The notes under the pieces are model-generated. The model had not been told where the DNA came from and searched no databases. It saw only the letters and a program-made list of their open reading frames with translations. From an uncultured bacterium (lineage in GTDB: Bacteria; Patescibacteriota; Minisyncoccia; Phycocordibacterales; CAIZLB01): a stretch of DNA of 37,357 nucleotides. Where the stretch lies: contig CAJBHC010000076.1 of the NCBI GenBank assembly GCA_903952785.1, forward strand, positions 1-37,357, read 5' to 3'. A program made the translations under genes and the position numbers. This document shows positions 1 through 37,357 of this stretch, one piece after another. Numbering within the stretch: position 1 is the first letter of the stretch; every line of letters begins with the position of its first letter.

Positions 1-307
1 ATAAGAAATGCGATATCCGGAATTGTATTGTTGTCCGATTATAAATTGAGAAAGATATGAATTATCACTTATGAAATAACGCCAGCGCATATCATTTTGT
101 TTGAATAATTCTTTCCGATTTATATTATAAAGATAAGTATAATTATTTGATTACATCATCCAGTATTACATATCCTGTTATCAAAGAAGATGCGGATAAT
201 GGTGTTGTGTTAGATAAACATGAGGTTATGTATTTTAATCGTAACAAAAGAGAAAAACAGAATATATTATTTTTTGATTCCATTGATAATGGTGTATAAT
301 AAATTAT

Positions 308-811
308 ATGGTATTTGGATATCAACAAGGTGGTAGTTTTTCACAACACAAGCAAGCACTTGGGTTTGATGCCGCTGCTTCTGAACAGGTTCGTCTTAAA
401 CAAGTTACGGAGCAGAGAAAAAGAGATCAACAAATGCGTGCAAAACATGATATGGTATCTAAAGAGGTTAAACTTAGAATGGTGAAGGATGAGATAAGTA
501 GGAGGGCTATGGATTTAAAGAGAGTGGAATCTAATATTGCTCGTCTGTCTGCTCCAAGCCATGCTCATGCTGAGAATTTTGATTTAAAGATTAGAGAACT
601 AAGGAATAAAATTAAAGACCTTGAGAAGGAGATTGAAAAGGAGATAAGTCTAAAGGCCTATGCAGAAAAGATTGGCGCTAATCAAGAAAGAGAGATTGCC
701 ATTGTTGCCGGCAGAAAAAAACTTGAAGAAGGAGAGATTGCAAGATTAAAAACAGAGGAGCATCATCTTGAGATAGAGATTGCCGAGTTGAATAAATTGG
801 CTGTCCAATAA
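308..811 (+). CDS. hypothetical coiled-coil protein
   Basis: 167-aa ORF rich in K/E/L/I heptad-like sequence (IRELRNKIKDLEKEIEKEISLK, EEHHLEIEIAELNKL). No catalytic motif recognised. Confidence 0.55.
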   Translation: MVFGYQQGGSFSQHKQALGFDAAASEQVRLKQVTEQRKRDQQMRAKHDMVSKEVKLRMVKDEISRRAMDLKRVESNIARLSAPSHAHAENFDLKIRELRNKIKDLEKEIEKEISLKAYAEKIGANQEREIAIVAGRKKLEEGEIARLKTEEHHLEIEIAELNKLAVQ

Positions 812-1054
812 TTCCACAGTTTCTGTTTTTTTTGTGTCTTTTAATATGATTGAATTGTCGATCTGTGAATCGTGCCCTAGAAAGTGGACATTGACGATAT
901 CCGCTTTACTGGGTACAGTTCACTATAGTGTCACTTTATGTGAGTTGATACGGACTCTGTTCAAGCTACTGAACATAGTTGACGCTTAATTAACTCTTTT
1001 GTTTTACTTAAAATAATGTAAAATGGTTGTAATAATCTTTCCAAAATAATAAAA

Positions 1055-2242
1055 ATGTTTATATTTAAATCTCAAAAAGAATACGCTTTAATTGATGCTG
1101 GAAATGGCTTTAAATTGGAAAAATATGGTGAATACTTGATTGCAAGACCAGACCCTCAAGCTTTATGGCCTAAGGTTGTTATGGGTTTGTATGCGGGTAG
1201 TTTTGTGCCGTCCGTAGGAAGTGGTGAAAGTTTGAGTTTGAAAGCGGGGAGTGATAATTTAAATCTTTGGCCAAACATTGATGCTGTGTTTGCTAAATCA
1301 GGAAATAGTGGCGGAAGCGGAAGAGGGGTTGACCGTGGTCAAAAAACGAGTCAAGGACAGCAAACGAGTCAAGGTCAACGGCTACGAGATGACTCAGCTC
1401 ATAGTGATGAAGAGGGTGATACTGGAAACTGGATTAAGACAAGGACAATTCCAGAAAGATGGCCTGTCAAATTTGAGATGGGAGGTGATTTACCAGCACT
1501 CAATATTTATGCAAGACTAACTCCCTTTAAGCACACTGGAATCTTTCCTGAGCAATTTACAAATTGGAAGTGGTCAATGGATTTGATTAAAGAATCCTTG
1601 GATGAGTCAGGGGGCAGAGTTAAAAAATTCTCAAAGGAAAGTCCTCCAAAAATCTTGAATCTTTTTGGATATTCTGGGGCGGCAACAATCGCCTGTCTTT
1701 TGGCCGGAGCACATGTTACTCATGTTGATTCATCAAAAGGTGCCATAACTTGGGCAAATGAAAATGCAGAAATTGCTGGAGTGAAAGATGCACCAGTTAG
1801 GTGGATTTTGGAAGACGCTGTTTCCTTCATTAAGAAAGAGGTAAGAAGAGGAAATAAGTACGATGGAATAATCTTAGACCCACCAGCTTTTGGACGAGGT
1901 GCAAAGGGTGAGGTTTGGAAAATTGAAAAAGATTTTCTACCATTCTTGGAATTAATTTTTGAACTACTGTCTGACGATGCACTTTTCTTGATTTTGAATG
2001 GATATGCAGCAGGGTATTCTTCAATCGCATATGCACAAAACTTACAAAGTTTAACTGCTGTGAGAGGTGGTGTTGTTGAACATGGCGAACTTTGTATTGA
2101 ACAAGATCTGGGAGGGTTTGAAAAGCTGATCGGCGACAAGTCGAGTGGCAAGATGGGGGACGGGATGAGAGACAGAATTGCAGCCACTATGCCCGCAATT
2201 TTGCTTCCTTGTGGAATCGTCGCACGCTGGAAATGTGCTTAG
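1055..2242 (+). CDS. class I SAM-dependent methyltransferase (RlmI/RlmK-like rRNA methyltransferase family) with low-complexity insertion
   Basis: SAM-binding motif I-like LNLFGYSGAATIACLLAGAHVTHVDSS and motif IV-like IILDPPAFGRG. An N-terminal insert (GGSGRGVDRGQKTSQGQQTSQGQ) is absent from canonical members. Confidence 0.7.
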   Translation: MFIFKSQKEYALIDAGNGFKLEKYGEYLIARPDPQALWPKVVMGLYAGSFVPSVGSGESLSLKAGSDNLNLWPNIDAVFAKSGNSGGSGRGVDRGQKTSQGQQTSQGQRLRDDSAHSDEEGDTGNWIKTRTIPERWPVKFEMGGDLPALNIYARLTPFKHTGIFPEQFTNWKWSMDLIKESLDESGGRVKKFSKESPPKILNLFGYSGAATIACLLAGAHVTHVDSSKGAITWANENAEIAGVKDAPVRWILEDAVSFIKKEVRRGNKYDGIILDPPAFGRGAKGEVWKIEKDFLPFLELIFELLSDDALFLILNGYAAGYSSIAYAQNLQSLTAVRGGVVEHGELCIEQDLGGFEKLIGDKSSGKMGDGMRDRIAATMPAILLPCGIVARWKCA

Positions 2243-2317
2243 CAATATGATATAGTTGTAATCGGCGGTGTAATGAAAATCGTAAAGATTTAAAATTCAA
2301 ATAAATAAAATTCAATT

Positions 2318-2614
2318 ATGAATGAATCCATAGAGCAAGAAATTAAGGAAATGCGAGATGATTTGGACGAGATCAAAGAGATGATGGTTGAGAATAATAA
2401 GATGATCAGACGTCTTCATAATGCATATCGTATCTCTTATGCCGTTTCTATAATCAAATGGGTCATAATTATTGGCTTTACATTGGGTACATTTTACTAT
2501 ATTCAGCCATATCTTGAGAATATACTAAAACTGTATGGTAGTATAAATTCTTTGACGGGAGGGGTTGAAAATAATGGAGGAATTGATATCCTTAATGCGT
2601 TGAAGAAGTTTTAA
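2318..2614 (+). CDS. small membrane protein, N-terminal acidic coiled coil plus one TM helix
   Basis: 98-aa ORF. EIKEMRDDLDEIKEMMVENNKMIRRL is followed by the hydrophobic segment AVSIIKWVIIIGFTLGTFYYI. Confidence 0.5.
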   Translation: MNESIEQEIKEMRDDLDEIKEMMVENNKMIRRLHNAYRISYAVSIIKWVIIIGFTLGTFYYIQPYLENILKLYGSINSLTGGVENNGGIDILNALKKF

Positions 2615-2662
2615 GAGGGTGGGGAAGATAGGGTGGATGTAGGTGGCACAACGCCACATAAT

Positions 2663-2735
2663 GCCGAGGTAGCTCAGTTGGTAGAGCATTTCCCTGAAGA
2701 GGAAGGGGTCGCCGGTTCGAGCCCGGCCCTCGGCA
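2663..2735 (+). tRNA. tRNA-Phe (anticodon GAA)
   Basis: Hand-folded cloverleaf: acceptor GCCGAGG/CCTCGGC, D arm GCTC-AGTTGGTA-GAGC, anticodon loop CTGAAGA, T arm GCCGG-TTCGAGC-CCGGC, discriminator A. Confidence 0.9.
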
Positions 2736-2772
2736 CTAGAGTTTTGAATAGGTTAATTTAAGGTAAAAGAAA

Positions 2773-2800
2773 CACCCGAGTCCTGTGAAGGACCCGGGTG
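2773..2800. terminator. bidirectional hairpin terminator between tRNA-Phe and the convergent G+C-rich lipoprotein gene
   Basis: CACCCGAGTCC-tgtgaa-GGACCCGGGTG stem-loop, with T-rich runs following it on both strands. Confidence 0.6.
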
Positions 2801-2842
2801 GGTTTGGTTGTTTGGTTTTAGATCGGGGTGGTGACGCTATGG

Positions 2843-3544
2843 TTAGTAGCGTCGTTGTGGCGGGTACGGCATCCTCGGTTGAGGTTGACGTTGTCCACCA
2901 GGCAAACATTGCGGTACAGGCTGGCATTGTGGCACTGGCCGACACACAACAACTGGCTGAGGTCGACGAGGTGGTTGCCAGCAATTTGTAATTTGCTGAC
3001 GTGGTTGTGGTTGCTGGCAGATCACCCTCGGTTGAGGTTGTCTCCATTCCTGTTGGAACGTTGGCTGTGGGCGGGGTTGCGGTCGTGGTTGCGGTGGTAA
3101 AGCCACTACAACCCTGTTTTTACACCTTATCCTCCAGGTCTCCTTTGTGACCGGATTGTGGAAGACAACTTCCCCATCGGGCACTACTTGGAATTGGGCA
3201 CGCCCTTTTCCAATGTCATTCAACCAGTATTTGCAATCCGGTCCAAAGGCATCGGTCCAAAGGATTTTAACGCACCCCGGGGTCGGGGTGGTGGATTGGC
3301 CCCCAAAACAATCTGTGTTGAATATCTTCCCCACCATTTGATGGGGATTCCATTGCTGTTGTTGTGGTTGGTCGTACTGGCCCCCATTAGGAGGTCTCAT
3401 CATCTGACCCTGCTGAGGGCCACCGACGCCGTTGAATCCAATGGTGGCCATTGGACCCACCGATATTTGCATCCCCCCACACGAAACGAGGTGGAGGATT
3501 GCGATCGCCAGGGCGATCATTTTGATTTTGATAATCATTTTCAT
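2843..3544 (-). CDS. predicted lipoprotein, P/Q-rich with Cys-containing C-terminal repeats (ORFan)
   Basis: Signal peptide plus lipobox (MKMIIKIKMIALAIAILHLVSC). PQPRPQPRPQP and QPQPR repeats. G+C-rich coding sequence. Sits downstream of a consensus promoter and long leader. Overlapping + strand ORFs were judged artefacts of high G+C. Confidence 0.65.
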   Translation of the reverse strand: MKMIIKIKMIALAIAILHLVSCGGMQISVGPMATIGFNGVGGPQQGQMMRPPNGGQYDQPQQQQWNPHQMVGKIFNTDCFGGQSTTPTPGCVKILWTDAFGPDCKYWLNDIGKGRAQFQVVPDGEVVFHNPVTKETWRIRCKNRVVVALPPQPRPQPRPQPTFQQEWRQPQPRVICQQPQPRQQITNCWQPPRRPQPVVVCRPVPQCQPVPQCLPGGQRQPQPRMPYPPQRRY

Positions 3545-3612
3545 TTTCTTGTCTTTCTAATCTTGGTTGTTGGTTTGGTTGTTCTAGATAGATATCATCC
3601 AGCTAACTATAT

Positions 3613-3640
3613 GTTAACTAAGTAATATCTACCTAAAACC
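3613..3640 (-). promoter_or_regulatory. conserved 28-nt leader motif, copy 1 (minus strand GGTTTTAGGTAGATATTACTTAGTTAAC)
   Basis: 27/28 identical to 4405..4432. Lies inside the 5' leader of the 2843..3544 gene. Confidence 0.6.
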
Positions 3641-3732
3641 TCCAAAATCAATCAATTTAAGACAAAACATGAAGAACGAACATCACCAATCTTCTCTAAA
3701 ACCTATGTATTTAAAGGAACTGTACAGCCTGT

Positions 3733-3761
3733 ATTATATAACTATTAAACTTATTTGTCAA
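3733..3761 (-). promoter_or_regulatory. sigma70-type promoter (TTGACA-17 nt-TATAAT) for the 2843..3544 gene
   Basis: The minus strand reads TTGACA (3761..3756), a 17-nt spacer, then TATAAT (3738..3733). This implies a leader of about 180 nt. Confidence 0.7.
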
Positions 3762-3773
3762 GCAGATTTTTGG

Positions 3774-3826
3774 CAAAAAAAATACCGCTCGGTGCGTGGC
3801 CTCCTAGGGGAGACGACGCACGAGCG
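3774..3826 (-). terminator. rho-independent terminator of the 3979..4317 gene
   Basis: On the minus strand an 11-12 bp G+C-rich stem (CGCTCGTGCGT ... ACGCACCGAGCG) is followed by TATTTTTTTT. Confidence 0.65.
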
Positions 3827-3978
3827 ATATGGTATTTTGAGGCGGTTTTTCATGCGCCTCGGGGGTTTTTGTTGATTGATTGGTTGCTCGCCCTGCATTC
3901 GCGGGGCACCGATGTACCTTGGCCTGTTAGGGCTTTGGCATGATAGGAACCCTCTGCTTGTTCCAGGCCCAGCGCCCA

Positions 3979-4317
3979 TCATAGTAGATGGGCAGATCTT
4001 GACCCCACGGGATCCTCACAGACCCCTCTCCTCTTATCGAGGTAGACCGCTGTGGGACTTTCGCCGTAGACCTTCCCCCAGCTTGTCAGCTGGGCCCCCT
4101 TGGTGGGGCTCGCGGGGTGACCTACGAATGGGTTGGGTGGGCGGACTCCCTGGTGGTGGATCCCCTGTGGAAGGCTCCAGCTGTCCCAGCTCCAGTTGGG
4201 GAAGTAGTGAGTAACTACCTTTCCAGCGTAGTATGCCGCTGGGGCAAGTAGTGCGATCAGGGCGAGGGCGATGAACGGGGCTGCGATGCCTAATAGAATC
4301 TTATTTGTGGTTGACAT
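3979..4317 (-). CDS. small membrane-anchored or secreted Trp-rich protein (ORFan)
   Basis: 112-aa ORF with an N-terminal hydrophobic helix (ILLGIAAPFIALALIALLAPAAYYA). Preceded by a promoter and leader paralogous to that of 2843..3544. The competing + strand ORF 3876..4214 has no such context. Confidence 0.5.
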   Translation of the reverse strand: MSTTNKILLGIAAPFIALALIALLAPAAYYAGKVVTHYFPNWSWDSWSLPQGIHHQGVRPPNPFVGHPASPTKGAQLTSWGKVYGESPTAVYLDKRRGVCEDPVGSRSAHLL

Positions 4318-4404
4318 GGTTGCTGTTGTTCTATTGGTTGTTGTTTGGTTTGGTTGCTGTTGTTGGTTTGGTTTGGTTAGACAGATACCGCCAAGCTAAC
4401 CTTG

Positions 4405-4432
4405 GTTAACTAAGTAATATCTGCCTAAAACC
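4405..4432 (-). promoter_or_regulatory. conserved 28-nt leader motif, copy 2
   Basis: The minus strand reads GGTTTTAGGCAGATATTACTTAGTTAAC, with one mismatch to copy 1. Confidence 0.6.
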
Positions 4433-4527
4433 GCTATAAACAACGACAATCAAGAAAAACAATCATGAACGTACCTTTCGGCCCGCGTCACATCTCTCAA
4501 TCAACATGTTAAAGAACTATATGGAGT

Positions 4528-4556
4528 ATTATATAACCATATGTTGATTTTGTCAA
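4528..4556 (-). promoter_or_regulatory. sigma70-type promoter (TTGACA-17 nt-TATAAT) for the 3979..4317 gene
   Basis: The minus strand reads TTGACA (4556..4551), a 17-nt spacer, then TATAAT (4533..4528). This implies a leader of about 200 nt ending in a CA-rich tract. Confidence 0.7.
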
Positions 4557-4573
4557 GTATTTTTTAAATATCC

Positions 4574-5128
4574 CTAGATACTCTTAATTCTAACCTTCAT
4601 TTGCCTATCCTTATCAACCCTTGGTAATTTAAGTGTCAAAATACCTTGTGATTCAATAGCTTCAGCATGTTCAATATCAACTTCATGTGGCAATTGAATA
4701 TTTCTTGAGAAAGAGCCCCAATAAAGCTCTCGATGGAAGTAATCATCATCAGCAACAATCTTTTCCTCTTTTCTAACACCTTTAAGTAGTACAGAATCTC
4801 TAGTTAAATTAATTTCCAAATCTTCCTTTTTGACTCCAGGAATCATAGCTTTGACGATAACGTCATCTTGCGTTTGATAGACATCAATAGATAGTTCACT
4901 ATCAGCTGAAGAGTCATCCATCCATGAAGATCTATTTTTGTCATCAAATTGAGGATGAAGCTGAACATTCTTTTTAGGACCAGACATAACTGGCTTAGTA
5001 TTTTTTGCTGGAGAGAAATCATAATCTTCAGCTTCTTCTAATTGCTCGTCTTCATCGATATTAACCGCACCCGTTAGTCTTTCAAAAAAGGATCTTTTTT
5101 TCATATTTTTTATATATTTACTATTCAA
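4574..5128 (-). CDS. Hsp20/alpha-crystallin family small heat shock protein
   Basis: Alpha-crystallin domain: IDVYQTQDDVIVKAMIPGVKKEDLEINL ... GSFSRNIQLPHEVDIEHAEAIESQGILTLKLPRV. The 5128 start is TTG, and the ATG at 5104 (MKKRSFFERL) is a likelier start. Confidence 0.85.
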   Translation of the reverse strand: MNSKYIKNMKKRSFFERLTGAVNIDEDEQLEEAEDYDFSPAKNTKPVMSGPKKNVQLHPQFDDKNRSSWMDDSSADSELSIDVYQTQDDVIVKAMIPGVKKEDLEINLTRDSVLLKGVRKEEKIVADDDYFHRELYWGSFSRNIQLPHEVDIEHAEAIESQGILTLKLPRVDKDRQMKVRIKSI

Positions 5129-5214
5129 TTATAATGCATTGAATAAAAAAAAGCCAGAATTCTTATTTAATTAGATAAATATTTCTGTTTTGGCTAAGGT
5201 GTTTGGGGAGAGCC

Positions 5215-5970
5215 CTAGAACTTTTTAATCATCTTCACCTTCTCTAATGACAAAATAAGAAGAATTATTGAAATCCAGACAAATGAAAACGCAATAAACA
5301 TATTTTGTTCATCGCTTATCACAATAATATAATTAAAAATAGTATGGATTATTCCAGCGGCAATTAATCCAACTAGCGCCCAAGATACTTTACCTAACTT
5401 TTTCTTATAAAAACTATACCCAACAAATACTGAGAAAACTCCAGAGGCCGCAACATGAAGAAGGCTTGCCCCCATAAATCTTGCGGTGCCGGTCAATACA
5501 CTGGCTACCATATCTCCGTTAAATAGTGGGGTTAATAAGAAGAGAGTGTTTTCCATTGCAGCAAACCCTAGCGCAACACTCATCATGTATATAAAAGAAT
5601 CGATCGGTTGATCGTACACATTTTTTAATCTCAGCGCAACAAGCCAAGCTGCGCCAAATTTAACTGCCTCTTCAATAATCGCCCAGATATAAATTGCAGA
5701 TAAGTTACCATCCATCAAGTCAAAAAGACTAACTGATATTTTTTGTAGAGGGTAAACCACAAATACTCCGATCATTCCCGCGATGAAAGATAGAAAAATA
5801 ATATCCTTTGGTTCATGATGGTCATTTGATTCATGCATCCAAAACCACAGCCAAAAAACAGCGGGTAAGACTCCGCCGATTAAGGCGTACATAAAAGTTT
5901 CAATAGTAAAAAGCGGGACACTGTGTAGTATTTCCAGATAGCCTGATATTATATTTAAAAGGTTGGCCAT
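5215..5970 (-). CDS. prsW: PrsW-family intramembrane metalloprotease-like membrane protein
   Basis: Polytopic membrane protein with an EEAVKF motif (the EExxK of PrsW) and a distal HTIFN motif. Its start overlaps the valS stop by 16 nt. Confidence 0.6.
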   Translation of the reverse strand: MANLLNIISGYLEILHSVPLFTIETFMYALIGGVLPAVFWLWFWMHESNDHHEPKDIIFLSFIAGMIGVFVVYPLQKISVSLFDLMDGNLSAIYIWAIIEEAVKFGAAWLVALRLKNVYDQPIDSFIYMMSVALGFAAMENTLFLLTPLFNGDMVASVLTGTARFMGASLLHVAASGVFSVFVGYSFYKKKLGKVSWALVGLIAAGIIHTIFNYIIVISDEQNMFIAFSFVWISIILLILSLEKVKMIKKF

Positions 5971-8297
5971 TGTTCGGTCATTAATAATTCTCGAGTTTTA
6001 AGTTCTGCGGGAAGAAGTGACCAAATTTCTTGAGTGACATGTGGCATGAATGGATGCAATGTCTTAACGATTAATGCAAGTGTTTCTAATAAAAACTTTG
6101 CGCGAGATTTCTTTTTGGCAATTGCATCGGCGCTAAGATCATCAACACCCACAAAAATTTCTTTACTATCTTCAAGAATAATATCTGCAAACTCCTTCCA
6201 TGTGTAATTATACAGGTCTTCTGCAACAATGTGAATCTTTAAGTTGTCAATATTTGTGGATATCGATTTAAAAATCTCATTTCTCTTTTCTATTAGCGCC
6301 AGATCAGCATTTGTAAAATTAACATGTGGATTATTTGCTGTATCATTTAAGCCTTCTGTTGCTGTTAAAATAAATCTTGTTACATTCCAAATCTTATTTG
6401 CGAAGTGTTTATAGCCTTTAATTTTATTTTCATCAATCTTACTATCAGTGCCGGGTGCTGTTCCAAATATCAGTGACATTCTACCGGCATCCATTCCAAA
6501 TTTGTGAGCGATTTCTATTGGATCAATTCCATTTCCCAGCGTCTTTGAGAATTTTCTTCCTTTCATGTCACGAACCATTCCAGTGAATAATACTTTATGG
6601 AAGGGAACAGTTCCCAATACGTAGCCAGTCATAAGAATCATACGTGCCACCCAGAAGAAAATTATGTCATGACCAGTAACAAGGAGGTCAGTTGGGTGGT
6701 AAATTGAGAAGTCACTTAGAGGGCCAGTTTTTGTTGGCCAGCCCATTGTGGAGAAGCTCCAAAGGCCTGACGAGAACCAGGTGTCTAGTGTGTCTTCATC
6801 TTGAATCCACTCGCTTGCGTCGGCGCCCGTTGGCGCTTCTATCCCACAATAAATCTCATTGCCCTTATACCAAACGGGAATTCTGTGGCCGTACCAAATT
6901 TGACGGCTTATGCACCAATCGTTCAAATTATCTATCCAATTGAAATATGTTTTCAAGAAGTGCTCTGGCAACATCTCAACTTGACCACCTGAAACTGCTT
7001 TCTGCATTATTTCCTTGAGTGTAGTTTCTGATCCAGATTCTATTCCTTTGATACTTGAATGTTCCATCTTGAATGGCTTATTAACCGCAACAAACCATTG
7101 AAGCTTTGGAAGTGGTTCAACAATTCCGCCCGTTCTCTCTGCTGTTGAAACTCTCTGATCAATTTCCGTTTCTTCAATTAACAAATCATTTTCTTTTAGC
7201 CATAGAACTACGGATTCGCGTGCTTCCACAACTTTTTTACCAAGAACCTCTGGTCCACCAACCATCATACGAGCTTTTTCATCGATAACTTGAATCATTG
7301 GCAAATTGTGACGCTGTGCAATTTCATAGTCAGTCATGCTATGAGCTGGAGTGATACCAACAGCACCAGTTCCAAAATCCATCTCAGCTGCATAGTCTGC
7401 GACAATTTTAATTTTTATTGGGGCACCACAAAAATCCATTTCATATTCTTTTCCAACATATTCTTTATAACGTGCATCATCTGGATTAACCGCAACGGCA
7501 ACATCACCCAATTTTGTCTCAGGTCTTGTTGTTGAAATTGCGATAGGGAAGTCCTTGCTATATTTGAAAGTATAAAACTTTGCTTTGCGGTCCTCGTAAA
7601 CTATCTCATCATCGGAAATTGTGGTTTGTCCTTTTGGGTCCCAGTTGATAACCCTGTTCTTTTTGAAGATGAGGCCATCATCGTACATTTTTTTGAAAAC
7701 TGTTTTAACGGCAAAGTTTCTTTCTTCATCTAGGGTGAAGGCTTCTCTTGACCAATCGATGGATGCGCCAAGGGTTTGAAGTTGTGAGACAATGGTGTCT
7801 CTACTTTGCTGTGCAAATTCGCCAATTCTCTTTAATAGCTCTTCTCGGCCTAGGTCATGTCTGTTTAACCCTTCGGCTTTTTGAATATTCTTCTCAACCA
7901 TTGATTGAGTTGCAATAGCAGCATGATCTGTTCCAGGAATCCAAAGGGTTCTAAATCCCTGCATACGCTTATATCTAATTACAATGTCTTGCGTAGTAAA
8001 GCCAAGAGCGTGTCCCATGTGAAGCGTTCCGGTGACGTTCGGTGGGGGAAGGATGATGCTGTAAACTGGAGCATCAGCTTTTGTGATGCCTTCTTTAATA
8101 CAAACATCTGGATTGTAAAATCCACTTTCACGCTCTTGTTTTTGAATGCGGGGCTCAACCTCTGTTGGATCATAGGGCTTTAGGAGTTCTGGGGGGATAT
8201 TTGGGATGAATGCGGGCGCACTGGACATGGCTTCAGTTTTTGCGTCTGATTTTGCGGCTACTTCGGCGTCCGGGTTTATGTTTATATCTTCGTTCAT
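5955..8297 (-). CDS. valS: valine--tRNA ligase (short form without long C-terminal coiled coil)
   Basis: PPPNVTGTLHMGHA (HIGH motif), KFSKTLGN (KMSKS motif), and an editing-domain-like TTRPETKLGDVAVAV. Confidence 0.92.
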   Translation of the reverse strand: MNEDININPDAEVAAKSDAKTEAMSSAPAFIPNIPPELLKPYDPTEVEPRIQKQERESGFYNPDVCIKEGITKADAPVYSIILPPPNVTGTLHMGHALGFTTQDIVIRYKRMQGFRTLWIPGTDHAAIATQSMVEKNIQKAEGLNRHDLGREELLKRIGEFAQQSRDTIVSQLQTLGASIDWSREAFTLDEERNFAVKTVFKKMYDDGLIFKKNRVINWDPKGQTTISDDEIVYEDRKAKFYTFKYSKDFPIAISTTRPETKLGDVAVAVNPDDARYKEYVGKEYEMDFCGAPIKIKIVADYAAEMDFGTGAVGITPAHSMTDYEIAQRHNLPMIQVIDEKARMMVGGPEVLGKKVVEARESVVLWLKENDLLIEETEIDQRVSTAERTGGIVEPLPKLQWFVAVNKPFKMEHSSIKGIESGSETTLKEIMQKAVSGGQVEMLPEHFLKTYFNWIDNLNDWCISRQIWYGHRIPVWYKGNEIYCGIEAPTGADASEWIQDEDTLDTWFSSGLWSFSTMGWPTKTGPLSDFSIYHPTDLLVTGHDIIFFWVARMILMTGYVLGTVPFHKVLFTGMVRDMKGRKFSKTLGNGIDPIEIAHKFGMDAGRMSLIFGTAPGTDSKIDENKIKGYKHFANKIWNVTRFILTATEGLNDTANNPHVNFTNADLALIEKRNEIFKSISTNIDNLKIHIVAEDLYNYTWKEFADIILEDSKEIFVGVDDLSADAIAKKKSRAKFLLETLALIVKTLHPFMPHVTQEIWSLLPAELKTRELLMTEQWPTF

Positions 8298-8591
8298 ATT
8301 TATATTAATTTATATAATTATATTAGCATAAAGTAGGGGATTATAAAGGTCATTTTGTGGGGTGTGAGTATTTTTGTGATTATGTTGACTGGGGCAGATT
8401 AATATTGTAATGTTTCAGGCGGAGGTGGGGTATTTTACTCTGCTGAGACCATGTTTTTTGAATCTAAATTGACAGAAAGATTATATGAGAATATTAGCTG
8501 GACAACGTGAGTGTGTTGACCCAGAATTGAAAATGGCGGTGGCACTACAGGAACCCACCTGGCTTGAGATGGCGGGTTTCCTATTTCATTT

Positions 8592-9923
8592 TTATTCCAA
8601 CCCCAAATTTCCATTTGCTCGTAGCTCCGGAAACTCAGTTTGATTCCAATCTAGATGATCTTTGTCTAGTTTGGCGATAAAATGACCTTTTGAATATTGT
8701 AAAAATCCAGCGATTCCAATCATTAGAGAATTGTCGGTTGAGAGATTTTTTTGAGGGATTAGTAGTGTTACGTTTTGCTCGTCGTTTTCAAAAGTAAACT
8801 CATTTTCAATCATTTTTTTAAAGGACTCTTTGATATAAGTATTTGCAGAAACTCCACCGCCAATAATTAACGTGTTTGCTCCACTTATCTCTAACGCTCT
8901 TTTTGTCTTAGAAATTAAAACATCAGTCACCGCTTGTTCAAATTCAGCGCAAAGTGAAGCCTTGTCACCTTCGGTTAATTCTTTAATTTCTCCAGTTGTT
9001 GAGTTTTTTGTATTATCTCGAACTGCATAAAGAACAGAAGTCTTGAGTCCTGAGAAAGAAAAATCGCAATCTTTTTTTGTAATCATTGGACGAGGTAGGT
9101 CCCAAGGAATGCTTGCTGAATTATTTTGTAATGCAAATTCTCCATCTCTCCATCTTTTTGCTAATGCGGAGATTTTTGGACCACCCGGATATTTTAACCC
9201 GATAATTCTTGCAACTTTATCAAAAGCTTCGCCGACGGCGTCATCTCTAGTCTGTCCAAGTAATTTATAATCACCCCATGAATTAACTTGTACCAATTCT
9301 GTGTGACCCCCAGAAATTAAAAGGGCAACGGCAGGGAAGTTTATTTTTGATCCTTCTTCTAATCCTTTTTCAAATCTGCCTTGATCATTATTGGATTTTT
9401 CTTCGTTAATTAAAACTGAAGTGATGTGACCCTCCATGTGATTTACTGGAATGATTGGAATCTGCCAAATGAAGCTCAATATTTTTGCACCAGTTATACC
9501 AACCCAAAGTGCTGGTTCAAGCCCAGGTCCTGTTGTTATTGCAATAGCATCAATGTCTGGTTTTTCATATTTTGAAAAAAAGTCTTGCAATTGATCTCGC
9601 AATTCTTGTTCTCTATCAGATAGAGAAGATAGCGCGTCGTCAACAAGTTCCTTGGATTGATCAGCATCCTCTGATTTTTCTATAATCATGCCTGCACTCT
9701 TTAGTGCCGAGATCAAAATTGGGGTAAAATTCTTGATGTGTTCACGTTTAGCAAGTGTGGGAAAAACACCTCCAAAATCTGCATGTGTCTCAATTTGGGA
9801 ATGTAGGGCGTTCCCTAGGATTTTGAAGACCGGTTTTTCATTGGGCTTTTCACCTATAAATTCACACTCCAAAACAGATATGGCGGTCTCATCACAACTG
9901 GTCTCTATGGACAGTATTTTCAT
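8592..9923 (-). CDS. tsaD: tRNA N6-adenosine threonylcarbamoyltransferase TsaD, with acidic insertions
   Basis: MKILSIETSCDETAISVL N-terminus, HMEGH metal motif, GGGVSAN. At 443 aa it is roughly 100 aa longer than typical TsaD because of insertions. Confidence 0.88.
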   Translation of the reverse strand: MKILSIETSCDETAISVLECEFIGEKPNEKPVFKILGNALHSQIETHADFGGVFPTLAKREHIKNFTPILISALKSAGMIIEKSEDADQSKELVDDALSSLSDREQELRDQLQDFFSKYEKPDIDAIAITTGPGLEPALWVGITGAKILSFIWQIPIIPVNHMEGHITSVLINEEKSNNDQGRFEKGLEEGSKINFPAVALLISGGHTELVQVNSWGDYKLLGQTRDDAVGEAFDKVARIIGLKYPGGPKISALAKRWRDGEFALQNNSASIPWDLPRPMITKKDCDFSFSGLKTSVLYAVRDNTKNSTTGEIKELTEGDKASLCAEFEQAVTDVLISKTKRALEISGANTLIIGGGVSANTYIKESFKKMIENEFTFENDEQNVTLLIPQKNLSTDNSLMIGIAGFLQYSKGHFIAKLDKDHLDWNQTEFPELRANGNLGLE

Positions 9924-10001
9924 ATCCTTATTTAACTATATTTTTGGAGTTAAGTACAGTTTTTAGTAGAGAACATAAAACTACGGGTTTTATAAATATT
10001 T

Positions 10002-11975
10002 ATGTTAAAATATAAGCCAATGAAAAAGTTACTTTATATTCTGTGTTTGTTAATGCTTCTTTTGTCATTTCAATCAGTTGGTGCGCAGGCGGGCAAAAGT
10101 TACTACTACAAATCATATGATGTTGATATCACAGTTCAAAAAGATTCAAGTTTTAATGTCGAAGAGAGGCAGTTGTATTCCTATACTGGAAATTTTAATA
10201 AAGGGTACAGGAACATTCCATTCAAGGATATAAGTAGTATCTCTAATATTGAAGTAGTAGACGGACAAACTGGTTCTCCTCTTACATATTCTTCAAAAAT
10301 ATTAGAGAAAACTGATCCAAATAGCTGGGGTAAATATACTTATCATAAGAGTAATGGAGAGATGATTATTGAATGGTATTATGATCTGAAAGACACTGAT
10401 CATCTTTGGATCTTAAAGTACAAAGTGTATGGCGGAATAGGATACTATAAAGATTATGATGAAGTATATTGGAATATTTTTACAAATTATGATGTCCCAA
10501 TAAATTCCTCAACTGTTTATATTAATCTGCCTGCTAACAGCTTTTCTGCTTCAGATCTTAGATCTGCAATATATACAAGTGACGCAAATAATAATCCACA
10601 GATGTGGTACAAAGATTCTGATCAGAAAATTGATTACTTTACTGCTGGTCCGTTTTCTCCTAAGCAATCTTTTACAGTGTCTTTGGGTTGGCCTAAGGGT
10701 CTTTTAAATCAGTCTGATTTTTGGAAATATTGGCTTTTGACAAATTGGGCTTATCTTTCTTCTACTTTAATAATTTTATGGACAATAATTTATCTTTTTA
10801 TCTTTTGGTTACGCAGAGAGCTATTAAAAAAAGGCAGGGGCACGATAATTGCTGAGTATGAACCACCGCATAATTTACCTCCTGCTATGGCGGAATTGAT
10901 TGTCACTGAAAGAAATACCCCTCGAGCATGGTCTGCTACAATTGTTGATCTAGCGGTTAGAGGGTATGTAAAAATAGAAGAAGAGCCCATTACTTTTTTG
11001 AAAAAGATTATCAGAATAATTATTCCAATCTCTATATTTGTATTTTCTTTTGCCATTGTTTTTATTACTGAAGAAGTGTTTCCAGCCCCATTTATTGTAG
11101 GAGCGACTATTTTGATATTACTTTTTATTTCATTCAAAAAAAGCGCTGATTATAAAGTTACAAAACTCAAAGATTTTGGGGCTGATGAAAAATTACACGA
11201 TTATGAAAAGAGATTTTTACGAATAATGTTTTCGGGGAAAGAAAGTTTTAGTACGTATGATATGAAAACAGCGTCCAACGCTGATAAAAGAGGGCTTTAT
11301 TTAGAGATGAAAGAGTTAAAGGAGAAACTTCTGGAAGAGGTCAGCCTGGATGAATCATCTACATATGATATTCCGATAAGTAATCAAAGTAGTTTTAATT
11401 TTATTTACGCCCTACCTATTATTCTTGGATTTGTAGTATTTGGCATAATCATATTTTCTGGGGGCGTTGCTTCATATTTAATCTTAATTGCTGTTATCGT
11501 TTGGTCATATTTTACAATTTTAATCTTCAAGAGATACAACCCAAGACTTTCCAGAGAAGGCCTGATTCTGAAAGAAGAATGGCTTGGTTTTAAAATGTAT
11601 TTAGAGGTTACCGAAAAGTATAGAATGCAGAAATTGACTCCAGAGCTATTTGAAAAGTATCTTCCCTATGCAATGATATTTAAAATAGAGAAACAGTGGG
11701 CAAAGAACTTTGATTCTATTATTACAACTCCGCCTGCTTGGTATGGTTCTTCTGGTCAAATCACTAACGCTGGAGGTTTTGGGTTAGTAAATGGAGTTGG
11801 CACATTTGGAGCATCTAGTAGTAGAATATCTAATTTTTCTGCTTCAGCTTTTTCTTCCTCCTTCAGTTCAAGCTTAGCGTCTGCTTTTGCCTCATCAGGT
11901 GCGAGTGGTGGTGGATCTGGTGGTGGCGGTGGAGCGGGAGGCGGTGGAGGAGGAGGTGGCGGCGGGGCTAGTTAA
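10002..11975 (+). CDS. DUF2207-family membrane protein with poly-Gly C-terminal tail
   Basis: Signal peptide, a YDVDITVQKDSSFNVEERQLYSYTGNFNKGYRNIP N-domain, multiple TM helices, and a GGGSGGGGGAGGGGGGGGGGAS tail typical of DUF2207 proteins. Confidence 0.75.
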   Translation: MLKYKPMKKLLYILCLLMLLLSFQSVGAQAGKSYYYKSYDVDITVQKDSSFNVEERQLYSYTGNFNKGYRNIPFKDISSISNIEVVDGQTGSPLTYSSKILEKTDPNSWGKYTYHKSNGEMIIEWYYDLKDTDHLWILKYKVYGGIGYYKDYDEVYWNIFTNYDVPINSSTVYINLPANSFSASDLRSAIYTSDANNNPQMWYKDSDQKIDYFTAGPFSPKQSFTVSLGWPKGLLNQSDFWKYWLLTNWAYLSSTLIILWTIIYLFIFWLRRELLKKGRGTIIAEYEPPHNLPPAMAELIVTERNTPRAWSATIVDLAVRGYVKIEEEPITFLKKIIRIIIPISIFVFSFAIVFITEEVFPAPFIVGATILILLFISFKKSADYKVTKLKDFGADEKLHDYEKRFLRIMFSGKESFSTYDMKTASNADKRGLYLEMKELKEKLLEEVSLDESSTYDIPISNQSSFNFIYALPIILGFVVFGIIIFSGGVASYLILIAVIVWSYFTILIFKRYNPRLSREGLILKEEWLGFKMYLEVTEKYRMQKLTPELFEKYLPYAMIFKIEKQWAKNFDSIITTPPAWYGSSGQITNAGGFGLVNGVGTFGASSSRISNFSASAFSSSFSSSLASAFASSGASGGGSGGGGGAGGGGGGGGGGAS

Positions 11976-12128
11976 TTTATCAATGCAAGATAATTTTTAA
12001 GCATCGAATTTTTAAAAAAAATAGTAAAAGCAAAACTTTAAATAATTTGTTTAAAGATTATCAAACGCTAAGAGGGGTTGTAACAAAAAGTTATCCCCAC
12101 AAGTTCCACTAATTTCTCACTCACGAAA

Positions 12129-12137
12129 TGCTATAAT
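12129..12137 (+). promoter_or_regulatory. extended -10 promoter element (TGcTATAAT) immediately upstream of the giant surface protein gene
   Basis: TGCTATAAT ends 8 nt before the ATG at 12146. No SD is visible, so the mRNA may be leaderless or nearly so. Confidence 0.4.
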
Positions 12138-12145
12138 TAATAGCA

Positions 12146-15103
12146 ATGAATAAGCAAAGAATAATCATGTCAGTATCGATATTTTTTGCTTTTGTCTTTT
12201 TTGTTTTTCCTAAAATATCTAGTGCTGATGTCTTACTCCCAGGAAGCATAAATACCTGTGGAGAGTTGGCTGTTCCTGGGGTCTATACTCTAACAACAAA
12301 TGTTGGAAATGGCACATCAACTTGTTTTACAATTTCATCTGATAACGTAATTATAAATGGTGGGGGATACACAATATCAGGATCAGGATCTGTTGCAATT
12401 GATGCTCGTCCAAGAACGGGTGGTCCATCAGGACCGCTCACTGAAGGAGCAAATGGATATACCAACCTGATTGTTAATGAATTAAATATCACAGGATACA
12501 CAACGGGAATCAATCTAAGTGGAAATGATGACTCGTCTGGAACAGGCGTAACAAATGGAGCTGGTGGAAATGGAGGAGATGTCGCAATTTATTATTCAAC
12601 TGTTGGTTCTATCACATCTGGTGGAGGTAACTCAACAACCAGGTCTTATGGAGGAATTGGTGGAAACATTCTACTCTCCAGTTTTGATTTAAATATTGCA
12701 AGTAGTACTCTTTCTGTTTTGGGTGGAACAGGAACTGCAGGAAGAAACACTGACGGAGGATTAGACTTGAATTATACAAACTCATTAATTAAAACAAGCC
12801 TGACACTTAGTTCACTTTATTTCTTAAATGATAATACTACAAACTATGGAGTTTACATTGGAGGAACGTGGCCATTGTTTCCGGGGGATATTTCAACTTG
12901 TGGAACTCTATTTGGATCAGGAACTTATACTTTGACTCAAAGTATAACTGGAGTTACTGACACTTGTTTTAAAATTGGATCAAACGATATTGTTCTTAAT
13001 GGTGCGGGATACACAGTGACTTCCGCAACTACTACAAACACTAGCTACTTTGCAAATGCATCAACCTTTTCCAACTTCACTCTTGCTTCTACTACCGCAA
13101 CAAACTTTTCTAATTTTGTAACTTCTTCCTCTACCGTCACAGTGTCGGGAACTATACTTAACCTGAGCAACAAGAGGATTACTTCCCCAAATGTTACAAT
13201 TGATGCAGGAGCATTGACGCTTACCTCTGCTATTTTTTCAACCTTAGTACTTAATATTAATTATTCCGTTTCAATTGCGGGAACGAGTACTGCTACAATA
13301 GCAACAAATATTACATCTTTCAAGATTAATAATCTTGAGTATGGGCCAAGGCTGACGTCTGATGCTCTATTTGGTGATGTGTGGCTAGCAAGAGATAATA
13401 CGAGAAGTTGGTACGGAATTACCTCCTCCGCCGACGGCGCCAAACTTGCTGCTGCGGTATATAACGGCTACATCTACACCTCTCAAGACTCTGGTGCAAC
13501 ATGGGCAACAAGCACAGGTTCAGGAATACACTATTGGAAGGATGTCACCTCTGACGCCTCTGGCACCAAACTTGCCGCGGTAGAAACAAATGGATATGTT
13601 TACACCTCCACTAATGGAGGAATAACATGGACACAGCAAATCTCGTCAGGTTCTCGGTCTTGGAATTCCATCGCCTCTTCAGCTGATGGAACAAAACTTA
13701 TCGCAGGCGTTGCTGGAGGCTATCTTTATACCTCTGTAGATAGTGGAGTGACTTGGAATCAACGTACATTTGATGTTGCAAGATCTTGGTATGATGTTGC
13801 TTCTGATGCCTCAGGCACCAAGCTCGTCGCGGTGGATTATAGCTATGGCTACATCTACACTTCCACCACGTCTGGTGCAACATGGACAACAAACGGAAAC
13901 TCTTCTGGTTCACGTACTTGGTATGGCATTACTTCCTCCGCCGATGGCACAAAACTTGCCGCGGTGGATTATAGCTATGGCTACATCTACACTTCCACCA
14001 CGTCTGGTGCAACATGGACAACAAACGGAAACTCTTCTGGTTCACGTACTTGGAATTCCATCACCTCCTCCGCCGATGGCACCAAACTTGCCGCGGTGGT
14101 TTCGGGTGGCCACATTTATTCCTCTTCAAACTCCGGTACAACATGGGCTCAACGTACATCTGGTGACACAAAGTCTTGGTACACTATCGCATCTTCTGCT
14201 GACGGTAATAAATTATTTGCGGGGACTTTGAGTAGTTATATTTACATAAACTCAAACCTAGATCCAGCATTGTCTGTGGATATAATGGTTCCGCAAGCAA
14301 GCAGTAGTATTTCAACTTGGAATCCTATAGTATCTTGGGGAATTTCTAGAAATTGTTATTATTCATATGATAACTTTGCTTCAACTTCAACTGCAGACTG
14401 TTCACTTAGTGGATCAGACATAATATCTCCTACGACAACCGGAAGTACAACTCTATATGTAAAAGGAATCAATAATAGTGATGAATTGATAACTAAATCA
14501 GTTAGCTTTACTAACAACAGTAATCAAAATATTCAAGTTAATTTACCGGCTTTGAATACTACATATGATGCTATGTCCTGGGTTCCAAATGTTAATTACA
14601 GCACCACAGATGCAGATATTGTAACTTGTCAATATTCATATAATAATTGGGTTTCATCTTCGACAGTAGATTGTGCCCTGGGTGGCTCTGATATATCCCC
14701 ACCACCAGATGGGTATGCTACCTTGTACATTCGAACTGTAGATTCTGAAAATAACGTAAACATTTCTTCAAGCGTTTTTTATTATGAATCATCTCTCTAT
14801 ACATATACGTCTTCAGGTTTAAGATATTGGAATTCGCTTACTGTATCAAATGATGGTAGTAAGATGATTGCTATTGTTGGTCAGGATTCCGGTACAAATT
14901 ATTATGGGCAAATTTATACTTCAAGTAATAGTGGCACAACCTGGACAGCAAGAGAAATAGTCACTTATTGGAATTCATTAGTATCATCATTTGATGCCGT
15001 AAAACTTGCTGTTATTAGTAGTTCCTGGATTTATACTTCAGTAGATGGTGGAGTTAATTGGGTAAAAAAACATCTGCTGGAAGTCGTAATTGGTACTCTA
15101 TAG
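12146..15103 (+). CDS. giant secreted surface protein, N-terminal part (two beta-helix caps, 7-bladed Asp-box/BNR propeller, two Cys-pair modules, first two blades of propeller 2)
   Basis: Signal peptide MNKQRIIMSVSIFFAFVFFVFPKISSA. Repeated W-x-x-I-[ST]-S-x-x-G-x-K-L-A-A ... IYTS-x-DSG-x-TW blades matching the Asp-box SxDxGxTW. The ORF ends 11 codons after an A7 run. Confidence 0.8.
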   Translation: MNKQRIIMSVSIFFAFVFFVFPKISSADVLLPGSINTCGELAVPGVYTLTTNVGNGTSTCFTISSDNVIINGGGYTISGSGSVAIDARPRTGGPSGPLTEGANGYTNLIVNELNITGYTTGINLSGNDDSSGTGVTNGAGGNGGDVAIYYSTVGSITSGGGNSTTRSYGGIGGNILLSSFDLNIASSTLSVLGGTGTAGRNTDGGLDLNYTNSLIKTSLTLSSLYFLNDNTTNYGVYIGGTWPLFPGDISTCGTLFGSGTYTLTQSITGVTDTCFKIGSNDIVLNGAGYTVTSATTTNTSYFANASTFSNFTLASTTATNFSNFVTSSSTVTVSGTILNLSNKRITSPNVTIDAGALTLTSAIFSTLVLNINYSVSIAGTSTATIATNITSFKINNLEYGPRLTSDALFGDVWLARDNTRSWYGITSSADGAKLAAAVYNGYIYTSQDSGATWATSTGSGIHYWKDVTSDASGTKLAAVETNGYVYTSTNGGITWTQQISSGSRSWNSIASSADGTKLIAGVAGGYLYTSVDSGVTWNQRTFDVARSWYDVASDASGTKLVAVDYSYGYIYTSTTSGATWTTNGNSSGSRTWYGITSSADGTKLAAVDYSYGYIYTSTTSGATWTTNGNSSGSRTWNSITSSADGTKLAAVVSGGHIYSSSNSGTTWAQRTSGDTKSWYTIASSADGNKLFAGTLSSYIYINSNLDPALSVDIMVPQASSSISTWNPIVSWGISRNCYYSYDNFASTSTADCSLSGSDIISPTTTGSTTLYVKGINNSDELITKSVSFTNNSNQNIQVNLPALNTTYDAMSWVPNVNYSTTDADIVTCQYSYNNWVSSSTVDCALGGSDISPPPDGYATLYIRTVDSENNVNISSSVFYYESSLYTYTSSGLRYWNSLTVSNDGSKMIAIVGQDSGTNYYGQIYTSSNSGTTWTAREIVTYWNSLVSSFDAVKLAVISSSWIYTSVDGGVNWVKKHLLEVVIGTL
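13828..14091 (+). repeat. tandem 132-nt (44-codon) duplication of one propeller blade
   Basis: 13828..13921 and 13960..14053 are identical over 94 nt (checked base by base). The rest of the unit differs at a few positions. Confidence 0.9.
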
Positions 15104-18100
15104 CTTCAGATACTACAGGTGCCAAACTCGCTGCTGTTGTAAATAACGGATATATCTATACCTCATCTGATTCTGGAGAAACATGGGCGACAAGTACTGG
15201 CTCCGGAGTACGTTTTTGGCGTTCAATTGTCTCTGATACTACCGGCACCAAACTTGCCGCCGTGGCTAATGGAGAATATATCTATACTTCCACAGATTCA
15301 GGTTTTTCATGGGCGACAAGTAGTTTAAGTGTTGGTTCACGTAACTGGTATTCCATCACCTCTGACGCATCTGGCACCAAACTTGCCGCCGTGGTTTATA
15401 ATGGTTACATTTATACTTCCGTAGATTCTGGTGTAACATGGTCAACTAGTACGTCAGCAGGCTCAAGATATTGGAAAGAAATTAAATATTCCTCTGATGG
15501 TACAAGACTAGTCGCCTCAACAGCTTCTACTGAAAAAATATATTTTTCAAATGACAACGGTCTAACATGGGTCAATAGAGGTGTTGATGGTATTTGGAGA
15601 ATACTTGGTTTTAATTCGCAGGGTAACAAGGTTTTTGTATCAAGCTCTGGTTCCTCAATTGCTGACTATATAAATGCAATTGACTTTACCTTTGATATTT
15701 CAGTTAATCAATATATTAAAATTAATAGTCCAATATTGAACGCTGTCTTGACTATTCAATCTTGGCTCCCTTCTGTAGAGTGGGGATTTAATAAAACAAC
15801 ATGTCAATATTCATACAATAATTGGGTCTCAACCTCAACAGCAAATTGTGTGTTGGGTGGGTCGGATATTTTACCACCTCAGTCAGAAGGCTCTAATACA
15901 TTGTATTTGAGGTCTGTTGATGCTATTAATAATGTGAGTATTACGAGTGTATTATTTAAATACTTTAGTAATGGTTGGAACCTCAGGGATTTAAATAAAA
16001 ATATCACATCTATTAGCACAGACATTTCTGGAAGAAAATTGGTTGCATTGACCGGTTCTAGTGTGACATATGATTATATTAACACATCTAATGATGGTGG
16101 ACTAAGTTGGATAGAAAGAATTTCGTCTACAAAACAAAACTGGCAAGGTTTAGCATCTGATGCATTAGGAGTAAAACTTGCAGCTATTGGATCAGATGGT
16201 TATATTTATCTTTCTATAGATTCCGGTATAAATTGGACAAAATCAACATATCTTACATCTAGGAGTTGGTCATCTATCACTTCATCTGCTGATGGATCAT
16301 ATTTAGCTGGAACAGTCAATAATGATTATATGTATTTTTCAACAGATTTTGGTGCAACATGGGCGACAAGTACCGGCTCGATTGCCTTAGGAAAACAAGC
16401 GTGGCAAAAGATTGCATCATCTGTAGATGGTAAGAAATTGATAGCTGCCGTCTACAATGGTTATATCTACACATCTGAGGATTATGGGGTGACGTGGGCA
16501 ACTAGCACATCGGCAGGATTAAGATATTGGAAATCGGTAGACTCATCTGCTGATGGAAGTACTTTGGTTGCGGTTGTTGGTGGAAATGGCGGAATGTATG
16601 ATGGTAGAATATATACATCTTATGACCGTGGTGTAAATTGGGTACCAAGAGATTCATCTAGGTCTTGGTGGGATGTCACTGTCTCGACAGATGGAAGTAA
16701 GATGGCTGCCATGGTTCGTAATTCGAATATTTATAACTCAACAGATGCTGGGGTCACTTGGTCTCCAAGTACAGGTTCTGATCAACTTAATTGGAAGTCC
16801 ATCACATCATCCGCAGACGGTAATAAATTATTTGCTGCTGTCCCGTATAGTGGTGTTTATGTACATGAATTATTGACACAAAGTATGGCGGCTGACATTT
16901 TGCTCCCCCAAAACCTCGCCATCACCACCGCCTGGAACCCCATCATCTCCTGGTCAACCGCCACCTCTTGCTACTACTCATACGACAACTGGGTCTCGAC
17001 CTCAACCGCTAACTGTGCACTTAATGGCTCTGACATCACTCCTCCATCAACATCAGGAACTGTCACACTATATATAAAAGGAATAGACGCTGGCGCTGTT
17101 GTTAAAACAAACACAAGTACTTTCACATACGCTCCTCACTACTGGTGTGGAACGGCTGACTCAAGTTGGACTAACGTAAGTAACTGGTATACTGATGCAA
17201 CGTGTTCTGTCAATAAAGGAAGTATTCCAACAAACACAAGTGGAGTATTTCTTGTTGAAAATACTTCTCCAATCATCTCTTGGTCAACCACCACACTTCC
17301 ACTATTTATTAATTCAACTGGACTCACGGGTGGAGCCAACACAGCGGGGGTAATTTTTGGAGGAACTGCATATAACAGTACGAAAATAGTAGGGAACGCA
17401 ACATTTAATGGCACCTCATACAACGCTGGAGAAATAACCGGTAATGCAATATTCAGTGCTGCATCAAACGGAACTTTTTCTCTTTCTGGCACAATGAAGT
17501 GGGATGGGACAATCGCTGGAACAATTAAAGGAGGAGATACATTGGATATCACTAATTTATTATTTAATAATTCAAGTAGTAACGAAACAACAATCGGAAA
17601 TACGATTTATGCTGTATTTAATGATAGCGCATCCAACAATGGAACAATAGACGGAAATGCAACATTCAATAATACTGGATTGTTCACTATGGGTACAGTT
17701 AACGGAACAACAACAATGAGTGGGTTAAGTCAGACATTAAATGGCGTGAACAATGTAGTTAATCTTGTAAAAAATATTGCAACAGTTATAAGAGACACTC
17801 TCTTCATCACTTCAGGTTCAATATTAAACATATCAGGTGGAACAACAATACAGGGGTATGATGCTAATAACTTATTAACCATTCAATCAACAATTCCAGG
17901 AATTCAAGCCTCACTTGGTATTAACGGAACTTCAACTTTAAATTATTTACGTATTAGGGATATCAACAACACTGGAGCAAACATTAATCTTTCAACCAAT
18001 ACAGTATTCAACGATGGTGGAAACACTGGCTTTACATTTGATGGAAGTAAGGCGATGGTACCAAGAGAAGGAATGACAAGTTCATATTTAAATGGAACAG

Positions 18101-20415
18101 ATCCAATCTTCCCTGGCACAATCAATAGCTGTGGCAACTTATATTTTGCAGGAACATATACACTGGGAGGAAATGTGGTTGGAAGTTGCAACATTGGGGT
18201 ACCTGGTGTGATAATAAACGGAGCGGGACATGCTCTAACAGGAGATATAACAGCAAATGAATATGGTGTCACACTTTCAAATATCACCGTAACTGGTGTA
18301 GTCTCCACAACTGGAGCTGGAGTCGGAACAATAACCATCAATAACGCATCAAATCTAACTGGATCATTAACCATAACTGGCTTTCTCGCAGGGGATGGAT
18401 CAAGTTCAGTGGCAAGTACGACAATTGATGGAAATGGAGTGGTTGCAACAAGTAGCGTGAGCTTTGTAGGAGAAGTTAAAAACAATGGGATAATATATAG
18501 TGGAAACTTTGTTGGTAACTTAACCAACAACGGAACAATAGAGAACAGTACAACTTCACCCGTTATAGCTTTAGGGAATACTTTAAACAACGGAGTCATT
18601 AATGGAGGATTTGTTTTGAACTCTAACTCAACTAACCATGGAACAATAAATGGAAATGTAGTGTTGAATGATAACTCAATAAACAGCGGAACGGTTAATG
18701 GAACAGTTTCAGTATATGATTCTTCACTAAACACGGGAATTGTCACTGGTGATTTGATATTGAATTCCATTTCATCTGCCTCTGGAGTTGTCTCATTTGG
18801 AACAACAACTAATTTTCTTGGAACTGGCCGTGTGATGGGTGCGGTCAGAGATCAGGCAAGTACGACAATCACGAAGTGGATATTTAACGGCGGAAGCACA
18901 AATAGTGGATATACTAAAGGGATGACATTTTTCAATGGAACAAGTACAAACTCCGGTACTATTTTGGGTCATTCATACTTTAATAACTCTTCAATAAATA
19001 CGGGAACTATAACTGGTGATGCTGATGTATACTATTTTGTTACGACACCACTTGGGGGCACTGTAACAGGAACAACCACATACTACTCATATCCAAACAC
19101 AAAGACATTTAATAATAGCGCGGGGGATGGAATGTGGAATAACTCACTAAACTGGTTTACAGATACGACACTTCAGACAAATCTTGGAGGACTTCCCGCA
19201 TCAGGTGAAGCTGTAGTTCTATTCTCTTCAACTACATTATTATCAAATGTAAATAATGATGTATATATTGGAGCGAACAATATAACAATAGACGGAGTAT
19301 CGGGAAAAAATATAGGCGGATTCATTTCTGGTAACGGAGCGTATGATGGAGGTAATGCATTCAACTTCAACTTGTTCAACCTGACTGTGACTGGAACCAC
19401 ATCTGCAAATGGAGCTGATAACAGTAATGGTGTGGGAGGAAAGGGGGGAAATATAAATATCTCAGCATCAATTACAGCAAACGTTATTGCCAATGGAGGA
19501 TATGGAACATTGGGGAGTGGGGATGGTGGAACCATTACTGTAACAAATCCAATAACGACAGGAGCGACAAACGGTGCTTCAACAGGTGGTGCATCAAATG
19601 GAAGGTCTAGTGGCACAAGCGGAGGCTCTCAGATTAATTTAGGATTAGCAAATAATCTAAACTTATCAAACCCTGAAAGGTCGCTAATAAATATAAACAG
19701 TAATTTTGGATTGCCACGTCGTGTCGTTACCCCGCCTCGTCGGGAAAGGCGTGACCCTCCAATTATAGTTGTCCAGATTCGTCCAGTTATAGTTTTAAAA
19801 GATCTTCCAAAAATATCTATTGATGATGCACTAAATAATTTCTTGGATGATTCACTTCCTGAGGATCTTGTTGATCTTTCTAATGCTGTTCCTTCAATCA
19901 AAAAGGAATTGAGATCTAGTAGTATTAGCGGTGGATATATTCTTTATAGGATGAAAGAAAGCCCTGTTAATACGCCGACATTAAAACAGTTTTTGAGTAC
20001 AAGGACTCAGCAACCTTACAACTTAATTTTTGTATCAGTTGATGGAGTGGGTAAACCAACCAAACTCTCTATTGACGCGAAGGGTAATTTGTATCAGATA
20101 GTAAACGTGGCTTCATATTCAGCCATTGGTGTGACTGCTAGGGAGAATAGCGAGAAGGTGATAGTTACATTTAATGGAAAGGAGACAAAGTTTGTCAAAG
20201 ATAATAAAAATATTGTTAAGGTTAACGTTGTTGTGCCAGGGGGTGGGGGTACAAACATCTTGAAAATTGGAAAATTGACACTTGAGGTTAGGGTAGATGA
20301 TACTTATGCTGGATCAGAGCGATTGGGCGAGATTGGAACCACAGCTCCAATTAAATTGGCATTTTATTGGTTCAGAGAGAATGTTAATAACTTTATCAAG
20401 GCGGTGAGGAGATAG
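15058..20415 (+). CDS. giant surface protein, C-terminal part (blades 3-7 of propeller 2, Cys-pair module, propeller 3, Cys-pair module, N/G/T-rich beta-helix repeats, C-terminal domain)
   Basis: The repeat pattern of the upstream ORF continues without a break. The annotated TTG start lies inside that repeat, so this is most likely the continuation of 12146..15103 and not an independent gene. Confidence 0.8.
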   Translation: MGKKTSAGSRNWYSIASDTTGAKLAAVVNNGYIYTSSDSGETWATSTGSGVRFWRSIVSDTTGTKLAAVANGEYIYTSTDSGFSWATSSLSVGSRNWYSITSDASGTKLAAVVYNGYIYTSVDSGVTWSTSTSAGSRYWKEIKYSSDGTRLVASTASTEKIYFSNDNGLTWVNRGVDGIWRILGFNSQGNKVFVSSSGSSIADYINAIDFTFDISVNQYIKINSPILNAVLTIQSWLPSVEWGFNKTTCQYSYNNWVSTSTANCVLGGSDILPPQSEGSNTLYLRSVDAINNVSITSVLFKYFSNGWNLRDLNKNITSISTDISGRKLVALTGSSVTYDYINTSNDGGLSWIERISSTKQNWQGLASDALGVKLAAIGSDGYIYLSIDSGINWTKSTYLTSRSWSSITSSADGSYLAGTVNNDYMYFSTDFGATWATSTGSIALGKQAWQKIASSVDGKKLIAAVYNGYIYTSEDYGVTWATSTSAGLRYWKSVDSSADGSTLVAVVGGNGGMYDGRIYTSYDRGVNWVPRDSSRSWWDVTVSTDGSKMAAMVRNSNIYNSTDAGVTWSPSTGSDQLNWKSITSSADGNKLFAAVPYSGVYVHELLTQSMAADILLPQNLAITTAWNPIISWSTATSCYYSYDNWVSTSTANCALNGSDITPPSTSGTVTLYIKGIDAGAVVKTNTSTFTYAPHYWCGTADSSWTNVSNWYTDATCSVNKGSIPTNTSGVFLVENTSPIISWSTTTLPLFINSTGLTGGANTAGVIFGGTAYNSTKIVGNATFNGTSYNAGEITGNAIFSAASNGTFSLSGTMKWDGTIAGTIKGGDTLDITNLLFNNSSSNETTIGNTIYAVFNDSASNNGTIDGNATFNNTGLFTMGTVNGTTTMSGLSQTLNGVNNVVNLVKNIATVIRDTLFITSGSILNISGGTTIQGYDANNLLTIQSTIPGIQASLGINGTSTLNYLRIRDINNTGANINLSTNTVFNDGGNTGFTFDGSKAMVPREGMTSSYLNGTDPIFPGTINSCGNLYFAGTYTLGGNVVGSCNIGVPGVIINGAGHALTGDITANEYGVTLSNITVTGVVSTTGAGVGTITINNASNLTGSLTITGFLAGDGSSSVASTTIDGNGVVATSSVSFVGEVKNNGIIYSGNFVGNLTNNGTIENSTTSPVIALGNTLNNGVINGGFVLNSNSTNHGTINGNVVLNDNSINSGTVNGTVSVYDSSLNTGIVTGDLILNSISSASGVVSFGTTTNFLGTGRVMGAVRDQASTTITKWIFNGGSTNSGYTKGMTFFNGTSTNSGTILGHSYFNNSSINTGTITGDADVYYFVTTPLGGTVTGTTTYYSYPNTKTFNNSAGDGMWNNSLNWFTDTTLQTNLGGLPASGEAVVLFSSTTLLSNVNNDVYIGANNITIDGVSGKNIGGFISGNGAYDGGNAFNFNLFNLTVTGTTSANGADNSNGVGGKGGNINISASITANVIANGGYGTLGSGDGGTITVTNPITTGATNGASTGGASNGRSSGTSGGSQINLGLANNLNLSNPERSLININSNFGLPRRVVTPPRRERRDPPIIVVQIRPVIVLKDLPKISIDDALNNFLDDSLPEDLVDLSNAVPSIKKELRSSSISGGYILYRMKESPVNTPTLKQFLSTRTQQPYNLIFVSVDGVGKPTKLSIDAKGNLYQIVNVASYSAIGVTARENSEKVIVTFNGKETKFVKDNKNIVKVNVVVPGGGGTNILKIGKLTLEVRVDDTYAGSERLGEIGTTAPIKLAFYWFRENVNNFIKAVRR
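15064..15070 (+). other. A7 homopolymer / A AAA AAA heptamer at the junction of the two giant ORFs (-1 frameshift site or indel)
   Basis: Frame 0 reads GTA AAA AAA CAT. The -1 frame continues with AAA AAA ACA TCT GCT GGA AGT CGT AAT TGG (KKTSAGSRNW), which restores the blade consensus. Confidence 0.75.
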
Positions 20416-20443
20416 GGGGGGCTCTGGTTGTTGGTGACGAATG

Positions 20444-20769
20444 CTAATTTATTAAATAAATTAATATAACTCCTAGTATCACTCCAACAATTTGAACCGC
20501 GGTTAGTGGTTCGTGAAAATAAAAATAAGCAAAAATAAGTAGTATTATTGTATTAAATAATATTTGTATTATTCCAGCAGAGACTATGTTGATGTTGTGC
20601 TTGTAGCTTTCAACCAATAACATTGTTCCAATCAGATATGTAAAGATTCCTAATACATAAAGCATTGAATGCATTCCAGACCCCTTTTCTACCCACGTCT
20701 TAAAATTAGATCTCCTGCTGTGAGTATTATTCCGCTCAGAAATAAGATTAGTATGGGTATTAGGTGCAT
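20444..20769 (-). pseudogene. small DMT/EamA-half (ArnE/SMR-like) 4-TM membrane protein interrupted by a frameshift
   Basis: A 26-codon ORF (MHLIPILILFLSGIILTAGDLILRRG*, 20689..20769) supplies a first TM helix. The 76-aa ORF (20444..20674) in another frame supplies three more and ends FHEPLTAVQIVGVILGVILIYLIN, which is EamA-like. A 1-nt indel near 20695 would fuse them. Confidence 0.4.
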
Positions 20770-20888
20770 ATGTGATTATAATTATATCTATGTGCGCAGC
20801 CGGTACTAGAATATTTTCTTCGCAAAGCTCGAAAATATAAAGTACCGCTGCATCACGAATATATATTCGCTACGCTCATTATATTCTG

Positions 20889-20960
20889 TGACCCTACCGG
20901 GAGTCGAACCCGGCTTTAAAGCTTGAAAAGCTTTCGTCCTAACCGATAGACGATAGGGCC
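20889..20960 (-). tRNA. tRNA-Glu (anticodon UUC)
   Basis: The minus strand reads GGCCCTA TC GTCT ... with anticodon stem AAAGC/GCTTT, loop TTTTCAA and T arm CCGGG-TTCGACT-CCCGG. The acceptor closes with one G-U pair. Confidence 0.85.
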
Positions 20961-21110
20961 ATATTGGCAGTATCTTTTGAATTTATTGCCTACAATCAAA
21001 GATGAAAGCAATAAGAAGAATATAACATATTTTCAGAAAAAATCAAAAAAATGAATAAAATTGCCACATGCAAGTGAATAATGCTATGCTTGCATAGTTG
21101 TGGTGGTATT

Positions 21111-21197
21111 GGAGAGATGGCTGAGTGGTTGAAGGCACCGCTCTCGAAAAGCGGCATGGGGGAAACCTCATCGAGGGTTCAAATCCCTCTCTCTCCG
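21111..21197 (+). tRNA. tRNA-Ser (anticodon CGA), type II with long variable arm
   Basis: Acceptor GGAGAGA/TCTCTCC, anticodon stem CCGCT/AGCGG with loop CTCGAAA, long variable arm, T arm GAGGG-TTCAAAT-CCCTC, discriminator G. Confidence 0.9.
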
Positions 21198-21220
21198 CAG
21201 TTTTGAACGCAGTGAAAAAA

Positions 21221-21364
21221 TGCGGAGAGAAGTAATGCATTTATGCATTATGTGAGGGGTTTGAAAGGGTTCTCCCATATTTTTGGAAGTGAACGAAGTG
21301 AGAGCTTCCAAAAATGGGAAACCCGTACAGGTCCTGTAAGGACTAAATCCCTCTCTCTCCGCAG
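21221..21364 (+). ncRNA. tRNA-Ser-linked structured element whose outer stems reuse the tRNA-Ser acceptor and T-stem sequences (function unknown)
   Basis: P1 GGAGAGA (21224..21230) / TCTCTCC (21354..21360). P2 TAATGC-atttat-GCATTA. P3 GAGGG (21254..21258) / CCCTC (21349..21353). P4 is a ~20-bp bulged hairpin at 21267..21324. P5 TACAG-gtc-CTGTA. The 3' 21 nt exactly repeat 21181..21201. Confidence 0.5.
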
Positions 21365-21400
21365 TGATTCGCGTTTAAGATATTCTTTAGACACTCACAA

Positions 21401-22291
21401 CTAAAGTGCTATTCTGTCATGCAGTCTCTGAATTCTATCAAATCTATCTTCGGTATCTTCAGCGTTGACTTCTAATGTATCTTTTATCATATTTAGAAGC
21501 TTGATGTTTTCAGGCTCTAATTTGGAAATTTCTAATGGGGAAGAGGTTCTCTCTATTTCTCTTAAATATTCTGATTCATTGAAAAAACCAATAAACTGTC
21601 TCTCTGGTATGTGATTAAGTATGAAATCTTTGTCAGATTCATTTCTAATTTTATTTGCAATAATAAAAAGATTTTTATGCACCCCACCTTCTTTTGCTAG
21701 GTGATTATAATGTTCAAAGACTTCAATACTCCTCTTTGTTGGTTCTACGATAAGGGCGAGTACATCAAATTGTGCGTGTAGAGTATTAGCAAAAGCGTCA
21801 ACTCCAGCGACCATGTCTGTTACAACATATCCATCTTTGTCCACAAGATGGTTTAAGATATTTTCAAATATAACAAGATTACCATGGTAACAACTCTTGC
21901 CGATTCTATCGTCTTCATATGTTCCAACAACTACAAGATGCAGATTGTCTTCTTTGACTGAATAATCCTTCAGTATACTTTTATCTAGATTGTGTATATC
22001 AATTAAATTAGACCCTTCACTTGGTAGAGTAGTCTTTCCCAAATCAACTATTTCTTTAATATTTGAATTACTTCCTATCAAATGTTTTTTGATAGTTGCT
22101 CTAGTCTCAAGTTTAGATATGTACATATCAGGCGATACACTTTCCTTGAAGCCAAATAGCTCAGGGAGGTGTATGTTTAAATCGGCATCAAAAACAAGCA
22201 CTGGCTTTTTTGTGCCAGCAACATGTTTTGAAAATAGGGCAGACAGGGTTGTCTTGCCACTTCCTCCTTTTCCAACAAAAGCAATTCTCAT
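21401..22291 (-). CDS. CooC-like (MinD/ParA-class, SIMIBI) P-loop ATPase, putative metallochaperone
   Basis: Deviant Walker A MRIAFVGKGGSGKTT, DADLN, and a switch-like TDMVAGVDAF (CooC has DxxAGxE). GKSCYHGN sits where CooC carries its CxC metal site. Confidence 0.65.
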   Translation of the reverse strand: MRIAFVGKGGSGKTTLSALFSKHVAGTKKPVLVFDADLNIHLPELFGFKESVSPDMYISKLETRATIKKHLIGSNSNIKEIVDLGKTTLPSEGSNLIDIHNLDKSILKDYSVKEDNLHLVVVGTYEDDRIGKSCYHGNLVIFENILNHLVDKDGYVVTDMVAGVDAFANTLHAQFDVLALIVEPTKRSIEVFEHYNHLAKEGGVHKNLFIIANKIRNESDKDFILNHIPERQFIGFFNESEYLREIERTSSPLEISKLEPENIKLLNMIKDTLEVNAEDTEDRFDRIQRLHDRIAL

Positions 22292-22305
22292 ACCTTAATT
22301 GAGGA

Positions 22306-22521
22306 TTATTCCGTTGATTCCGCTATTGGTTTAGCGTTTTCAATAAGAGTATTGTATTCAGCTACGGTCATTACAGTGCTTCCATTCTCAGGCTTAGCTG
22401 GATCATAAATTTTAACCATACCTTCCTCAACTAAGTGTTCAACCACGGGGCATCCACAGCTACATCCGTTGTTTCCACAAAACAATGCGCCATCATAAAC
22501 TAGAGTTTTAATACTTTTCAT
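22306..22521 (-). CDS. small Cys-rich protein (C15-x4-C20-x-C22-x-C24), putative metal-binding partner
   Basis: 71-aa ORF lying 14 nt upstream of the ATPase on the same strand. The N-terminus MKSIKTLVYDGALFCGNNGCSCGCP faintly recalls the ArsD N-terminal Cys cluster. Confidence 0.55.
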   Translation of the reverse strand: MKSIKTLVYDGALFCGNNGCSCGCPVVEHLVEEGMVKIYDPAKPENGSTVMTVAEYNTLIENAKPIAESTE

Positions 22522-22551
22522 ATTTTTTAATTGATTTATTTTATTAACAAA

Positions 22552-22566
22552 TGCGAGTAATTTGCA
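22552..22566. promoter_or_regulatory. operator-like 7-1-7 imperfect palindrome TGCGAGT-A-ATTTGCA, copy 1
   Basis: Lies 31 nt upstream of the Cys-rich gene start. Its reverse complement matches 22610..22624 at 12/15 positions, with all differences in the central 3 nt. Confidence 0.45.
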
Positions 22567-22609
22567 TTTAAATACATACTAATCCTTAAATAAAAATAAG
22601 TCAAGTTGT

Positions 22610-22624
22610 TGCAAATAGGTCGCA
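22610..22624. promoter_or_regulatory. operator-like motif TGCAAAT-AGG-TCGCA, copy 2 (inverted relative to copy 1)
   Basis: Lies 20 nt upstream of the Fur-family gene ATG and has Fur/Zur/PerR-box-like 7-1-7 geometry. Confidence 0.45.
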
Positions 22625-22643
22625 TCTATTGTATTATTAAATT

Positions 22644-23096
22644 ATGAAAAAAGGGGATAAGAATAACAGTAAAAATAAAGACGAAGCTTTAGTTGGTGTA
22701 CTACGTAATAATGGGTACAAGGTTACTCAAGGGCGTATCTCTATCTTGGAGGTTTTTTCCAAATATCATATTCCATTAAATGCTGAAAGTGTCTCCGGTT
22801 ATCTAAAAAATAAAAGGGTAGATGTAGCCACTATATACAGAACACTAAAGTCATTTGAAGAAAAAGGAATACTTAGAAGAGTTGATTTGAGAAATGATTC
22901 TGTTTGTTTTGAGATGAATGATAGTCATCACCATCATCATTTGGTTTGCAAAAAGTGCGGAGACATAGAAGACGTGGATGTTTGTGAAATAGATAGATTG
23001 AGTAAAATTGCATTGAAAAATTCACTAAAATTTAAATTAATAATAGATCATTCTCTGGAATTTTTTGGAGTATGTAAGACATGCAATAAGGTTTAA
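22644..23096 (+). CDS. Fur-family metalloregulator (Fur/Zur/PerR type not resolvable)
   Basis: Winged-helix N-domain (ATIYRTLKSFEEKGILRRV), His cluster DSHHHHHLVCKKCG, and a second CxxC (CKTC). Confidence 0.85.
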   Translation: MKKGDKNNSKNKDEALVGVLRNNGYKVTQGRISILEVFSKYHIPLNAESVSGYLKNKRVDVATIYRTLKSFEEKGILRRVDLRNDSVCFEMNDSHHHHHLVCKKCGDIEDVDVCEIDRLSKIALKNSLKFKLIIDHSLEFFGVCKTCNKV

Positions 23097-23123
23097 AATT
23101 AATAGCTTACAGGTCTATTTTTA

Positions 23124-23166
23124 AATAAAAAAATCACCACGACAGGGTTACTGTCGTGGATTTTTT
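23124..23166. terminator. bidirectional rho-independent terminator
   Basis: An A-run, then CCACGACAG-ggtta-CTGTCGTGG, then TTTTTT. It sits between the convergent Fur-family gene and the PEP-CTERM gene. Confidence 0.75.
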
Positions 23167-23198
23167 GAGGGTGGCCATGTCCCTCGGTGTTATAGTGG

Positions 23199-24173
23199 TT
23201 ATGCCGCCATCTTCATTGAGCGCCGCGTCCGGATTAATAGGCTGGATCCAAGGAAACAGCCGACGGCCAACAGGCTTCCAGGTTCGGGGATGGCGGAGAT
23301 GTTGATCGGAAGTATTCCTCCCTTCATCCCGTCATTTGAACACCCCGTGCCCGCAAAAAACGTTACCGGCGTCTGGGGATCCAGCCAGCTGAACATGCTG
23401 GTCGGGACCTCAAAGCCCCAGATTAACTGATCCGCATAGGCATAACCGGTGTTGACCCCGGTTGTCGCCAGCGTGTCTGCTGTGTTCATTGTGCGCACCT
23501 CCGTTGTCTTTGTAAATATAACGGAGTCTGCACTGGATGAGATTAACGCCCACGGATCTGAGGCCCAATTCAGACCGAACTCGCCCCGTTGTAGGATTGA
23601 GTCAGGGCCTAGTCCCACAACTTGGTACGTCATGGTGTTGCCACTAACGCTAATGATGTTCAGAGCATATTCAAATCCGTATGAGGAATTTAGCTGGTTG
23701 ACGTGCCCATCCCCACTCCTTGGAGTTGGGCTTAGGTGGTTACCATCCGTATCAACGAACACGGTTTGGAAACCGTGACCTTCGGTGTTGACGGTGGAAC
23801 GGGGATCAAACCCGCTCACCATCCAGACGGTTGAGGTGGTAGCGGTGACATTCGGCTGGAAGCCAAACCCCATCAAGTCCCACTTCTTGCCAGTCTCACA
23901 GTTTGGGTTGACCTGTCCAATCTCCCCAATCCCTGGCCGGGGGTCTGTGCCAAACAGGGCGGGTTTAACGATCCCATCGGGGCGGGTGACGTCGCGGGCC
24001 ACTGAGGGCCCACCGAAATCAATCGTCACGAACGATGGTGTTGGTGGTGGATCGGCCCTAACCTTAGGGGTCATGCCGACGAGTAGGGTGATTGCCATGG
24101 CTAGTGAGGCCACAACACCGATAATTGCGCCCAAGACGCGTTTTCCTTTTCTCATTGTTTTTGACTTGGTCAA
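23199..24173 (-). CDS. secreted protein with C-terminal PEP-CTERM-type sorting signal (G+C-rich ORFan)
   Basis: N-terminal signal or anchor (RVLGAIIGVVASLAMAITLLVG) and C-terminus IPEPGSLLAVGCFLGSSLLIRTRRS (PEP motif, hydrophobic helix, Arg cluster). The 24173 start is TTG, and the ATG at 24155 is a likelier start. Confidence 0.65.
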   Translation of the reverse strand: MTKSKTMRKGKRVLGAIIGVVASLAMAITLLVGMTPKVRADPPPTPSFVTIDFGGPSVARDVTRPDGIVKPALFGTDPRPGIGEIGQVNPNCETGKKWDLMGFGFQPNVTATTSTVWMVSGFDPRSTVNTEGHGFQTVFVDTDGNHLSPTPRSGDGHVNQLNSSYGFEYALNIISVSGNTMTYQVVGLGPDSILQRGEFGLNWASDPWALISSSADSVIFTKTTEVRTMNTADTLATTGVNTGYAYADQLIWGFEVPTSMFSWLDPQTPVTFFAGTGCSNDGMKGGILPINISAIPEPGSLLAVGCFLGSSLLIRTRRSMKMAA

Positions 24174-24205
24174 ACCGTGTTTCTCTAATGGTTCAATCCA
24201 CGGTC

Positions 24206-24234
24206 AATATATCGCAATCCGCCTTACTTGTCAA
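24206..24234 (-). promoter_or_regulatory. sigma70-type promoter (TTGACA-17 nt-TATATT) for the PEP-CTERM gene
   Basis: The minus strand reads TTGACA (24234..24229), a 17-nt spacer, then TATATT (24211..24206). Confidence 0.6.
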
Positions 24235-24238
24235 TACA

Positions 24239-24817
24239 TTAGTCTTGTGGTGTAATAGTACCCAGTATTTTGTGCTTAATCAATAGTTTGTTGACAGTAT
24301 CGATTTGTTCTTTAATTTCAACGCTAATCTTTGGCTGTCTTGTTTCTAGTGTTGACTTAAGAATGGAGATCATCTTTGTAACTTGTGATAAGGCTGTTTC
24401 GATATACATTTCTTGACCCGATGTCTGAGATGTATGATCGACAGTTGTTAATAGAGCGCTTATAACACTGAGATATTCAAACATAAAATCATCCAACTCG
24501 AAGACTTTGTTTATTTTAATAAGCAGAGCGCTAATTTGAGATGATATTTTTTCCTTCACTGCTACATCGCTTATAATGCGTAAACCAGCTCTCAAATTAT
24601 TAATTTCACCATAGAAATATTCTCGAATTGTTACATCACTTCTGTCAAACATTTGAGCAGTTCTTGTTGAATCAAACGTTCCGTAATTATTTTCTGATTC
24701 TGTTCTGTCTAATTCTTCAATTTGAGAAGTAAATTTTGCGACCCTGCTTTCTATAGCTTCAACCATTAACAGTTGAGTTTCTTCTTCAGAGACAAGATTT
24801 TCTGGAAAGGGCTTCAT
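24239..24817 (-). CDS. hypothetical helical protein
   Basis: 192-aa ORF with no recognisable motif. Separated by 7 nt from the upstream gene on the same strand. Confidence 0.5.
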   Translation of the reverse strand: MKPFPENLVSEEETQLLMVEAIESRVAKFTSQIEELDRTESENNYGTFDSTRTAQMFDRSDVTIREYFYGEINNLRAGLRIISDVAVKEKISSQISALLIKINKVFELDDFMFEYLSVISALLTTVDHTSQTSGQEMYIETALSQVTKMISILKSTLETRQPKISVEIKEQIDTVNKLLIKHKILGTITPQD

Positions 24818-24824
24818 TTTGTCA

Positions 24825-25376
24825 TTAATTTATTAATGCAAATCTCTTAACTGAGGCTTTTGGCCGACCATTCTCATCTAGTTCATTTTCTCCAAAAACC
24901 TTCATGCTTGTAAATTCTTCGTATTCCCTGACCCAAATTGGATTGTGCCCAAACTCTGGGGAGTCATACTGTCCTTCGTAAATAATGAACTTATTTTTTG
25001 GATTTTTAGGATCGCAGGCAATAGCCTTAATAATATAATAGTCTTTTGTTTTGAAATGTTGATATTTTTGTCCGATAGATACAGCAGACTCTTCATCATC
25101 CTCTTTTGATTCCTCGGTGGCTTGTGCAGTATGTGTTTCTTCGTCAAAATCATCCATATTTTTTATGTCAACCATTTTCTTTAGATAGTGCTTTTCTGGA
25201 ACACTGCCTTGCCCATCAGTTATTTTTTTGTATACAATAAAGAGGTCTTCAATGTTCCCAGACTCTCTGGCTATAAAATCTACTAGATATTCATTACCTT
25301 CTGATGTTGCATATCTTTGTCCAGCTTCAAAATGCATAACTTTTGATTCTTGATGGTGCGTAGTTGATTCAGTCAT
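24825..25376 (-). CDS. hypothetical protein with two DUF1653-like repeats
   Basis: GQKYQHFKTKDYYIIKAIACDPKNPKNKFIIYEGQYD ... IWVREYEEF resembles the DUF1653 pattern (Y-x-H-[YF]-K ... VVY ... WVRP..F). A weaker N-terminal copy is present (GQRYATSEGNEYLVDFIARES ... FIVYKKI). Confidence 0.5.
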   Translation of the reverse strand: MTESTTHHQESKVMHFEAGQRYATSEGNEYLVDFIARESGNIEDLFIVYKKITDGQGSVPEKHYLKKMVDIKNMDDFDEETHTAQATEESKEDDEESAVSIGQKYQHFKTKDYYIIKAIACDPKNPKNKFIIYEGQYDSPEFGHNPIWVREYEEFTSMKVFGENELDENGRPKASVKRFALIN

Positions 25377-25427
25377 GCTTTATATGATATTGTATTAAGG
25401 ACTATTGTGCAACAATAGGGAAGAGAT

Positions 25428-25501
25428 GGGCGATTAGCTCAGTTGGCTAGAGCGCAGACTTGACGTGTCTGAGGCCACAGGTTCGAGCCCTGTATCGCCC
25501 A
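25428..25501 (+). tRNA. tRNA-Val (anticodon GAC)
   Basis: Acceptor GGGCGAT/ATCGCCC, D arm GCTC-AGTTGGCTA-GAGC, anticodon stem CAGAC/GTCTG with loop TTGACGT, T arm ACAGG-TTCGAGC-CCTGT, discriminator A. Confidence 0.9.
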
Positions 25502-25508
25502 CAATAAT

Positions 25509-25537
25509 AAAAACACATGAATTATTCATGTGTTTTT
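25509..25537 (+). terminator. AT-rich hairpin plus T-run directly after tRNA-Val
   Basis: AAAAACACATGAA-tta-TTCATGTGTTTTT is a perfect 13-bp palindrome. Confidence 0.55.
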
Positions 25538-25547
25538 ATTATCAATG

Positions 25548-25678
25548 GGGCGATAGGAAGTGCTTTTAAGCACTTCCGGCAGGGCGAGAAAAGCTTTGCG
25601 ATGTTTTGAGAATCTGAAGGATTCGATAAAACCGCAAAGGTATACTGGTTCCGTAGGAACCGAGCCCTGTATCGCCCA
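25548..25678 (+). ncRNA. tRNA-Val-linked structured element whose outer stems reuse the tRNA-Val acceptor and T-stem sequences (function unknown)
   Basis: P1 GGGCGAT (25548..25554) / ATCGCCC (25671..25677). P2 GGAAGTGC-ttttaa-GCACTTCC. P3 CAGGGC (25580..25585) / GCCCTG (25664..25669). P4 is a 17-bp bulged hairpin at 25594..25639. P5 GGTTCC-gta-GGAACC. The 3' 18 nt exactly repeat 25484..25501. Confidence 0.5.
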
Positions 25679-25710
25679 AAAGCTTAAGTAAAACAAATCA
25701 TACTCACCAC

Positions 25711-26673
25711 CTATCTTTTGCTAAGGCTCATATATATGTCCTCCAGCGCTTTTACTGCATCTCCCACCGCTATGTTGTTTTGATGATATAAACCGTTTGT
25801 ACAGTCACCAGCAGCCCAAATACCGGGTGTTTTTGTCCGTTCTGTCATCGGGTCTACAATTATTTTATTATATTCATTTAGCTCTACAATATCCTTCACA
25901 AAAGAAGTTGCCGGGATCATTCCAATCTCTACAAAGATTCCATTTACTGCTAATTCTTTCTCCTCACCTGTTTCTGTATTTTTATATATCAAACCATTAA
26001 CGAATTGTTCGCCTTTAACCTCTATAACTTCAGCGGGTGTAATCAGACTAACATTTGGTTTTGCTAGGACTTTCTCAACTGTGACAGGGTCAGCTCTCCA
26101 GGTTTTGCTTCTGTTTATTATTGTCACACTTTTGCAATATGCGGAAAGTTGAGCGGCGGACTCAAGTGCAGCATTTCCACCACCTATAACTACAACATCA
26201 GTACCTCCAAATAGGGGGCCATCGCAGGACGCACAATATGTCAGACCTTTATGCTCAAATATATCTGCTCCTTTGGCGGGAAGTTTTCTATGTGCACTTC
26301 CTGTCGCTATTAAAACTGATTTAGAAATTACATCAACAGTTTCTTCTCCAGATGAACTTTTCATCTTTGAAACAAATAGGGGGTTTGCATCTGTATAATC
26401 TGCATGCTTTTTAACAGAGATAATTCTATTACTAGTTTTTATTTCAACCACATCTCCCGCATAAGCCCGCAAGTGATCTTCCAGTGATTTTGCTAAATCA
26501 GTACCAGAAATTTTTATAGTTCCAATCCAGTTTTCTATACCCTCTGACACAATACTTTGGCCAGCAAAATCCTCTGTCACCAAAAGAGTTTGTATTTTTT
26601 TACGAGAAGCATAAACACCCGCCGCAACCCCAGCGGGGCCACCACCAATGATTAGAAGATCATATGTTTTCAT
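25711..26673 (-). CDS. trxB: thioredoxin-disulfide reductase
   Basis: GGGPAG FAD motif, redox CASCDG, GGGNAALE NADPH motif, and a C-terminal GDC...Q region. Confidence 0.88.
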   Translation of the reverse strand: MKTYDLLIIGGGPAGVAAGVYASRKKIQTLLVTEDFAGQSIVSEGIENWIGTIKISGTDLAKSLEDHLRAYAGDVVEIKTSNRIISVKKHADYTDANPLFVSKMKSSSGEETVDVISKSVLIATGSAHRKLPAKGADIFEHKGLTYCASCDGPLFGGTDVVVIGGGNAALESAAQLSAYCKSVTIINRSKTWRADPVTVEKVLAKPNVSLITPAEVIEVKGEQFVNGLIYKNTETGEEKELAVNGIFVEIGMIPATSFVKDIVELNEYNKIIVDPMTERTKTPGIWAAGDCTNGLYHQNNIAVGDAVKALEDIYMSLSKR

Positions 26674-26746
26674 AGAATTATTATATCAAATTTATACAGA
26701 GCCTCGGTATTTACAAAAGTCTAAAGTGGTGTAGAGTGGGCGTCAG

Positions 26747-27061
26747 ATGAAAACTTACTTTGATGCGCCCGCCGCAGATCCCAAAGAAAGAAAGGCCGCT
26801 TTATCAGCATTGAGACGTTGTGGATTTGATGTTGCACCCCAGGGAGTTCCTCTAAACGCAACATTTTACTACTACGCTACACTCGATGGTGTTAATGCCG
26901 AGCATGCTGGCTCAGCAGACCTTTTGGAACTTGGTTTAACAATTATCACGGTTGGTGAGTTCGATGATTTTCTTTCTCGGCATATCAGCCCAAGCGACCC
27001 TGTCAGTATTGATAGTCGGAGCGGGCGCATCGTATCGCCAGCTCGTCAGTTCAAAAAATAG
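26747..27061 (+). CDS. hypothetical small protein (G+C-rich ORFan, no signal peptide)
   Basis: This is the only ORF in a locally G+C-rich segment. It is preceded by TTTACA-16 nt-TAGAGT ending 9 nt before the ATG and followed by a hairpin terminator. Confidence 0.45.
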   Translation: MKTYFDAPAADPKERKAALSALRRCGFDVAPQGVPLNATFYYYATLDGVNAEHAGSADLLELGLTIITVGEFDDFLSRHISPSDPVSIDSRSGRIVSPARQFKK

Positions 27062-27107
27062 GTTGCGTTCCTAGTGAACGTAGTCCTCCAAATATTTTAT
27101 CCCCAAC

Positions 27108-27140
27108 CAAGAAACCCCTTCGTTGGGGCTTCTTGTTTCC
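27108..27140 (+). terminator. hairpin terminator after the 26747..27061 ORF
   Basis: CAAGAAACCCC-ttcgtt-GGGGCTTCTTG followed by TTTCC. Confidence 0.5.
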
Positions 27141-27152
27141 TTGGTTTATTCA

Positions 27153-27734
27153 TTAGTTATTTCTTAAATCTCCAACTATGACATGCCAAACTGTCCCATT
27201 CGAAGCTTTATAGGTTCCAGTATCGGTATAGATGCTGTGAACTGCGAGCGACTTCTTGTTTTTGTCTGCTATTTCTCCTACAAAAATATCAAAACCTTGG
27301 TCTTTGCACATTGATTTAGATGATGAATATAATCGAGTAAAGATAGAACTGCCCCTGAATTCTTTTCCTATGCATACTTGTGCAAATACAATGTATTTAT
27401 ATTCCGATATGTATTTTTCATCAAATTTCATTTTTTCGGCACAAGATTACATCTCGCTAAAGAAAGGGCTTCTTAAACCCAAGTTTTTAGTCATTGTAAT
27501 TAAGTATCCTGTTAACTTTTCGCCAGCCATACTCAAAAATATTCCTGAAATATCTATAATTTCTGCTAATTCTGATTCCGAGGGGTTCCAGACGATAAAA
27601 CCATCGTCCCTTTCCTCTTCAGTTAAATTTTCGCCAAGATTTTCCTGAACAAGTTTTAAAATTAGTGGGATATCAGGCATTTCCGCCTTCCTAATCGTAG
27701 TTTTTTCAGGATTGATGGTTTCAAAATTATTCAT
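27153..27734 (-). pseudogene. GNAT-family N-acetyltransferase interrupted by one in-frame TAA
   Basis: ORFs 27447..27734 and 27153..27431 are in the same frame, separated only by a TAA (27449..27447) and five sense codons. The C-terminal half carries the acetyl-CoA motif-A-like QVCIGKEFRGSSIFTRLY. Confidence 0.6.
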
Positions 27735-27816
27735 TCACTAATTCTACCAAATTTACATATTTTTTTCTTGGCCAAAATCTGCTGATTTCGACACGATTTG
27801 CACGCTTGCAAATTGC

Positions 27817-29124
27817 TTACTTCTTCGCTCTTCTTAGGAACGCTGGGATTGAGTTCCATTCATCATCGTCATCTTGAACGCCTTGAAGAGGAGCGTTTGG
27901 ATTCTCTTCTTCTTTTGTTTCTTCAATTGTCTTTGGTGTGCTGTGTGCGGTGTTTGTTGAAGGGGTATGAATTGTATTATGAATCTTGCCTTTATTGTCA
28001 TCATTCTTTGATTGAACTTGAACCTCAACATTTTGTGGAGCTGTATTTATCTCTACACTTGACGATGTTGGCTTATCAGATCGCTCTATTGTTTCTTTTG
28101 TTCCAAATACTGGAGTTGATTGTCTTGATGACATACTGTCAAAAATAGTTTTTCTTATTGCGCTATTATCAGGGAAGTTTGCTGCGATAACTGTAATCTT
28201 CAATTCATTCTTCTTTAGTCTCTCATCCTTTACAGTTCCAAAGATAATCTTTGCATCAGGATCTACTGAGTCTGTGATGAGTTTTGCAGCTTCTTGAATT
28301 TCCCACATAGTTAAATCATCATTTCCTGCGATAGAAAATAGTACCCCCTTTGCCCCGTGAATTGAGACATCAAGAAGGGGAGAGCTGATTGCAGCACGAG
28401 CTGCCTCTTCCGCTCTTTTCTCACCAGAGGCTGATCCTATTCCCATTAGCGCTGGACCTGCATTCTCAAGAACAGCTCTGATGTCTGCAAAGTCAATGTT
28501 TCCAACTGTTCCAGGAGTTGTGATAAGTTCTGAAATTCCTTCAACTGCTTGCTTTAGAACTTCATCACACATTGCAAATGCATTCTTTGCTGTTGTATCT
28601 TTTGTGACGGCGGCAAGGAGCTTGTCATTTGGAATTACAACCAGTGCATCAACTGCTTTACTTAATTCCTCAAGCGCGTGTTCCGCAAGACGCATACGTT
28701 GTTGTCCTTCAAATGAAAATGGTTTTGTAACAACTCCAACAGTGAGAGCTCCCATTTCTTTAGAAATCTTTGCTACAATTGGCGACGCACCTGAACCTGT
28801 TCCACCACCCAGTCCTCCAGCAACAAAAACCATGTCAGAATTTTTAAGAGCTTCTTGAATTTCTTCTTTTGTTTCCTCCGCAGCTTGACGTCCAACTTCT
28901 GGATTCATTCCGGCGCCTAATCCTTTAGTAAGATTTTTACCGATGTGAATTTTTCTCTTTGCCATTGAGTGATGTAGATCTTGCGCGTCAGTATTTATCG
29001 CAAGAAAATCAACACCTTTAACTTTATTGTTGATCATGTGATTGATTGCATTTTTTCCTGACCCTCCAACACCCACAACTTTTATTCTTGCAAATGTCTC
29101 TACGTCTGTTTTTACCTGTGGCAT
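27817..29124 (-). CDS. ftsZ: cell division protein FtsZ with long disordered linker
   Basis: GVGGSGKNAINHM, the tubulin signature GGGTGSGASPIVAKISKE, and a conserved C-terminal peptide DDEWNSIPAFLRRAKK. Confidence 0.93.
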   Translation of the reverse strand: MPQVKTDVETFARIKVVGVGGSGKNAINHMINNKVKGVDFLAINTDAQDLHHSMAKRKIHIGKNLTKGLGAGMNPEVGRQAAEETKEEIQEALKNSDMVFVAGGLGGGTGSGASPIVAKISKEMGALTVGVVTKPFSFEGQQRMRLAEHALEELSKAVDALVVIPNDKLLAAVTKDTTAKNAFAMCDEVLKQAVEGISELITTPGTVGNIDFADIRAVLENAGPALMGIGSASGEKRAEEAARAAISSPLLDVSIHGAKGVLFSIAGNDDLTMWEIQEAAKLITDSVDPDAKIIFGTVKDERLKKNELKITVIAANFPDNSAIRKTIFDSMSSRQSTPVFGTKETIERSDKPTSSSVEINTAPQNVEVQVQSKNDDNKGKIHNTIHTPSTNTAHSTPKTIEETKEEENPNAPLQGVQDDDDEWNSIPAFLRRAKK

Positions 29125-29381
29125 ATTATTTCTGTTATTGGATTTATGATTAACGTTTACTTGGGCTTTATACTACCATTTACGGAAAATCAAGGCAATA
29201 TTGACTTTTGTTGTTCTAGAGTTGGGCGTGCCCATAATCTGATTGACATCACGGATGTTGTATGTCATATTATTAGAGGAGGAGTCGCCGAATTCTCTGC
29301 TAAGTAAAAGGACGTTTGTTACATTGGATACCTCGGTAGGTATTTGATTGACGTCTGGGCTAGTGCCACGTTGTTAATTCA

Positions 29382-29615
29382 ATGAAAGAACTTAGATCTA
29401 TAGGTGAAAATCATATGCCGCCAAAAGGGCTTAAAATTGAAATTGGAAGAGACGGTGTCAGGCTGGAAACAACCATTTCCTATCCTGGTTGGGGCCAACT
29501 CATGTGGCTGGCGGTTGCTACCGCCGGTCTCGCGGTCACCGCAGTACTCATGCTTGGCGAAAAACATGTTGTCGGGCAGGCGGAAACGAAGGACAGTCTT
29601 GATCCGGAGGAATAG
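29382..29615 (+). CDS. hypothetical small single-TM protein (G+C-rich, antisense to the ftsA-ftsZ direction)
   Basis: 77-aa ORF with a TM helix LMWLAVATAGLAVTAVLML. Two other overlapping ORFs exist in this G+C-rich stretch, so the frame choice is tentative. Confidence 0.35.
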   Translation: MKELRSIGENHMPPKGLKIEIGRDGVRLETTISYPGWGQLMWLAVATAGLAVTAVLMLGEKHVVGQAETKDSLDPEE

Positions 29616-29695
29616 TTCGTCGCACACCGTCTAAATAGAAAGTAATTGACTACTGGTAAATATAGTCAATCACTCACAAACAAAATCAACAAACC

Positions 29696-29731
29696 AAAAA
29701 CCGGCCTCCTGTACCAGCAGGGGCCGTTTTC
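29696..29731. terminator. bidirectional hairpin terminator in the ftsA-ftsZ spacer
   Basis: AAAAA, then CGGCC(T)CCTG-taccag-CAGGGGCCG, then TTTT. Confidence 0.6.
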
Positions 29732-29740
29732 TTATTAACC

Positions 29741-29768
29741 AAAAGAGAGCCACGCCGGAGGGCGGGGC
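29741..29768 (-). terminator. hairpin terminator immediately after the ftsA stop
   Basis: The minus strand reads GCCCCGCC-ctcc-GGCGTGGC followed by TCTCTTTTGG. Confidence 0.5.
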
Positions 29769-29770
29769 CA

Positions 29771-31036
29771 CTAAGGCAAAAACTGCTTCACCCATCCACC
29801 AATCAATTTCTTGAGCTTCTTAAATGCTCCCACCGCGCTTAGCCCATCCAAATTAATTCCGCTTCTATCATCTGGTGATGAGAAAGCTAAAATGGTTAGC
29901 CCGTATGCAACTGACCATTCAAATTCTCTGGCGATGCCCTTGAGGTTTCCTTCCAATTTTAATGTATGACGCTTTGATGGGAGGCGAAGTGCTTCTCGTG
30001 CTAATTCTTCAATATTCAAAAGTCCACTTCCTCCACCGGTTAAAATTATTCCAGCTGGCAATAGGCCGTTTCTATCAATCTTTTTTAAATGACCTTCAAT
30101 TAAATCAAAAATATCAGAAAGTCTGGCAATAATTATTTCATCCAATTTCTTTCTTGAAAATGTTGGAAGGGAAGAGTTTGATGATGAGTGTTGAGTATCA
30201 CCAGAGACTGACATTTTAATTTGATCCGCTTCCTCAATTGAAACCTTAAGACCTAGTGCAATATCATTTGTTATATCATTTGAACCAACTGGGAAAACTT
30301 CCATTGATACTGGAATATTATTTTCATAAACAATTATAGAACTAGTTTCTGATCCGATATTTAAAAGAATACATCCTGCAATTTTTTGAGTCTTTGTTAA
30401 GGAAACCAAACTTGCTGCAATCGGTGCAGCAACAATGTCTCGCATTTCAACGTTAGCATCATCGAAGGCGTTTAATAGATCAGTAAAGTGATGGGCGAGA
30501 CAAGTAATATAAAGAACCCTTGCTTCCAACTTCACACCCTTCAGTCCTTGAGGACGACCGAGAACTTTTCTTCCATCAACTTTATACTCAAGTGGAATTG
30601 AGTGAATTATTTTTCTATTTAAAATGTAAGTGCTGGGTAGTTCTTTTTCACTTTCTTCTATCGCACGCTTTACATCCAAATCAGTAATTTCAGAATCTGC
30701 CTTTGTGGTAACAACAGATCCAACTGCCACAATCGCTCCAAGTCCAACTCCTCCAATTGAAACATAAGCTTTCTTGATTGGGATACCAGAATTTTTCTCT
30801 GCGATGTTAACGGCGACTCTTATGCACTTGGATAACTCTGTTACATTTGTAACGTACCCATGTCTCATTCCTTTTGTCTCAACTGTAGCGGAGGCGATAA
30901 TTCTAGGTAGCGCACCAACACCTCTAGAGGAGTCCTTTTCCGATTGAAATGGAACAGGCTCAAGCTCTGTCACCAAAACTTTAATTTGATGAGTACCAAC
31001 ATCTATTCCAACTGCAAGATTGCGACCTTTTGCCAT
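29771..31036 (-). CDS. ftsA: cell division protein FtsA
   Basis: Actin-fold motifs (LAVGIDVGTHQIKVLV, LNIGSETSSIIVY, ILTGGGSGL) and a C-terminal amphipathic helix GAFKKLKKLIGGWVKQFL. Confidence 0.9.
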   Translation of the reverse strand: MAKGRNLAVGIDVGTHQIKVLVTELEPVPFQSEKDSSRGVGALPRIIASATVETKGMRHGYVTNVTELSKCIRVAVNIAEKNSGIPIKKAYVSIGGVGLGAIVAVGSVVTTKADSEITDLDVKRAIEESEKELPSTYILNRKIIHSIPLEYKVDGRKVLGRPQGLKGVKLEARVLYITCLAHHFTDLLNAFDDANVEMRDIVAAPIAASLVSLTKTQKIAGCILLNIGSETSSIIVYENNIPVSMEVFPVGSNDITNDIALGLKVSIEEADQIKMSVSGDTQHSSSNSSLPTFSRKKLDEIIIARLSDIFDLIEGHLKKIDRNGLLPAGIILTGGGSGLLNIEELAREALRLPSKRHTLKLEGNLKGIAREFEWSVAYGLTILAFSSPDDRSGINLDGLSAVGAFKKLKKLIGGWVKQFLP

Positions 31037-31166
31037 ATATGAGTTTATTATACACTAAAAATCATATAGTAAAATAGGCATTTTGTGTCAATTGTGTGTA
31101 TAAAGTTGGAAAAATGGTCTGAAAGTGTTTTTTAGTTTTATTTTTATGTTAAATCAAAGAATTAAT

Positions 31167-31976
31167 TTACTTATTTCCAAACCATTTTTCCTTCATATTA
31201 TCAAATTGATCTGCTGTAAAAGAGTCATTGTACATATGTACATCATCGTTACCGTATGTTTCCGGTGGTCTCAAAAGGTATAGTCTTCTATTTTGAGTAT
31301 CAAATAAAATGGCGTCTCCGCATATACTTTTTGGGCCAATAATTGTTGGTTTAAAACCAAAAACTTCTTCAGTCACAGCGTTTAATGATTCTATGGATTG
31401 TTCATATTCTGTTTCAAATTTATGAATATGTTGTTCGTGATACTTTCTTCTATCTTCTCCCCAGCCTTCATTGAATTGATCTTCATTCTTAAGCATCCCC
31501 CCAGTAATTACAACATCTACAGACCCTTCAATACAAAGACCCTTCAATTCTCTCATTCTTTCTCTTAATGCATCTTTAAATTCTTCTGTCGGGCAGATTT
31601 TAGGTGTTTGGTGTGTTAAAAAAGAAAGATCAACGGGTTCATCTTTACTTTTACCGACAACTACAGCGCTAGTGCAGTTCATCATTTCCTTGGTGTGCTT
31701 AGTCTTTCTATCTATCTTGGAAATGTATCCGCCACCGTTAGGAACCAAATTCTCTGGGTTGTCGCTTATGTCCGTTTCACCACCTCCTATCTCTCCAGTC
31801 TTAATCTTGGTTTCTACAAGTTTATTCATGTTGCAACAGTATATGTCCTCGGATCCGGCACAAACAACTATAGGGTTGAAACCTTCTTTTAAATGTCCAG
31901 CTTCTGTGTGGTTTTCTAATTTTATTTCATCATCGCTGTCTGGATTTATATCAGGTATTGATTGCTCTGTTTTCAT
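31167..31976 (-). CDS. hypothetical protein (faint CheD-like deamidase pattern, unverified)
   Basis: 269-aa ORF. MMNCTSAVVVGKS...LSFLTHQTP, VDVVITGGM and GDAILFDTQNRRLYL loosely resemble CheD blocks (GSCVAV...H..LP, FGGA, GR.V.FD...G.v.v). Confidence 0.5.
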   Translation of the reverse strand: MKTEQSIPDINPDSDDEIKLENHTEAGHLKEGFNPIVVCAGSEDIYCCNMNKLVETKIKTGEIGGGETDISDNPENLVPNGGGYISKIDRKTKHTKEMMNCTSAVVVGKSKDEPVDLSFLTHQTPKICPTEEFKDALRERMRELKGLCIEGSVDVVITGGMLKNEDQFNEGWGEDRRKYHEQHIHKFETEYEQSIESLNAVTEEVFGFKPTIIGPKSICGDAILFDTQNRRLYLLRPPETYGNDDVHMYNDSFTADQFDNMKEKWFGNK

Positions 31977-32075
31977 ATTTATAATTATAACTTAGAAAAT
32001 TAGATTTTAGAATCTTCTGTGTAATTATTGTCGATATTTTTATTTATAACGGTAAATTTTAAATGAATCTTATTC

Positions 32076-32495
32076 CTATATCCCAAACAATTTCCTGACT
32101 TTAACCTCCTTTTTCTCCATTGTATCTCCATGATCATGTCCCTTTAGGTGAAATAGTCCGTGAATAAATAAAAACATTAAATAGTTTTTGGGAGTCCTTT
32201 CAAAGTCTTTTGATTTTTGAGTAGCCTTATCAATATTTATAAATATTTCCCCCATCTGACTTTTTTCTTTTAAATCATCTAGTGGAAAACTTAGTATGTC
32301 CGTTGTATAATCCTTTCCTCTGTGAACTCTATTTAAATCTCTCATCCTTTTTTTGCCGATGAAAGTCAGGCTAAGTTCATAGTTCTGACCCATGACTTTA
32401 TTTTTTATATTATCAAAAAGCACCCAGTCAAATTTGGGTGTCTTTTTGAGAGTTGAGGCAATCATGAAATTATCTTTATCGAAAACAATTTTCAT
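32076..32495 (-). CDS. ybeY: rRNA maturation endoribonuclease YbeY
   Basis: HGLFHLKGHDHGD zinc motif (HxxxHxxGxxH) in a protein of 139 aa. Confidence 0.88.
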   Translation of the reverse strand: MKIVFDKDNFMIASTLKKTPKFDWVLFDNIKNKVMGQNYELSLTFIGKKRMRDLNRVHRGKDYTTDILSFPLDDLKEKSQMGEIFINIDKATQKSKDFERTPKNYLMFLFIHGLFHLKGHDHGDTMEKKEVKVRKLFGI

Positions 32496-32562
32496 GTCAT
32501 TTGGTGGGGTAGTGTGGGGTAAAATTAGAGTTTTAAGCTTCCACTAATCAGCCCCAATTAGA

Positions 32563-32802
32563 TTATCTTTTTTTCTTTGAAACAGGTAATTTACCTAGCT
32601 TTGCTAGCTTCTCCATTTCTGTACGGCGGCGAAGTCTCTCAAGAGTTGACTTCTTAACCTTGTAAGGTGAAAGAGTTCTATCAGAATATCTAATAGCTCT
32701 AACCTTGTTTAAAACACCAGACTCTTGCACGCGCTTTGTAAAGCGACGTAGAACTGATGATCCACTTTCATTTGCGTGTTTATCTACTGAAACATTTGTC
32801 AT
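32563..32802 (-). CDS. rpsU: 30S ribosomal protein S21
   Basis: Basic 79-aa protein: VLRRFTKRVQESGVLNKVRAIRYSDRTLSPYKVKKSTLERLRRR. Confidence 0.8.
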   Translation of the reverse strand: MTNVSVDKHANESGSSVLRRFTKRVQESGVLNKVRAIRYSDRTLSPYKVKKSTLERLRRRTEMEKLAKLGKLPVSKKKR

Positions 32803-32831
32803 ATGAGCATTAATTTAACACAATGGAGGAA

Positions 32832-34208
32832 TTATAGCAACTTTTGCAGATATTCAATTAAGTCTTGAACTTTAATGGTTTCTTGGACTCTAGTGTTCAT
32901 ATGTCTCACCGTCACAGAGTTCTCAATAGCCTCCTTTTGTCCCAGTATTAGAATGTAGGGGACAGCCAGTTTCTCAGCTGCTGCAATCTGGCTCGTAATC
33001 TTATCTCTTGAAAGAGCTTGGTGAACCGGAATTTTGGCAACCCTAAGCATCTCCATAATTGAGAGCGATTTTAGCTTTGCATCATACCCAAGGTGGATAA
33101 AATAGAATTTTATATCCTCAACTGCGATAGTCTTGGGAACTTTTCTTGCTAGATCAGCTTCAATCATAAGGTGGGCACCAATTGCTGGTACATCCTTCTT
33201 GCCCCACGCCTTTTTTGACACTGAGTTGTATCTCTCTCCAATTGCAAGTATCTCCTTTTTGTCTTGTCTGCCTTTGATTGTAAAAGCCGTGATTTGGAAA
33301 ACAGTTCCACCAGCGTAAAGCCCGCTACCAATTAGGCTGTGATTAATTATATATGGTAGGTTTAATGATTCAATGTACTCAAGAACCTCTCTAAAATGTT
33401 CCCTATATTCTTCAGTTAAATAACTTATTGGCTTTGGTGCAGCGTCTTGGATTGCAAGACATTCGTCGTGGTCACACGAAACGGTGCTCATTAGATCTTT
33501 CTTGAAGGCATGTTTACAAGGGGTTGCGAGCTCGCCAAGATTTTTCTTAAAATATAAACTGTATTCTTTTGCAAATTTTGTAAAACAATCTTTATCCCCT
33601 AAAGAGTTGATTTCAATTAGAAGCTCACCCTTATCGACATGATCTTTTAAAATTACATATGAAGTTTCAATAATCATCGCATCAGCAATACTCTTTGCGT
33701 TACCAAGAATATGCATTGAAAAGATATGATCTTTATTCTTTTCTTTATTTTTATCGAAGTGGCTATTACCATAAAGGGGACCACTGTGACAGATCATTGG
33801 GGGCTGAACCAAATCTGACATCTCTTTATTAACATACGCTCTGGTAACGGAGACATATTCTTCAAGAAAATTCTCAAATCTTAAAGAGCCGATTATTTCA
33901 TCTTTGTTTACTCTTTTTGCGCCCACTTTAAAGCCTTTTGCCTTAACGATGTCTTCCTTTTGAACACTAAGGCCTGCAAAAGGTACAAAACCATAGTGAC
34001 GAGCTGAGGCTTCTGCAATCTTATGAACCTTGTCTATTGGGTCCGGCTTCTCCTCGACAATGGGTTTTGCCTTCTTGCTAAAGGTGTGGCTTTTAATATG
34101 TTGTGTTTCTAATTTAGCCTTATTTATAGCCTTAGTTTTTTCTTTTTTTGGTAAATTACTGTGAACACTTGTTTTTGACATATGTTTGTTTTTGTTGTTT
34201 TTAGGCAT
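32832..34208 (-). CDS. histidyl-tRNA synthetase-like class II aaRS paralogue with Lys-rich N-terminal extension and degenerate catalytic motifs
   Basis: C-terminal HGTP anticodon-binding domain (VPYILILGQKEAIENSVTVRHMNTR). The motif-3 region IGERYNSV...PAIGAHLMIE corresponds to GGGRYD...PAVGFA, and the motif-2 region GPLYGNSHFD corresponds to GPMFRYERPQ. Confidence 0.6.
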   Translation of the reverse strand: MPKNNKNKHMSKTSVHSNLPKKEKTKAINKAKLETQHIKSHTFSKKAKPIVEEKPDPIDKVHKIAEASARHYGFVPFAGLSVQKEDIVKAKGFKVGAKRVNKDEIIGSLRFENFLEEYVSVTRAYVNKEMSDLVQPPMICHSGPLYGNSHFDKNKEKNKDHIFSMHILGNAKSIADAMIIETSYVILKDHVDKGELLIEINSLGDKDCFTKFAKEYSLYFKKNLGELATPCKHAFKKDLMSTVSCDHDECLAIQDAAPKPISYLTEEYREHFREVLEYIESLNLPYIINHSLIGSGLYAGGTVFQITAFTIKGRQDKKEILAIGERYNSVSKKAWGKKDVPAIGAHLMIEADLARKVPKTIAVEDIKFYFIHLGYDAKLKSLSIMEMLRVAKIPVHQALSRDKITSQIAAAEKLAVPYILILGQKEAIENSVTVRHMNTRVQETIKVQDLIEYLQKLL

Positions 34209-34221
34209 CTTTCCCTATACC

Positions 34222-34860
34222 TTACTGCTTTTTGCTAAATTCCTCAAGTCCTCCAGGAAAAAGACCTAATTTTGGAAATGGATACAATCTAAGGAGCGCC
34301 CTTCCTGTAATGTCTTCCCTTGGGAGCGCCCCCCAGCTTCTTGAGTCAAAACTAACCTCTCTATTGTCTCCCATGACAAAATATTCCGTATCCCCAAGAG
34401 TCTTGTCTGTCACCTTATCGCTATTAAACTTTACATAAGGCTCATCTAGAAGAATTCCTTCAGGATTCTCTGTGTTGTATATGTAAGTTTGTTTTGCTGC
34501 AACAACAATACGTTCCCCAGGAAGACCCACAATTCTCTTAATAAAATATTTGCTAGTTTCAAATGGAGGACGAAGTACTACAACGTCACCCCGCTTTGGA
34601 GATTGAAGTTTGTAAGTAAGTTCATCGACAATTAAATAATCATTTGTTGAAAAGCTGGGATCCATGGAAGCTCCATCAACCAAAAAAGGTTCAGCGACAA
34701 AAAATCTAATTCCTAGAAAAATTAGAAGTGTTATAACGGTGAATCTCCAAAAGCCCTCATCCTTCTTTTTTGTTTTCTTCGAACTTTTATTCGTAGCTTC
34801 TATTTCAACACCCTCGTCATCTTGTGTCTCATTTTCAACTTCATTTTTGTGCAAATTCAT
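34222..34860 (-). CDS. lepB: signal peptidase I
   Basis: GASMDPSF (Ser box), RGDVVV, IKRIVGLPGE (Lys box), GDNREVSFDSRSWG. The start is set at ATG 34860, because the longer ORF to 34983 would overlap the divergent pth start. Confidence 0.85.
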   Translation of the reverse strand: MNLHKNEVENETQDDEGVEIEATNKSSKKTKKKDEGFWRFTVITLLIFLGIRFFVAEPFLVDGASMDPSFSTNDYLIVDELTYKLQSPKRGDVVVLRPPFETSKYFIKRIVGLPGERIVVAAKQTYIYNTENPEGILLDEPYVKFNSDKVTDKTLGDTEYFVMGDNREVSFDSRSWGALPREDITGRALLRLYPFPKLGLFPGGLEEFSKKQ

Positions 34861-34909
34861 AATATGTGTGAGATTATACCATAATGTTATTAAATGATAT
34901 AATAATTTT

Positions 34910-35527
34910 ATGTATATAATTGTAGGATTAGGAAATCCAGGGGAAGAATATGAATCGACAAGACATAACGTTGGCAGGTTCATAGCCTCTGCATTTGCAA
35001 AGCAGTATGAATTACCAGATTTTTCTTATGACAAGAAGTTTTTGGGATTGGTATCTAAGGGGGAAATTACGGCGGGGAAAGGGAAGAGTAAGGTGGAGGA
35101 AAAGGTCATTGTGATTTTACCCGAGACATTTATGAATAAAAGCGGAAAGTCTTTGGCTGATTTAATTACGAGTGAAAAGAAAGCAGAACATCTGATTGTA
35201 ATTCAAGATGATTTGGATTTACCATTTGGAACAGTTAAAATGGTTTTCAACAGAGGGATGGGAGGACATAAGGGGTTGGAATCAATTAAGAGAGCTATTA
35301 AGACGGAAGCTTTTATCAGAGTAAAGGTTGGTGTTTCTCCAACAACTCCAACCGGAAAAATTAAAAAACCAAAAGGGGAGGATAAGGTGGTGAAGTTTAT
35401 TCTAGGAAAGTTTAAGGACGATGAAATGAAGGAGTTAAAAAAGATTGCAAAGAGGGTGGTTGAAGGATTGTATGTGACTATAACTGAGGATAGATTTAAA
35501 GCGATGAATAGTTTAAATACGAATTAA
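34910..35527 (+). CDS. pth: peptidyl-tRNA hydrolase
   Basis: MYIIVGLGNPGEEYESTRHNVG, MNKSG and DDLDLPFG motifs. Confidence 0.9.
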   Translation: MYIIVGLGNPGEEYESTRHNVGRFIASAFAKQYELPDFSYDKKFLGLVSKGEITAGKGKSKVEEKVIVILPETFMNKSGKSLADLITSEKKAEHLIVIQDDLDLPFGTVKMVFNRGMGGHKGLESIKRAIKTEAFIRVKVGVSPTTPTGKIKKPKGEDKVVKFILGKFKDDEMKELKKIAKRVVEGLYVTITEDRFKAMNSLNTN

Positions 35528-35531
35528 TAAA

Positions 35532-37286
35532 ATGAGAAAAGGATATCCAGCACTAGAGCATTATGGAAAGCCGGCGGATGCTATTGAGGAGGTGGATTCA
35601 ACTGTGTCATCAAAAAGCGGCGGGACGGCGGAGGGTGTTGATGAAGATTCTGCTTTTAAAGCTCGGGATGGTGAGAGCGAGAAGGCTGAATCTGGTGACG
35701 ATGATGTAGGGGGTGCTGGGAATGAAGAAAACGATGAAGACAGTGGTGATTATTTTGATGATACACCAGCTTCTATTAAAACCAGAGATTACTCTAAAGA
35801 GGCCTCTGAACTTTGTGAATCTTTTGAAAAAAAGATTGATTTTGTGACGGATTTATGGAGGCAGATTGAGAGCCCTGAGGTGGCGGATTTGCCGTTGGCG
35901 GAGTTTAGGTATCGAGCTACCCAAATGCTAACTGATTTAGAGAGGGTGGTTTCTAATTCACATAATCTGCGAGCGGAATGTGAAAAAAAGATTAAAGAAA
36001 TTAGGGAGGTTACTGTCGCTATTGAATCTGAAAATATTAAGAAAAAAAGAGGCGAAGCTATTCCAGAGGGACTTATTGATATTCTTAAATCTAAACAAGT
36101 AAAACTAAGAGAAGGTCTTAGGGGTAGACTAAACAACCCTGATTTTGAATTCGTGCATCATTTTTTAGTCATCATTTCTGGAATTTATTTGAAAAAAACT
36201 AAAATAGAGCCGTTGAGAGAACTTCCAATTCAGCAAGACAAGGCTCAGGCAGGTCTGGAGTTTTGTAGGCGCTTAGAGTCTTTTGGTTTTGAATCTGAGT
36301 ATGGTTATGATTCAAGATGTCCAACTGCAGTCAATGAAAATATTAAAAGATTACTAGATTTTTTGAAGGCAAAAGTTGCTGCGGGGGAGAATATATTTAA
36401 TTTTATAAAGATAGATCCATACGATATTGTTTTTAATCTAGATCGGGAAGATTTTGATAAAATTTATATTAGTAAAAACTTTCAAAAAAAAGATGGTAAA
36501 CAAGGTCAAGAAAATAAAGACTTAAAAGTACTTGGTGTTAATTTTCCCAACACTCCAATAATTCTTTTGGCTAAAGGGGATAAAGACATTTCAGAAGAGC
36601 ATTTAAGAGGTACGGAAATACATGAAAAAGGACATAATTTAATTGGAATAACAGAGGAGGTTGAAGGGTTTGATATTCACAATGTTGTGTACCAAAAATC
36701 TTTTGTGAATGGCCTACGTAATAAAGATGGAGAATTTAAGAAACTTTATGAAGAAGGTAAAAGTAAGGATGCCGAGGATGTAGTAAGAAAATATATGAGA
36801 AAGGCAATCAATAAGCTGAACGGAGAGATTTCTGCTGATGCTAAAAATATCGTACTCGGCTATCCTGAGACAATCGCTTTTTATGTTAGAGAATTAATTT
36901 TTGGGTTAGACCAGTACGTTGCTGAGTATAGTAAGGTGGTACTACCCGAAGCGGAAAATAAAATAAAAAATTTATTTCTAGACATTGTTCAAGAGGAGAC
37001 AAGATCTATGATAGCTAAGGGAACAGATTTGTTTGTTAAAATGACCACTTATGCTTACGTTGCAAGAAAGTATGGGTTGGAAGATGAATTTTGTTCAGCA
37101 CTTGTTCTAATGCCAGATTCTGAAAAATATTTAAGCAGAATTTTAAGTATCAAATTAGGTGATAAGTTTGATTTTGTATTAGCAAATAGGGAAATTAATC
37201 CAGCCAAACTTTTTGCTGGTGCGCCGTGGTGGCTCAAGAATGGTTTTTCTAAATATTTTGGTCCAAATAGTGTTGCAGTGGGGTAG
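35532..37286 (+). CDS. hypothetical protein with acidic disordered N-terminus and a single HExxH motif
   Basis: 584-aa ORF starting 4 nt after pth. HEKGH lies within RGTEIHEKGHNLIG. No other family signature recognised. Confidence 0.55.
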   Translation: MRKGYPALEHYGKPADAIEEVDSTVSSKSGGTAEGVDEDSAFKARDGESEKAESGDDDVGGAGNEENDEDSGDYFDDTPASIKTRDYSKEASELCESFEKKIDFVTDLWRQIESPEVADLPLAEFRYRATQMLTDLERVVSNSHNLRAECEKKIKEIREVTVAIESENIKKKRGEAIPEGLIDILKSKQVKLREGLRGRLNNPDFEFVHHFLVIISGIYLKKTKIEPLRELPIQQDKAQAGLEFCRRLESFGFESEYGYDSRCPTAVNENIKRLLDFLKAKVAAGENIFNFIKIDPYDIVFNLDREDFDKIYISKNFQKKDGKQGQENKDLKVLGVNFPNTPIILLAKGDKDISEEHLRGTEIHEKGHNLIGITEEVEGFDIHNVVYQKSFVNGLRNKDGEFKKLYEEGKSKDAEDVVRKYMRKAINKLNGEISADAKNIVLGYPETIAFYVRELIFGLDQYVAEYSKVVLPEAENKIKNLFLDIVQEETRSMIAKGTDLFVKMTTYAYVARKYGLEDEFCSALVLMPDSEKYLSRILSIKLGDKFDFVLANREINPAKLFAGAPWWLKNGFSKYFGPNSVAVG

Positions 37287-37357
37287 GTGGTAGAGAAAAT
37301 ATTGCATGAACTTGACGGTAAACACTGATCATATATAATTGTATTAATCCTTAGAAA

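Follow-up and report, generated by a model that had tools for sequence, protein, structure and literature searches.

G+C-rich single-gene units in an AT-rich lake Paceibacteria genome: probably long-resident envelope-protein genes rather than fresh mobile cassettes

How do compact, G+C-rich genes with promoters and terminators of their own come to lie between tRNA-Phe and hsp20, next to fur and within the trxB-ftsZ-ftsA region of an AT-rich genome? The question is raised by a contig of 37,357 nt (GCA_903952785.1 CAJBHC010000076.1:1-37357; hereafter the window) from a ~0.9-Mb lake Paceibacteria-type (CPR) MAG of an ultra-small bacterium, assembled in 99 contigs and 88% complete (G000). A first-pass annotation had described four cassettes; the first of them (2740-4560) consists of two units, A and B, and five units, A to E, are distinguished here. 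We consider most of them probably long-resident, single-gene envelope-protein units of the genus, fast-evolving and shuffled by recombination, and not fresh mobile cassettes.

Compositional setting of the five units

The jumps in G+C content that had been counted by hand are real, as recounts of the same 60-nt lines gave 41, 41, 32, 33 and 18 against the earlier 42, 41, 31, 33 and 18. Genome-wide 300-nt windows had a mean G+C of 0.373 (sd 0.050, 95th percentile 0.457, 99th percentile 0.517), and the window outside units A-E had 0.375. The segments themselves had 0.52 in A (2740-3545), 0.57 in B (3760-4320), 0.54 in C (23170-24235) and 0.47 in both D and E. The description as compositional outliers holds for A, B and C, whose peaks of 0.55-0.62 lie above the genome's 99th percentile, and only marginally for D and E, whose peaks of 0.47-0.49 fall between the 95th and 99th percentiles. 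Codon use in A-C is likewise atypical (GC3 0.52-0.66 vs 0.30; codon-likelihood z-score -3 to -7). About half of the G+C excess of A-C comes from amino-acid make-up and about half from synonymous codon choice, while that of D and E is due mostly to amino-acid make-up.

Segments A-E are not unusual in this genome, which has ~55 windows with at least 50% G+C and ~40 GC3-rich ORFs. The leaders of 39 GC3-rich genes genome-wide are C/A-rich and T-poor (C fraction 0.25 vs 0.13, p=3e-13), and N-terminal hydrophobic segments are in weak excess among such genes (38% vs 25%, p=0.08). Other surface genes of the window (12146-20415) also evolve fast but are native in composition (GC3 0.28-0.29), indicating that fast evolution or surface location alone does not raise G+C. 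Elsewhere in the genome, another G+C-rich gene weakly matches an outer-membrane beta-barrel (E=0.0033, below cut-off), and there are further PEP-CTERM-like tails; both are diderm traits.

Units A and B at the tRNA-Phe locus

The features of this locus are as follows.

2663..2736, + strand: tRNA-Phe(GAA) (ARAGORN and Rfam), bordering the A/B locus on the left in all genus species examined
2773..2800, - strand: unit A intrinsic terminator, a 12-bp stem and then a T-run
2843..3544, - strand: unit A CDS, 233 aa (ORF; G+C 0.53, GC3 0.52)
3545..3726, - strand: unit A 5' leader, ~180 nt, with a conserved hairpin (3586-3634) and then a C/A-rich tract up to the ATG
3733..3761, - strand: unit A promoter TTGACA-17-TATAAT, 12/12 match, conserved in the genus
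3775..3826, - strand: unit B terminator, a long G+C hairpin and then T8, read from the sequence and absent from the terminator scan
3927..4317, - strand: unit B gene for a predicted N-terminally anchored membrane protein (ORF; G+C 0.59, GC3 0.66)
4318..4521, - strand: unit B 5' leader, paralogous to that of A, with a hairpin (4379-4426) and then a long C/A-rich tract
4528..4556, - strand: unit B promoter TTGACA-17-TATAAT, 12/12 match

In the unit A protein, a lipoprotein-type signal (LVSCGG) is combined with a small, conserved core that contains Cys (~residues 62-150) and with a disordered tail rich in Pro, Gln, Arg and Cys. The core was modelled by AF2 with pLDDT above 94, and the model found no fold match in the PDB. 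The family numbers 12 relatives in 5.8 billion proteins, none of them shown to come from another lineage, so that A has no visible donor.

Each of the six other species examined (G001-G005 and L046) has an orthologue of A (203-242 aa, G+C 0.52-0.58, 28-54% identical) between tRNA-Phe and hsp20, and four of the six (G001, G003, G004 and G005) have one of B there (124-183 aa, G+C 0.52-0.56). As these equally G+C-rich orthologues hold the same position, repeated recent acquisition of modules, or a new mobilisation mechanism, is largely refuted for A and B, more fully for A. No repeat of the tRNA-Phe 3' end was found downstream of the tRNA gene. In G003, the slot also contains a 269-aa HTH gene, maybe IS-related as read by eye, and two genes of 52% G+C.

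In this assembly the open frame of unit B (3979-4317) encodes 112 aa, and a frameshift near 4020-4035 places the conserved C-terminus (..DLPIYYDGRWAWNKQRVPIMPKP) in another frame that ends at 3927-3929. The B terminator region aligns with that of G005 at 80%. A and B carry one duplicated promoter, hairpin and C/A-rich leader. Among 11 copies of the leader hairpin from six genomes, 99.5% of cells were paired, with compensatory changes at 2 pairs, and the hairpin matched no family in Rfam. The leader motif occurs as one or two tandem copies in five of the six other genomes of the genus and in none of 24 genomes of other genera.

Expression signals of the units

That the units are self-contained, as had been proposed, is borne out by promoter matches of 12/12 in A and B, 11/12 in C, 10/12 plus TG in E and 9/12 in D, and by their own terminators, with hairpin-plus-T signals at 2800-2773, 23159-23137 and 29706-29723 and those of B and D read from the sequence. 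Both promoters and leaders are rich in A+T, resemble native signals and are conserved across the genus, and C/A leaders were absent upstream of the donor-side homologues examined, indicating that these signals were not imported with the genes. The idea of promoter-gene-terminator modules imported whole is thus contradicted. The unit A leader has no Shine-Dalgarno (SD) motif; genome-wide, the motif precedes 5% of genes, below background, and the 16S 3' end of the lineage (...GGAACAAUUCAAUUUG) is without CCUCC (anti-SD). The expression signals are native, combining consensus sigma-70 promoters with SD-less leaders in a lineage whose 16S lacks the anti-SD.

Unit C and its PEP-CTERM relatives

Unit C lies beside fur and comprises three features.

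23137..23159, bidirectional: terminator common to fur and unit C (terminator scan)
23199..24155, - strand: unit C CDS, 318 aa (G+C 0.55, GC3 0.62)
24206..24234, - strand: unit C promoter TTGACA-17-TATATT, 11/12 match

The protein has a beta-rich ectodomain between a predicted signal or anchor helix and a tail of PEP-CTERM type (IPEPGS, a hydrophobic helix and RTRRS). Its AF2 model (pLDDT 85.6) had no match in the PDB. PF07589 aligned to residues 288-312 with E=0.03, below cut-off, and 28 of 42 family members match this Pfam family. The claim that the units encode ORFans does not hold for C, for which a profile search recovered 155 relatives of 250-320 aa with PEP-CTERM tails; for A and D, no relatives from beyond the lineage were found. 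The named family members belong to Verrucomicrobiaceae, Haloferula and Methylacidiphilales (Verrucomicrobiota), and the two family contigs whose DNA was examined (L041 and L032) have ~60% G+C. In the tree, the genus clade is monophyletic (100/100) and nested among family members, which supports a foreign origin for C; its descent from a PEP-CTERM family of high-G+C diderm bacteria is well supported by these comparisons. The suggestion of a high-G+C donor finds backing in the foreign-type composition of the units and, for C, in this family.

Unit C is present in three of the seven genus genomes, with 55% identity in the G005 copy and 54% in that of G001, and is absent from G002, G003, G004 and G006. 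As the copies are both this divergent and monophyletic, C appears to have been acquired once, in one old event before the split of G000, G001 and G005. Homologues of its promoter and short leader precede the copies in G005 and G001. The slot in G001 differs from that in G000 and G005: there, C with its own promoter lies immediately 3' of tRNA-Ser, indicating that some movement of C or its neighbours did occur. The tRNA-Ser site of G000 is occupied by a 143-nt element, with a repeat of the tRNA 3' end flanking it.

The PEP-CTERM/exosortase protein-sorting system (PF07589, TIGR02595) was reportedly described by Haft et al. in 2006. C resembles its substrates in the N-terminal signal, the C-terminal PEP motif, the hydrophobic helix and the Arg cluster, and counts genuine PEP-CTERM proteins of Verrucomicrobiota among its homologues. 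It departs from them in that its copy in the window scores below the Pfam cut-off, its bearer is a presumably single-membraned CPR bacterium, and 31 related genomes yielded neither exosortase nor archaeosortase homologues (two HMMs on MAGs, G000 being 88% complete: PF09721 in 0/31 genomes, TIGR04178 in 0/7 genus genomes). Considering that no sorting enzyme was detected, the tail is most likely a simple C-terminal membrane anchor. The literature searched contained no report of PEP-CTERM proteins in CPR.

Units D and E between trxB and ftsA

Both units lie on the + strand.

26710..27135, + strand: unit D, with a weak promoter-like site, a 104-aa ORFan and a hairpin with T-run (G+C 0.47, GC3 0.38)
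26710-26737, + strand: unit D promoter-like site, 9/12 match
26747-27061, + strand: unit D ORF, a 104-aa, cytoplasmic-looking ORFan
~27104-27135, + strand: unit D terminator, a hairpin with T-run, read from the sequence
29243..29730, + strand: unit E, between ftsZ and ftsA (G+C 0.47-0.50)
29243-29271, + strand: unit E promoter, 10/12 match plus TG
29382-29615, + strand: unit E ORF, a 77-aa predicted single-pass membrane protein
29706-29723 plus T-run, + strand: unit E terminator (terminator scan)

Unit D is part of a 1.05-kb trxB-ftsZ stretch missing from sister species, in whose genomes the interval is 80-430 bp. The protein database search gave only two matches, D itself on seven contigs and one protein at 82% identity, with no relatives outside the lineage. 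The E slot is variable: G004 has a diverged 84-aa counterpart with conserved flanks, G001 and G006 have other small genes, and G002 and G003 have none. The comparison of sibling genomes proposed in the first-pass annotation thus divides the units, with A kept in place in 6/6 species, B in 4/6, C present in 3/7 genomes, the E slot variable and D alone unique. Only D appears to behave as a species-specific insertion.

Divergence and persistence of G+C content

In blastn comparisons between genus genomes, the flanks align (~80% identical) and the coding parts of the units do not; these diverge 10-20 times faster than neighbouring genes. Terminal branches were 0.24-1.6 for A vs 0.02-0.10 for concatenated native proteins. 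The A tree groups G004 with G002 and G003 (95/95) and G000 with G005 (100/99), in conflict with the species tree ((G002,G003),(G005,(G004,(G000,G001)))). Between two near-identical strains, there were no SNPs in 920 nt of the C body and 16-22 per kb in two genes rightward, placing a recombination breakpoint at the C 5' end (switch at ~24120) in this single example. On the basis of the discordance and the breakpoint, the coding parts appear to be exchangeable alleles between conserved flanks, for which ordinary homologous recombination would be sufficient explanation. The discordance of the A tree could alternatively be due to variation in rate or to the sorting of old alleles.

Four-fold-site G+C was 0.37-0.63 in A, B and C orthologues vs 0.21 in native genes. 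In well-aligned blocks, C had a four-fold divergence of 0.68-0.69, near saturation, vs 0.44 for native genes compared between the same genomes (p=0.001). When changes were polarised, S>W and W>S were almost equally frequent (102:92, 56:60 and 35:32), by a parsimony count that is unreliable at 50% protein identity. By amelioration arithmetic that is crude (F81 model, midpoint root, small site counts), we infer that the G+C of the units has persisted beyond simple amelioration; only unit A would fit passive decay, starting from a donor GC3 of ~0.85.

Discussion

We propose that A-E form a long-standing accessory set of single-gene expression units in a genus of ultra-small lake Paceibacteria (CPR), with a lipoprotein (A), membrane-anchored proteins (B and E), a PEP-CTERM-tailed surface protein (C) and a small soluble ORFan (D) as predicted products. 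The envelope proteins would face the host or the environment and may be under diversifying selection, and homologous recombination across the conserved flanks would swap their alleles between members of the genus. A, B and E (the latter searched, like B, within the genus) are probably of old foreign origin too, or were born in the lineage; for A, B, D and E alike, a foreign origin is conjecture. The high G+C may be in part a legacy of donors and in part a consequence of Pro/Gly/Arg/Gln/Ala-rich composition, and recombination-linked GC-biased conversion or selection on mRNA could hold it above the level of passive amelioration.

It is possible, if rather unlikely, that some of the units, A, B and E at the least, are native and lineage-born, their G+C being raised and held by a local force, either GC-biased gene conversion (gBGC) at loci prone to recombination or selection favouring envelope-protein mRNAs that are G+C-rich, structured or RNase-resistant. 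Such a force agrees with the similar G+C in up to seven species despite low protein identity and near-saturated four-fold sites, with the balanced S>W and W>S changes and with the recombination at these loci, but the surface genes at 12146-20415 evolve fast and keep native composition, and, to our knowledge, reported gBGC effects in bacteria are far smaller than the GC4 shift from 0.21 to 0.55. Birth in the lineage would account for A having no homologues outside it and for C/A-rich, T-poor leaders as a recipient-side trait common to the 39 GC3-rich genes; it is opposed by the entry of C from a high-G+C family and by the diderm traits elsewhere in the genome.

That promoter-gene-terminator modules were acquired recently and repeatedly from a donor of high G+C (perhaps the host), maybe through an unrecognised cassette-mobilising mechanism, seems improbable. 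Every unit does have its own promoter and terminator, but these promoters and the leaders are native, conserved and not found at donor homologues. The composition and codon use are atypical, yet A and B are syntenic in sister species. The diderm pedigree of C and its other slot beside tRNA-Ser, where G000 has the repeat-flanked element, fit such acquisition, as do the absence of D from all sister species and the possibly IS-related gene with its two 52% G+C companions in G003; against these stand the single old event inferred for C and the lack of any near-identical donor sequence among 5.8e9 proteins. Further, as had been noted, the window is without integrase (the only tyrosine recombinase of the assembly is on contig C84), neither direct nor inverted repeats flank the units, and there is no second copy of the tRNA-Phe end.

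That pieces of a high-G+C organism were joined into an AT-rich contig by chimeric assembly or binning is scarcely credible, for although the MAG is fragmented and some other contigs look suspect (e.g., the 64% G+C end of C46), an independent Logan contig from another run (L031) matches 21345-25455 at 99.25%, ungapped, with both C junctions reproduced, MAGs assembled independently from other lakes show the same A/B arrangement, seven contigs carry the exact D protein, and AT-rich promoters and leaders are contiguous with G+C-rich coding parts and conserved together; all five units appear correctly assembled.

In the model of Lawrence and Ochman, horizontally acquired genes of atypical base composition ameliorate. 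Genomic islands and single-gene transfers are known in Patescibacteria (PMC12455944). Like such genes, A-E are foreign to the genome in G+C and codon use, and they are accessory, adjoin tRNA genes and vary among relatives, with a donor lineage identifiable for one unit (C). Unlike them, they are single genes under native promoters, without integrase or att repeats and mostly fixed across the genus, and their composition has not drifted to the genome level though synonymous sites have largely turned over.

Hypervariable loci for surface proteins or surface glycans that recombination via conserved flanks keeps diverse include O-antigen and capsule loci, pilin variants and the hypervariable regions of streamlined aquatic bacteria. 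The units share with them conserved flanks, very divergent coding parts, products predicted on the envelope, discordant gene and species trees and recombination tracts that end at the border, and differ in being single small genes that stand out by G+C, without a silent copy store or a dedicated recombinase. They also resemble phage morons and integron cassettes as compact, self-contained or exchangeable genes between unrelated neighbours, and morons in particular in having their own promoter and terminator. However, they are not in a prophage, have no intI, attC or shared Pc promoter, and have kept fixed positions in the chromosome throughout the existence of the genus.

Five G+C-rich units in a small CPR genome

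The organism is a Paceibacteria-type CPR bacterium of stratified lakes with a genome of about 0.9 Mb. Its assembly, here called G000, comprises 876 kb in 99 contigs (37.3% G+C), and the window is the complete contig C76; relatives have genomes of 0.5–1.1 Mb. Between G000 and the six other species of the genus (G001–G006), FtsZ is 87–97% identical and housekeeping DNA 75–88%. The first-pass annotation had described four G+C-rich promoter-gene-terminator cassettes, acquired repeatedly from a high-G+C donor. We analyzed them as five units (gene coordinates are given, and G+C is that of the whole segment):

A, 2843–3544 (−), lipoprotein gene between tRNA-Phe and hsp20, G+C 0.52
B, 3927–4317 (−), membrane-protein gene between tRNA-Phe and hsp20, G+C 0.57
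C, 23199–24155 (−), gene for a PEP-CTERM-tailed protein beside fur, G+C 0.54
D, 26747–27061 (+), gene in the trxB/ftsZ interval, G+C 0.47
E, 29382–29615 (+), gene in the ftsZ/ftsA interval, G+C 0.47

The window outside the units has a G+C of 0.375. Peak values in 300-nt windows lay within 0.55–0.62 for A–C and within 0.47–0.49 for D and E, and the genome-wide 300-nt windows had a mean of 0.373 (sd 0.050, 99th percentile 0.517). Judged by these windows and by codon use, the composition jumps reported earlier are real and strong for A, B and C, which are extreme genome-wide, but only marginal for D and E, which fall just between the 95th and 99th percentiles. With the genome's usual codons, the unit proteins would be expected to have a G+C of 0.43–0.46 (z +2.4 to +3.5), indicating that amino-acid make-up explains about half of the excess in A–C. 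Synonymous choice supplies the rest (GC3 0.52–0.66 versus 0.30; codon-likelihood z −3 to −7) and contributes little in D and E. As G000 contains about 55 windows with a G+C of at least 50% and about 40 GC3-rich ORFs, units A–E are unexceptional for its composition.

Other parts of the genome also vary in G+C. A stretch of a giant Asp-box surface-protein gene (13350–14250) has a G+C of 0.46–0.51, and paralogous repeat modules at 15100–16250 encode the same motifs at 0.33–0.44. The end of another G000 contig (C46:8077–10230, 64% G+C), carrying a 717-aa low-complexity ORF rich in Gln, Ser and Asn, looks unlike the remaining contigs and is perhaps a contaminant or chimeric.

Independent sequence records argue against chimeric assembly of the units. 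A Logan contig of a near-identical strain from a different run (L031) aligns with 21345–25455 without gaps at 99.25% identity, including C and both of its flanks, the identical D protein is on record for seven contigs, and the A/B arrangement was found again in independently assembled MAGs from other lakes. The exact A protein had no record in other assemblies. Within B (3927–4317, −), there is a frameshift near 4020–4035, at a G-run; the C-terminal ~35 residues (DLPIYYDGRWAWNKQRVPIMPKP), conserved in G004 and G005, are in a different frame and end at 3927–3929. Either B has become a pseudogene, or the frameshift is a variant of this strain, or the assembly is wrong here.

Occupancy of the same sites in sister species

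Recent insertion of A and B is contradicted by G+C-rich orthologues in the same slot of sister species, the outcome that the first-pass annotation itself had named as refuting. An A-like lipoprotein gene (200–243 aa, G+C 0.52–0.58) follows tRNA-Phe in G001–G005 and in a further MAG (L046), and a B-like membrane-protein gene (124–183 aa, G+C 0.52–0.56) precedes hsp20 in G001, G003, G004 and G005. In blastn comparisons with the sister genomes, tRNA-Phe, the terminators, promoters, leaders and hsp20 align, whereas the coding parts of A and B do not. The leader core AGATATTACTTAGTTAAC is present in one or two copies in five of the six other genus genomes and in none of 24 genomes of other genera.

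The expectation of empty sites in sister genomes was borne out for D only, which lies within a 1.05-kb trxB/ftsZ interval that measures 80–430 bp in every relative. It failed for A, which every one of the six other species looked at carries, and for B, carried by four of the six; C is present in some genus genomes. The ftsZ/ftsA slot of E is variable: G004 has a diverged counterpart of 84 aa, G001 and G006 carry small genes unrelated to E, and in G002 and G003 the slot is empty. In protein database searches, A had 12 relatives among 5.8 billion proteins and D had one, and for neither was a relative beyond the lineage or a close donor homologue found; B and E were compared within the genus only.

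The tRNA-Phe/hsp20 slot of G003 (contig L024, 4300–7800) also holds two genes of 247 aa with 52% G+C and one of 269 aa whose product has an HTH at its N-terminus and which, by eye, may be IS-related, while in G005 (contig L022, 17300–18600) a 398-aa AT-rich gene separates A and B. In the window, 30 nt at 27599–27628 (−) match, in inverted orientation and at 80% identity, the region of tRNA-Phe from anticodon to T-arm (2688–2717). They fall within a small ORF (27447–27734) in the D-specific insertion and may be left over from a tRNA or be coincidental.

Unit C groups with PEP-CTERM-type proteins of high-G+C bacteria

C was found in three of the seven genus genomes, namely G000, G005 (55% identity) and G001 (54%). 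In G001 the unit, with homologous promoter and leader, lies across the cbiA-fur block, directly 3ʹ of tRNA-Ser. In G002, G003, G004 and G006, from which C is absent, its slot is occupied by a gene for a surface protein of 1759 aa, by one of 359 aa or by small ORFs. A word-based search returned the genus copies only, and a profile search across 1.84 billion representative sequences retrieved 155 proteins of 250–320 aa. The earlier description of the unit products as ORFans fails for C. None of the five unit proteins matched a Pfam or NCBIfam family above cut-off, and no PDB fold match was obtained for C (pLDDT 85.6) or the A core (pLDDT >94), the best Foldseek E values being 0.06 and 0.68.

Members of the C family have in common a signal peptide, a conserved ectodomain (..WDLEAF..GGFN..GDIF.D..CGND..) and clear PEP-CTERM tails. 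The tail of C (..SAIPEPGSLLAVGCFLGSSLLIRTRRS) consists of a PEP motif, a hydrophobic helix (residues 295–317 in the AF2 model) and a basic cluster, and can be aligned with those of 41 homologues. The window copy matched PF07589 only under the cut-off (E=0.03, 14.9 bits versus 20.7) and did not match TIGR02595; in the family, PF07589 matched 28 of 42 members (best 6e-8) and TIGR02595 matched 21 of 42.

Named members come from a Verrucomicrobiaceae MAG, Haloferula sp., a Methylacidiphilales MAG and one Patescibacteria MAG. The best relatives outside the genus are about 30–37% identical to C, and a close relative is carried, together with chemotaxis and sensor-kinase genes, by a 61-kb contig of ~60% G+C. 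In the C tree, the copies from the genus, three in all, are monophyletic (100/100) and nested within the family, and the other Patescibacteria copy falls elsewhere. Since the genus copies are a single nested clade among high-G+C relatives, the tree supports one old transfer, which would have come from an exosortase-bearing lineage of high G+C, Verrucomicrobiota being the likeliest. General accounts of horizontal gene transfer in Patescibacteria have been published (PMC12455944). Of the foreign origin proposed earlier, the high-G+C pedigree survives for C (PEP-CTERM family, ~60% G+C contigs), but recency does not, as A and B are resident in sister species. Another C-family PEP-CTERM gene was found on L032 (Logan ERR12084922, same lake study, 73.6 kb, 60% G+C), where, by eye, it adjoins genes that look like the portal, protease and capsid module of a phage; a phage-like contig of this type is a possible vehicle of the family.

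Exosortase was detected by PF09721 in none of 31 genomes (E≤0.01) and by TIGR04178 in none of the seven genus genomes, with sub-cut-off matches only elsewhere; these MAGs are 83–98% complete, and a very divergent enzyme could escape such searches. Processing of the tail by a sortase was rejected, because sortases occur in most of the genus yet were not found in the C carriers G000 and G005, and there was no correlation. In the literature searched, we found no report of PEP-CTERM proteins in CPR bacteria.

Tails of the form [IV]PE..-hydrophobic-RR occur in three further G000 proteins (C65:1005–1595, C47:6522–7214 and C25:446–1468). The last has native AT-rich composition and repeats read as HAF-like, and its 1.7-kb contig could be a binning contaminant. 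Two G+C-rich genes were also seen at C64:19059–20434. The organism is presumably single-membraned; one product is a lipoprotein, and the second has outer-membrane traits, namely a signal peptide, a weak sub-cut-off match to OMP_b-brl (E=0.0033) and a C-terminal Phe.

Rapid evolution and probable exchange within the genus

Protein identity between orthologues was 28–54% for A, 20–43% for B and 54% for C, compared with 85–97% for neighbouring proteins. Terminal branches of A were 0.24–1.6, versus 0.02–0.10 for concatenated native proteins. The A tree joined G004 with G002 and G003 (95/95) and G000 with G005 (100/99); the species tree was ((G002,G003),(G005,(G004,(G000,G001)))). At four-fold sites of conserved codons, A, B and C differed by 0.57–0.85 (saturation ~0.72), and native genes from the same genome pairs by 0.40–0.45. 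In well-aligned blocks of C, four-fold divergence was 0.68–0.69 versus 0.44 (p=0.001).

The 31 differences between the window and L031 are unevenly placed, with two in the left 2.8 kb, which includes all of the C body, and 29 in the 1.3 kb rightwards from the first codons of C. SNP density switches at ~24120, the 5ʹ end of C, indicating that a recombination tract ends at this border. The C body is free of SNPs between these two strains, which differ by 16–22 per kb in the pair of genes adjoining it on one side, so local hypermutation of C was rejected. Homologous recombination would account for the exchange of alleles, and the new mobilising mechanism considered earlier is not needed.

Persistence of high G+C

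Four-fold G+C was 0.21 in native genes, 0.37–0.61 in A (seven species), 0.56–0.63 in B (five species) and 0.50–0.62 in C. With an F81 'memory' of ~0.47 from genus root to tip, ancestral GC4 would roughly have to be ~0.83 for A and ~1.0 for B. Polarised S>W and W>S changes were near balance; the estimate under native mutation pressure, also rough, is ~3:1. These rough estimates suggest that biased conversion linked to recombination, or selection on the mRNA, keeps the G+C of the units high and that it is not in mere decay. Other fast-evolving surface genes in the window (12146–20415) have native composition, indicating that surface location alone is not the cause. Among all GC3-rich genes of G000, enrichment in secreted proteins was a weak trend (p=0.08).

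Promoters, leaders and translation start

Each unit has its own promoter-like site (matches of 12/12 in A and B, 11/12 in C, 9/12 in D and 10/12 in E) and a hairpin terminator, those of B and D being read from sequence; the units are thus self-contained, as first described. The modules of A and B are paralogous and consist of TTGACA-17-TATAAT, a leader of ~180–200 nt that contains a conserved hairpin, and a tract rich in C and A running to the ATG. Comparison of 11 hairpin copies (six genomes) gave 99.5% pairing, with compensatory changes in two pairs, and the hairpin has no Rfam family. A structured RNA in place of a protein was dismissed, as Rfam gave only tRNAs at gathering level and miRNA-type chance matches to the A leader at E≤1; protein-level conservation indicates that A, B and C are coding.

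The leaders of 39 GC3-rich ORFs in G000 were C-rich and T-poor relative to native genes (C 0.25 versus 0.13, p=3e-13; T 0.17 versus 0.33). ACCAAC-type C/A-rich leaders are seen, for example, at C65:1005–1595, C47:228–758, C10:11973–12374 and C41:5526–5978. Such leaders are absent from the C homologues on the Verrucomicrobia-type and phage-like contigs, indicating that the promoter was not imported with the gene, and the proposal that whole promoter-gene-terminator modules were imported is not upheld. Judged by their upstream regions, the G+C-rich genes are a class sharing a recipient-side leader style.

The 16S rRNA 3ʹ end of three genus members (G002, G005 and G004; L084–L086) reads ...GGAACAAUUCAAUUUG, without a CCUCC anti-SD, and in the whole G000 genome an SD-like motif lies upstream of only 5% of genes, less than background. 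Pairing of the C/A-rich leaders with the altered 16S tail as an SD substitute was rejected, because AACAAUUCAAUUUG, the tail sequence, shows no complementarity to these leaders. Three features are unusual, namely the persistence of G+C, C/A leaders across the class in a lineage without an anti-SD, and a PEP-CTERM tail without a detected exosortase.

Proposed account of the units

We propose that the units are long-resident, fast-evolving envelope-protein genes, of which at least one would have been captured long ago from Verrucomicrobiota-like bacteria and then domesticated under native signals, and whose alleles homologous recombination would exchange between members of the genus. An attached life on other cells is assumed for CPR/Patescibacteria, and to our knowledge hardly any of the proteins with which they attach and recognise hosts have been described. 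Strongly promoted, fast-evolving, recombining envelope genes would be concrete candidates for these roles, and the pedigree of C points to a possible partner lineage of Verrucomicrobiota type in the same lakes. G+C-rich coding that lasts as long as the genus in a 37% G+C genome, with a common leader type and no anti-SD, bears on the control of composition and translation start in reduced genomes. A G+C jump is an unreliable sign of recent transfer in these genomes.

A wider joint reading, which we regard as rather unlikely, would make the units a CPR envelope-gene class with maintained G+C, its own leaders, diderm-derived members, swapped alleles and host-directed roles. G+C-rich coding may then be actively maintained (four-fold ~0.5–0.6 versus 0.21 for the genome), and class-specific leaders, C/A-rich, T-poor, SD-less and here with a conserved 5ʹ hairpin, would serve ribosomes without an anti-SD. 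PEP-CTERM-tailed members would be captured from diderms, maybe hosts and here Verrucomicrobiota, with tails processed by an unrecognised enzyme or by exploiting the exosortase pathway of the host. As alleles, the units would pass from species to species and now and then relocate next to tRNA 3ʹ ends, and they would act as fast-changing factors of host attachment or host mimicry.

Known mobility systems

A DGR has a template/variable repeat pair, adenine-specific differences and a nearby reverse transcriptase; such targets were rejected for the units on repeat content and strain comparison, as no repeat of their coding parts occurs in the window or genome and the C body is identical in two strains. 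Unlike integron cassettes, which are promoterless, carry attC and are expressed from a common Pc beside intI, units A–E each have their own promoter, with no intI-type recombinase and no common 3ʹ inverted-repeat element. A tRNA-linked integrative island was also rejected: as noted at first pass, no integrase is visible, the window having no tyrosine recombinase and the assembly's sole one lying on contig C84, and the tRNA-Phe 3ʹ end has no repeat at the far border. The 3ʹ ends of tRNA-Ser and tRNA-Val do recur 160–180 nt downstream (21181–21201/21345–21365 and 25484–25501/25661–25678), with no unit bracketed. The position of the G001 C unit directly 3ʹ of tRNA-Ser is the exact site of the 143-nt repeat-flanked element in G000, which hints at past site-specific integration or excision.

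Follow-up and report, generated by a model that had tools for sequence, protein, structure and literature searches.

Here we describe a large family of structured elements that follow tRNA genes in Patescibacteria (CPR) and that have no entry in Rfam 15. Two members lie in the window (the whole 37,357-nt stretch of contig CAJBHC010000076.1, from an uncultured bacterium of the Phycocordibacterales), one after tRNA-Ser(CGA) and one after tRNA-Val(GAC) (Table 1). A metagenome search with one conserved 21-mer gave at least 120 loci, and a covariance model, R1, found 143 copies, nearly all of them 10–60 nt downstream of a same-strand tRNA. The observation made after tRNA-Ser in the first-pass annotation, which had proposed such a model and scan, is thus no local oddity. 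The copies covary strongly and share one structure, part of which is derived from the 3′ strand of the adjoining tRNA. No Rfam 15 family matched the elements in a gathering-threshold scan of the whole window, scans of both elements at E ≤ 10 gave noise and one weak hit, to RtT, which served as a lead, and a literature search returned no description of such tRNA-tail elements in CPR. With moderate confidence, we read the region as encoding a structured RNA of ~140 nt that resembles the RtT RNA of Escherichia coli and is made as a tRNA 3′ trailer; that the element acts as an RNA, is processed and has a function is what we infer.

The window has exactly two copies of AAATCCCTCTCTCTCCGCAGT, at 21181–21201 (D1) and 21345–21365 (D2), where shuffled sequence is expected to hold no such repeat, in agreement with the first-pass annotation. 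Given the position of tRNA-Ser, the repeat spans T-loop position 57 to the discriminator plus four trailer bases. D1, the spacer and the 5′ arms of the element (collectively D*) form a 15-bp inverted repeat (21190–21204 and 21216–21230). The minimum free energy (MFE) fold of the tRNA-Ser element is −67.8 kcal/mol (z = −8.6), which none of 200 shuffles equalled, and it contains both pairings that had been proposed for the 5′ strands, TGCGGAGAGA (21221–21230) with TCTCTCCGCA and GAGGG (21254–21258) with CCCTC. The pairing extends beyond what was proposed: GGGGTTT takes in the T-loop bases AAAT as well, which brings P3 to 9 bp. The general shape put forward earlier was upheld, with acceptor-like and T-stem-like helices, a hairpin instead of D and anticodon arms, and the T-loop position occupied by a large insertion. 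The third of the hairpins proposed with it, TACAG-gtc-CTGTA, was not supported; covariation backs GGTCCT-GTA-AGGACT (21330–21344), and the TAC and GTA of the discarded hairpin are invariant junction and loop bases.

The element after tRNA-Val has the same architecture, as had been claimed, and a stable fold of its own (z = −6.7), making it a second family member; three further assemblies of the same species carry it in identical form. In a close relative, whose adjoining ParA-like protein has 84% amino acid identity, the tRNA-Ser and tRNA-Val sites are both empty. ARAGORN reports only four true tRNAs in the window. The genes around the two elements (ParA-like, Fur, TrxB-like and FtsZ) are housekeeping genes, and a check of these neighbours found no integrase, transposase, reverse transcriptase or recombinase.

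Table 1 Features of the two tRNA-tail loci in the window.
Feature	Position	Strand	Description or basis
Candidate promoter	21061–21090	+	TTGCCA, 18-nt spacer, TG-TATGCT; upstream of tRNA-Ser
tRNA-Ser(CGA)	21111–21198	+	Intact; ARAGORN; Rfam tRNA model, 58.3 bits
D1	21181–21201	+	First 21-nt repeat copy; tRNA T-loop position 57 to discriminator, plus CAGT
Spacer	21202–21220	+	GAACGCAGTGA loop type
a5′ (P1 5′ strand)	21221–21230	+	Reverse complement of acceptor 3′ strand, G73 and CA
P2	21232–21251	+	8-bp hairpin, UUUA loop; at the exit point of the D and anticodon arms in a tRNA
t5′ (P3 5′ strand)	21254–21262	+	Complements T-stem 3′ strand and T-loop positions 57–60
J3/4	21263–21266	+	Junction GAAA; GAA 97–99% invariant across family
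P4	21267–21324	+	Long bulged hairpin, tandem-GA motif UGAACGAAGUGAG at tip; fold, base of P4 covaries
J4/5	21325–21329	+	Junction GUACA; UAC invariant across family
P5	21330–21344	+	Hairpin GGUCCU-GUA-AGGACU; fold, covariation
D2	21345–21365	+	Second 21-nt repeat copy; 3′ strands of P3 (21345–21353) and P1 (21354–21363)
tRNA-Val(GAC)	25428–25502	+	Intact; ARAGORN; Rfam tRNA model
Terminator-like spacer	25504–25542	+	Perfect 19-bp AT-rich hairpin with T-rich tail, between tRNA-Val and element
tRNA-Val element	about 25548–25681	+	Same five-helix architecture as tRNA-Ser element
tRNA-Val element, 5′ half	a5′ 25548–25554; P2 25556–25577; t5′ 25579–25585; GAGAAA 25586–25591	+	
tRNA-Val element, 3′ half	P4 25592–25641; AUAC 25642–25645; P5 25646–25662; D2 25661–25681	+	

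Of the R1 matches, 88 lie no more than 80 nt downstream of a tRNA on the same strand, and a further 16 belong to tandem arrays as later units; the tRNAs that bear elements cover 16 isotypes and 35 anticodons. On the window, R1 marks the two expected sites only, at 108.2 (Ser) and 105.0 bits (Val), scores of sequences that are themselves in the seed alignment; independent members reach 121 bits. In 326 kb of unselected CPR loci it marks a single site, likewise downstream of a tRNA; only 1 of the 18 tRNAs in such loci carries an element. Both window elements follow the order of the family: D*, P2, GAA, P4, UAC, P5 with its GUA loop, and D2, all 3′ of the cognate tRNA.

Family-wide, 87.4% of cells are paired, where shuffles reach 62.2%; covariation scores 0.419, and at most 0.078 once the partners are slid; and double changes are found in 33 of the 35 pairs. 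P2 (helix 3) is paired in 97% of cases with all seven pairs covarying, and P5 (helix 8) in 98% with double changes in five of six; pairing in P1 and P3 is kept less well (73–89%). GAA, UAC and GUA are unpaired and yet invariant. G-U pairs outnumber A-C pairs by 259 to 100, and the sense strand of the window elements folds 7–9 kcal/mol better than the antisense strand. The strong covariation of the 143 copies supports the earlier view that a single-stranded structure, rather than chance, has been at work under selection.

The arms of each element are constructed from its tRNA. D* reverse-complements tRNA positions 54–76, T54–C56 included, and the trailer, and P2 usually interrupts it where T stem and acceptor stem meet. 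D2 repeats the tRNA sequence that starts at T-loop position 57 and ends just beyond the discriminator. Pairing of D* with D2 gives a coaxial helix resembling the acceptor and T stems of a tRNA, and this helix closes the conserved three-way junction of GAA, P4, UAC and P5. Where the tRNA stem has a G-U pair or a mismatch, the element carries the Watson–Crick complement of the 3′ strand 21 times and the 5′ base of the tRNA once, a count biased by being conditioned on D2 equalling D1. The left edge of the duplication is always at T-loop position 56/57, directly after P5, and its right end varies over 14–79 nt. D1, spacer and D* together make one long, near-perfect palindrome. A segment that recurs after P5, GATAAGCGTACTCGCGG, was considered as the start of a 23S rRNA and rejected, as it covaries as a small extra hairpin within D2, in the variants GCG/CGC, GTG/CAC, GGC/GCC and CATG/CATG.

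Differences between D1 and D2 leave D* able to pair with D2 alone in 39 cases and with D1 alone in 12. We do not rely on this count, because the alignment was fitted to D2 and a tRNA change after the birth of the element would give the same result; the converse analysis, with D1 as anchor, points the opposite way. In copies without the acceptor part of D2, D* is still complementary to the tRNA in 27 of 31 (control, 40%), so the helix formed in cis by D* and D2 may not be the sole relevant pairing. D2 ends in CCA in 9 of 55 cases and the adjacent gene in 4 of 55, with discordant cases split 6 to 1.

The cores of the elements have a history that follows the tRNA. Across contigs, the nearest neighbour of a core sits at the same tRNA isotype in 24 of 80 cases, where 8.5% would be expected; the best pairs agree in anticodon as well. 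Cores at different tRNAs of one contig have similarities of only −0.03 to 0.38 (0.17 for Ser and Val in the window; at most 0.04 for Val/Arg and Lys/Arg), against 0.66–0.92 for tandem copies at the same tRNA. The isotype clustering and the unrelated copies within contigs together indicate long-term persistence with each tRNA. In the tandem arrays L059 and L083, spacers and P2 hairpins differ between units, and the family also includes decayed and orphan copies. In two rearranged loci (L098 and L024) the core is fused to the full 5′ part of tRNA-Gly, L015 has a different, unstructured 49-nt repeat, and an insertion at L106 holds a 169-aa open reading frame without an informative domain.

On the trailer reading that we favour, polymerase starting at the tRNA promoter would read past the tRNA and transcribe the element, whose tRNA-like helix and discriminator-proximal 3′ end may present a second site for the tRNA end-processing enzymes. 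Processing there would release a discrete, stable RNA, as is reported of rtT RNA from the E. coli tRNA operon transcript (PMC3318445, citing Bosl and Kersten 1991), and the conserved junction would carry out the element's role, probably with a protein bound to it. Recombination or replication slippage between the direct repeats D1 and D2 would permit precise loss or tandem multiplication of the unit, which would explain the patchy distribution. In the promoter scan, the promoter-like site upstream of tRNA-Ser is the sole candidate for both tRNA and element, and none was found in the spacer between them, a point in favour of transcription from the tRNA promoter. The greater frequency of CCA at the end of D2 than in the adjacent gene also speaks for the trailer reading. 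A terminator-like hairpin with a T-rich tail stands between tRNA and D* in 41 of 69 loci, where the element would be made by read-through only. P1 extends 2–3 bp beyond the discriminator and the tRNA covariance model (RF00005) matches neither element at E ≤ 10, so the predicted helix is not a canonical substrate of RNase P or RNase Z. Both observations bear on the decoy or processing-substrate role that the first-pass annotation put forward as a possibility. When tRNA and element are folded as one transcript, the tRNA is predicted to be intact in 0 of 68 cases, with D* capturing the tRNA's own 3′ strand. Given the single occupied tRNA among 18 and a relative lacking both elements, a dispensable or selfish element fits as well as a functional one.

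The closest precedent is RtT RNA/rttR (RF00391) of the E. coli tyrT–tyrV locus. Like the CPR elements, RtT lies on the same strand directly 3′ of tRNA genes, can be present in tandem units (four in K-12), and ends each unit in a copy of the tRNA 3′ end that starts within the T-loop. Its closing stem likewise combines this copy with an upstream complement and is followed by GAGAA, a branched core and tandem-GA motifs; the window folds share the closing-stem plan and the GA-rich junction with the Rfam consensus structure. No homology is detectable, however: RF00391 gives 12.1 bits (E = 7.5; 21238–21364) on the tRNA-Ser element, against a gathering score of 45 and 133–138 bits for the E. coli copies, and no match on the tRNA-Val element, and the CPR model gives 6.9 bits on the E. 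coli locus. RtT also differs in that its complement is only 10 nt long, its acceptor 3′ strand is mostly unpaired, it lacks P2, P4, P5 and the GAA/UAC/GUA core, its predicted fold is weak (z = −1.1) and, at the E. coli locus examined, it is found after tRNA-Tyr, against 16 isotypes for the CPR family. The small RNA rttR is reportedly encoded by one RtT repeat unit (PMC3318445, citing Bosl and Kersten 1991), covariation supports the RtT structure, including the tandem GA (PMC8250186), and the function of RtT is still unknown (bioRxiv 10.1101/2024.07.17.603846). RtT does not figure in the first-pass annotation.

Other RNAs place a tRNA-like coaxial helix within a larger molecule, among them the tRNA-like domain of tmRNA, the bacterial Y RNA YrlA and mascRNA-type mimics; they retain a genuine T-loop and a single, fixed sequence. 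The acceptor/T-stem-like helix of the CPR elements could similarly recruit tRNA-processing enzymes, but a three-way junction replaces the T-loop and the helix is copied from whichever tRNA lies upstream. Neither ARAGORN nor Rfam detects a tRNA or tmRNA at the elements. Scans of both elements with the curated Rfam ribozyme and group I intron models gave no match even at E ≤ 10. Hammerhead and hairpin ribozyme cores were rejected, as the hand-mapped three-way junction does not fit them and the hammerhead CUGANGA is absent.

Several other origins would also account for a tRNA 3′ end repeated downstream of its gene. We give next to no credence to the earlier suggestion that the repeats are the attL/attR scar of an integrative element once inserted in the tRNA 3′ end, with fortuitous 5′ complementarity. 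Elements that integrate at the T-loop sublocation likewise duplicate the segment from T-loop to 3′ end, leave the gene intact and vary in presence among relatives, and the unstructured repeat at L015 would suit such an origin. The CPR repeats, however, are ~140 nt apart, with no integrase among the housekeeping neighbours, and they enclose covarying helices and invariant junction bases that recur at at least 120 unrelated loci and 16 isotypes, together with a complement of the repeat in every copy; covariation and recurrence contradict a scar. A decayed tandem tRNA duplicate, a pseudogene with a collapsed middle, can hardly be the answer either. Acceptor-like and T-stem-like helices matching the neighbouring tRNA would be expected of it, as would the tRNA-Gly fusions at L098 and L024, but at G-U positions the 5′ arms match what would complement the 3′ strand, not the tRNA's own 5′ strand (21 to 1), they pair also with T-loop bases and trailer, and P2, P4 and P5, which are unrelated to D and anticodon arms, stay conserved from one tRNA to another. 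No D-arm or anticodon-arm remnant replaces P2 in any of the 143 copies, and ARAGORN and RF00005 (E ≤ 10) detect no cloverleaf over the elements. Miniature inverted-repeat transposable elements (MITEs) are similarly small, non-coding and patchy, with inverted-repeat ends that fold into a stem; we rejected a MITE or other non-autonomous transposon, as copies at different tRNAs of one contig are dissimilar and the inverted repeats are target tRNA sequence, different at each site, every site being a tRNA 3′ end. A more specific mobile origin, a homing or integrating miniature element, we consider unlikely. The unit of D, spacer, D* and core, as a circle or an intron-like insert, would enter at T-loop position 56/57 or recombine anywhere in D, guided by D* to the 3′ strand, and would spread to other cells in which that tRNA gene is unoccupied; because the insert would supply a replacement 3′ end, often with a terminator, the tRNA gene would stay functional. 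The empty sites in the close relative, the fixed left and variable right boundary of the duplication, the differing units of the tandem arrays and the decayed and orphan copies are as such an element would leave them. So is a D* that reverse-complements the 3′ strand through trailer and T54–C56, although the supporting 21-to-1 count is biased as stated, and the CCA present in some D2 copies and absent from the gene could indicate an RNA intermediate. Against this, no recombinase, reverse transcriptase or transposase accompanies the elements and no phage carrier was found, a scan of viral contigs giving five bare 19-mer matches without the architecture and without a tRNA; same-contig copies at different tRNAs are unrelated while cores follow isotype, and there is no known route by which both arms could be re-specified for a new tRNA. 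The window also argues against entry in the T-loop, as its spacer hairpin resembles the native tRNA-Val terminator and D2 has no terminator after it. The two readings of the insertion point (in the T-loop, or 3′ of the native terminator) are circular permutations of one unit, and the hints from L042, L115 and the window conflict. The guide-like miniature element suggested earlier thus gains from the Watson–Crick arms and the empty sites, and loses from cores that form old, tRNA-specific lineages with no sign of recent spread within a genome.

The element might instead act on the tRNA itself, as a strand-exchange switch or T-loop bypass, which we judge decidedly unlikely. In a read-through transcript D* would invade through the unpaired trailer as a toehold and capture D1, and the intact D2 would then rebuild the tRNA body as a tRNA with a large T-loop insert, by which read-through tRNA would be controlled or marked. 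The predicted MFE folds pair the 5′ acceptor strand of the tRNA with D2 in 36 of 68 cases and with D1 in none, and tRNA and element folded together are 4–40 kcal/mol more stable than the parts folded apart. The palindrome of D1, spacer and D*, the GAA of D* that complements T54–C56 and has no partner in the cis fold, and the complementarity retained in 27 of 31 copies would also suit such an exchange. These are, however, thermodynamic predictions that ignore co-transcriptional folding, tertiary structure, modification and rapid processing, and the GAA, which is kept in GAGAA variants whose neighbouring bases no longer complement the T-loop, probably serves as a junction motif. Control of tRNA supply would also call for elements at fixed tRNAs, and these are scattered. 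Topologically the locus would be a tRNA with an insert at 56/57, as in the T-loop introns and the split and permuted tRNAs of Archaea and red algae; here the upstream gene is complete, so no splicing would be needed, and no bulge-helix-bulge motif was identified in the elements. Bacteria are not known to have the splicing endonuclease or any enzyme for T-loop splicing. It is also conceivable, if quite unlikely, that RtT and the CPR family form one unrecognised general class of RNAs, or of insertions derived from RNA, for which the tRNA 3′ strand is the template. The 5′ arms would then be a built-in antisense to the acceptor and T-stem 3′ strands and D2 a spare 3′ strand, strand exchange would take place in read-through transcripts, and the locus would act like a tRNA gene whose T-loop insert is dispensable. 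The source of new copies may in that case be the 3′ ends of mature tRNAs, by way of an RNA intermediate, as is hinted by D2 copies that have CCA where the gene encodes CA-A. The 36-to-0 split among the 68 folds, the tRNA complementarity kept without D2 and the 6-to-1 CCA asymmetry are consistent with a templated class, each as an indirect observation.

For annotation, tRNA 3′-end repeats of the CPR tRNA-tail type should not be taken for integration scars, and contig breaks may fall at them. If the trailer reading is confirmed, the elements would add to the Patescibacteria, in which few are known, a large and well-defined family of non-coding RNA, linked to all kinds of tRNA rather than to one gene. 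They also provide the first comparative context for E. coli RtT, which was described decades ago and has no accepted function. The plan common to RtT and the CPR elements suggests that building trailer RNAs from tRNA 3′ strands either arose convergently or is very old.

The stretches that follow tRNA-Ser and tRNA-Val in the window (hereafter the Ser and Val elements) belong to a widespread, covarying, tRNA-linked family, which is more than the first-pass annotation had claimed for them. Each ends in a copy (D2) of the 3' segment of its tRNA (D1) and begins with the reverse complement of that segment (D*). The exact 21-nt repeat of the tRNA-Ser 3' end noticed in that annotation is borne out: its two copies are separated by 143 nt, and shuffles of the window contained no match to it. 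The complementary 5' strands reported for the Ser element are equally real, TGCGGAGAGA and GAGGGGTTT jointly pairing with 19 of the 21 repeat bases, and the predicted fold of the region reaches -67.8 kcal/mol (z = -8.6). As had also been claimed, tRNA-Val is followed by the same architecture in another sequence (fold z = -6.7); it has a repeat of its own.

Features of the Ser and Val elements (window coordinates) and invariant bases of the family
Feature	Coordinates	Remark
tRNA-Ser(CGA)	21111-21198	
21-nt repeat AAATCCCTCTCTCTCCGCAGT, last bases of tRNA-Ser	21181-21201	second copy 21345-21365, exact
TGCGGAGAGA	21221-21230	complement of repeat, inside the 143 nt
GAGGGGTTT	21254-21262	complement of repeat, inside the 143 nt
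tRNA-Val(GAC)	25428-25502	followed by element of differing sequence, same fold
tRNA-Val repeat	25484-25504	second copy 25661-25681, 20/21 identical
Invariant unpaired bases		A (P1/P2), G (P2/P3), GAA (3' of P3), (G)UAC(U) (5' of P5), GUA (P5 loop)

The 5' halves of both elements consist of an acceptor-like helix (P1), a single A, a hairpin (P2), 1-2 bases and a helix (P3) that corresponds to the T stem plus T-loop positions 57-60. The 3' halves comprise a GA-rich junction, a long hairpin (P4), UAC and a hairpin with a GUA loop (P5), directly after which the repeat begins. Comparison across copies supports P5 instead of the third hairpin, TACAG/CTGTA, proposed earlier. The sense strands of the two elements fold 7-9 kcal/mol better than the complementary strands.

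The best-conserved stretch between the two elements, TACWGGTYCYGTARGRACYRA, was used as a search pattern and matched at least 120 metagenome stretches, in whose flanks the same arrangement was recognised by eye; its five matches in viral contigs came with neither the surrounding architecture nor a tRNA. The metagenome scan with a covariance model that had been proposed was run over ~0.97 Mb (14 copies in the model, E < 0.01) and gave 143 matches, many without the TACWGGTYCYGTARGRACYRA pattern. Within the window, this family model matches the Ser and Val elements only. A same-strand tRNA ends at most 80 nt upstream of 88 of the 143 matches; 16 others stand in second or third place within tandem arrays, a contig end truncates 18, and 21 have no upstream tRNA, some of these being orphans with decayed remnants upstream. 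The tRNAs that carry elements cover 16 isotypes and 35 anticodons. One of the matches, from an unselected set, lies in a Saccharibacteria genome and follows tRNA-Ser(GGA); at unselected candidate-phyla-radiation (CPR) loci, an element is present at 1 of 18 tRNAs. Rfam 15 holds no family for the elements, and no description was found in the literature searched.

Across 94 distinct sequences, 87.4% of cells are paired, a value somewhat inflated by fitting the alignment to the model, compared with 62.2% in column shuffles, and double changes occur at 33 of 35 pairs. Covariation scores 0.419, and no more than 0.078 once partners are shifted by 1-3 columns; an independent MAFFT/RNAalifold run found 18 of 23 pairs with compensatory changes. 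P2 (97% paired) and P5 (98%) are tight; P1 and P3 are looser (73-89%). G-U pairs are commoner than A-C pairs across the family (259 versus 100), and the structure is, judging by its sequences, selected on the tRNA-sense strand. The UAC and the GUA of the P5 loop are mutually complementary; neither varies, so covariation is silent on a tertiary pair between them.

D2 begins at tRNA position 56/57 and in all cases lies directly 3' of P5. In the commonest class it measures 18-21 nt and ends 1-3 bases beyond the discriminator; other copies are shortened to 4-9 nt, carry small indels or contain an extra covarying hairpin. This hairpin (for example in loci L077, L055, L020 and L116; AAGCGTACTCGCGG) is inserted after GA(U/A)A, with compensatory GCG/CGC, GTG/CAC, GGC/GCC and CATG/CATG stems and a UA(C/A)U loop. 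In D* the tRNA 3' strand appears as its reverse complement, T-loop bases and trailer included; where a tRNA stem has a G-U or mismatched position, the element carries the base complementary (Watson-Crick) to the 3' strand in 21 cases and the tRNA 5' base in one (given D2 = D1). Some elements are without P2 and combine a contiguous D* with a long P5 variant (locus L042). Between tRNA and D*, 41 of 69 loci have a spacer that resembles a terminator, a hairpin with a T-rich tail; in 9 of 69 the spacer is a GA(A/G)CGNAG(C/U)GA loop, and the same motif is found capping P4. D1, spacer and D*, with A-tract and T-tract, form one long palindrome. The loop motif, composed of tandem G-A pairs around a 2-bp stem with a GNA triloop, occurs at window positions 21202-21220 and at P4 tips and spacers of many loci; similar GCGAAGCG / GCAGCG strings are found in the core of RtT, an E. 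coli repeat RNA.

CCA stands at the end of D2 in 9 of 55 cases and in the adjacent gene in 4 of 55 (discordant cases 6 versus 1), an excess that, in small numbers, fits a tRNA-like 3' end. At positions 74-76, 41 of 55 tRNA genes examined (L020-L139 and the window) have CA and one further base after the discriminator (CAA 25, CAC 7, CAT 5, CAG 4; CCA in only 4 of 55), usually leading on to the A-tract of a symmetric hairpin terminator.

The genes flanking the window elements are housekeeping genes (ParA-like, Fur, TrxB-like, FtsZ). No recombinase is among them, and the attL/attR scar suggested earlier was rejected as an origin, as was a pseudogene left by tRNA duplication. The ParA-like protein has relatives in genomes of uncultured bacteria and more distant ones in genomes labelled Saccharibacteria, Paceibacterota and other Patescibacteria, from which the window is inferred to belong to a CPR bacterium. 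The closest relative (L001, 84% amino-acid identity) has the gene order tRNA-Glu / tRNA-Ser / ParA ... tRNA-Val / trxB in common with the window. The proposed search for empty sites succeeded there: only a terminator follows tRNA-Ser and tRNA-Val, and the family model finds no match in L001. An extra ~1-kb gene, absent from the window, separates the ParA-like gene from tRNA-Ser in L001 (10960-12040 versus window 21366-21400; minus strand, hydrophobic N-terminus), which makes this intergenic region a hot spot of gain and loss beyond the element. An identical Val element is present in three other assemblies, all encoding an identical TrxB-like protein. In two assemblies of the window species (L147 ~3065 and L148 ~3053 versus window ~25490), the tRNA-Val T-stem/T-loop has one extra G/C (CGAGCCCCTGT versus CGAGCCCTGT) and D2 is unchanged; this could be a true variant or a homopolymer error.

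Tandem arrays comprise two units with differing spacers and P2 hairpins in L059 and three units in L083; in L132 and L089 the second unit is truncated. When contigs are compared, core sequences (P2 to P5) cluster according to tRNA isotype: in 24 of 80 cases a core and its nearest neighbour belong to the same isotype (8.5% expected), the best pairs have the same anticodon, and the core of the window Val element is nearest to the Val elements of L059. Cores behind different tRNAs of one contig are unrelated (window Ser versus Val, score 0.17). Because of these two patterns, we take the elements to be old tRNA-specific lineages, locally lost and duplicated; the same patterns rule out a transposon lately sweeping one genome.

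Three further arrangements were observed. In two different organisms (L098 3376-3640; L024 60-335, minus strand), positions 1-53 of tRNA-Gly(CCC), its 5' two-thirds, run directly into a P4/P5 core; then come a short D2 (positions 57-64), the T-loop region in inverted copy and an intact tRNA-Gly. This fusion resembles a tRNA carrying an insert in its T-loop, placed upstream of a working copy. In L106 (720-1580), ~830 nt are inserted between tRNA-Ser(GGA) and its element, bracketed, by eye, by imperfect repeats comprising the 3' end of the tRNA and the start of the spacer (CTCCGCAG..GAGTGAGC); the insertion contains a 169-aa ORF (857-1366, minus strand) with only a sub-threshold DUF7141 match. 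In the Patescibacteria genome L015 (19025-19280), a ~49-nt direct repeat 114 nt downstream of tRNA-Ser(GGA) spans the T-loop-to-3'-end segment and terminator, without complement or P4/P5 core; it is a different kind of tRNA 3'-end duplication, possibly a true scar or slippage product.

The sole suggestive Rfam line for a window element was RtT (RF00391; 12.1 bits, below threshold). The E. coli K-12 tyrT-tyrV locus (L145) has four RtT units, each ending in AAUCCUUCCCCCACCACCA, the tRNA-Tyr 3' end from the T-loop, with its complement GGGGAAGGAU upstream; this complement is followed by GAGAAG and a GC-rich, branched core. In the Rfam consensus, exactly the AAUCCUUCCCCCACCACCA:GGGGAAGGAU stem closes the molecule. 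The RtT structure, tandem GA included, has covariation support (PMC8250186). The fourth full unit lies in the tyrT/tyrV spacer (1064-1195; 132.9 bits, Rfam) and the three others after tyrV; only one is annotated as rttR in the K-12 record. According to a passage in PMC3318445, citing Bosl and Kersten 1991, one unit encodes this small RNA; how it acts has yet to be explained (bioRxiv 10.1101/2024.07.17.603846). The window elements are built on the same principle, a tRNA 3'-end copy plus upstream complement, but lie outside RF00391, since the family model fails to pick up the E. coli units (6.9 bits).

In predicted folds of tRNA-plus-element transcripts, D* captures the 3' strand of the tRNA, which keeps it in 0 of 68, and D2 pairs with the 5' acceptor strand in 36 of 68. 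Joint folding gains 4-40 kcal/mol in stability over separate folding of the parts (window Ser, -112.3 versus -103.5; Val, -118.2 versus -112.6). Of 31 copies in which D2 has lost its acceptor part, 27 keep a D* complementary to the tRNA, versus 40% in mismatched controls. The true partner of D* could be the tRNA itself, as a switch or intron-like bypass; this complementarity could also be a mere by-product of how copies arise. The elements may be of use to the cell, may be selfish or may act on their tRNA; we favour them as putative RtT-like trailer RNAs. A terminator often precedes D* and P1 runs beyond the discriminator, both of which count against a trailer RNA; a scan upstream of the Ser element found no promoter-like site besides that of the tRNA. 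As trailer RNAs, the elements would owe their transcription to the tRNA promoter; D*:D2 pairing would fold them, they would have tRNA-like ends on release, and the invariant junction may be their functional site.

Follow-up and report, generated by a model that had tools for sequence, protein, structure and literature searches.

The tRNA-linked repeat rtT of Escherichia coli (RtT, RF00391), part of the tyrT operon, lies directly 3' of a tRNA gene and is oriented like it, and each unit closes with a direct repeat of the 3' end of that tRNA, beginning in the T loop (AATCCTTCCCCCACCACCA). The unit begins AATCC... in the T loop, retains the T-stem 5' strand GAAGG and carries an inserted hairpin at the T-loop position; its RefSeq annotation reads 'processed from tyrT transcript'. 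In the tRNA-like domain of tmRNA and in the YrlA/Y-RNA-like mimics, the ends of the RNA pair as an acceptor-like stem on a T-stem-like helix and the interior has been replaced; tRNA-maturation enzymes are reported to act on mimics of the tmRNA and YrlA type. Here we describe an element that lies just 3' of the tRNA-Val gene in a Patescibacteria (CPR) genome, within a window (the whole stretch of DNA that was analysed) of 37,357 nt, and we compare it with these and other tRNA-associated systems.

The element ends in an exact copy of the 3' end of the tRNA gene beside it. The 18-mer CGAGCCCTGTATCGCCCA occurs only at the two positions reported in the preliminary description (Table 1), even when two mismatches are allowed, against a chance expectation of 0.00 (100 shuffles). 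Among 93 tRNAs examined, a perfect 3'-end copy lies within 400 nt downstream of tRNA-Val and tRNA-Ser only, in keeping with the earlier remark that tRNA-Phe and tRNA-Glu have no such partner. Between the tRNA gene and the element stands an AT-rich hairpin, T1, that looks like a bidirectional terminator; a hairpin with a T-run had been recognized there before, but it had been given 13 bp at 25509..25537, whereas its arms extend to 19 nt. Homologous hairpins occur at loci L056, L003 and L001, both with and without the element, and the sequence of this spacer and terminator diverges fast (64% identity between the window and locus L075 of a relative). A strong terminator-like hairpin in this position counts against an RNA made by read-through from tRNA-Val.

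Table 1. Positions in the window of the tRNA-Val and tRNA-Ser loci and of the parts of the Val-linked element
Feature	Position	Strand	Basis
tRNA-Ser(CGA), cognate of the Ser element	21111-21197		
Paralogous Ser-linked element, core as in Val	21224..21361	+	Model R1, 59.8 bits, E 7e-13; fold z -8.49
tRNA-Val(GAC) gene, cognate of the Val element	25428..25501	+	ARAGORN; Rfam tRNA, 66.6 bits
Repeat copy 1, last 18 nt of tRNA-Val, T-loop C56 to discriminator A73	25484-25501	+	
T1, AT-rich hairpin with perfect 19-nt arms, A-run and T-run on flanks	25504..25542	.	Repeat search
Whole Val-linked element, 131 nt, equivalent of tRNA position 1 to discriminator base	25548..25678	+	Fold; model R1, 159 bits; 95.4% identity to L075:4124-4254(-)
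P1 5' strand GGGCGAT, equal to tRNA-Val acceptor 5' strand	25548..25554	+	Repeat search
P2 hairpin, 9 bp, UUUA loop, in place of tRNA D, anticodon and variable arms; apex conserved in Ser copy	25556..25577	+	Fold, models, repeat search
P3 5' strand GCAGGGC; CAGG equals tRNA-Val T-stem 5' strand, with GC pairing into former T loop	25579..25585	+	Fold; helix 3, 100% of cells paired
J3/4 purine-rich linker GAGAAAAG; GAAA in Ser copy	25586..25593	+	
P4 long hairpin: 7 bp, AU bulge, 6-bp U-tract:A-tract helix, 1x2 internal loop, 6 bp, loop GAA	25594..25639	+	Fold; helices 4 and 5
J4/5 GTATAC; GTGTAC in L075 and L003, GTAC in Ser copy	25640..25645	+	
P5 hairpin (T)GGTTCC-GTA-GGAACC(G); 5' strand GGTTC equals tRNA positions 52-56	25646..25662	+	
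Repeat copy 2: P3 3' strand (25664-25670), P1 3' strand (25671-25677), discriminator A (25678)	25661..25678	+	

For the Val element, the minimum-free-energy and centroid structures agree on a fold of the form P1-[P2]-P3-[P4,P5] (RNAfold, -64.8 kcal/mol, z -7.47), whose stability was reached by none of 200 shuffles; over the three intact copies of the element the folding z-scores are -7.5, -8.5 and -9.5. P1 is the tRNA-Val acceptor stem, the same as in the tRNA on both strands, and P3 holds the 5-bp T stem plus 2 bp that reach into the former T loop. Because P3 amounts to 7 bp when a G.U pair is allowed, P1 and P3 share an unbroken 3' strand of 14 paired nucleotides. The closing 14-bp helix reproduces the acceptor and T stems of the upstream tRNA, together with its discriminator, as a 'minihelix': a 7-bp acceptor stem on a T stem, with an unpaired discriminator behind it, A73 in the Val element and G73 in the Ser-linked one. 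P2 stands in for the D, anticodon and variable arms and the P4-P5 insertion for the 5' half of the T loop, and the element is without T loop, D arm and anticodon arm. A repeat search recovered the inverted repeats GGGCGATA/TATCGCCC and CAGGGC/GCCCTG and the P2 hairpin GGAAGTGCTT/AAGCACTTCC, and with RNAfold it placed all of the previously proposed stems and hairpins where they had been drawn or a few bases away. The long hairpin P4 was correctly located, but in place of 17 bp and a TGAAG loop it has 19 pairs in three segments and the loop GAA. A U.G pair at its apex becomes C-G in loci L075 and L003, and P5 has changed by compensatory pairs elsewhere: L075 (GGTCTC/GAGACC) and the Ser copy show two each, and L003 shows one (helix 6).

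The paralogous element beside tRNA-Ser is built on the same plan. Its closing helix consists of the tRNA-Ser acceptor stem (GGAGAGA/TCTCTCC) and T stem (GAGGG/CCCTC), its fold has the architecture of the Val fold (RNAfold), and only 21 nt, without a hairpin, separate it from its tRNA. The Ser repeat is 21 nt long (AAATCCCTCTCTCTCCGCAGT) and reaches 4 nt into the 3' trailer; what it copies is therefore the gene or a precursor and not the mature, CCA-ended tRNA. P1 of this copy can also gain 3 bp beyond the discriminator, a feature foreign to tRNA. A covariance model, R1, trained on two Val copies only, detects the Ser copy over its full length (model positions 1-131, with the score listed in Table 1). 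The Val and Ser elements are homologues, with a non-tRNA core from common descent. R1 detected no further copies, either elsewhere in the window or among related and other loci that together amount to 371 kb.

In a structural alignment of four sequences (three Val and the Ser copy), 95.8% of cells are paired, and two-sided changes affect 22 of the 49 pairs against 6.3 +/- 2.0 in shuffles (0 of 500 reaching the observed value) and 0-5 in slid controls, figures that come from an n=4 alignment fitted to the model. The Val and Ser copies both have the abstract shape [[][[][]]], which 1.3% and 1.0% of dinucleotide shuffles reach. The preliminary description had seen the same order of parts in the two copies and a conserved fold whose closing helices suit the adjoining tRNA, and had proposed a covariance model and a shuffling analysis as checks. 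Both have now been run and agree with it, as do the covarying pairs and the compensatory changes in L075. Its statement that the stems are built from entirely different nucleotides was overstated. Common to Val and Ser are a P2 apex A-R-TGC-W-TTTA-W-GCA-Y-T, an AU bulge in P4 followed by a U4-5:A4-5 helix, GU..AC in J4/5, P5 of the form GGTNNN-GTA-NNNAC, and single A's at J1/2 and J5/3.

Comparison with relatives indicates how the element has been maintained. In L075, where the adjacent TrxR gene is 77.7% identical to that of the window with 53% identity at third codon positions, the Val element lies at the same site and is identical at 125 of 131 positions. Four of the six differences make up two compensatory pairs in P5, and one turns U.G into C-G. 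To judge from these figures, base pairing and most of the sequence of the element are held by purifying selection, since an identity of 95.4% in the element stands against 53% at the third codon positions of its neighbour. In every lineage that carries the element, the conserved block runs exactly from tRNA-like position 1 to the discriminator (73), which is an indirect hint of tRNA-like processing, and the -1 base and the 3' flank differ between lineages. An assembly artefact was considered and rejected, with the element identical in the independent assemblies L065-L068 and present also in L075 and L003/4. The source samples ERZ18659389, ERZ27313536 and ERZ19026949 (ENA) contain it too.

The distribution of the element is patchy. 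Most close relatives lack it (L001/2, L055, L056/57, L058, L071/72 and L073/74), L003/4 have a disrupted copy and L076 has a 15-nt remnant; the closest relative, L001, is without it and a more distant clade carries it. The element is dispensable, as it has been lost or disrupted in several close relatives, and its patchy presence, being compatible with a mobile origin, may reflect one. The earlier expectation that scans would turn up additional members held for Val-type lineages, of which three more were found (intact, disrupted and remnant), and failed for new tRNA specificities. Outside the clade, no members were found in GTDB genomes, IMG/VR or JGI metagenomes, in limited scans of which the general motif was too strict. 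Matches to this motif, TTTAWGCAN{60,90}GGTYCYGTARGRAC, numbered 24 in the GTDB genomes and 3 in IMG/VR and are due to chance, since they lie in coding sequence and have neither a tRNA nor a tail repeat; the L075 orthologue (P5 GGTCTC) would fail this motif, so the GTDB negative says little. A Val-specific pattern, GGGCGATN{95,125}GCCCTGTATCGCCCA, had no match in IMG/VR and five in the JGI metagenomes, each a chance GGGCGAT 5' of a genuine tRNA-Val, in a collection whose coverage is incomplete because it did not yield the window's own contig. The Ser analogue of the pattern gave three matches, none a member, and BLAST of the Val and Ser elements against phage records gave no match. In IMG/VR, the 18-mer and 19-mer occur in true tRNAs and, in unrelated phages of high GC content, in att sites of the classical partial-tRNA kind; in 9 viral contigs the 18-mer stands alone as such a partial, att-like copy of tRNA-Val.

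Folding predictions favour the tRNA-sense strand as the strand of the element: in each of the three intact copies the sense fold exceeds the antisense fold in stability by 7-10 kcal/mol, and G.U pairs number 4 and 4 on the sense strand vs 1 and 1 on the antisense. A convincing promoter was not found 5' of the element, where there are only inconsistent -10-like hexamers in the T-run of the preceding hairpin. The next genes, encoding TrxR and a CbiA/ParA-like ATPase, are convergent (minus strand) and none lies downstream on the plus strand; the element is therefore not a leader or riboswitch, both of which call for a co-oriented downstream gene. Pfam searches of the window ORFs tested found no integrase, resolvase, recombinase, transposase or reverse transcriptase, and an ORF of 122-135 aa near the element in relatives has no Pfam or PHROG match.

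Several other known identities were rejected. Rfam returned only true tRNAs and chance matches, both at gathering scores over the whole window and at E<=10 for 20800-25800 and L075. ARAGORN calls four true tRNAs only, and cmscan at E<=10 finds no tRNA (RF00005) on 25548-25678 or 21224-21361. A tmRNA is excluded by the lack of an ARAGORN tmRNA call, a T loop and an Rfam match, and pair 3:70 is G-C (Val) or A-U (Ser), not G3.U70. The sole match of the RtT model (RF00391) scores 17.3 bits (gathering score 45; E 9.9) and lies on the minus strand over tRNA-Ser. The recombinase expected of an element integrated between tRNA att repeats was not found: the 159-bp segment between the Val repeats has no credible ORF, and the neighbouring and other window ORFs tested gave no Pfam match of this kind. 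A MITE or IS-derived repeat was set aside on the grounds that the terminal helices differ and equal the local tRNA, that no target-site duplication was seen and that R1 finds no other copy in the window or the 371 kb of further loci. Neither a retron msr-msd nor a DGR RNA suits the locus, which has no adjacent reverse transcriptase and whose convergent downstream genes give no RVT match. Group I, group II and archaeal-type introns yield no model matches, and the element is too small for them and would leave no anticodon arm after removal. Relics of IS200/IS605, IS110 bridge RNA or TnpB omega-RNA were rejected as well; such genes are absent and the ends of the two elements are not common.

We think it probable, on balance, that the element is an accessory, lineage-restricted structured-RNA gene that is read on the tRNA-sense strand and kept under purifying selection. 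In the mechanism that we propose, transcription would start either at the tRNA promoter, with read-through into the element, or at a weak promoter that belongs to the element itself. The hairpin-free Ser spacer suggests a dicistronic precursor with tRNA-Ser, and read-through to the Val copy would have to cross T1 as a leaky hairpin. With ends that mimic those of a tRNA, the transcript would be trimmed by RNase P on the 5' side and by the tRNA 3'-processing and CCA-adding enzymes on the 3' side. The stable RNA of 131-138 nt so released would display the acceptor arm of one particular tRNA to whatever factors recognize such arms. Maturation by tRNA-processing enzymes is in this model probable; given the missing T loop, D arm and anticodon arm, recognition by RNase P, RNase Z, the CCA enzyme or a synthetase is conjecture. 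The RNA may take part in the maturation of its cognate tRNA as a decoy or competitor, or it may serve as a chargeable minihelix or as a core of P2, P4 and P5 whose processing or stability depends on the tRNA-like scaffold.

A rather unlikely alternative sees in the locus a small, non-autonomous piece of mobile or integrative DNA that homes to its cognate tRNA gene, the inverted and direct copies of the tRNA 3' end being determinants of recombination or targeting. One variant, argued by analogy with integron attC or CTX-phage attP(+), is an att site in folded, single-stranded form that imitates the end of the tRNA gene. The hairpins would bind proteins or act as ssDNA structures, and the patchiness would be due to gain and loss. 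The extent of the repeat, from T loop to tRNA end, is the usual identity block of tRNA-targeting integrases, the trailer in the Ser repeat is a DNA-level copy, and the att-like use of the 18-mer in viral contigs and the variable presence among close relatives, including the absence from L001, also fit. The spacer between the tRNA and TrxR is a hot spot of insertion (X-ORF-X cassette), the unit formed by copy 1, T1 and the core is a circular permutation of the element, and the flank after copy 2 in L075 and at the Ser locus resembles the post-tRNA flank of element-free relatives. This empty-site pattern, tRNA then distal flank, fits L071 vs L075 and the Ser locus, but L001 and L056 keep the terminator and miss only the element; T1 is orthologous to the terminator of element-free relatives, so the Val insertion point would lie after the terminator and not inside the tRNA. 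A mobile element is also hard to reconcile with the absence of recombinase, transposase and reverse transcriptase genes nearby, with the lack of near-identical multiple copies (the paralogues are alike in motifs and structure, not in sequence) and with the failure to find anything related in IMG/VR, phage records or the scanned metagenomes. High identity at one syntenic site where synonymous sites are saturated, with compensatory differences, points to long-term selection on single-strand pairing, and the G.U asymmetry favours one strand. The same contrast with adjacent third codon positions (95% vs 53%) contradicts the possibility, raised in the preliminary description, that the two copies are att scars without structural conservation.

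It is improbable that the element is a decaying, functionless by-product of tandem duplication of tRNA and terminator, processed with the tRNA in the manner of E. coli tyrT/rtT, although tRNA positions 1-7, 50-53, 52-56 and 56-73 are present in that order within the Val element, each repeat copy precedes an A-rich run and a hairpin (T1, and the X hairpin in L075) with 79% likeness between the bases after the two copies, and rtT units likewise start in the T loop, keep GAAGG and carry a T-loop hairpin. Two independent events, at Val and at Ser, would not gain the same non-tRNA core (E 7e-13), neutral decay cannot account for 95% identity and compensatory changes in lineages with about 56% synonymous-site identity, and the rtT fold (z -0.19) has none of the stability of the element (z -7.5 to -9.5). 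We regard as very improbable a role on the opposite strand or as duplex DNA, whether as a 3'-UTR stabilizer or terminator for TrxR and the CbiA-like ATPase, with stop codons at a distance of 32-36 nt, or as a cruciform or protein-binding site. Such a role would suit the position of both elements, some 33-40 nt beyond the stop codon of a convergent gene, a weak minus-strand promoter-like site at 25724-25697, and antisense folds far above shuffles in stability (z -8.25 and -7.47), as is expected of any set of DNA palindromes. The antisense folds are nevertheless weaker and lose pairs, since G.U on the sense strand becomes A.C; in L075, TrxR transcripts should end ahead of the element, at the X-region terminator hairpin that separates the two; and a 3'-UTR role leaves the tRNA-specific closing helices and the conserved loops unexplained.

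To our knowledge, no described RNA family has members that are each matched to one tRNA through copies of its acceptor and T stems, and a literature search found no description of such an element. More speculatively, and with considerable doubt, the elements could represent an undescribed class of 'dedicated tRNA-arm mimics', in which a common three-hairpin core carries in each copy the exact acceptor stem, T stem and discriminator of a single tRNA species. They would be handled by the enzymes of the cognate tRNA (RNase P, 3'-end and CCA enzymes, possibly the synthetase) and would act as species-specific decoys or regulators of tRNA maturation or as chargeable carriers outside translation; Val and Ser tRNA minihelices are weak synthetase substrates. 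In a bolder variant, the paired copy of the tRNA gene end would guide homing beside the cognate tRNA. A functional RNA would constitute a compact ncRNA family with each member fitted to a specific tRNA, would join the short list of bacterial tRNA mimics (tmRNA, YrlA), and would provide a structured, selected counterpart of the poorly understood tRNA-linked repeats of E. coli, whereas in a homing element the base-paired target copy would be an unusual targeting device. The narrow known distribution and the dispensability of the element are likely to limit its impact; the RNA biology of the Patescibacteria (CPR) is almost unexplored, and a length of 131 nt suits direct biochemistry.

Among known systems, integron attC sites and CTX-phage attP(+) offer an analogy only, in their imperfect inverted repeats, their strand-specific fold that imitates a duplex target and their variable terminal structure; at the present loci no integron integrase or Xer context was found, and R/L box motifs and cassette arrays are absent. 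The attL/attR duplications that integrases leave when they target tRNA genes between T loop and 3' end share with the elements an 18-21 nt repeat, which runs from the T loop to the tRNA end or just past it, and a variable region next to a tRNA. However, here only about 110 nt lie between the repeats besides the native terminator, no integrase is present, and the interior has a conserved fold that pairs with the repeat; the Val element sits after the tRNA terminator and has been under long-term purifying selection. The tmRNA domain and the YrlA-type mimics resemble the elements in their paired tRNA-like ends and replaced interior, but they keep a genuine T loop, which the elements lack, and their acceptor is generic or alanine-specific and is not a copy of an adjoining tRNA. 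By analogy, the nearest known counterpart is rtT: in both, the unit lies directly 3' of a tRNA gene and ends in a direct copy of its 3' end, exact over 18 nt (Val) and 21 nt (Ser) here. rtT has no acceptor-stem closure, its stability is ordinary, and there is no sequence or model match between the two. Its copies stand in tandem at a single tRNA, whereas the elements described here are paralogues fitted to different tRNAs around a common core.

Downstream of tRNA-Val lies a 131-nt folded element (the Val element) whose closing helices reproduce stems of the tRNA itself. The exact 18-nt repeat CGAGCCCTGTATCGCCCA reported in the preliminary description is present at 25484-25501, where it spans tRNA-Val from C56 in the T loop to the discriminator A73, with a second copy at 25661-25678; no further copy occurs elsewhere even at 2 mismatches (chance expectation 0.00), and among the 93 tRNAs in all fetched sequence only tRNA-Val and tRNA-Ser have their 3' end copied perfectly downstream. 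Every stem listed in that description was recovered in a repeat search, and its architecture is both the MFE and the centroid structure given by RNAfold (-64.8 kcal/mol, z -7.47). The region downstream of tRNA-Ser (the Ser copy), for which the same architecture had been proposed, folds alike (z -8.49); the two have the abstract shape [[][[][]]], which ~1% of dinucleotide shuffles adopt. Since helices P1 and P3 match the tRNA-Val stems, the Val element is a tRNA acceptor/T 'minihelix' in which P4-P5 take the place of T54-C56, and P2 that of the D, anticodon and variable arms.

Anatomy of the Val element and the two tRNA genes concerned; element numbering 1-131 corresponds to window positions 25548-25678
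Feature	Window position	Element position	Description
tRNA-Ser(CGA)	21111-21197
tRNA-Val(GAC)	25428-25501
P1		1-7 with 124-130	tRNA-Val acceptor stem, both strands identical
A8		8	unpaired
P2		9-30	9-bp hairpin, UUUA loop
P3		32-38 with 117-123	holds T stem (5' strand CAGG as in tRNA), plus 2 bp into the tRNA's T-loop region
J3/4			GAGAAAAG
P4		47-92	three-segment hairpin, AU bulge, U-tract:A-tract helix
J4/5			GTATAC
P5		99-115	GGTTCC-GTA-GGAACC; 5' strand equals tRNA positions 52-56
A116		116	unpaired
A131		131	discriminator

The Ser copy is assembled in the same way from tRNA-Ser (GGAGAGA/TCTCTCC, GAGGG/CCCTC, discriminator G). Its repeat is 21 nt long and includes 4 nt of 3' trailer, and is therefore a copy of the gene or precursor, not of the mature CCA-ended tRNA. 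The two elements are related: a covariance model (R1), built from two intact Val copies only with a hand-checked structure and searched against the whole window with filters off, detects the Ser copy across all 131 model positions (59.8 bits, E 7e-13), and in neither the window nor 371 kb of other loci does it detect any further copy. The similarity goes beyond the fold: the copies have in common A-R-TGC-W-TTTA-W-GCA-Y-T at the P2 apex, an AU bulge and a U-tract in P4, GU..AC in J4/5, the GTA loop of P5, and single A's at J1/2 and J5/3, so the earlier statement that their stems are built from entirely different nucleotides was too strong. P1 and P3, however, do differ at 9 of 14 pairs, and in them each copy equals its own tRNA, as the proposal of closing helices tailored to the adjacent tRNA had held.

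Both elements reside on a 37-kb chromosomal contig of a Patescibacteria (CPR, Parcubacteria-like) bacterium, which carries four tRNA genes (Phe, Glu, Ser(CGA), Val(GAC)) and encodes ValRS, TsaD, FtsZ, FtsA, HisRS, Pth, signal peptidase and a thioredoxin-reductase-like flavoprotein (TrxR) with best named homologues in MAGs of Parcubacteria, Pacebacteria, Taylorbacteria and Patescibacteria. Repeated 'YIYTS..G.TW' units abound in two very large ORFs (985 and 1785 aa; 12146-20415) that overlap by 46 nt in different frames and may together represent a single giant gene for a surface protein, interrupted by a frameshift. In locus L001 from a relative, an orthologous 1759-aa gene lies on the opposite side of the tRNA-Ser/tRNA-Glu pair, which therefore marks a rearrangement breakpoint. 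Upstream of tRNA-Val, the block TTATATGATATTGTATTAA (25379-25400) is conserved in all relatives (equivalent positions in L001, L003, L056 and L058) and probably serves tRNA-Val and a DUF1653 gene as a divergent promoter region, with the extended -10-like TGTATTAA; tRNA-Ser is preceded by TTGCCA-18-TGnTATGCT, and no motif comparable to these promoter-like blocks precedes either element.

Syntenic loci were fetched via TrxR, whose gene ends 32 nt from the Val element. The element is identical in independent assemblies of the same species (L065-L068), and it is intact at the same site, behind a different terminator hairpin, in L075 (TrxR 82% amino-acid identity). In L003/L004 (TrxR 84%) it is disrupted by a ~40-nt insertion in P4, a 2-nt P5 bulge and replacement of the P1 3' strand beside an inserted ORF, and P3 carries a compensatory C-G to T-A change. 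GGGCGATAGAAGGTG is its sole remnant in L076 (TrxR 80%), and it is absent from the syntenic loci L001/2, L055, L056/57, L058, L071/72 and L073/74; no relative examined has a Ser element. The known sample comprises three intact copies and one disrupted copy in one clade, with two tRNA specificities, but the family may be broader: the motif used for a GTDB scan proved too strict to gauge family breadth, and in a metagenome scan the Val-specific pattern was sound but the collection failed to return the source contig itself. Two independent assemblies of the window's species (L067 and L068, minus strand of the loci) have an additional C within the tRNA-Val gene (GGTTCGAGCCCCTGT) that gives an 8-nt T loop, and the corresponding segment of the element is unchanged; polymorphism is therefore confined to the tRNA copy, and the two copies are not being homogenised.

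Sequence comparison shows the Val element to be under strong purifying selection. Between the window and L075 it is identical at 125 of 131 positions (95.4%); identity falls to 77.7% in the adjoining TrxR gene, to 53% at its third codon positions (56% where the amino acid is identical) and to 64% in the tRNA-element spacer. Four of the six differences constitute two compensatory P5 pairs (GGTTCC/GGAACC to GGTCTC/GAGACC), and the others are a U.G to C-G change at the P4 apex and a change in J4/5. At three positions L003 and L075 agree with each other against the window (P4 apex, C; J4/5, G; P5, C), which fits the TrxR similarities and vertical descent. The covariation-type evidence first claimed for a conserved fold is borne out in an alignment of four sequences fitted to the model: 95.8% of cells are paired, and 22 of 49 pairs are altered on both sides, compared with 6.3 +/- 2.0 in shuffles (0/500 reach 22) and 0-5 with slid partners. 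Beside this constraint, a neutral tRNA-linked duplication is improbable. The elements are also strand-biased: in each of the three intact copies the tRNA-sense strand folds better than the antisense by 7-10 kcal/mol (-65.1 vs -57.3, -61.3 vs -51.4 and -67.3 vs -60.2), with 4 and 4 G.U pairs on the sense strand vs 1 and 1 on the antisense. This bias speaks for a tRNA-sense molecule in single-stranded form, RNA being the simplest candidate; of the readings considered, an antisense or duplex-DNA role is the least probable.

The flanks bear on how the element arose. The hairpin between tRNA-Val and the Val element is orthologous to the terminator of element-free relatives (window ACACATGAATTATTCATGTGT vs L056 ACAGCATGAGTAATTCATGCTGT), and in L056 and L001 the flank past this terminator resumes at the window's post-element flank; the element is therefore a discrete unit between the tRNA terminator and the next terminator, which in L075 is the hairpin of a structured region termed X. 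In L071, X lies directly 3' of tRNA-Val, which is also the expected product of deletion between the two 18-mers. The Ser locus is similar in that copy 2 is followed by the native flank. These patterns do not decide among insertion, tandem duplication and att-type integration. The window's ORFs yielded no integrase, transposase or reverse transcriptase, and a homing or integrative mini-element seems to us unlikely. The reading we prefer, with moderate confidence, is an accessory gene for a structured RNA, encoded on the tRNA-sense strand, with ends that imitate the cognate tRNA; tRNA-processing enzymes would probably free the RNA. Its transcription, processing and any activity are inferred. Two points chiefly weaken the RNA-gene reading: a terminator-like hairpin precedes the Val copy, and no clear promoter was found.

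Several neighbouring features merit mention. Between tRNA-Val and TrxR in L071 (3955-4870) and L072 lies an ORF of 122-135 aa that matches nothing in Pfam or PHROG; it is bounded by ~110-nt direct repeats of X, and related arrangements occur at L001 11017-11600 and L003 10990-11560. X consists of a terminator hairpin followed by stems GCTTGT...ACAAGC and TTGGTC-AAA-GACCAA, and has no Rfam match; its arrangements among relatives (X-ORF, ORF-X or X alone) suggest a small mobile cassette. L003/L004 also carry, absent from the window, a DGR-like pair (RVT_1 reverse transcriptase and bAvd) between ftsA and ftsZ (4480-5891) and a large serine recombinase (Resolvase and Recombinase domains) adjoining tRNA-Glu and tRNA-Ser (13375-15123). 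When tRNA, spacer and element are folded as one transcript (25428-25680 and 21111-21366), the MFE is 'domain-swapped': the distal 3' copy becomes the partner of the tRNA's 5' acceptor strand, and the 3' end of the tRNA proper joins the P1/P3 5' strands of the element in a pairing that encloses the terminator hairpin. On the minus strand, R1 also gives the mirrored arrangement a score (37 bits, 25486-25585). The locus can thus be read as a tRNA with a 177-nt T-loop insertion, or as a site where read-through transcripts might switch between folds.

No Rfam 15 family matches the Val element, including tRNA, tmRNA, RtT and Y-RNA-like families, ribozymes and introns, and a leader or riboswitch is ruled out by the lack of a co-oriented downstream gene. 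Stand-alone partial tRNA copies containing the tRNA-Val 3' 18-mer, extended upstream to the anticodon loop, occur in nine high-GC viral contigs (L009-L012, L015, L016, L019-L021). In one of these contigs a partial copy (L011) accompanies a full tRNA-Val (L014). The partial copies are classical att sites and have no relation to the Val element. A viral sequence (L078 4807-4955, minus strand; IMGVR_UViG_3300048010_000613) resembles tRNA-Ser(UGA) with a ~60-nt T-loop insertion (…GGGGATTCGA[CGTAGCGAAGCGGAG…CGAGCGAAGCGAGTC]AATCCCTCTCTCTCCG) and is called by neither ARAGORN nor the Rfam tRNA model; the word GCGAAGCG in its insert recurs in rtT, the E. coli tyrT tRNA-linked repeat, within the hairpin at the T-loop position (L069 1420-1440). 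The nearest analogue of the Val element is rtT itself, whose units likewise retain the 5' strand of the T stem, bear a hairpin where the T loop would be and close with a copy of the final 19 nt of the tRNA that begins within the T loop. However, rtT lacks acceptor closure, exceptional stability (z -0.19) and tRNA-specific paralogues, and there is no model match. As bacterial tRNA mimics, tmRNA and YrlA offer functional precedents, although they retain real T loops and are not copied from a neighbouring tRNA. We file the Val element among tRNA-linked, tRNA-like RNAs.
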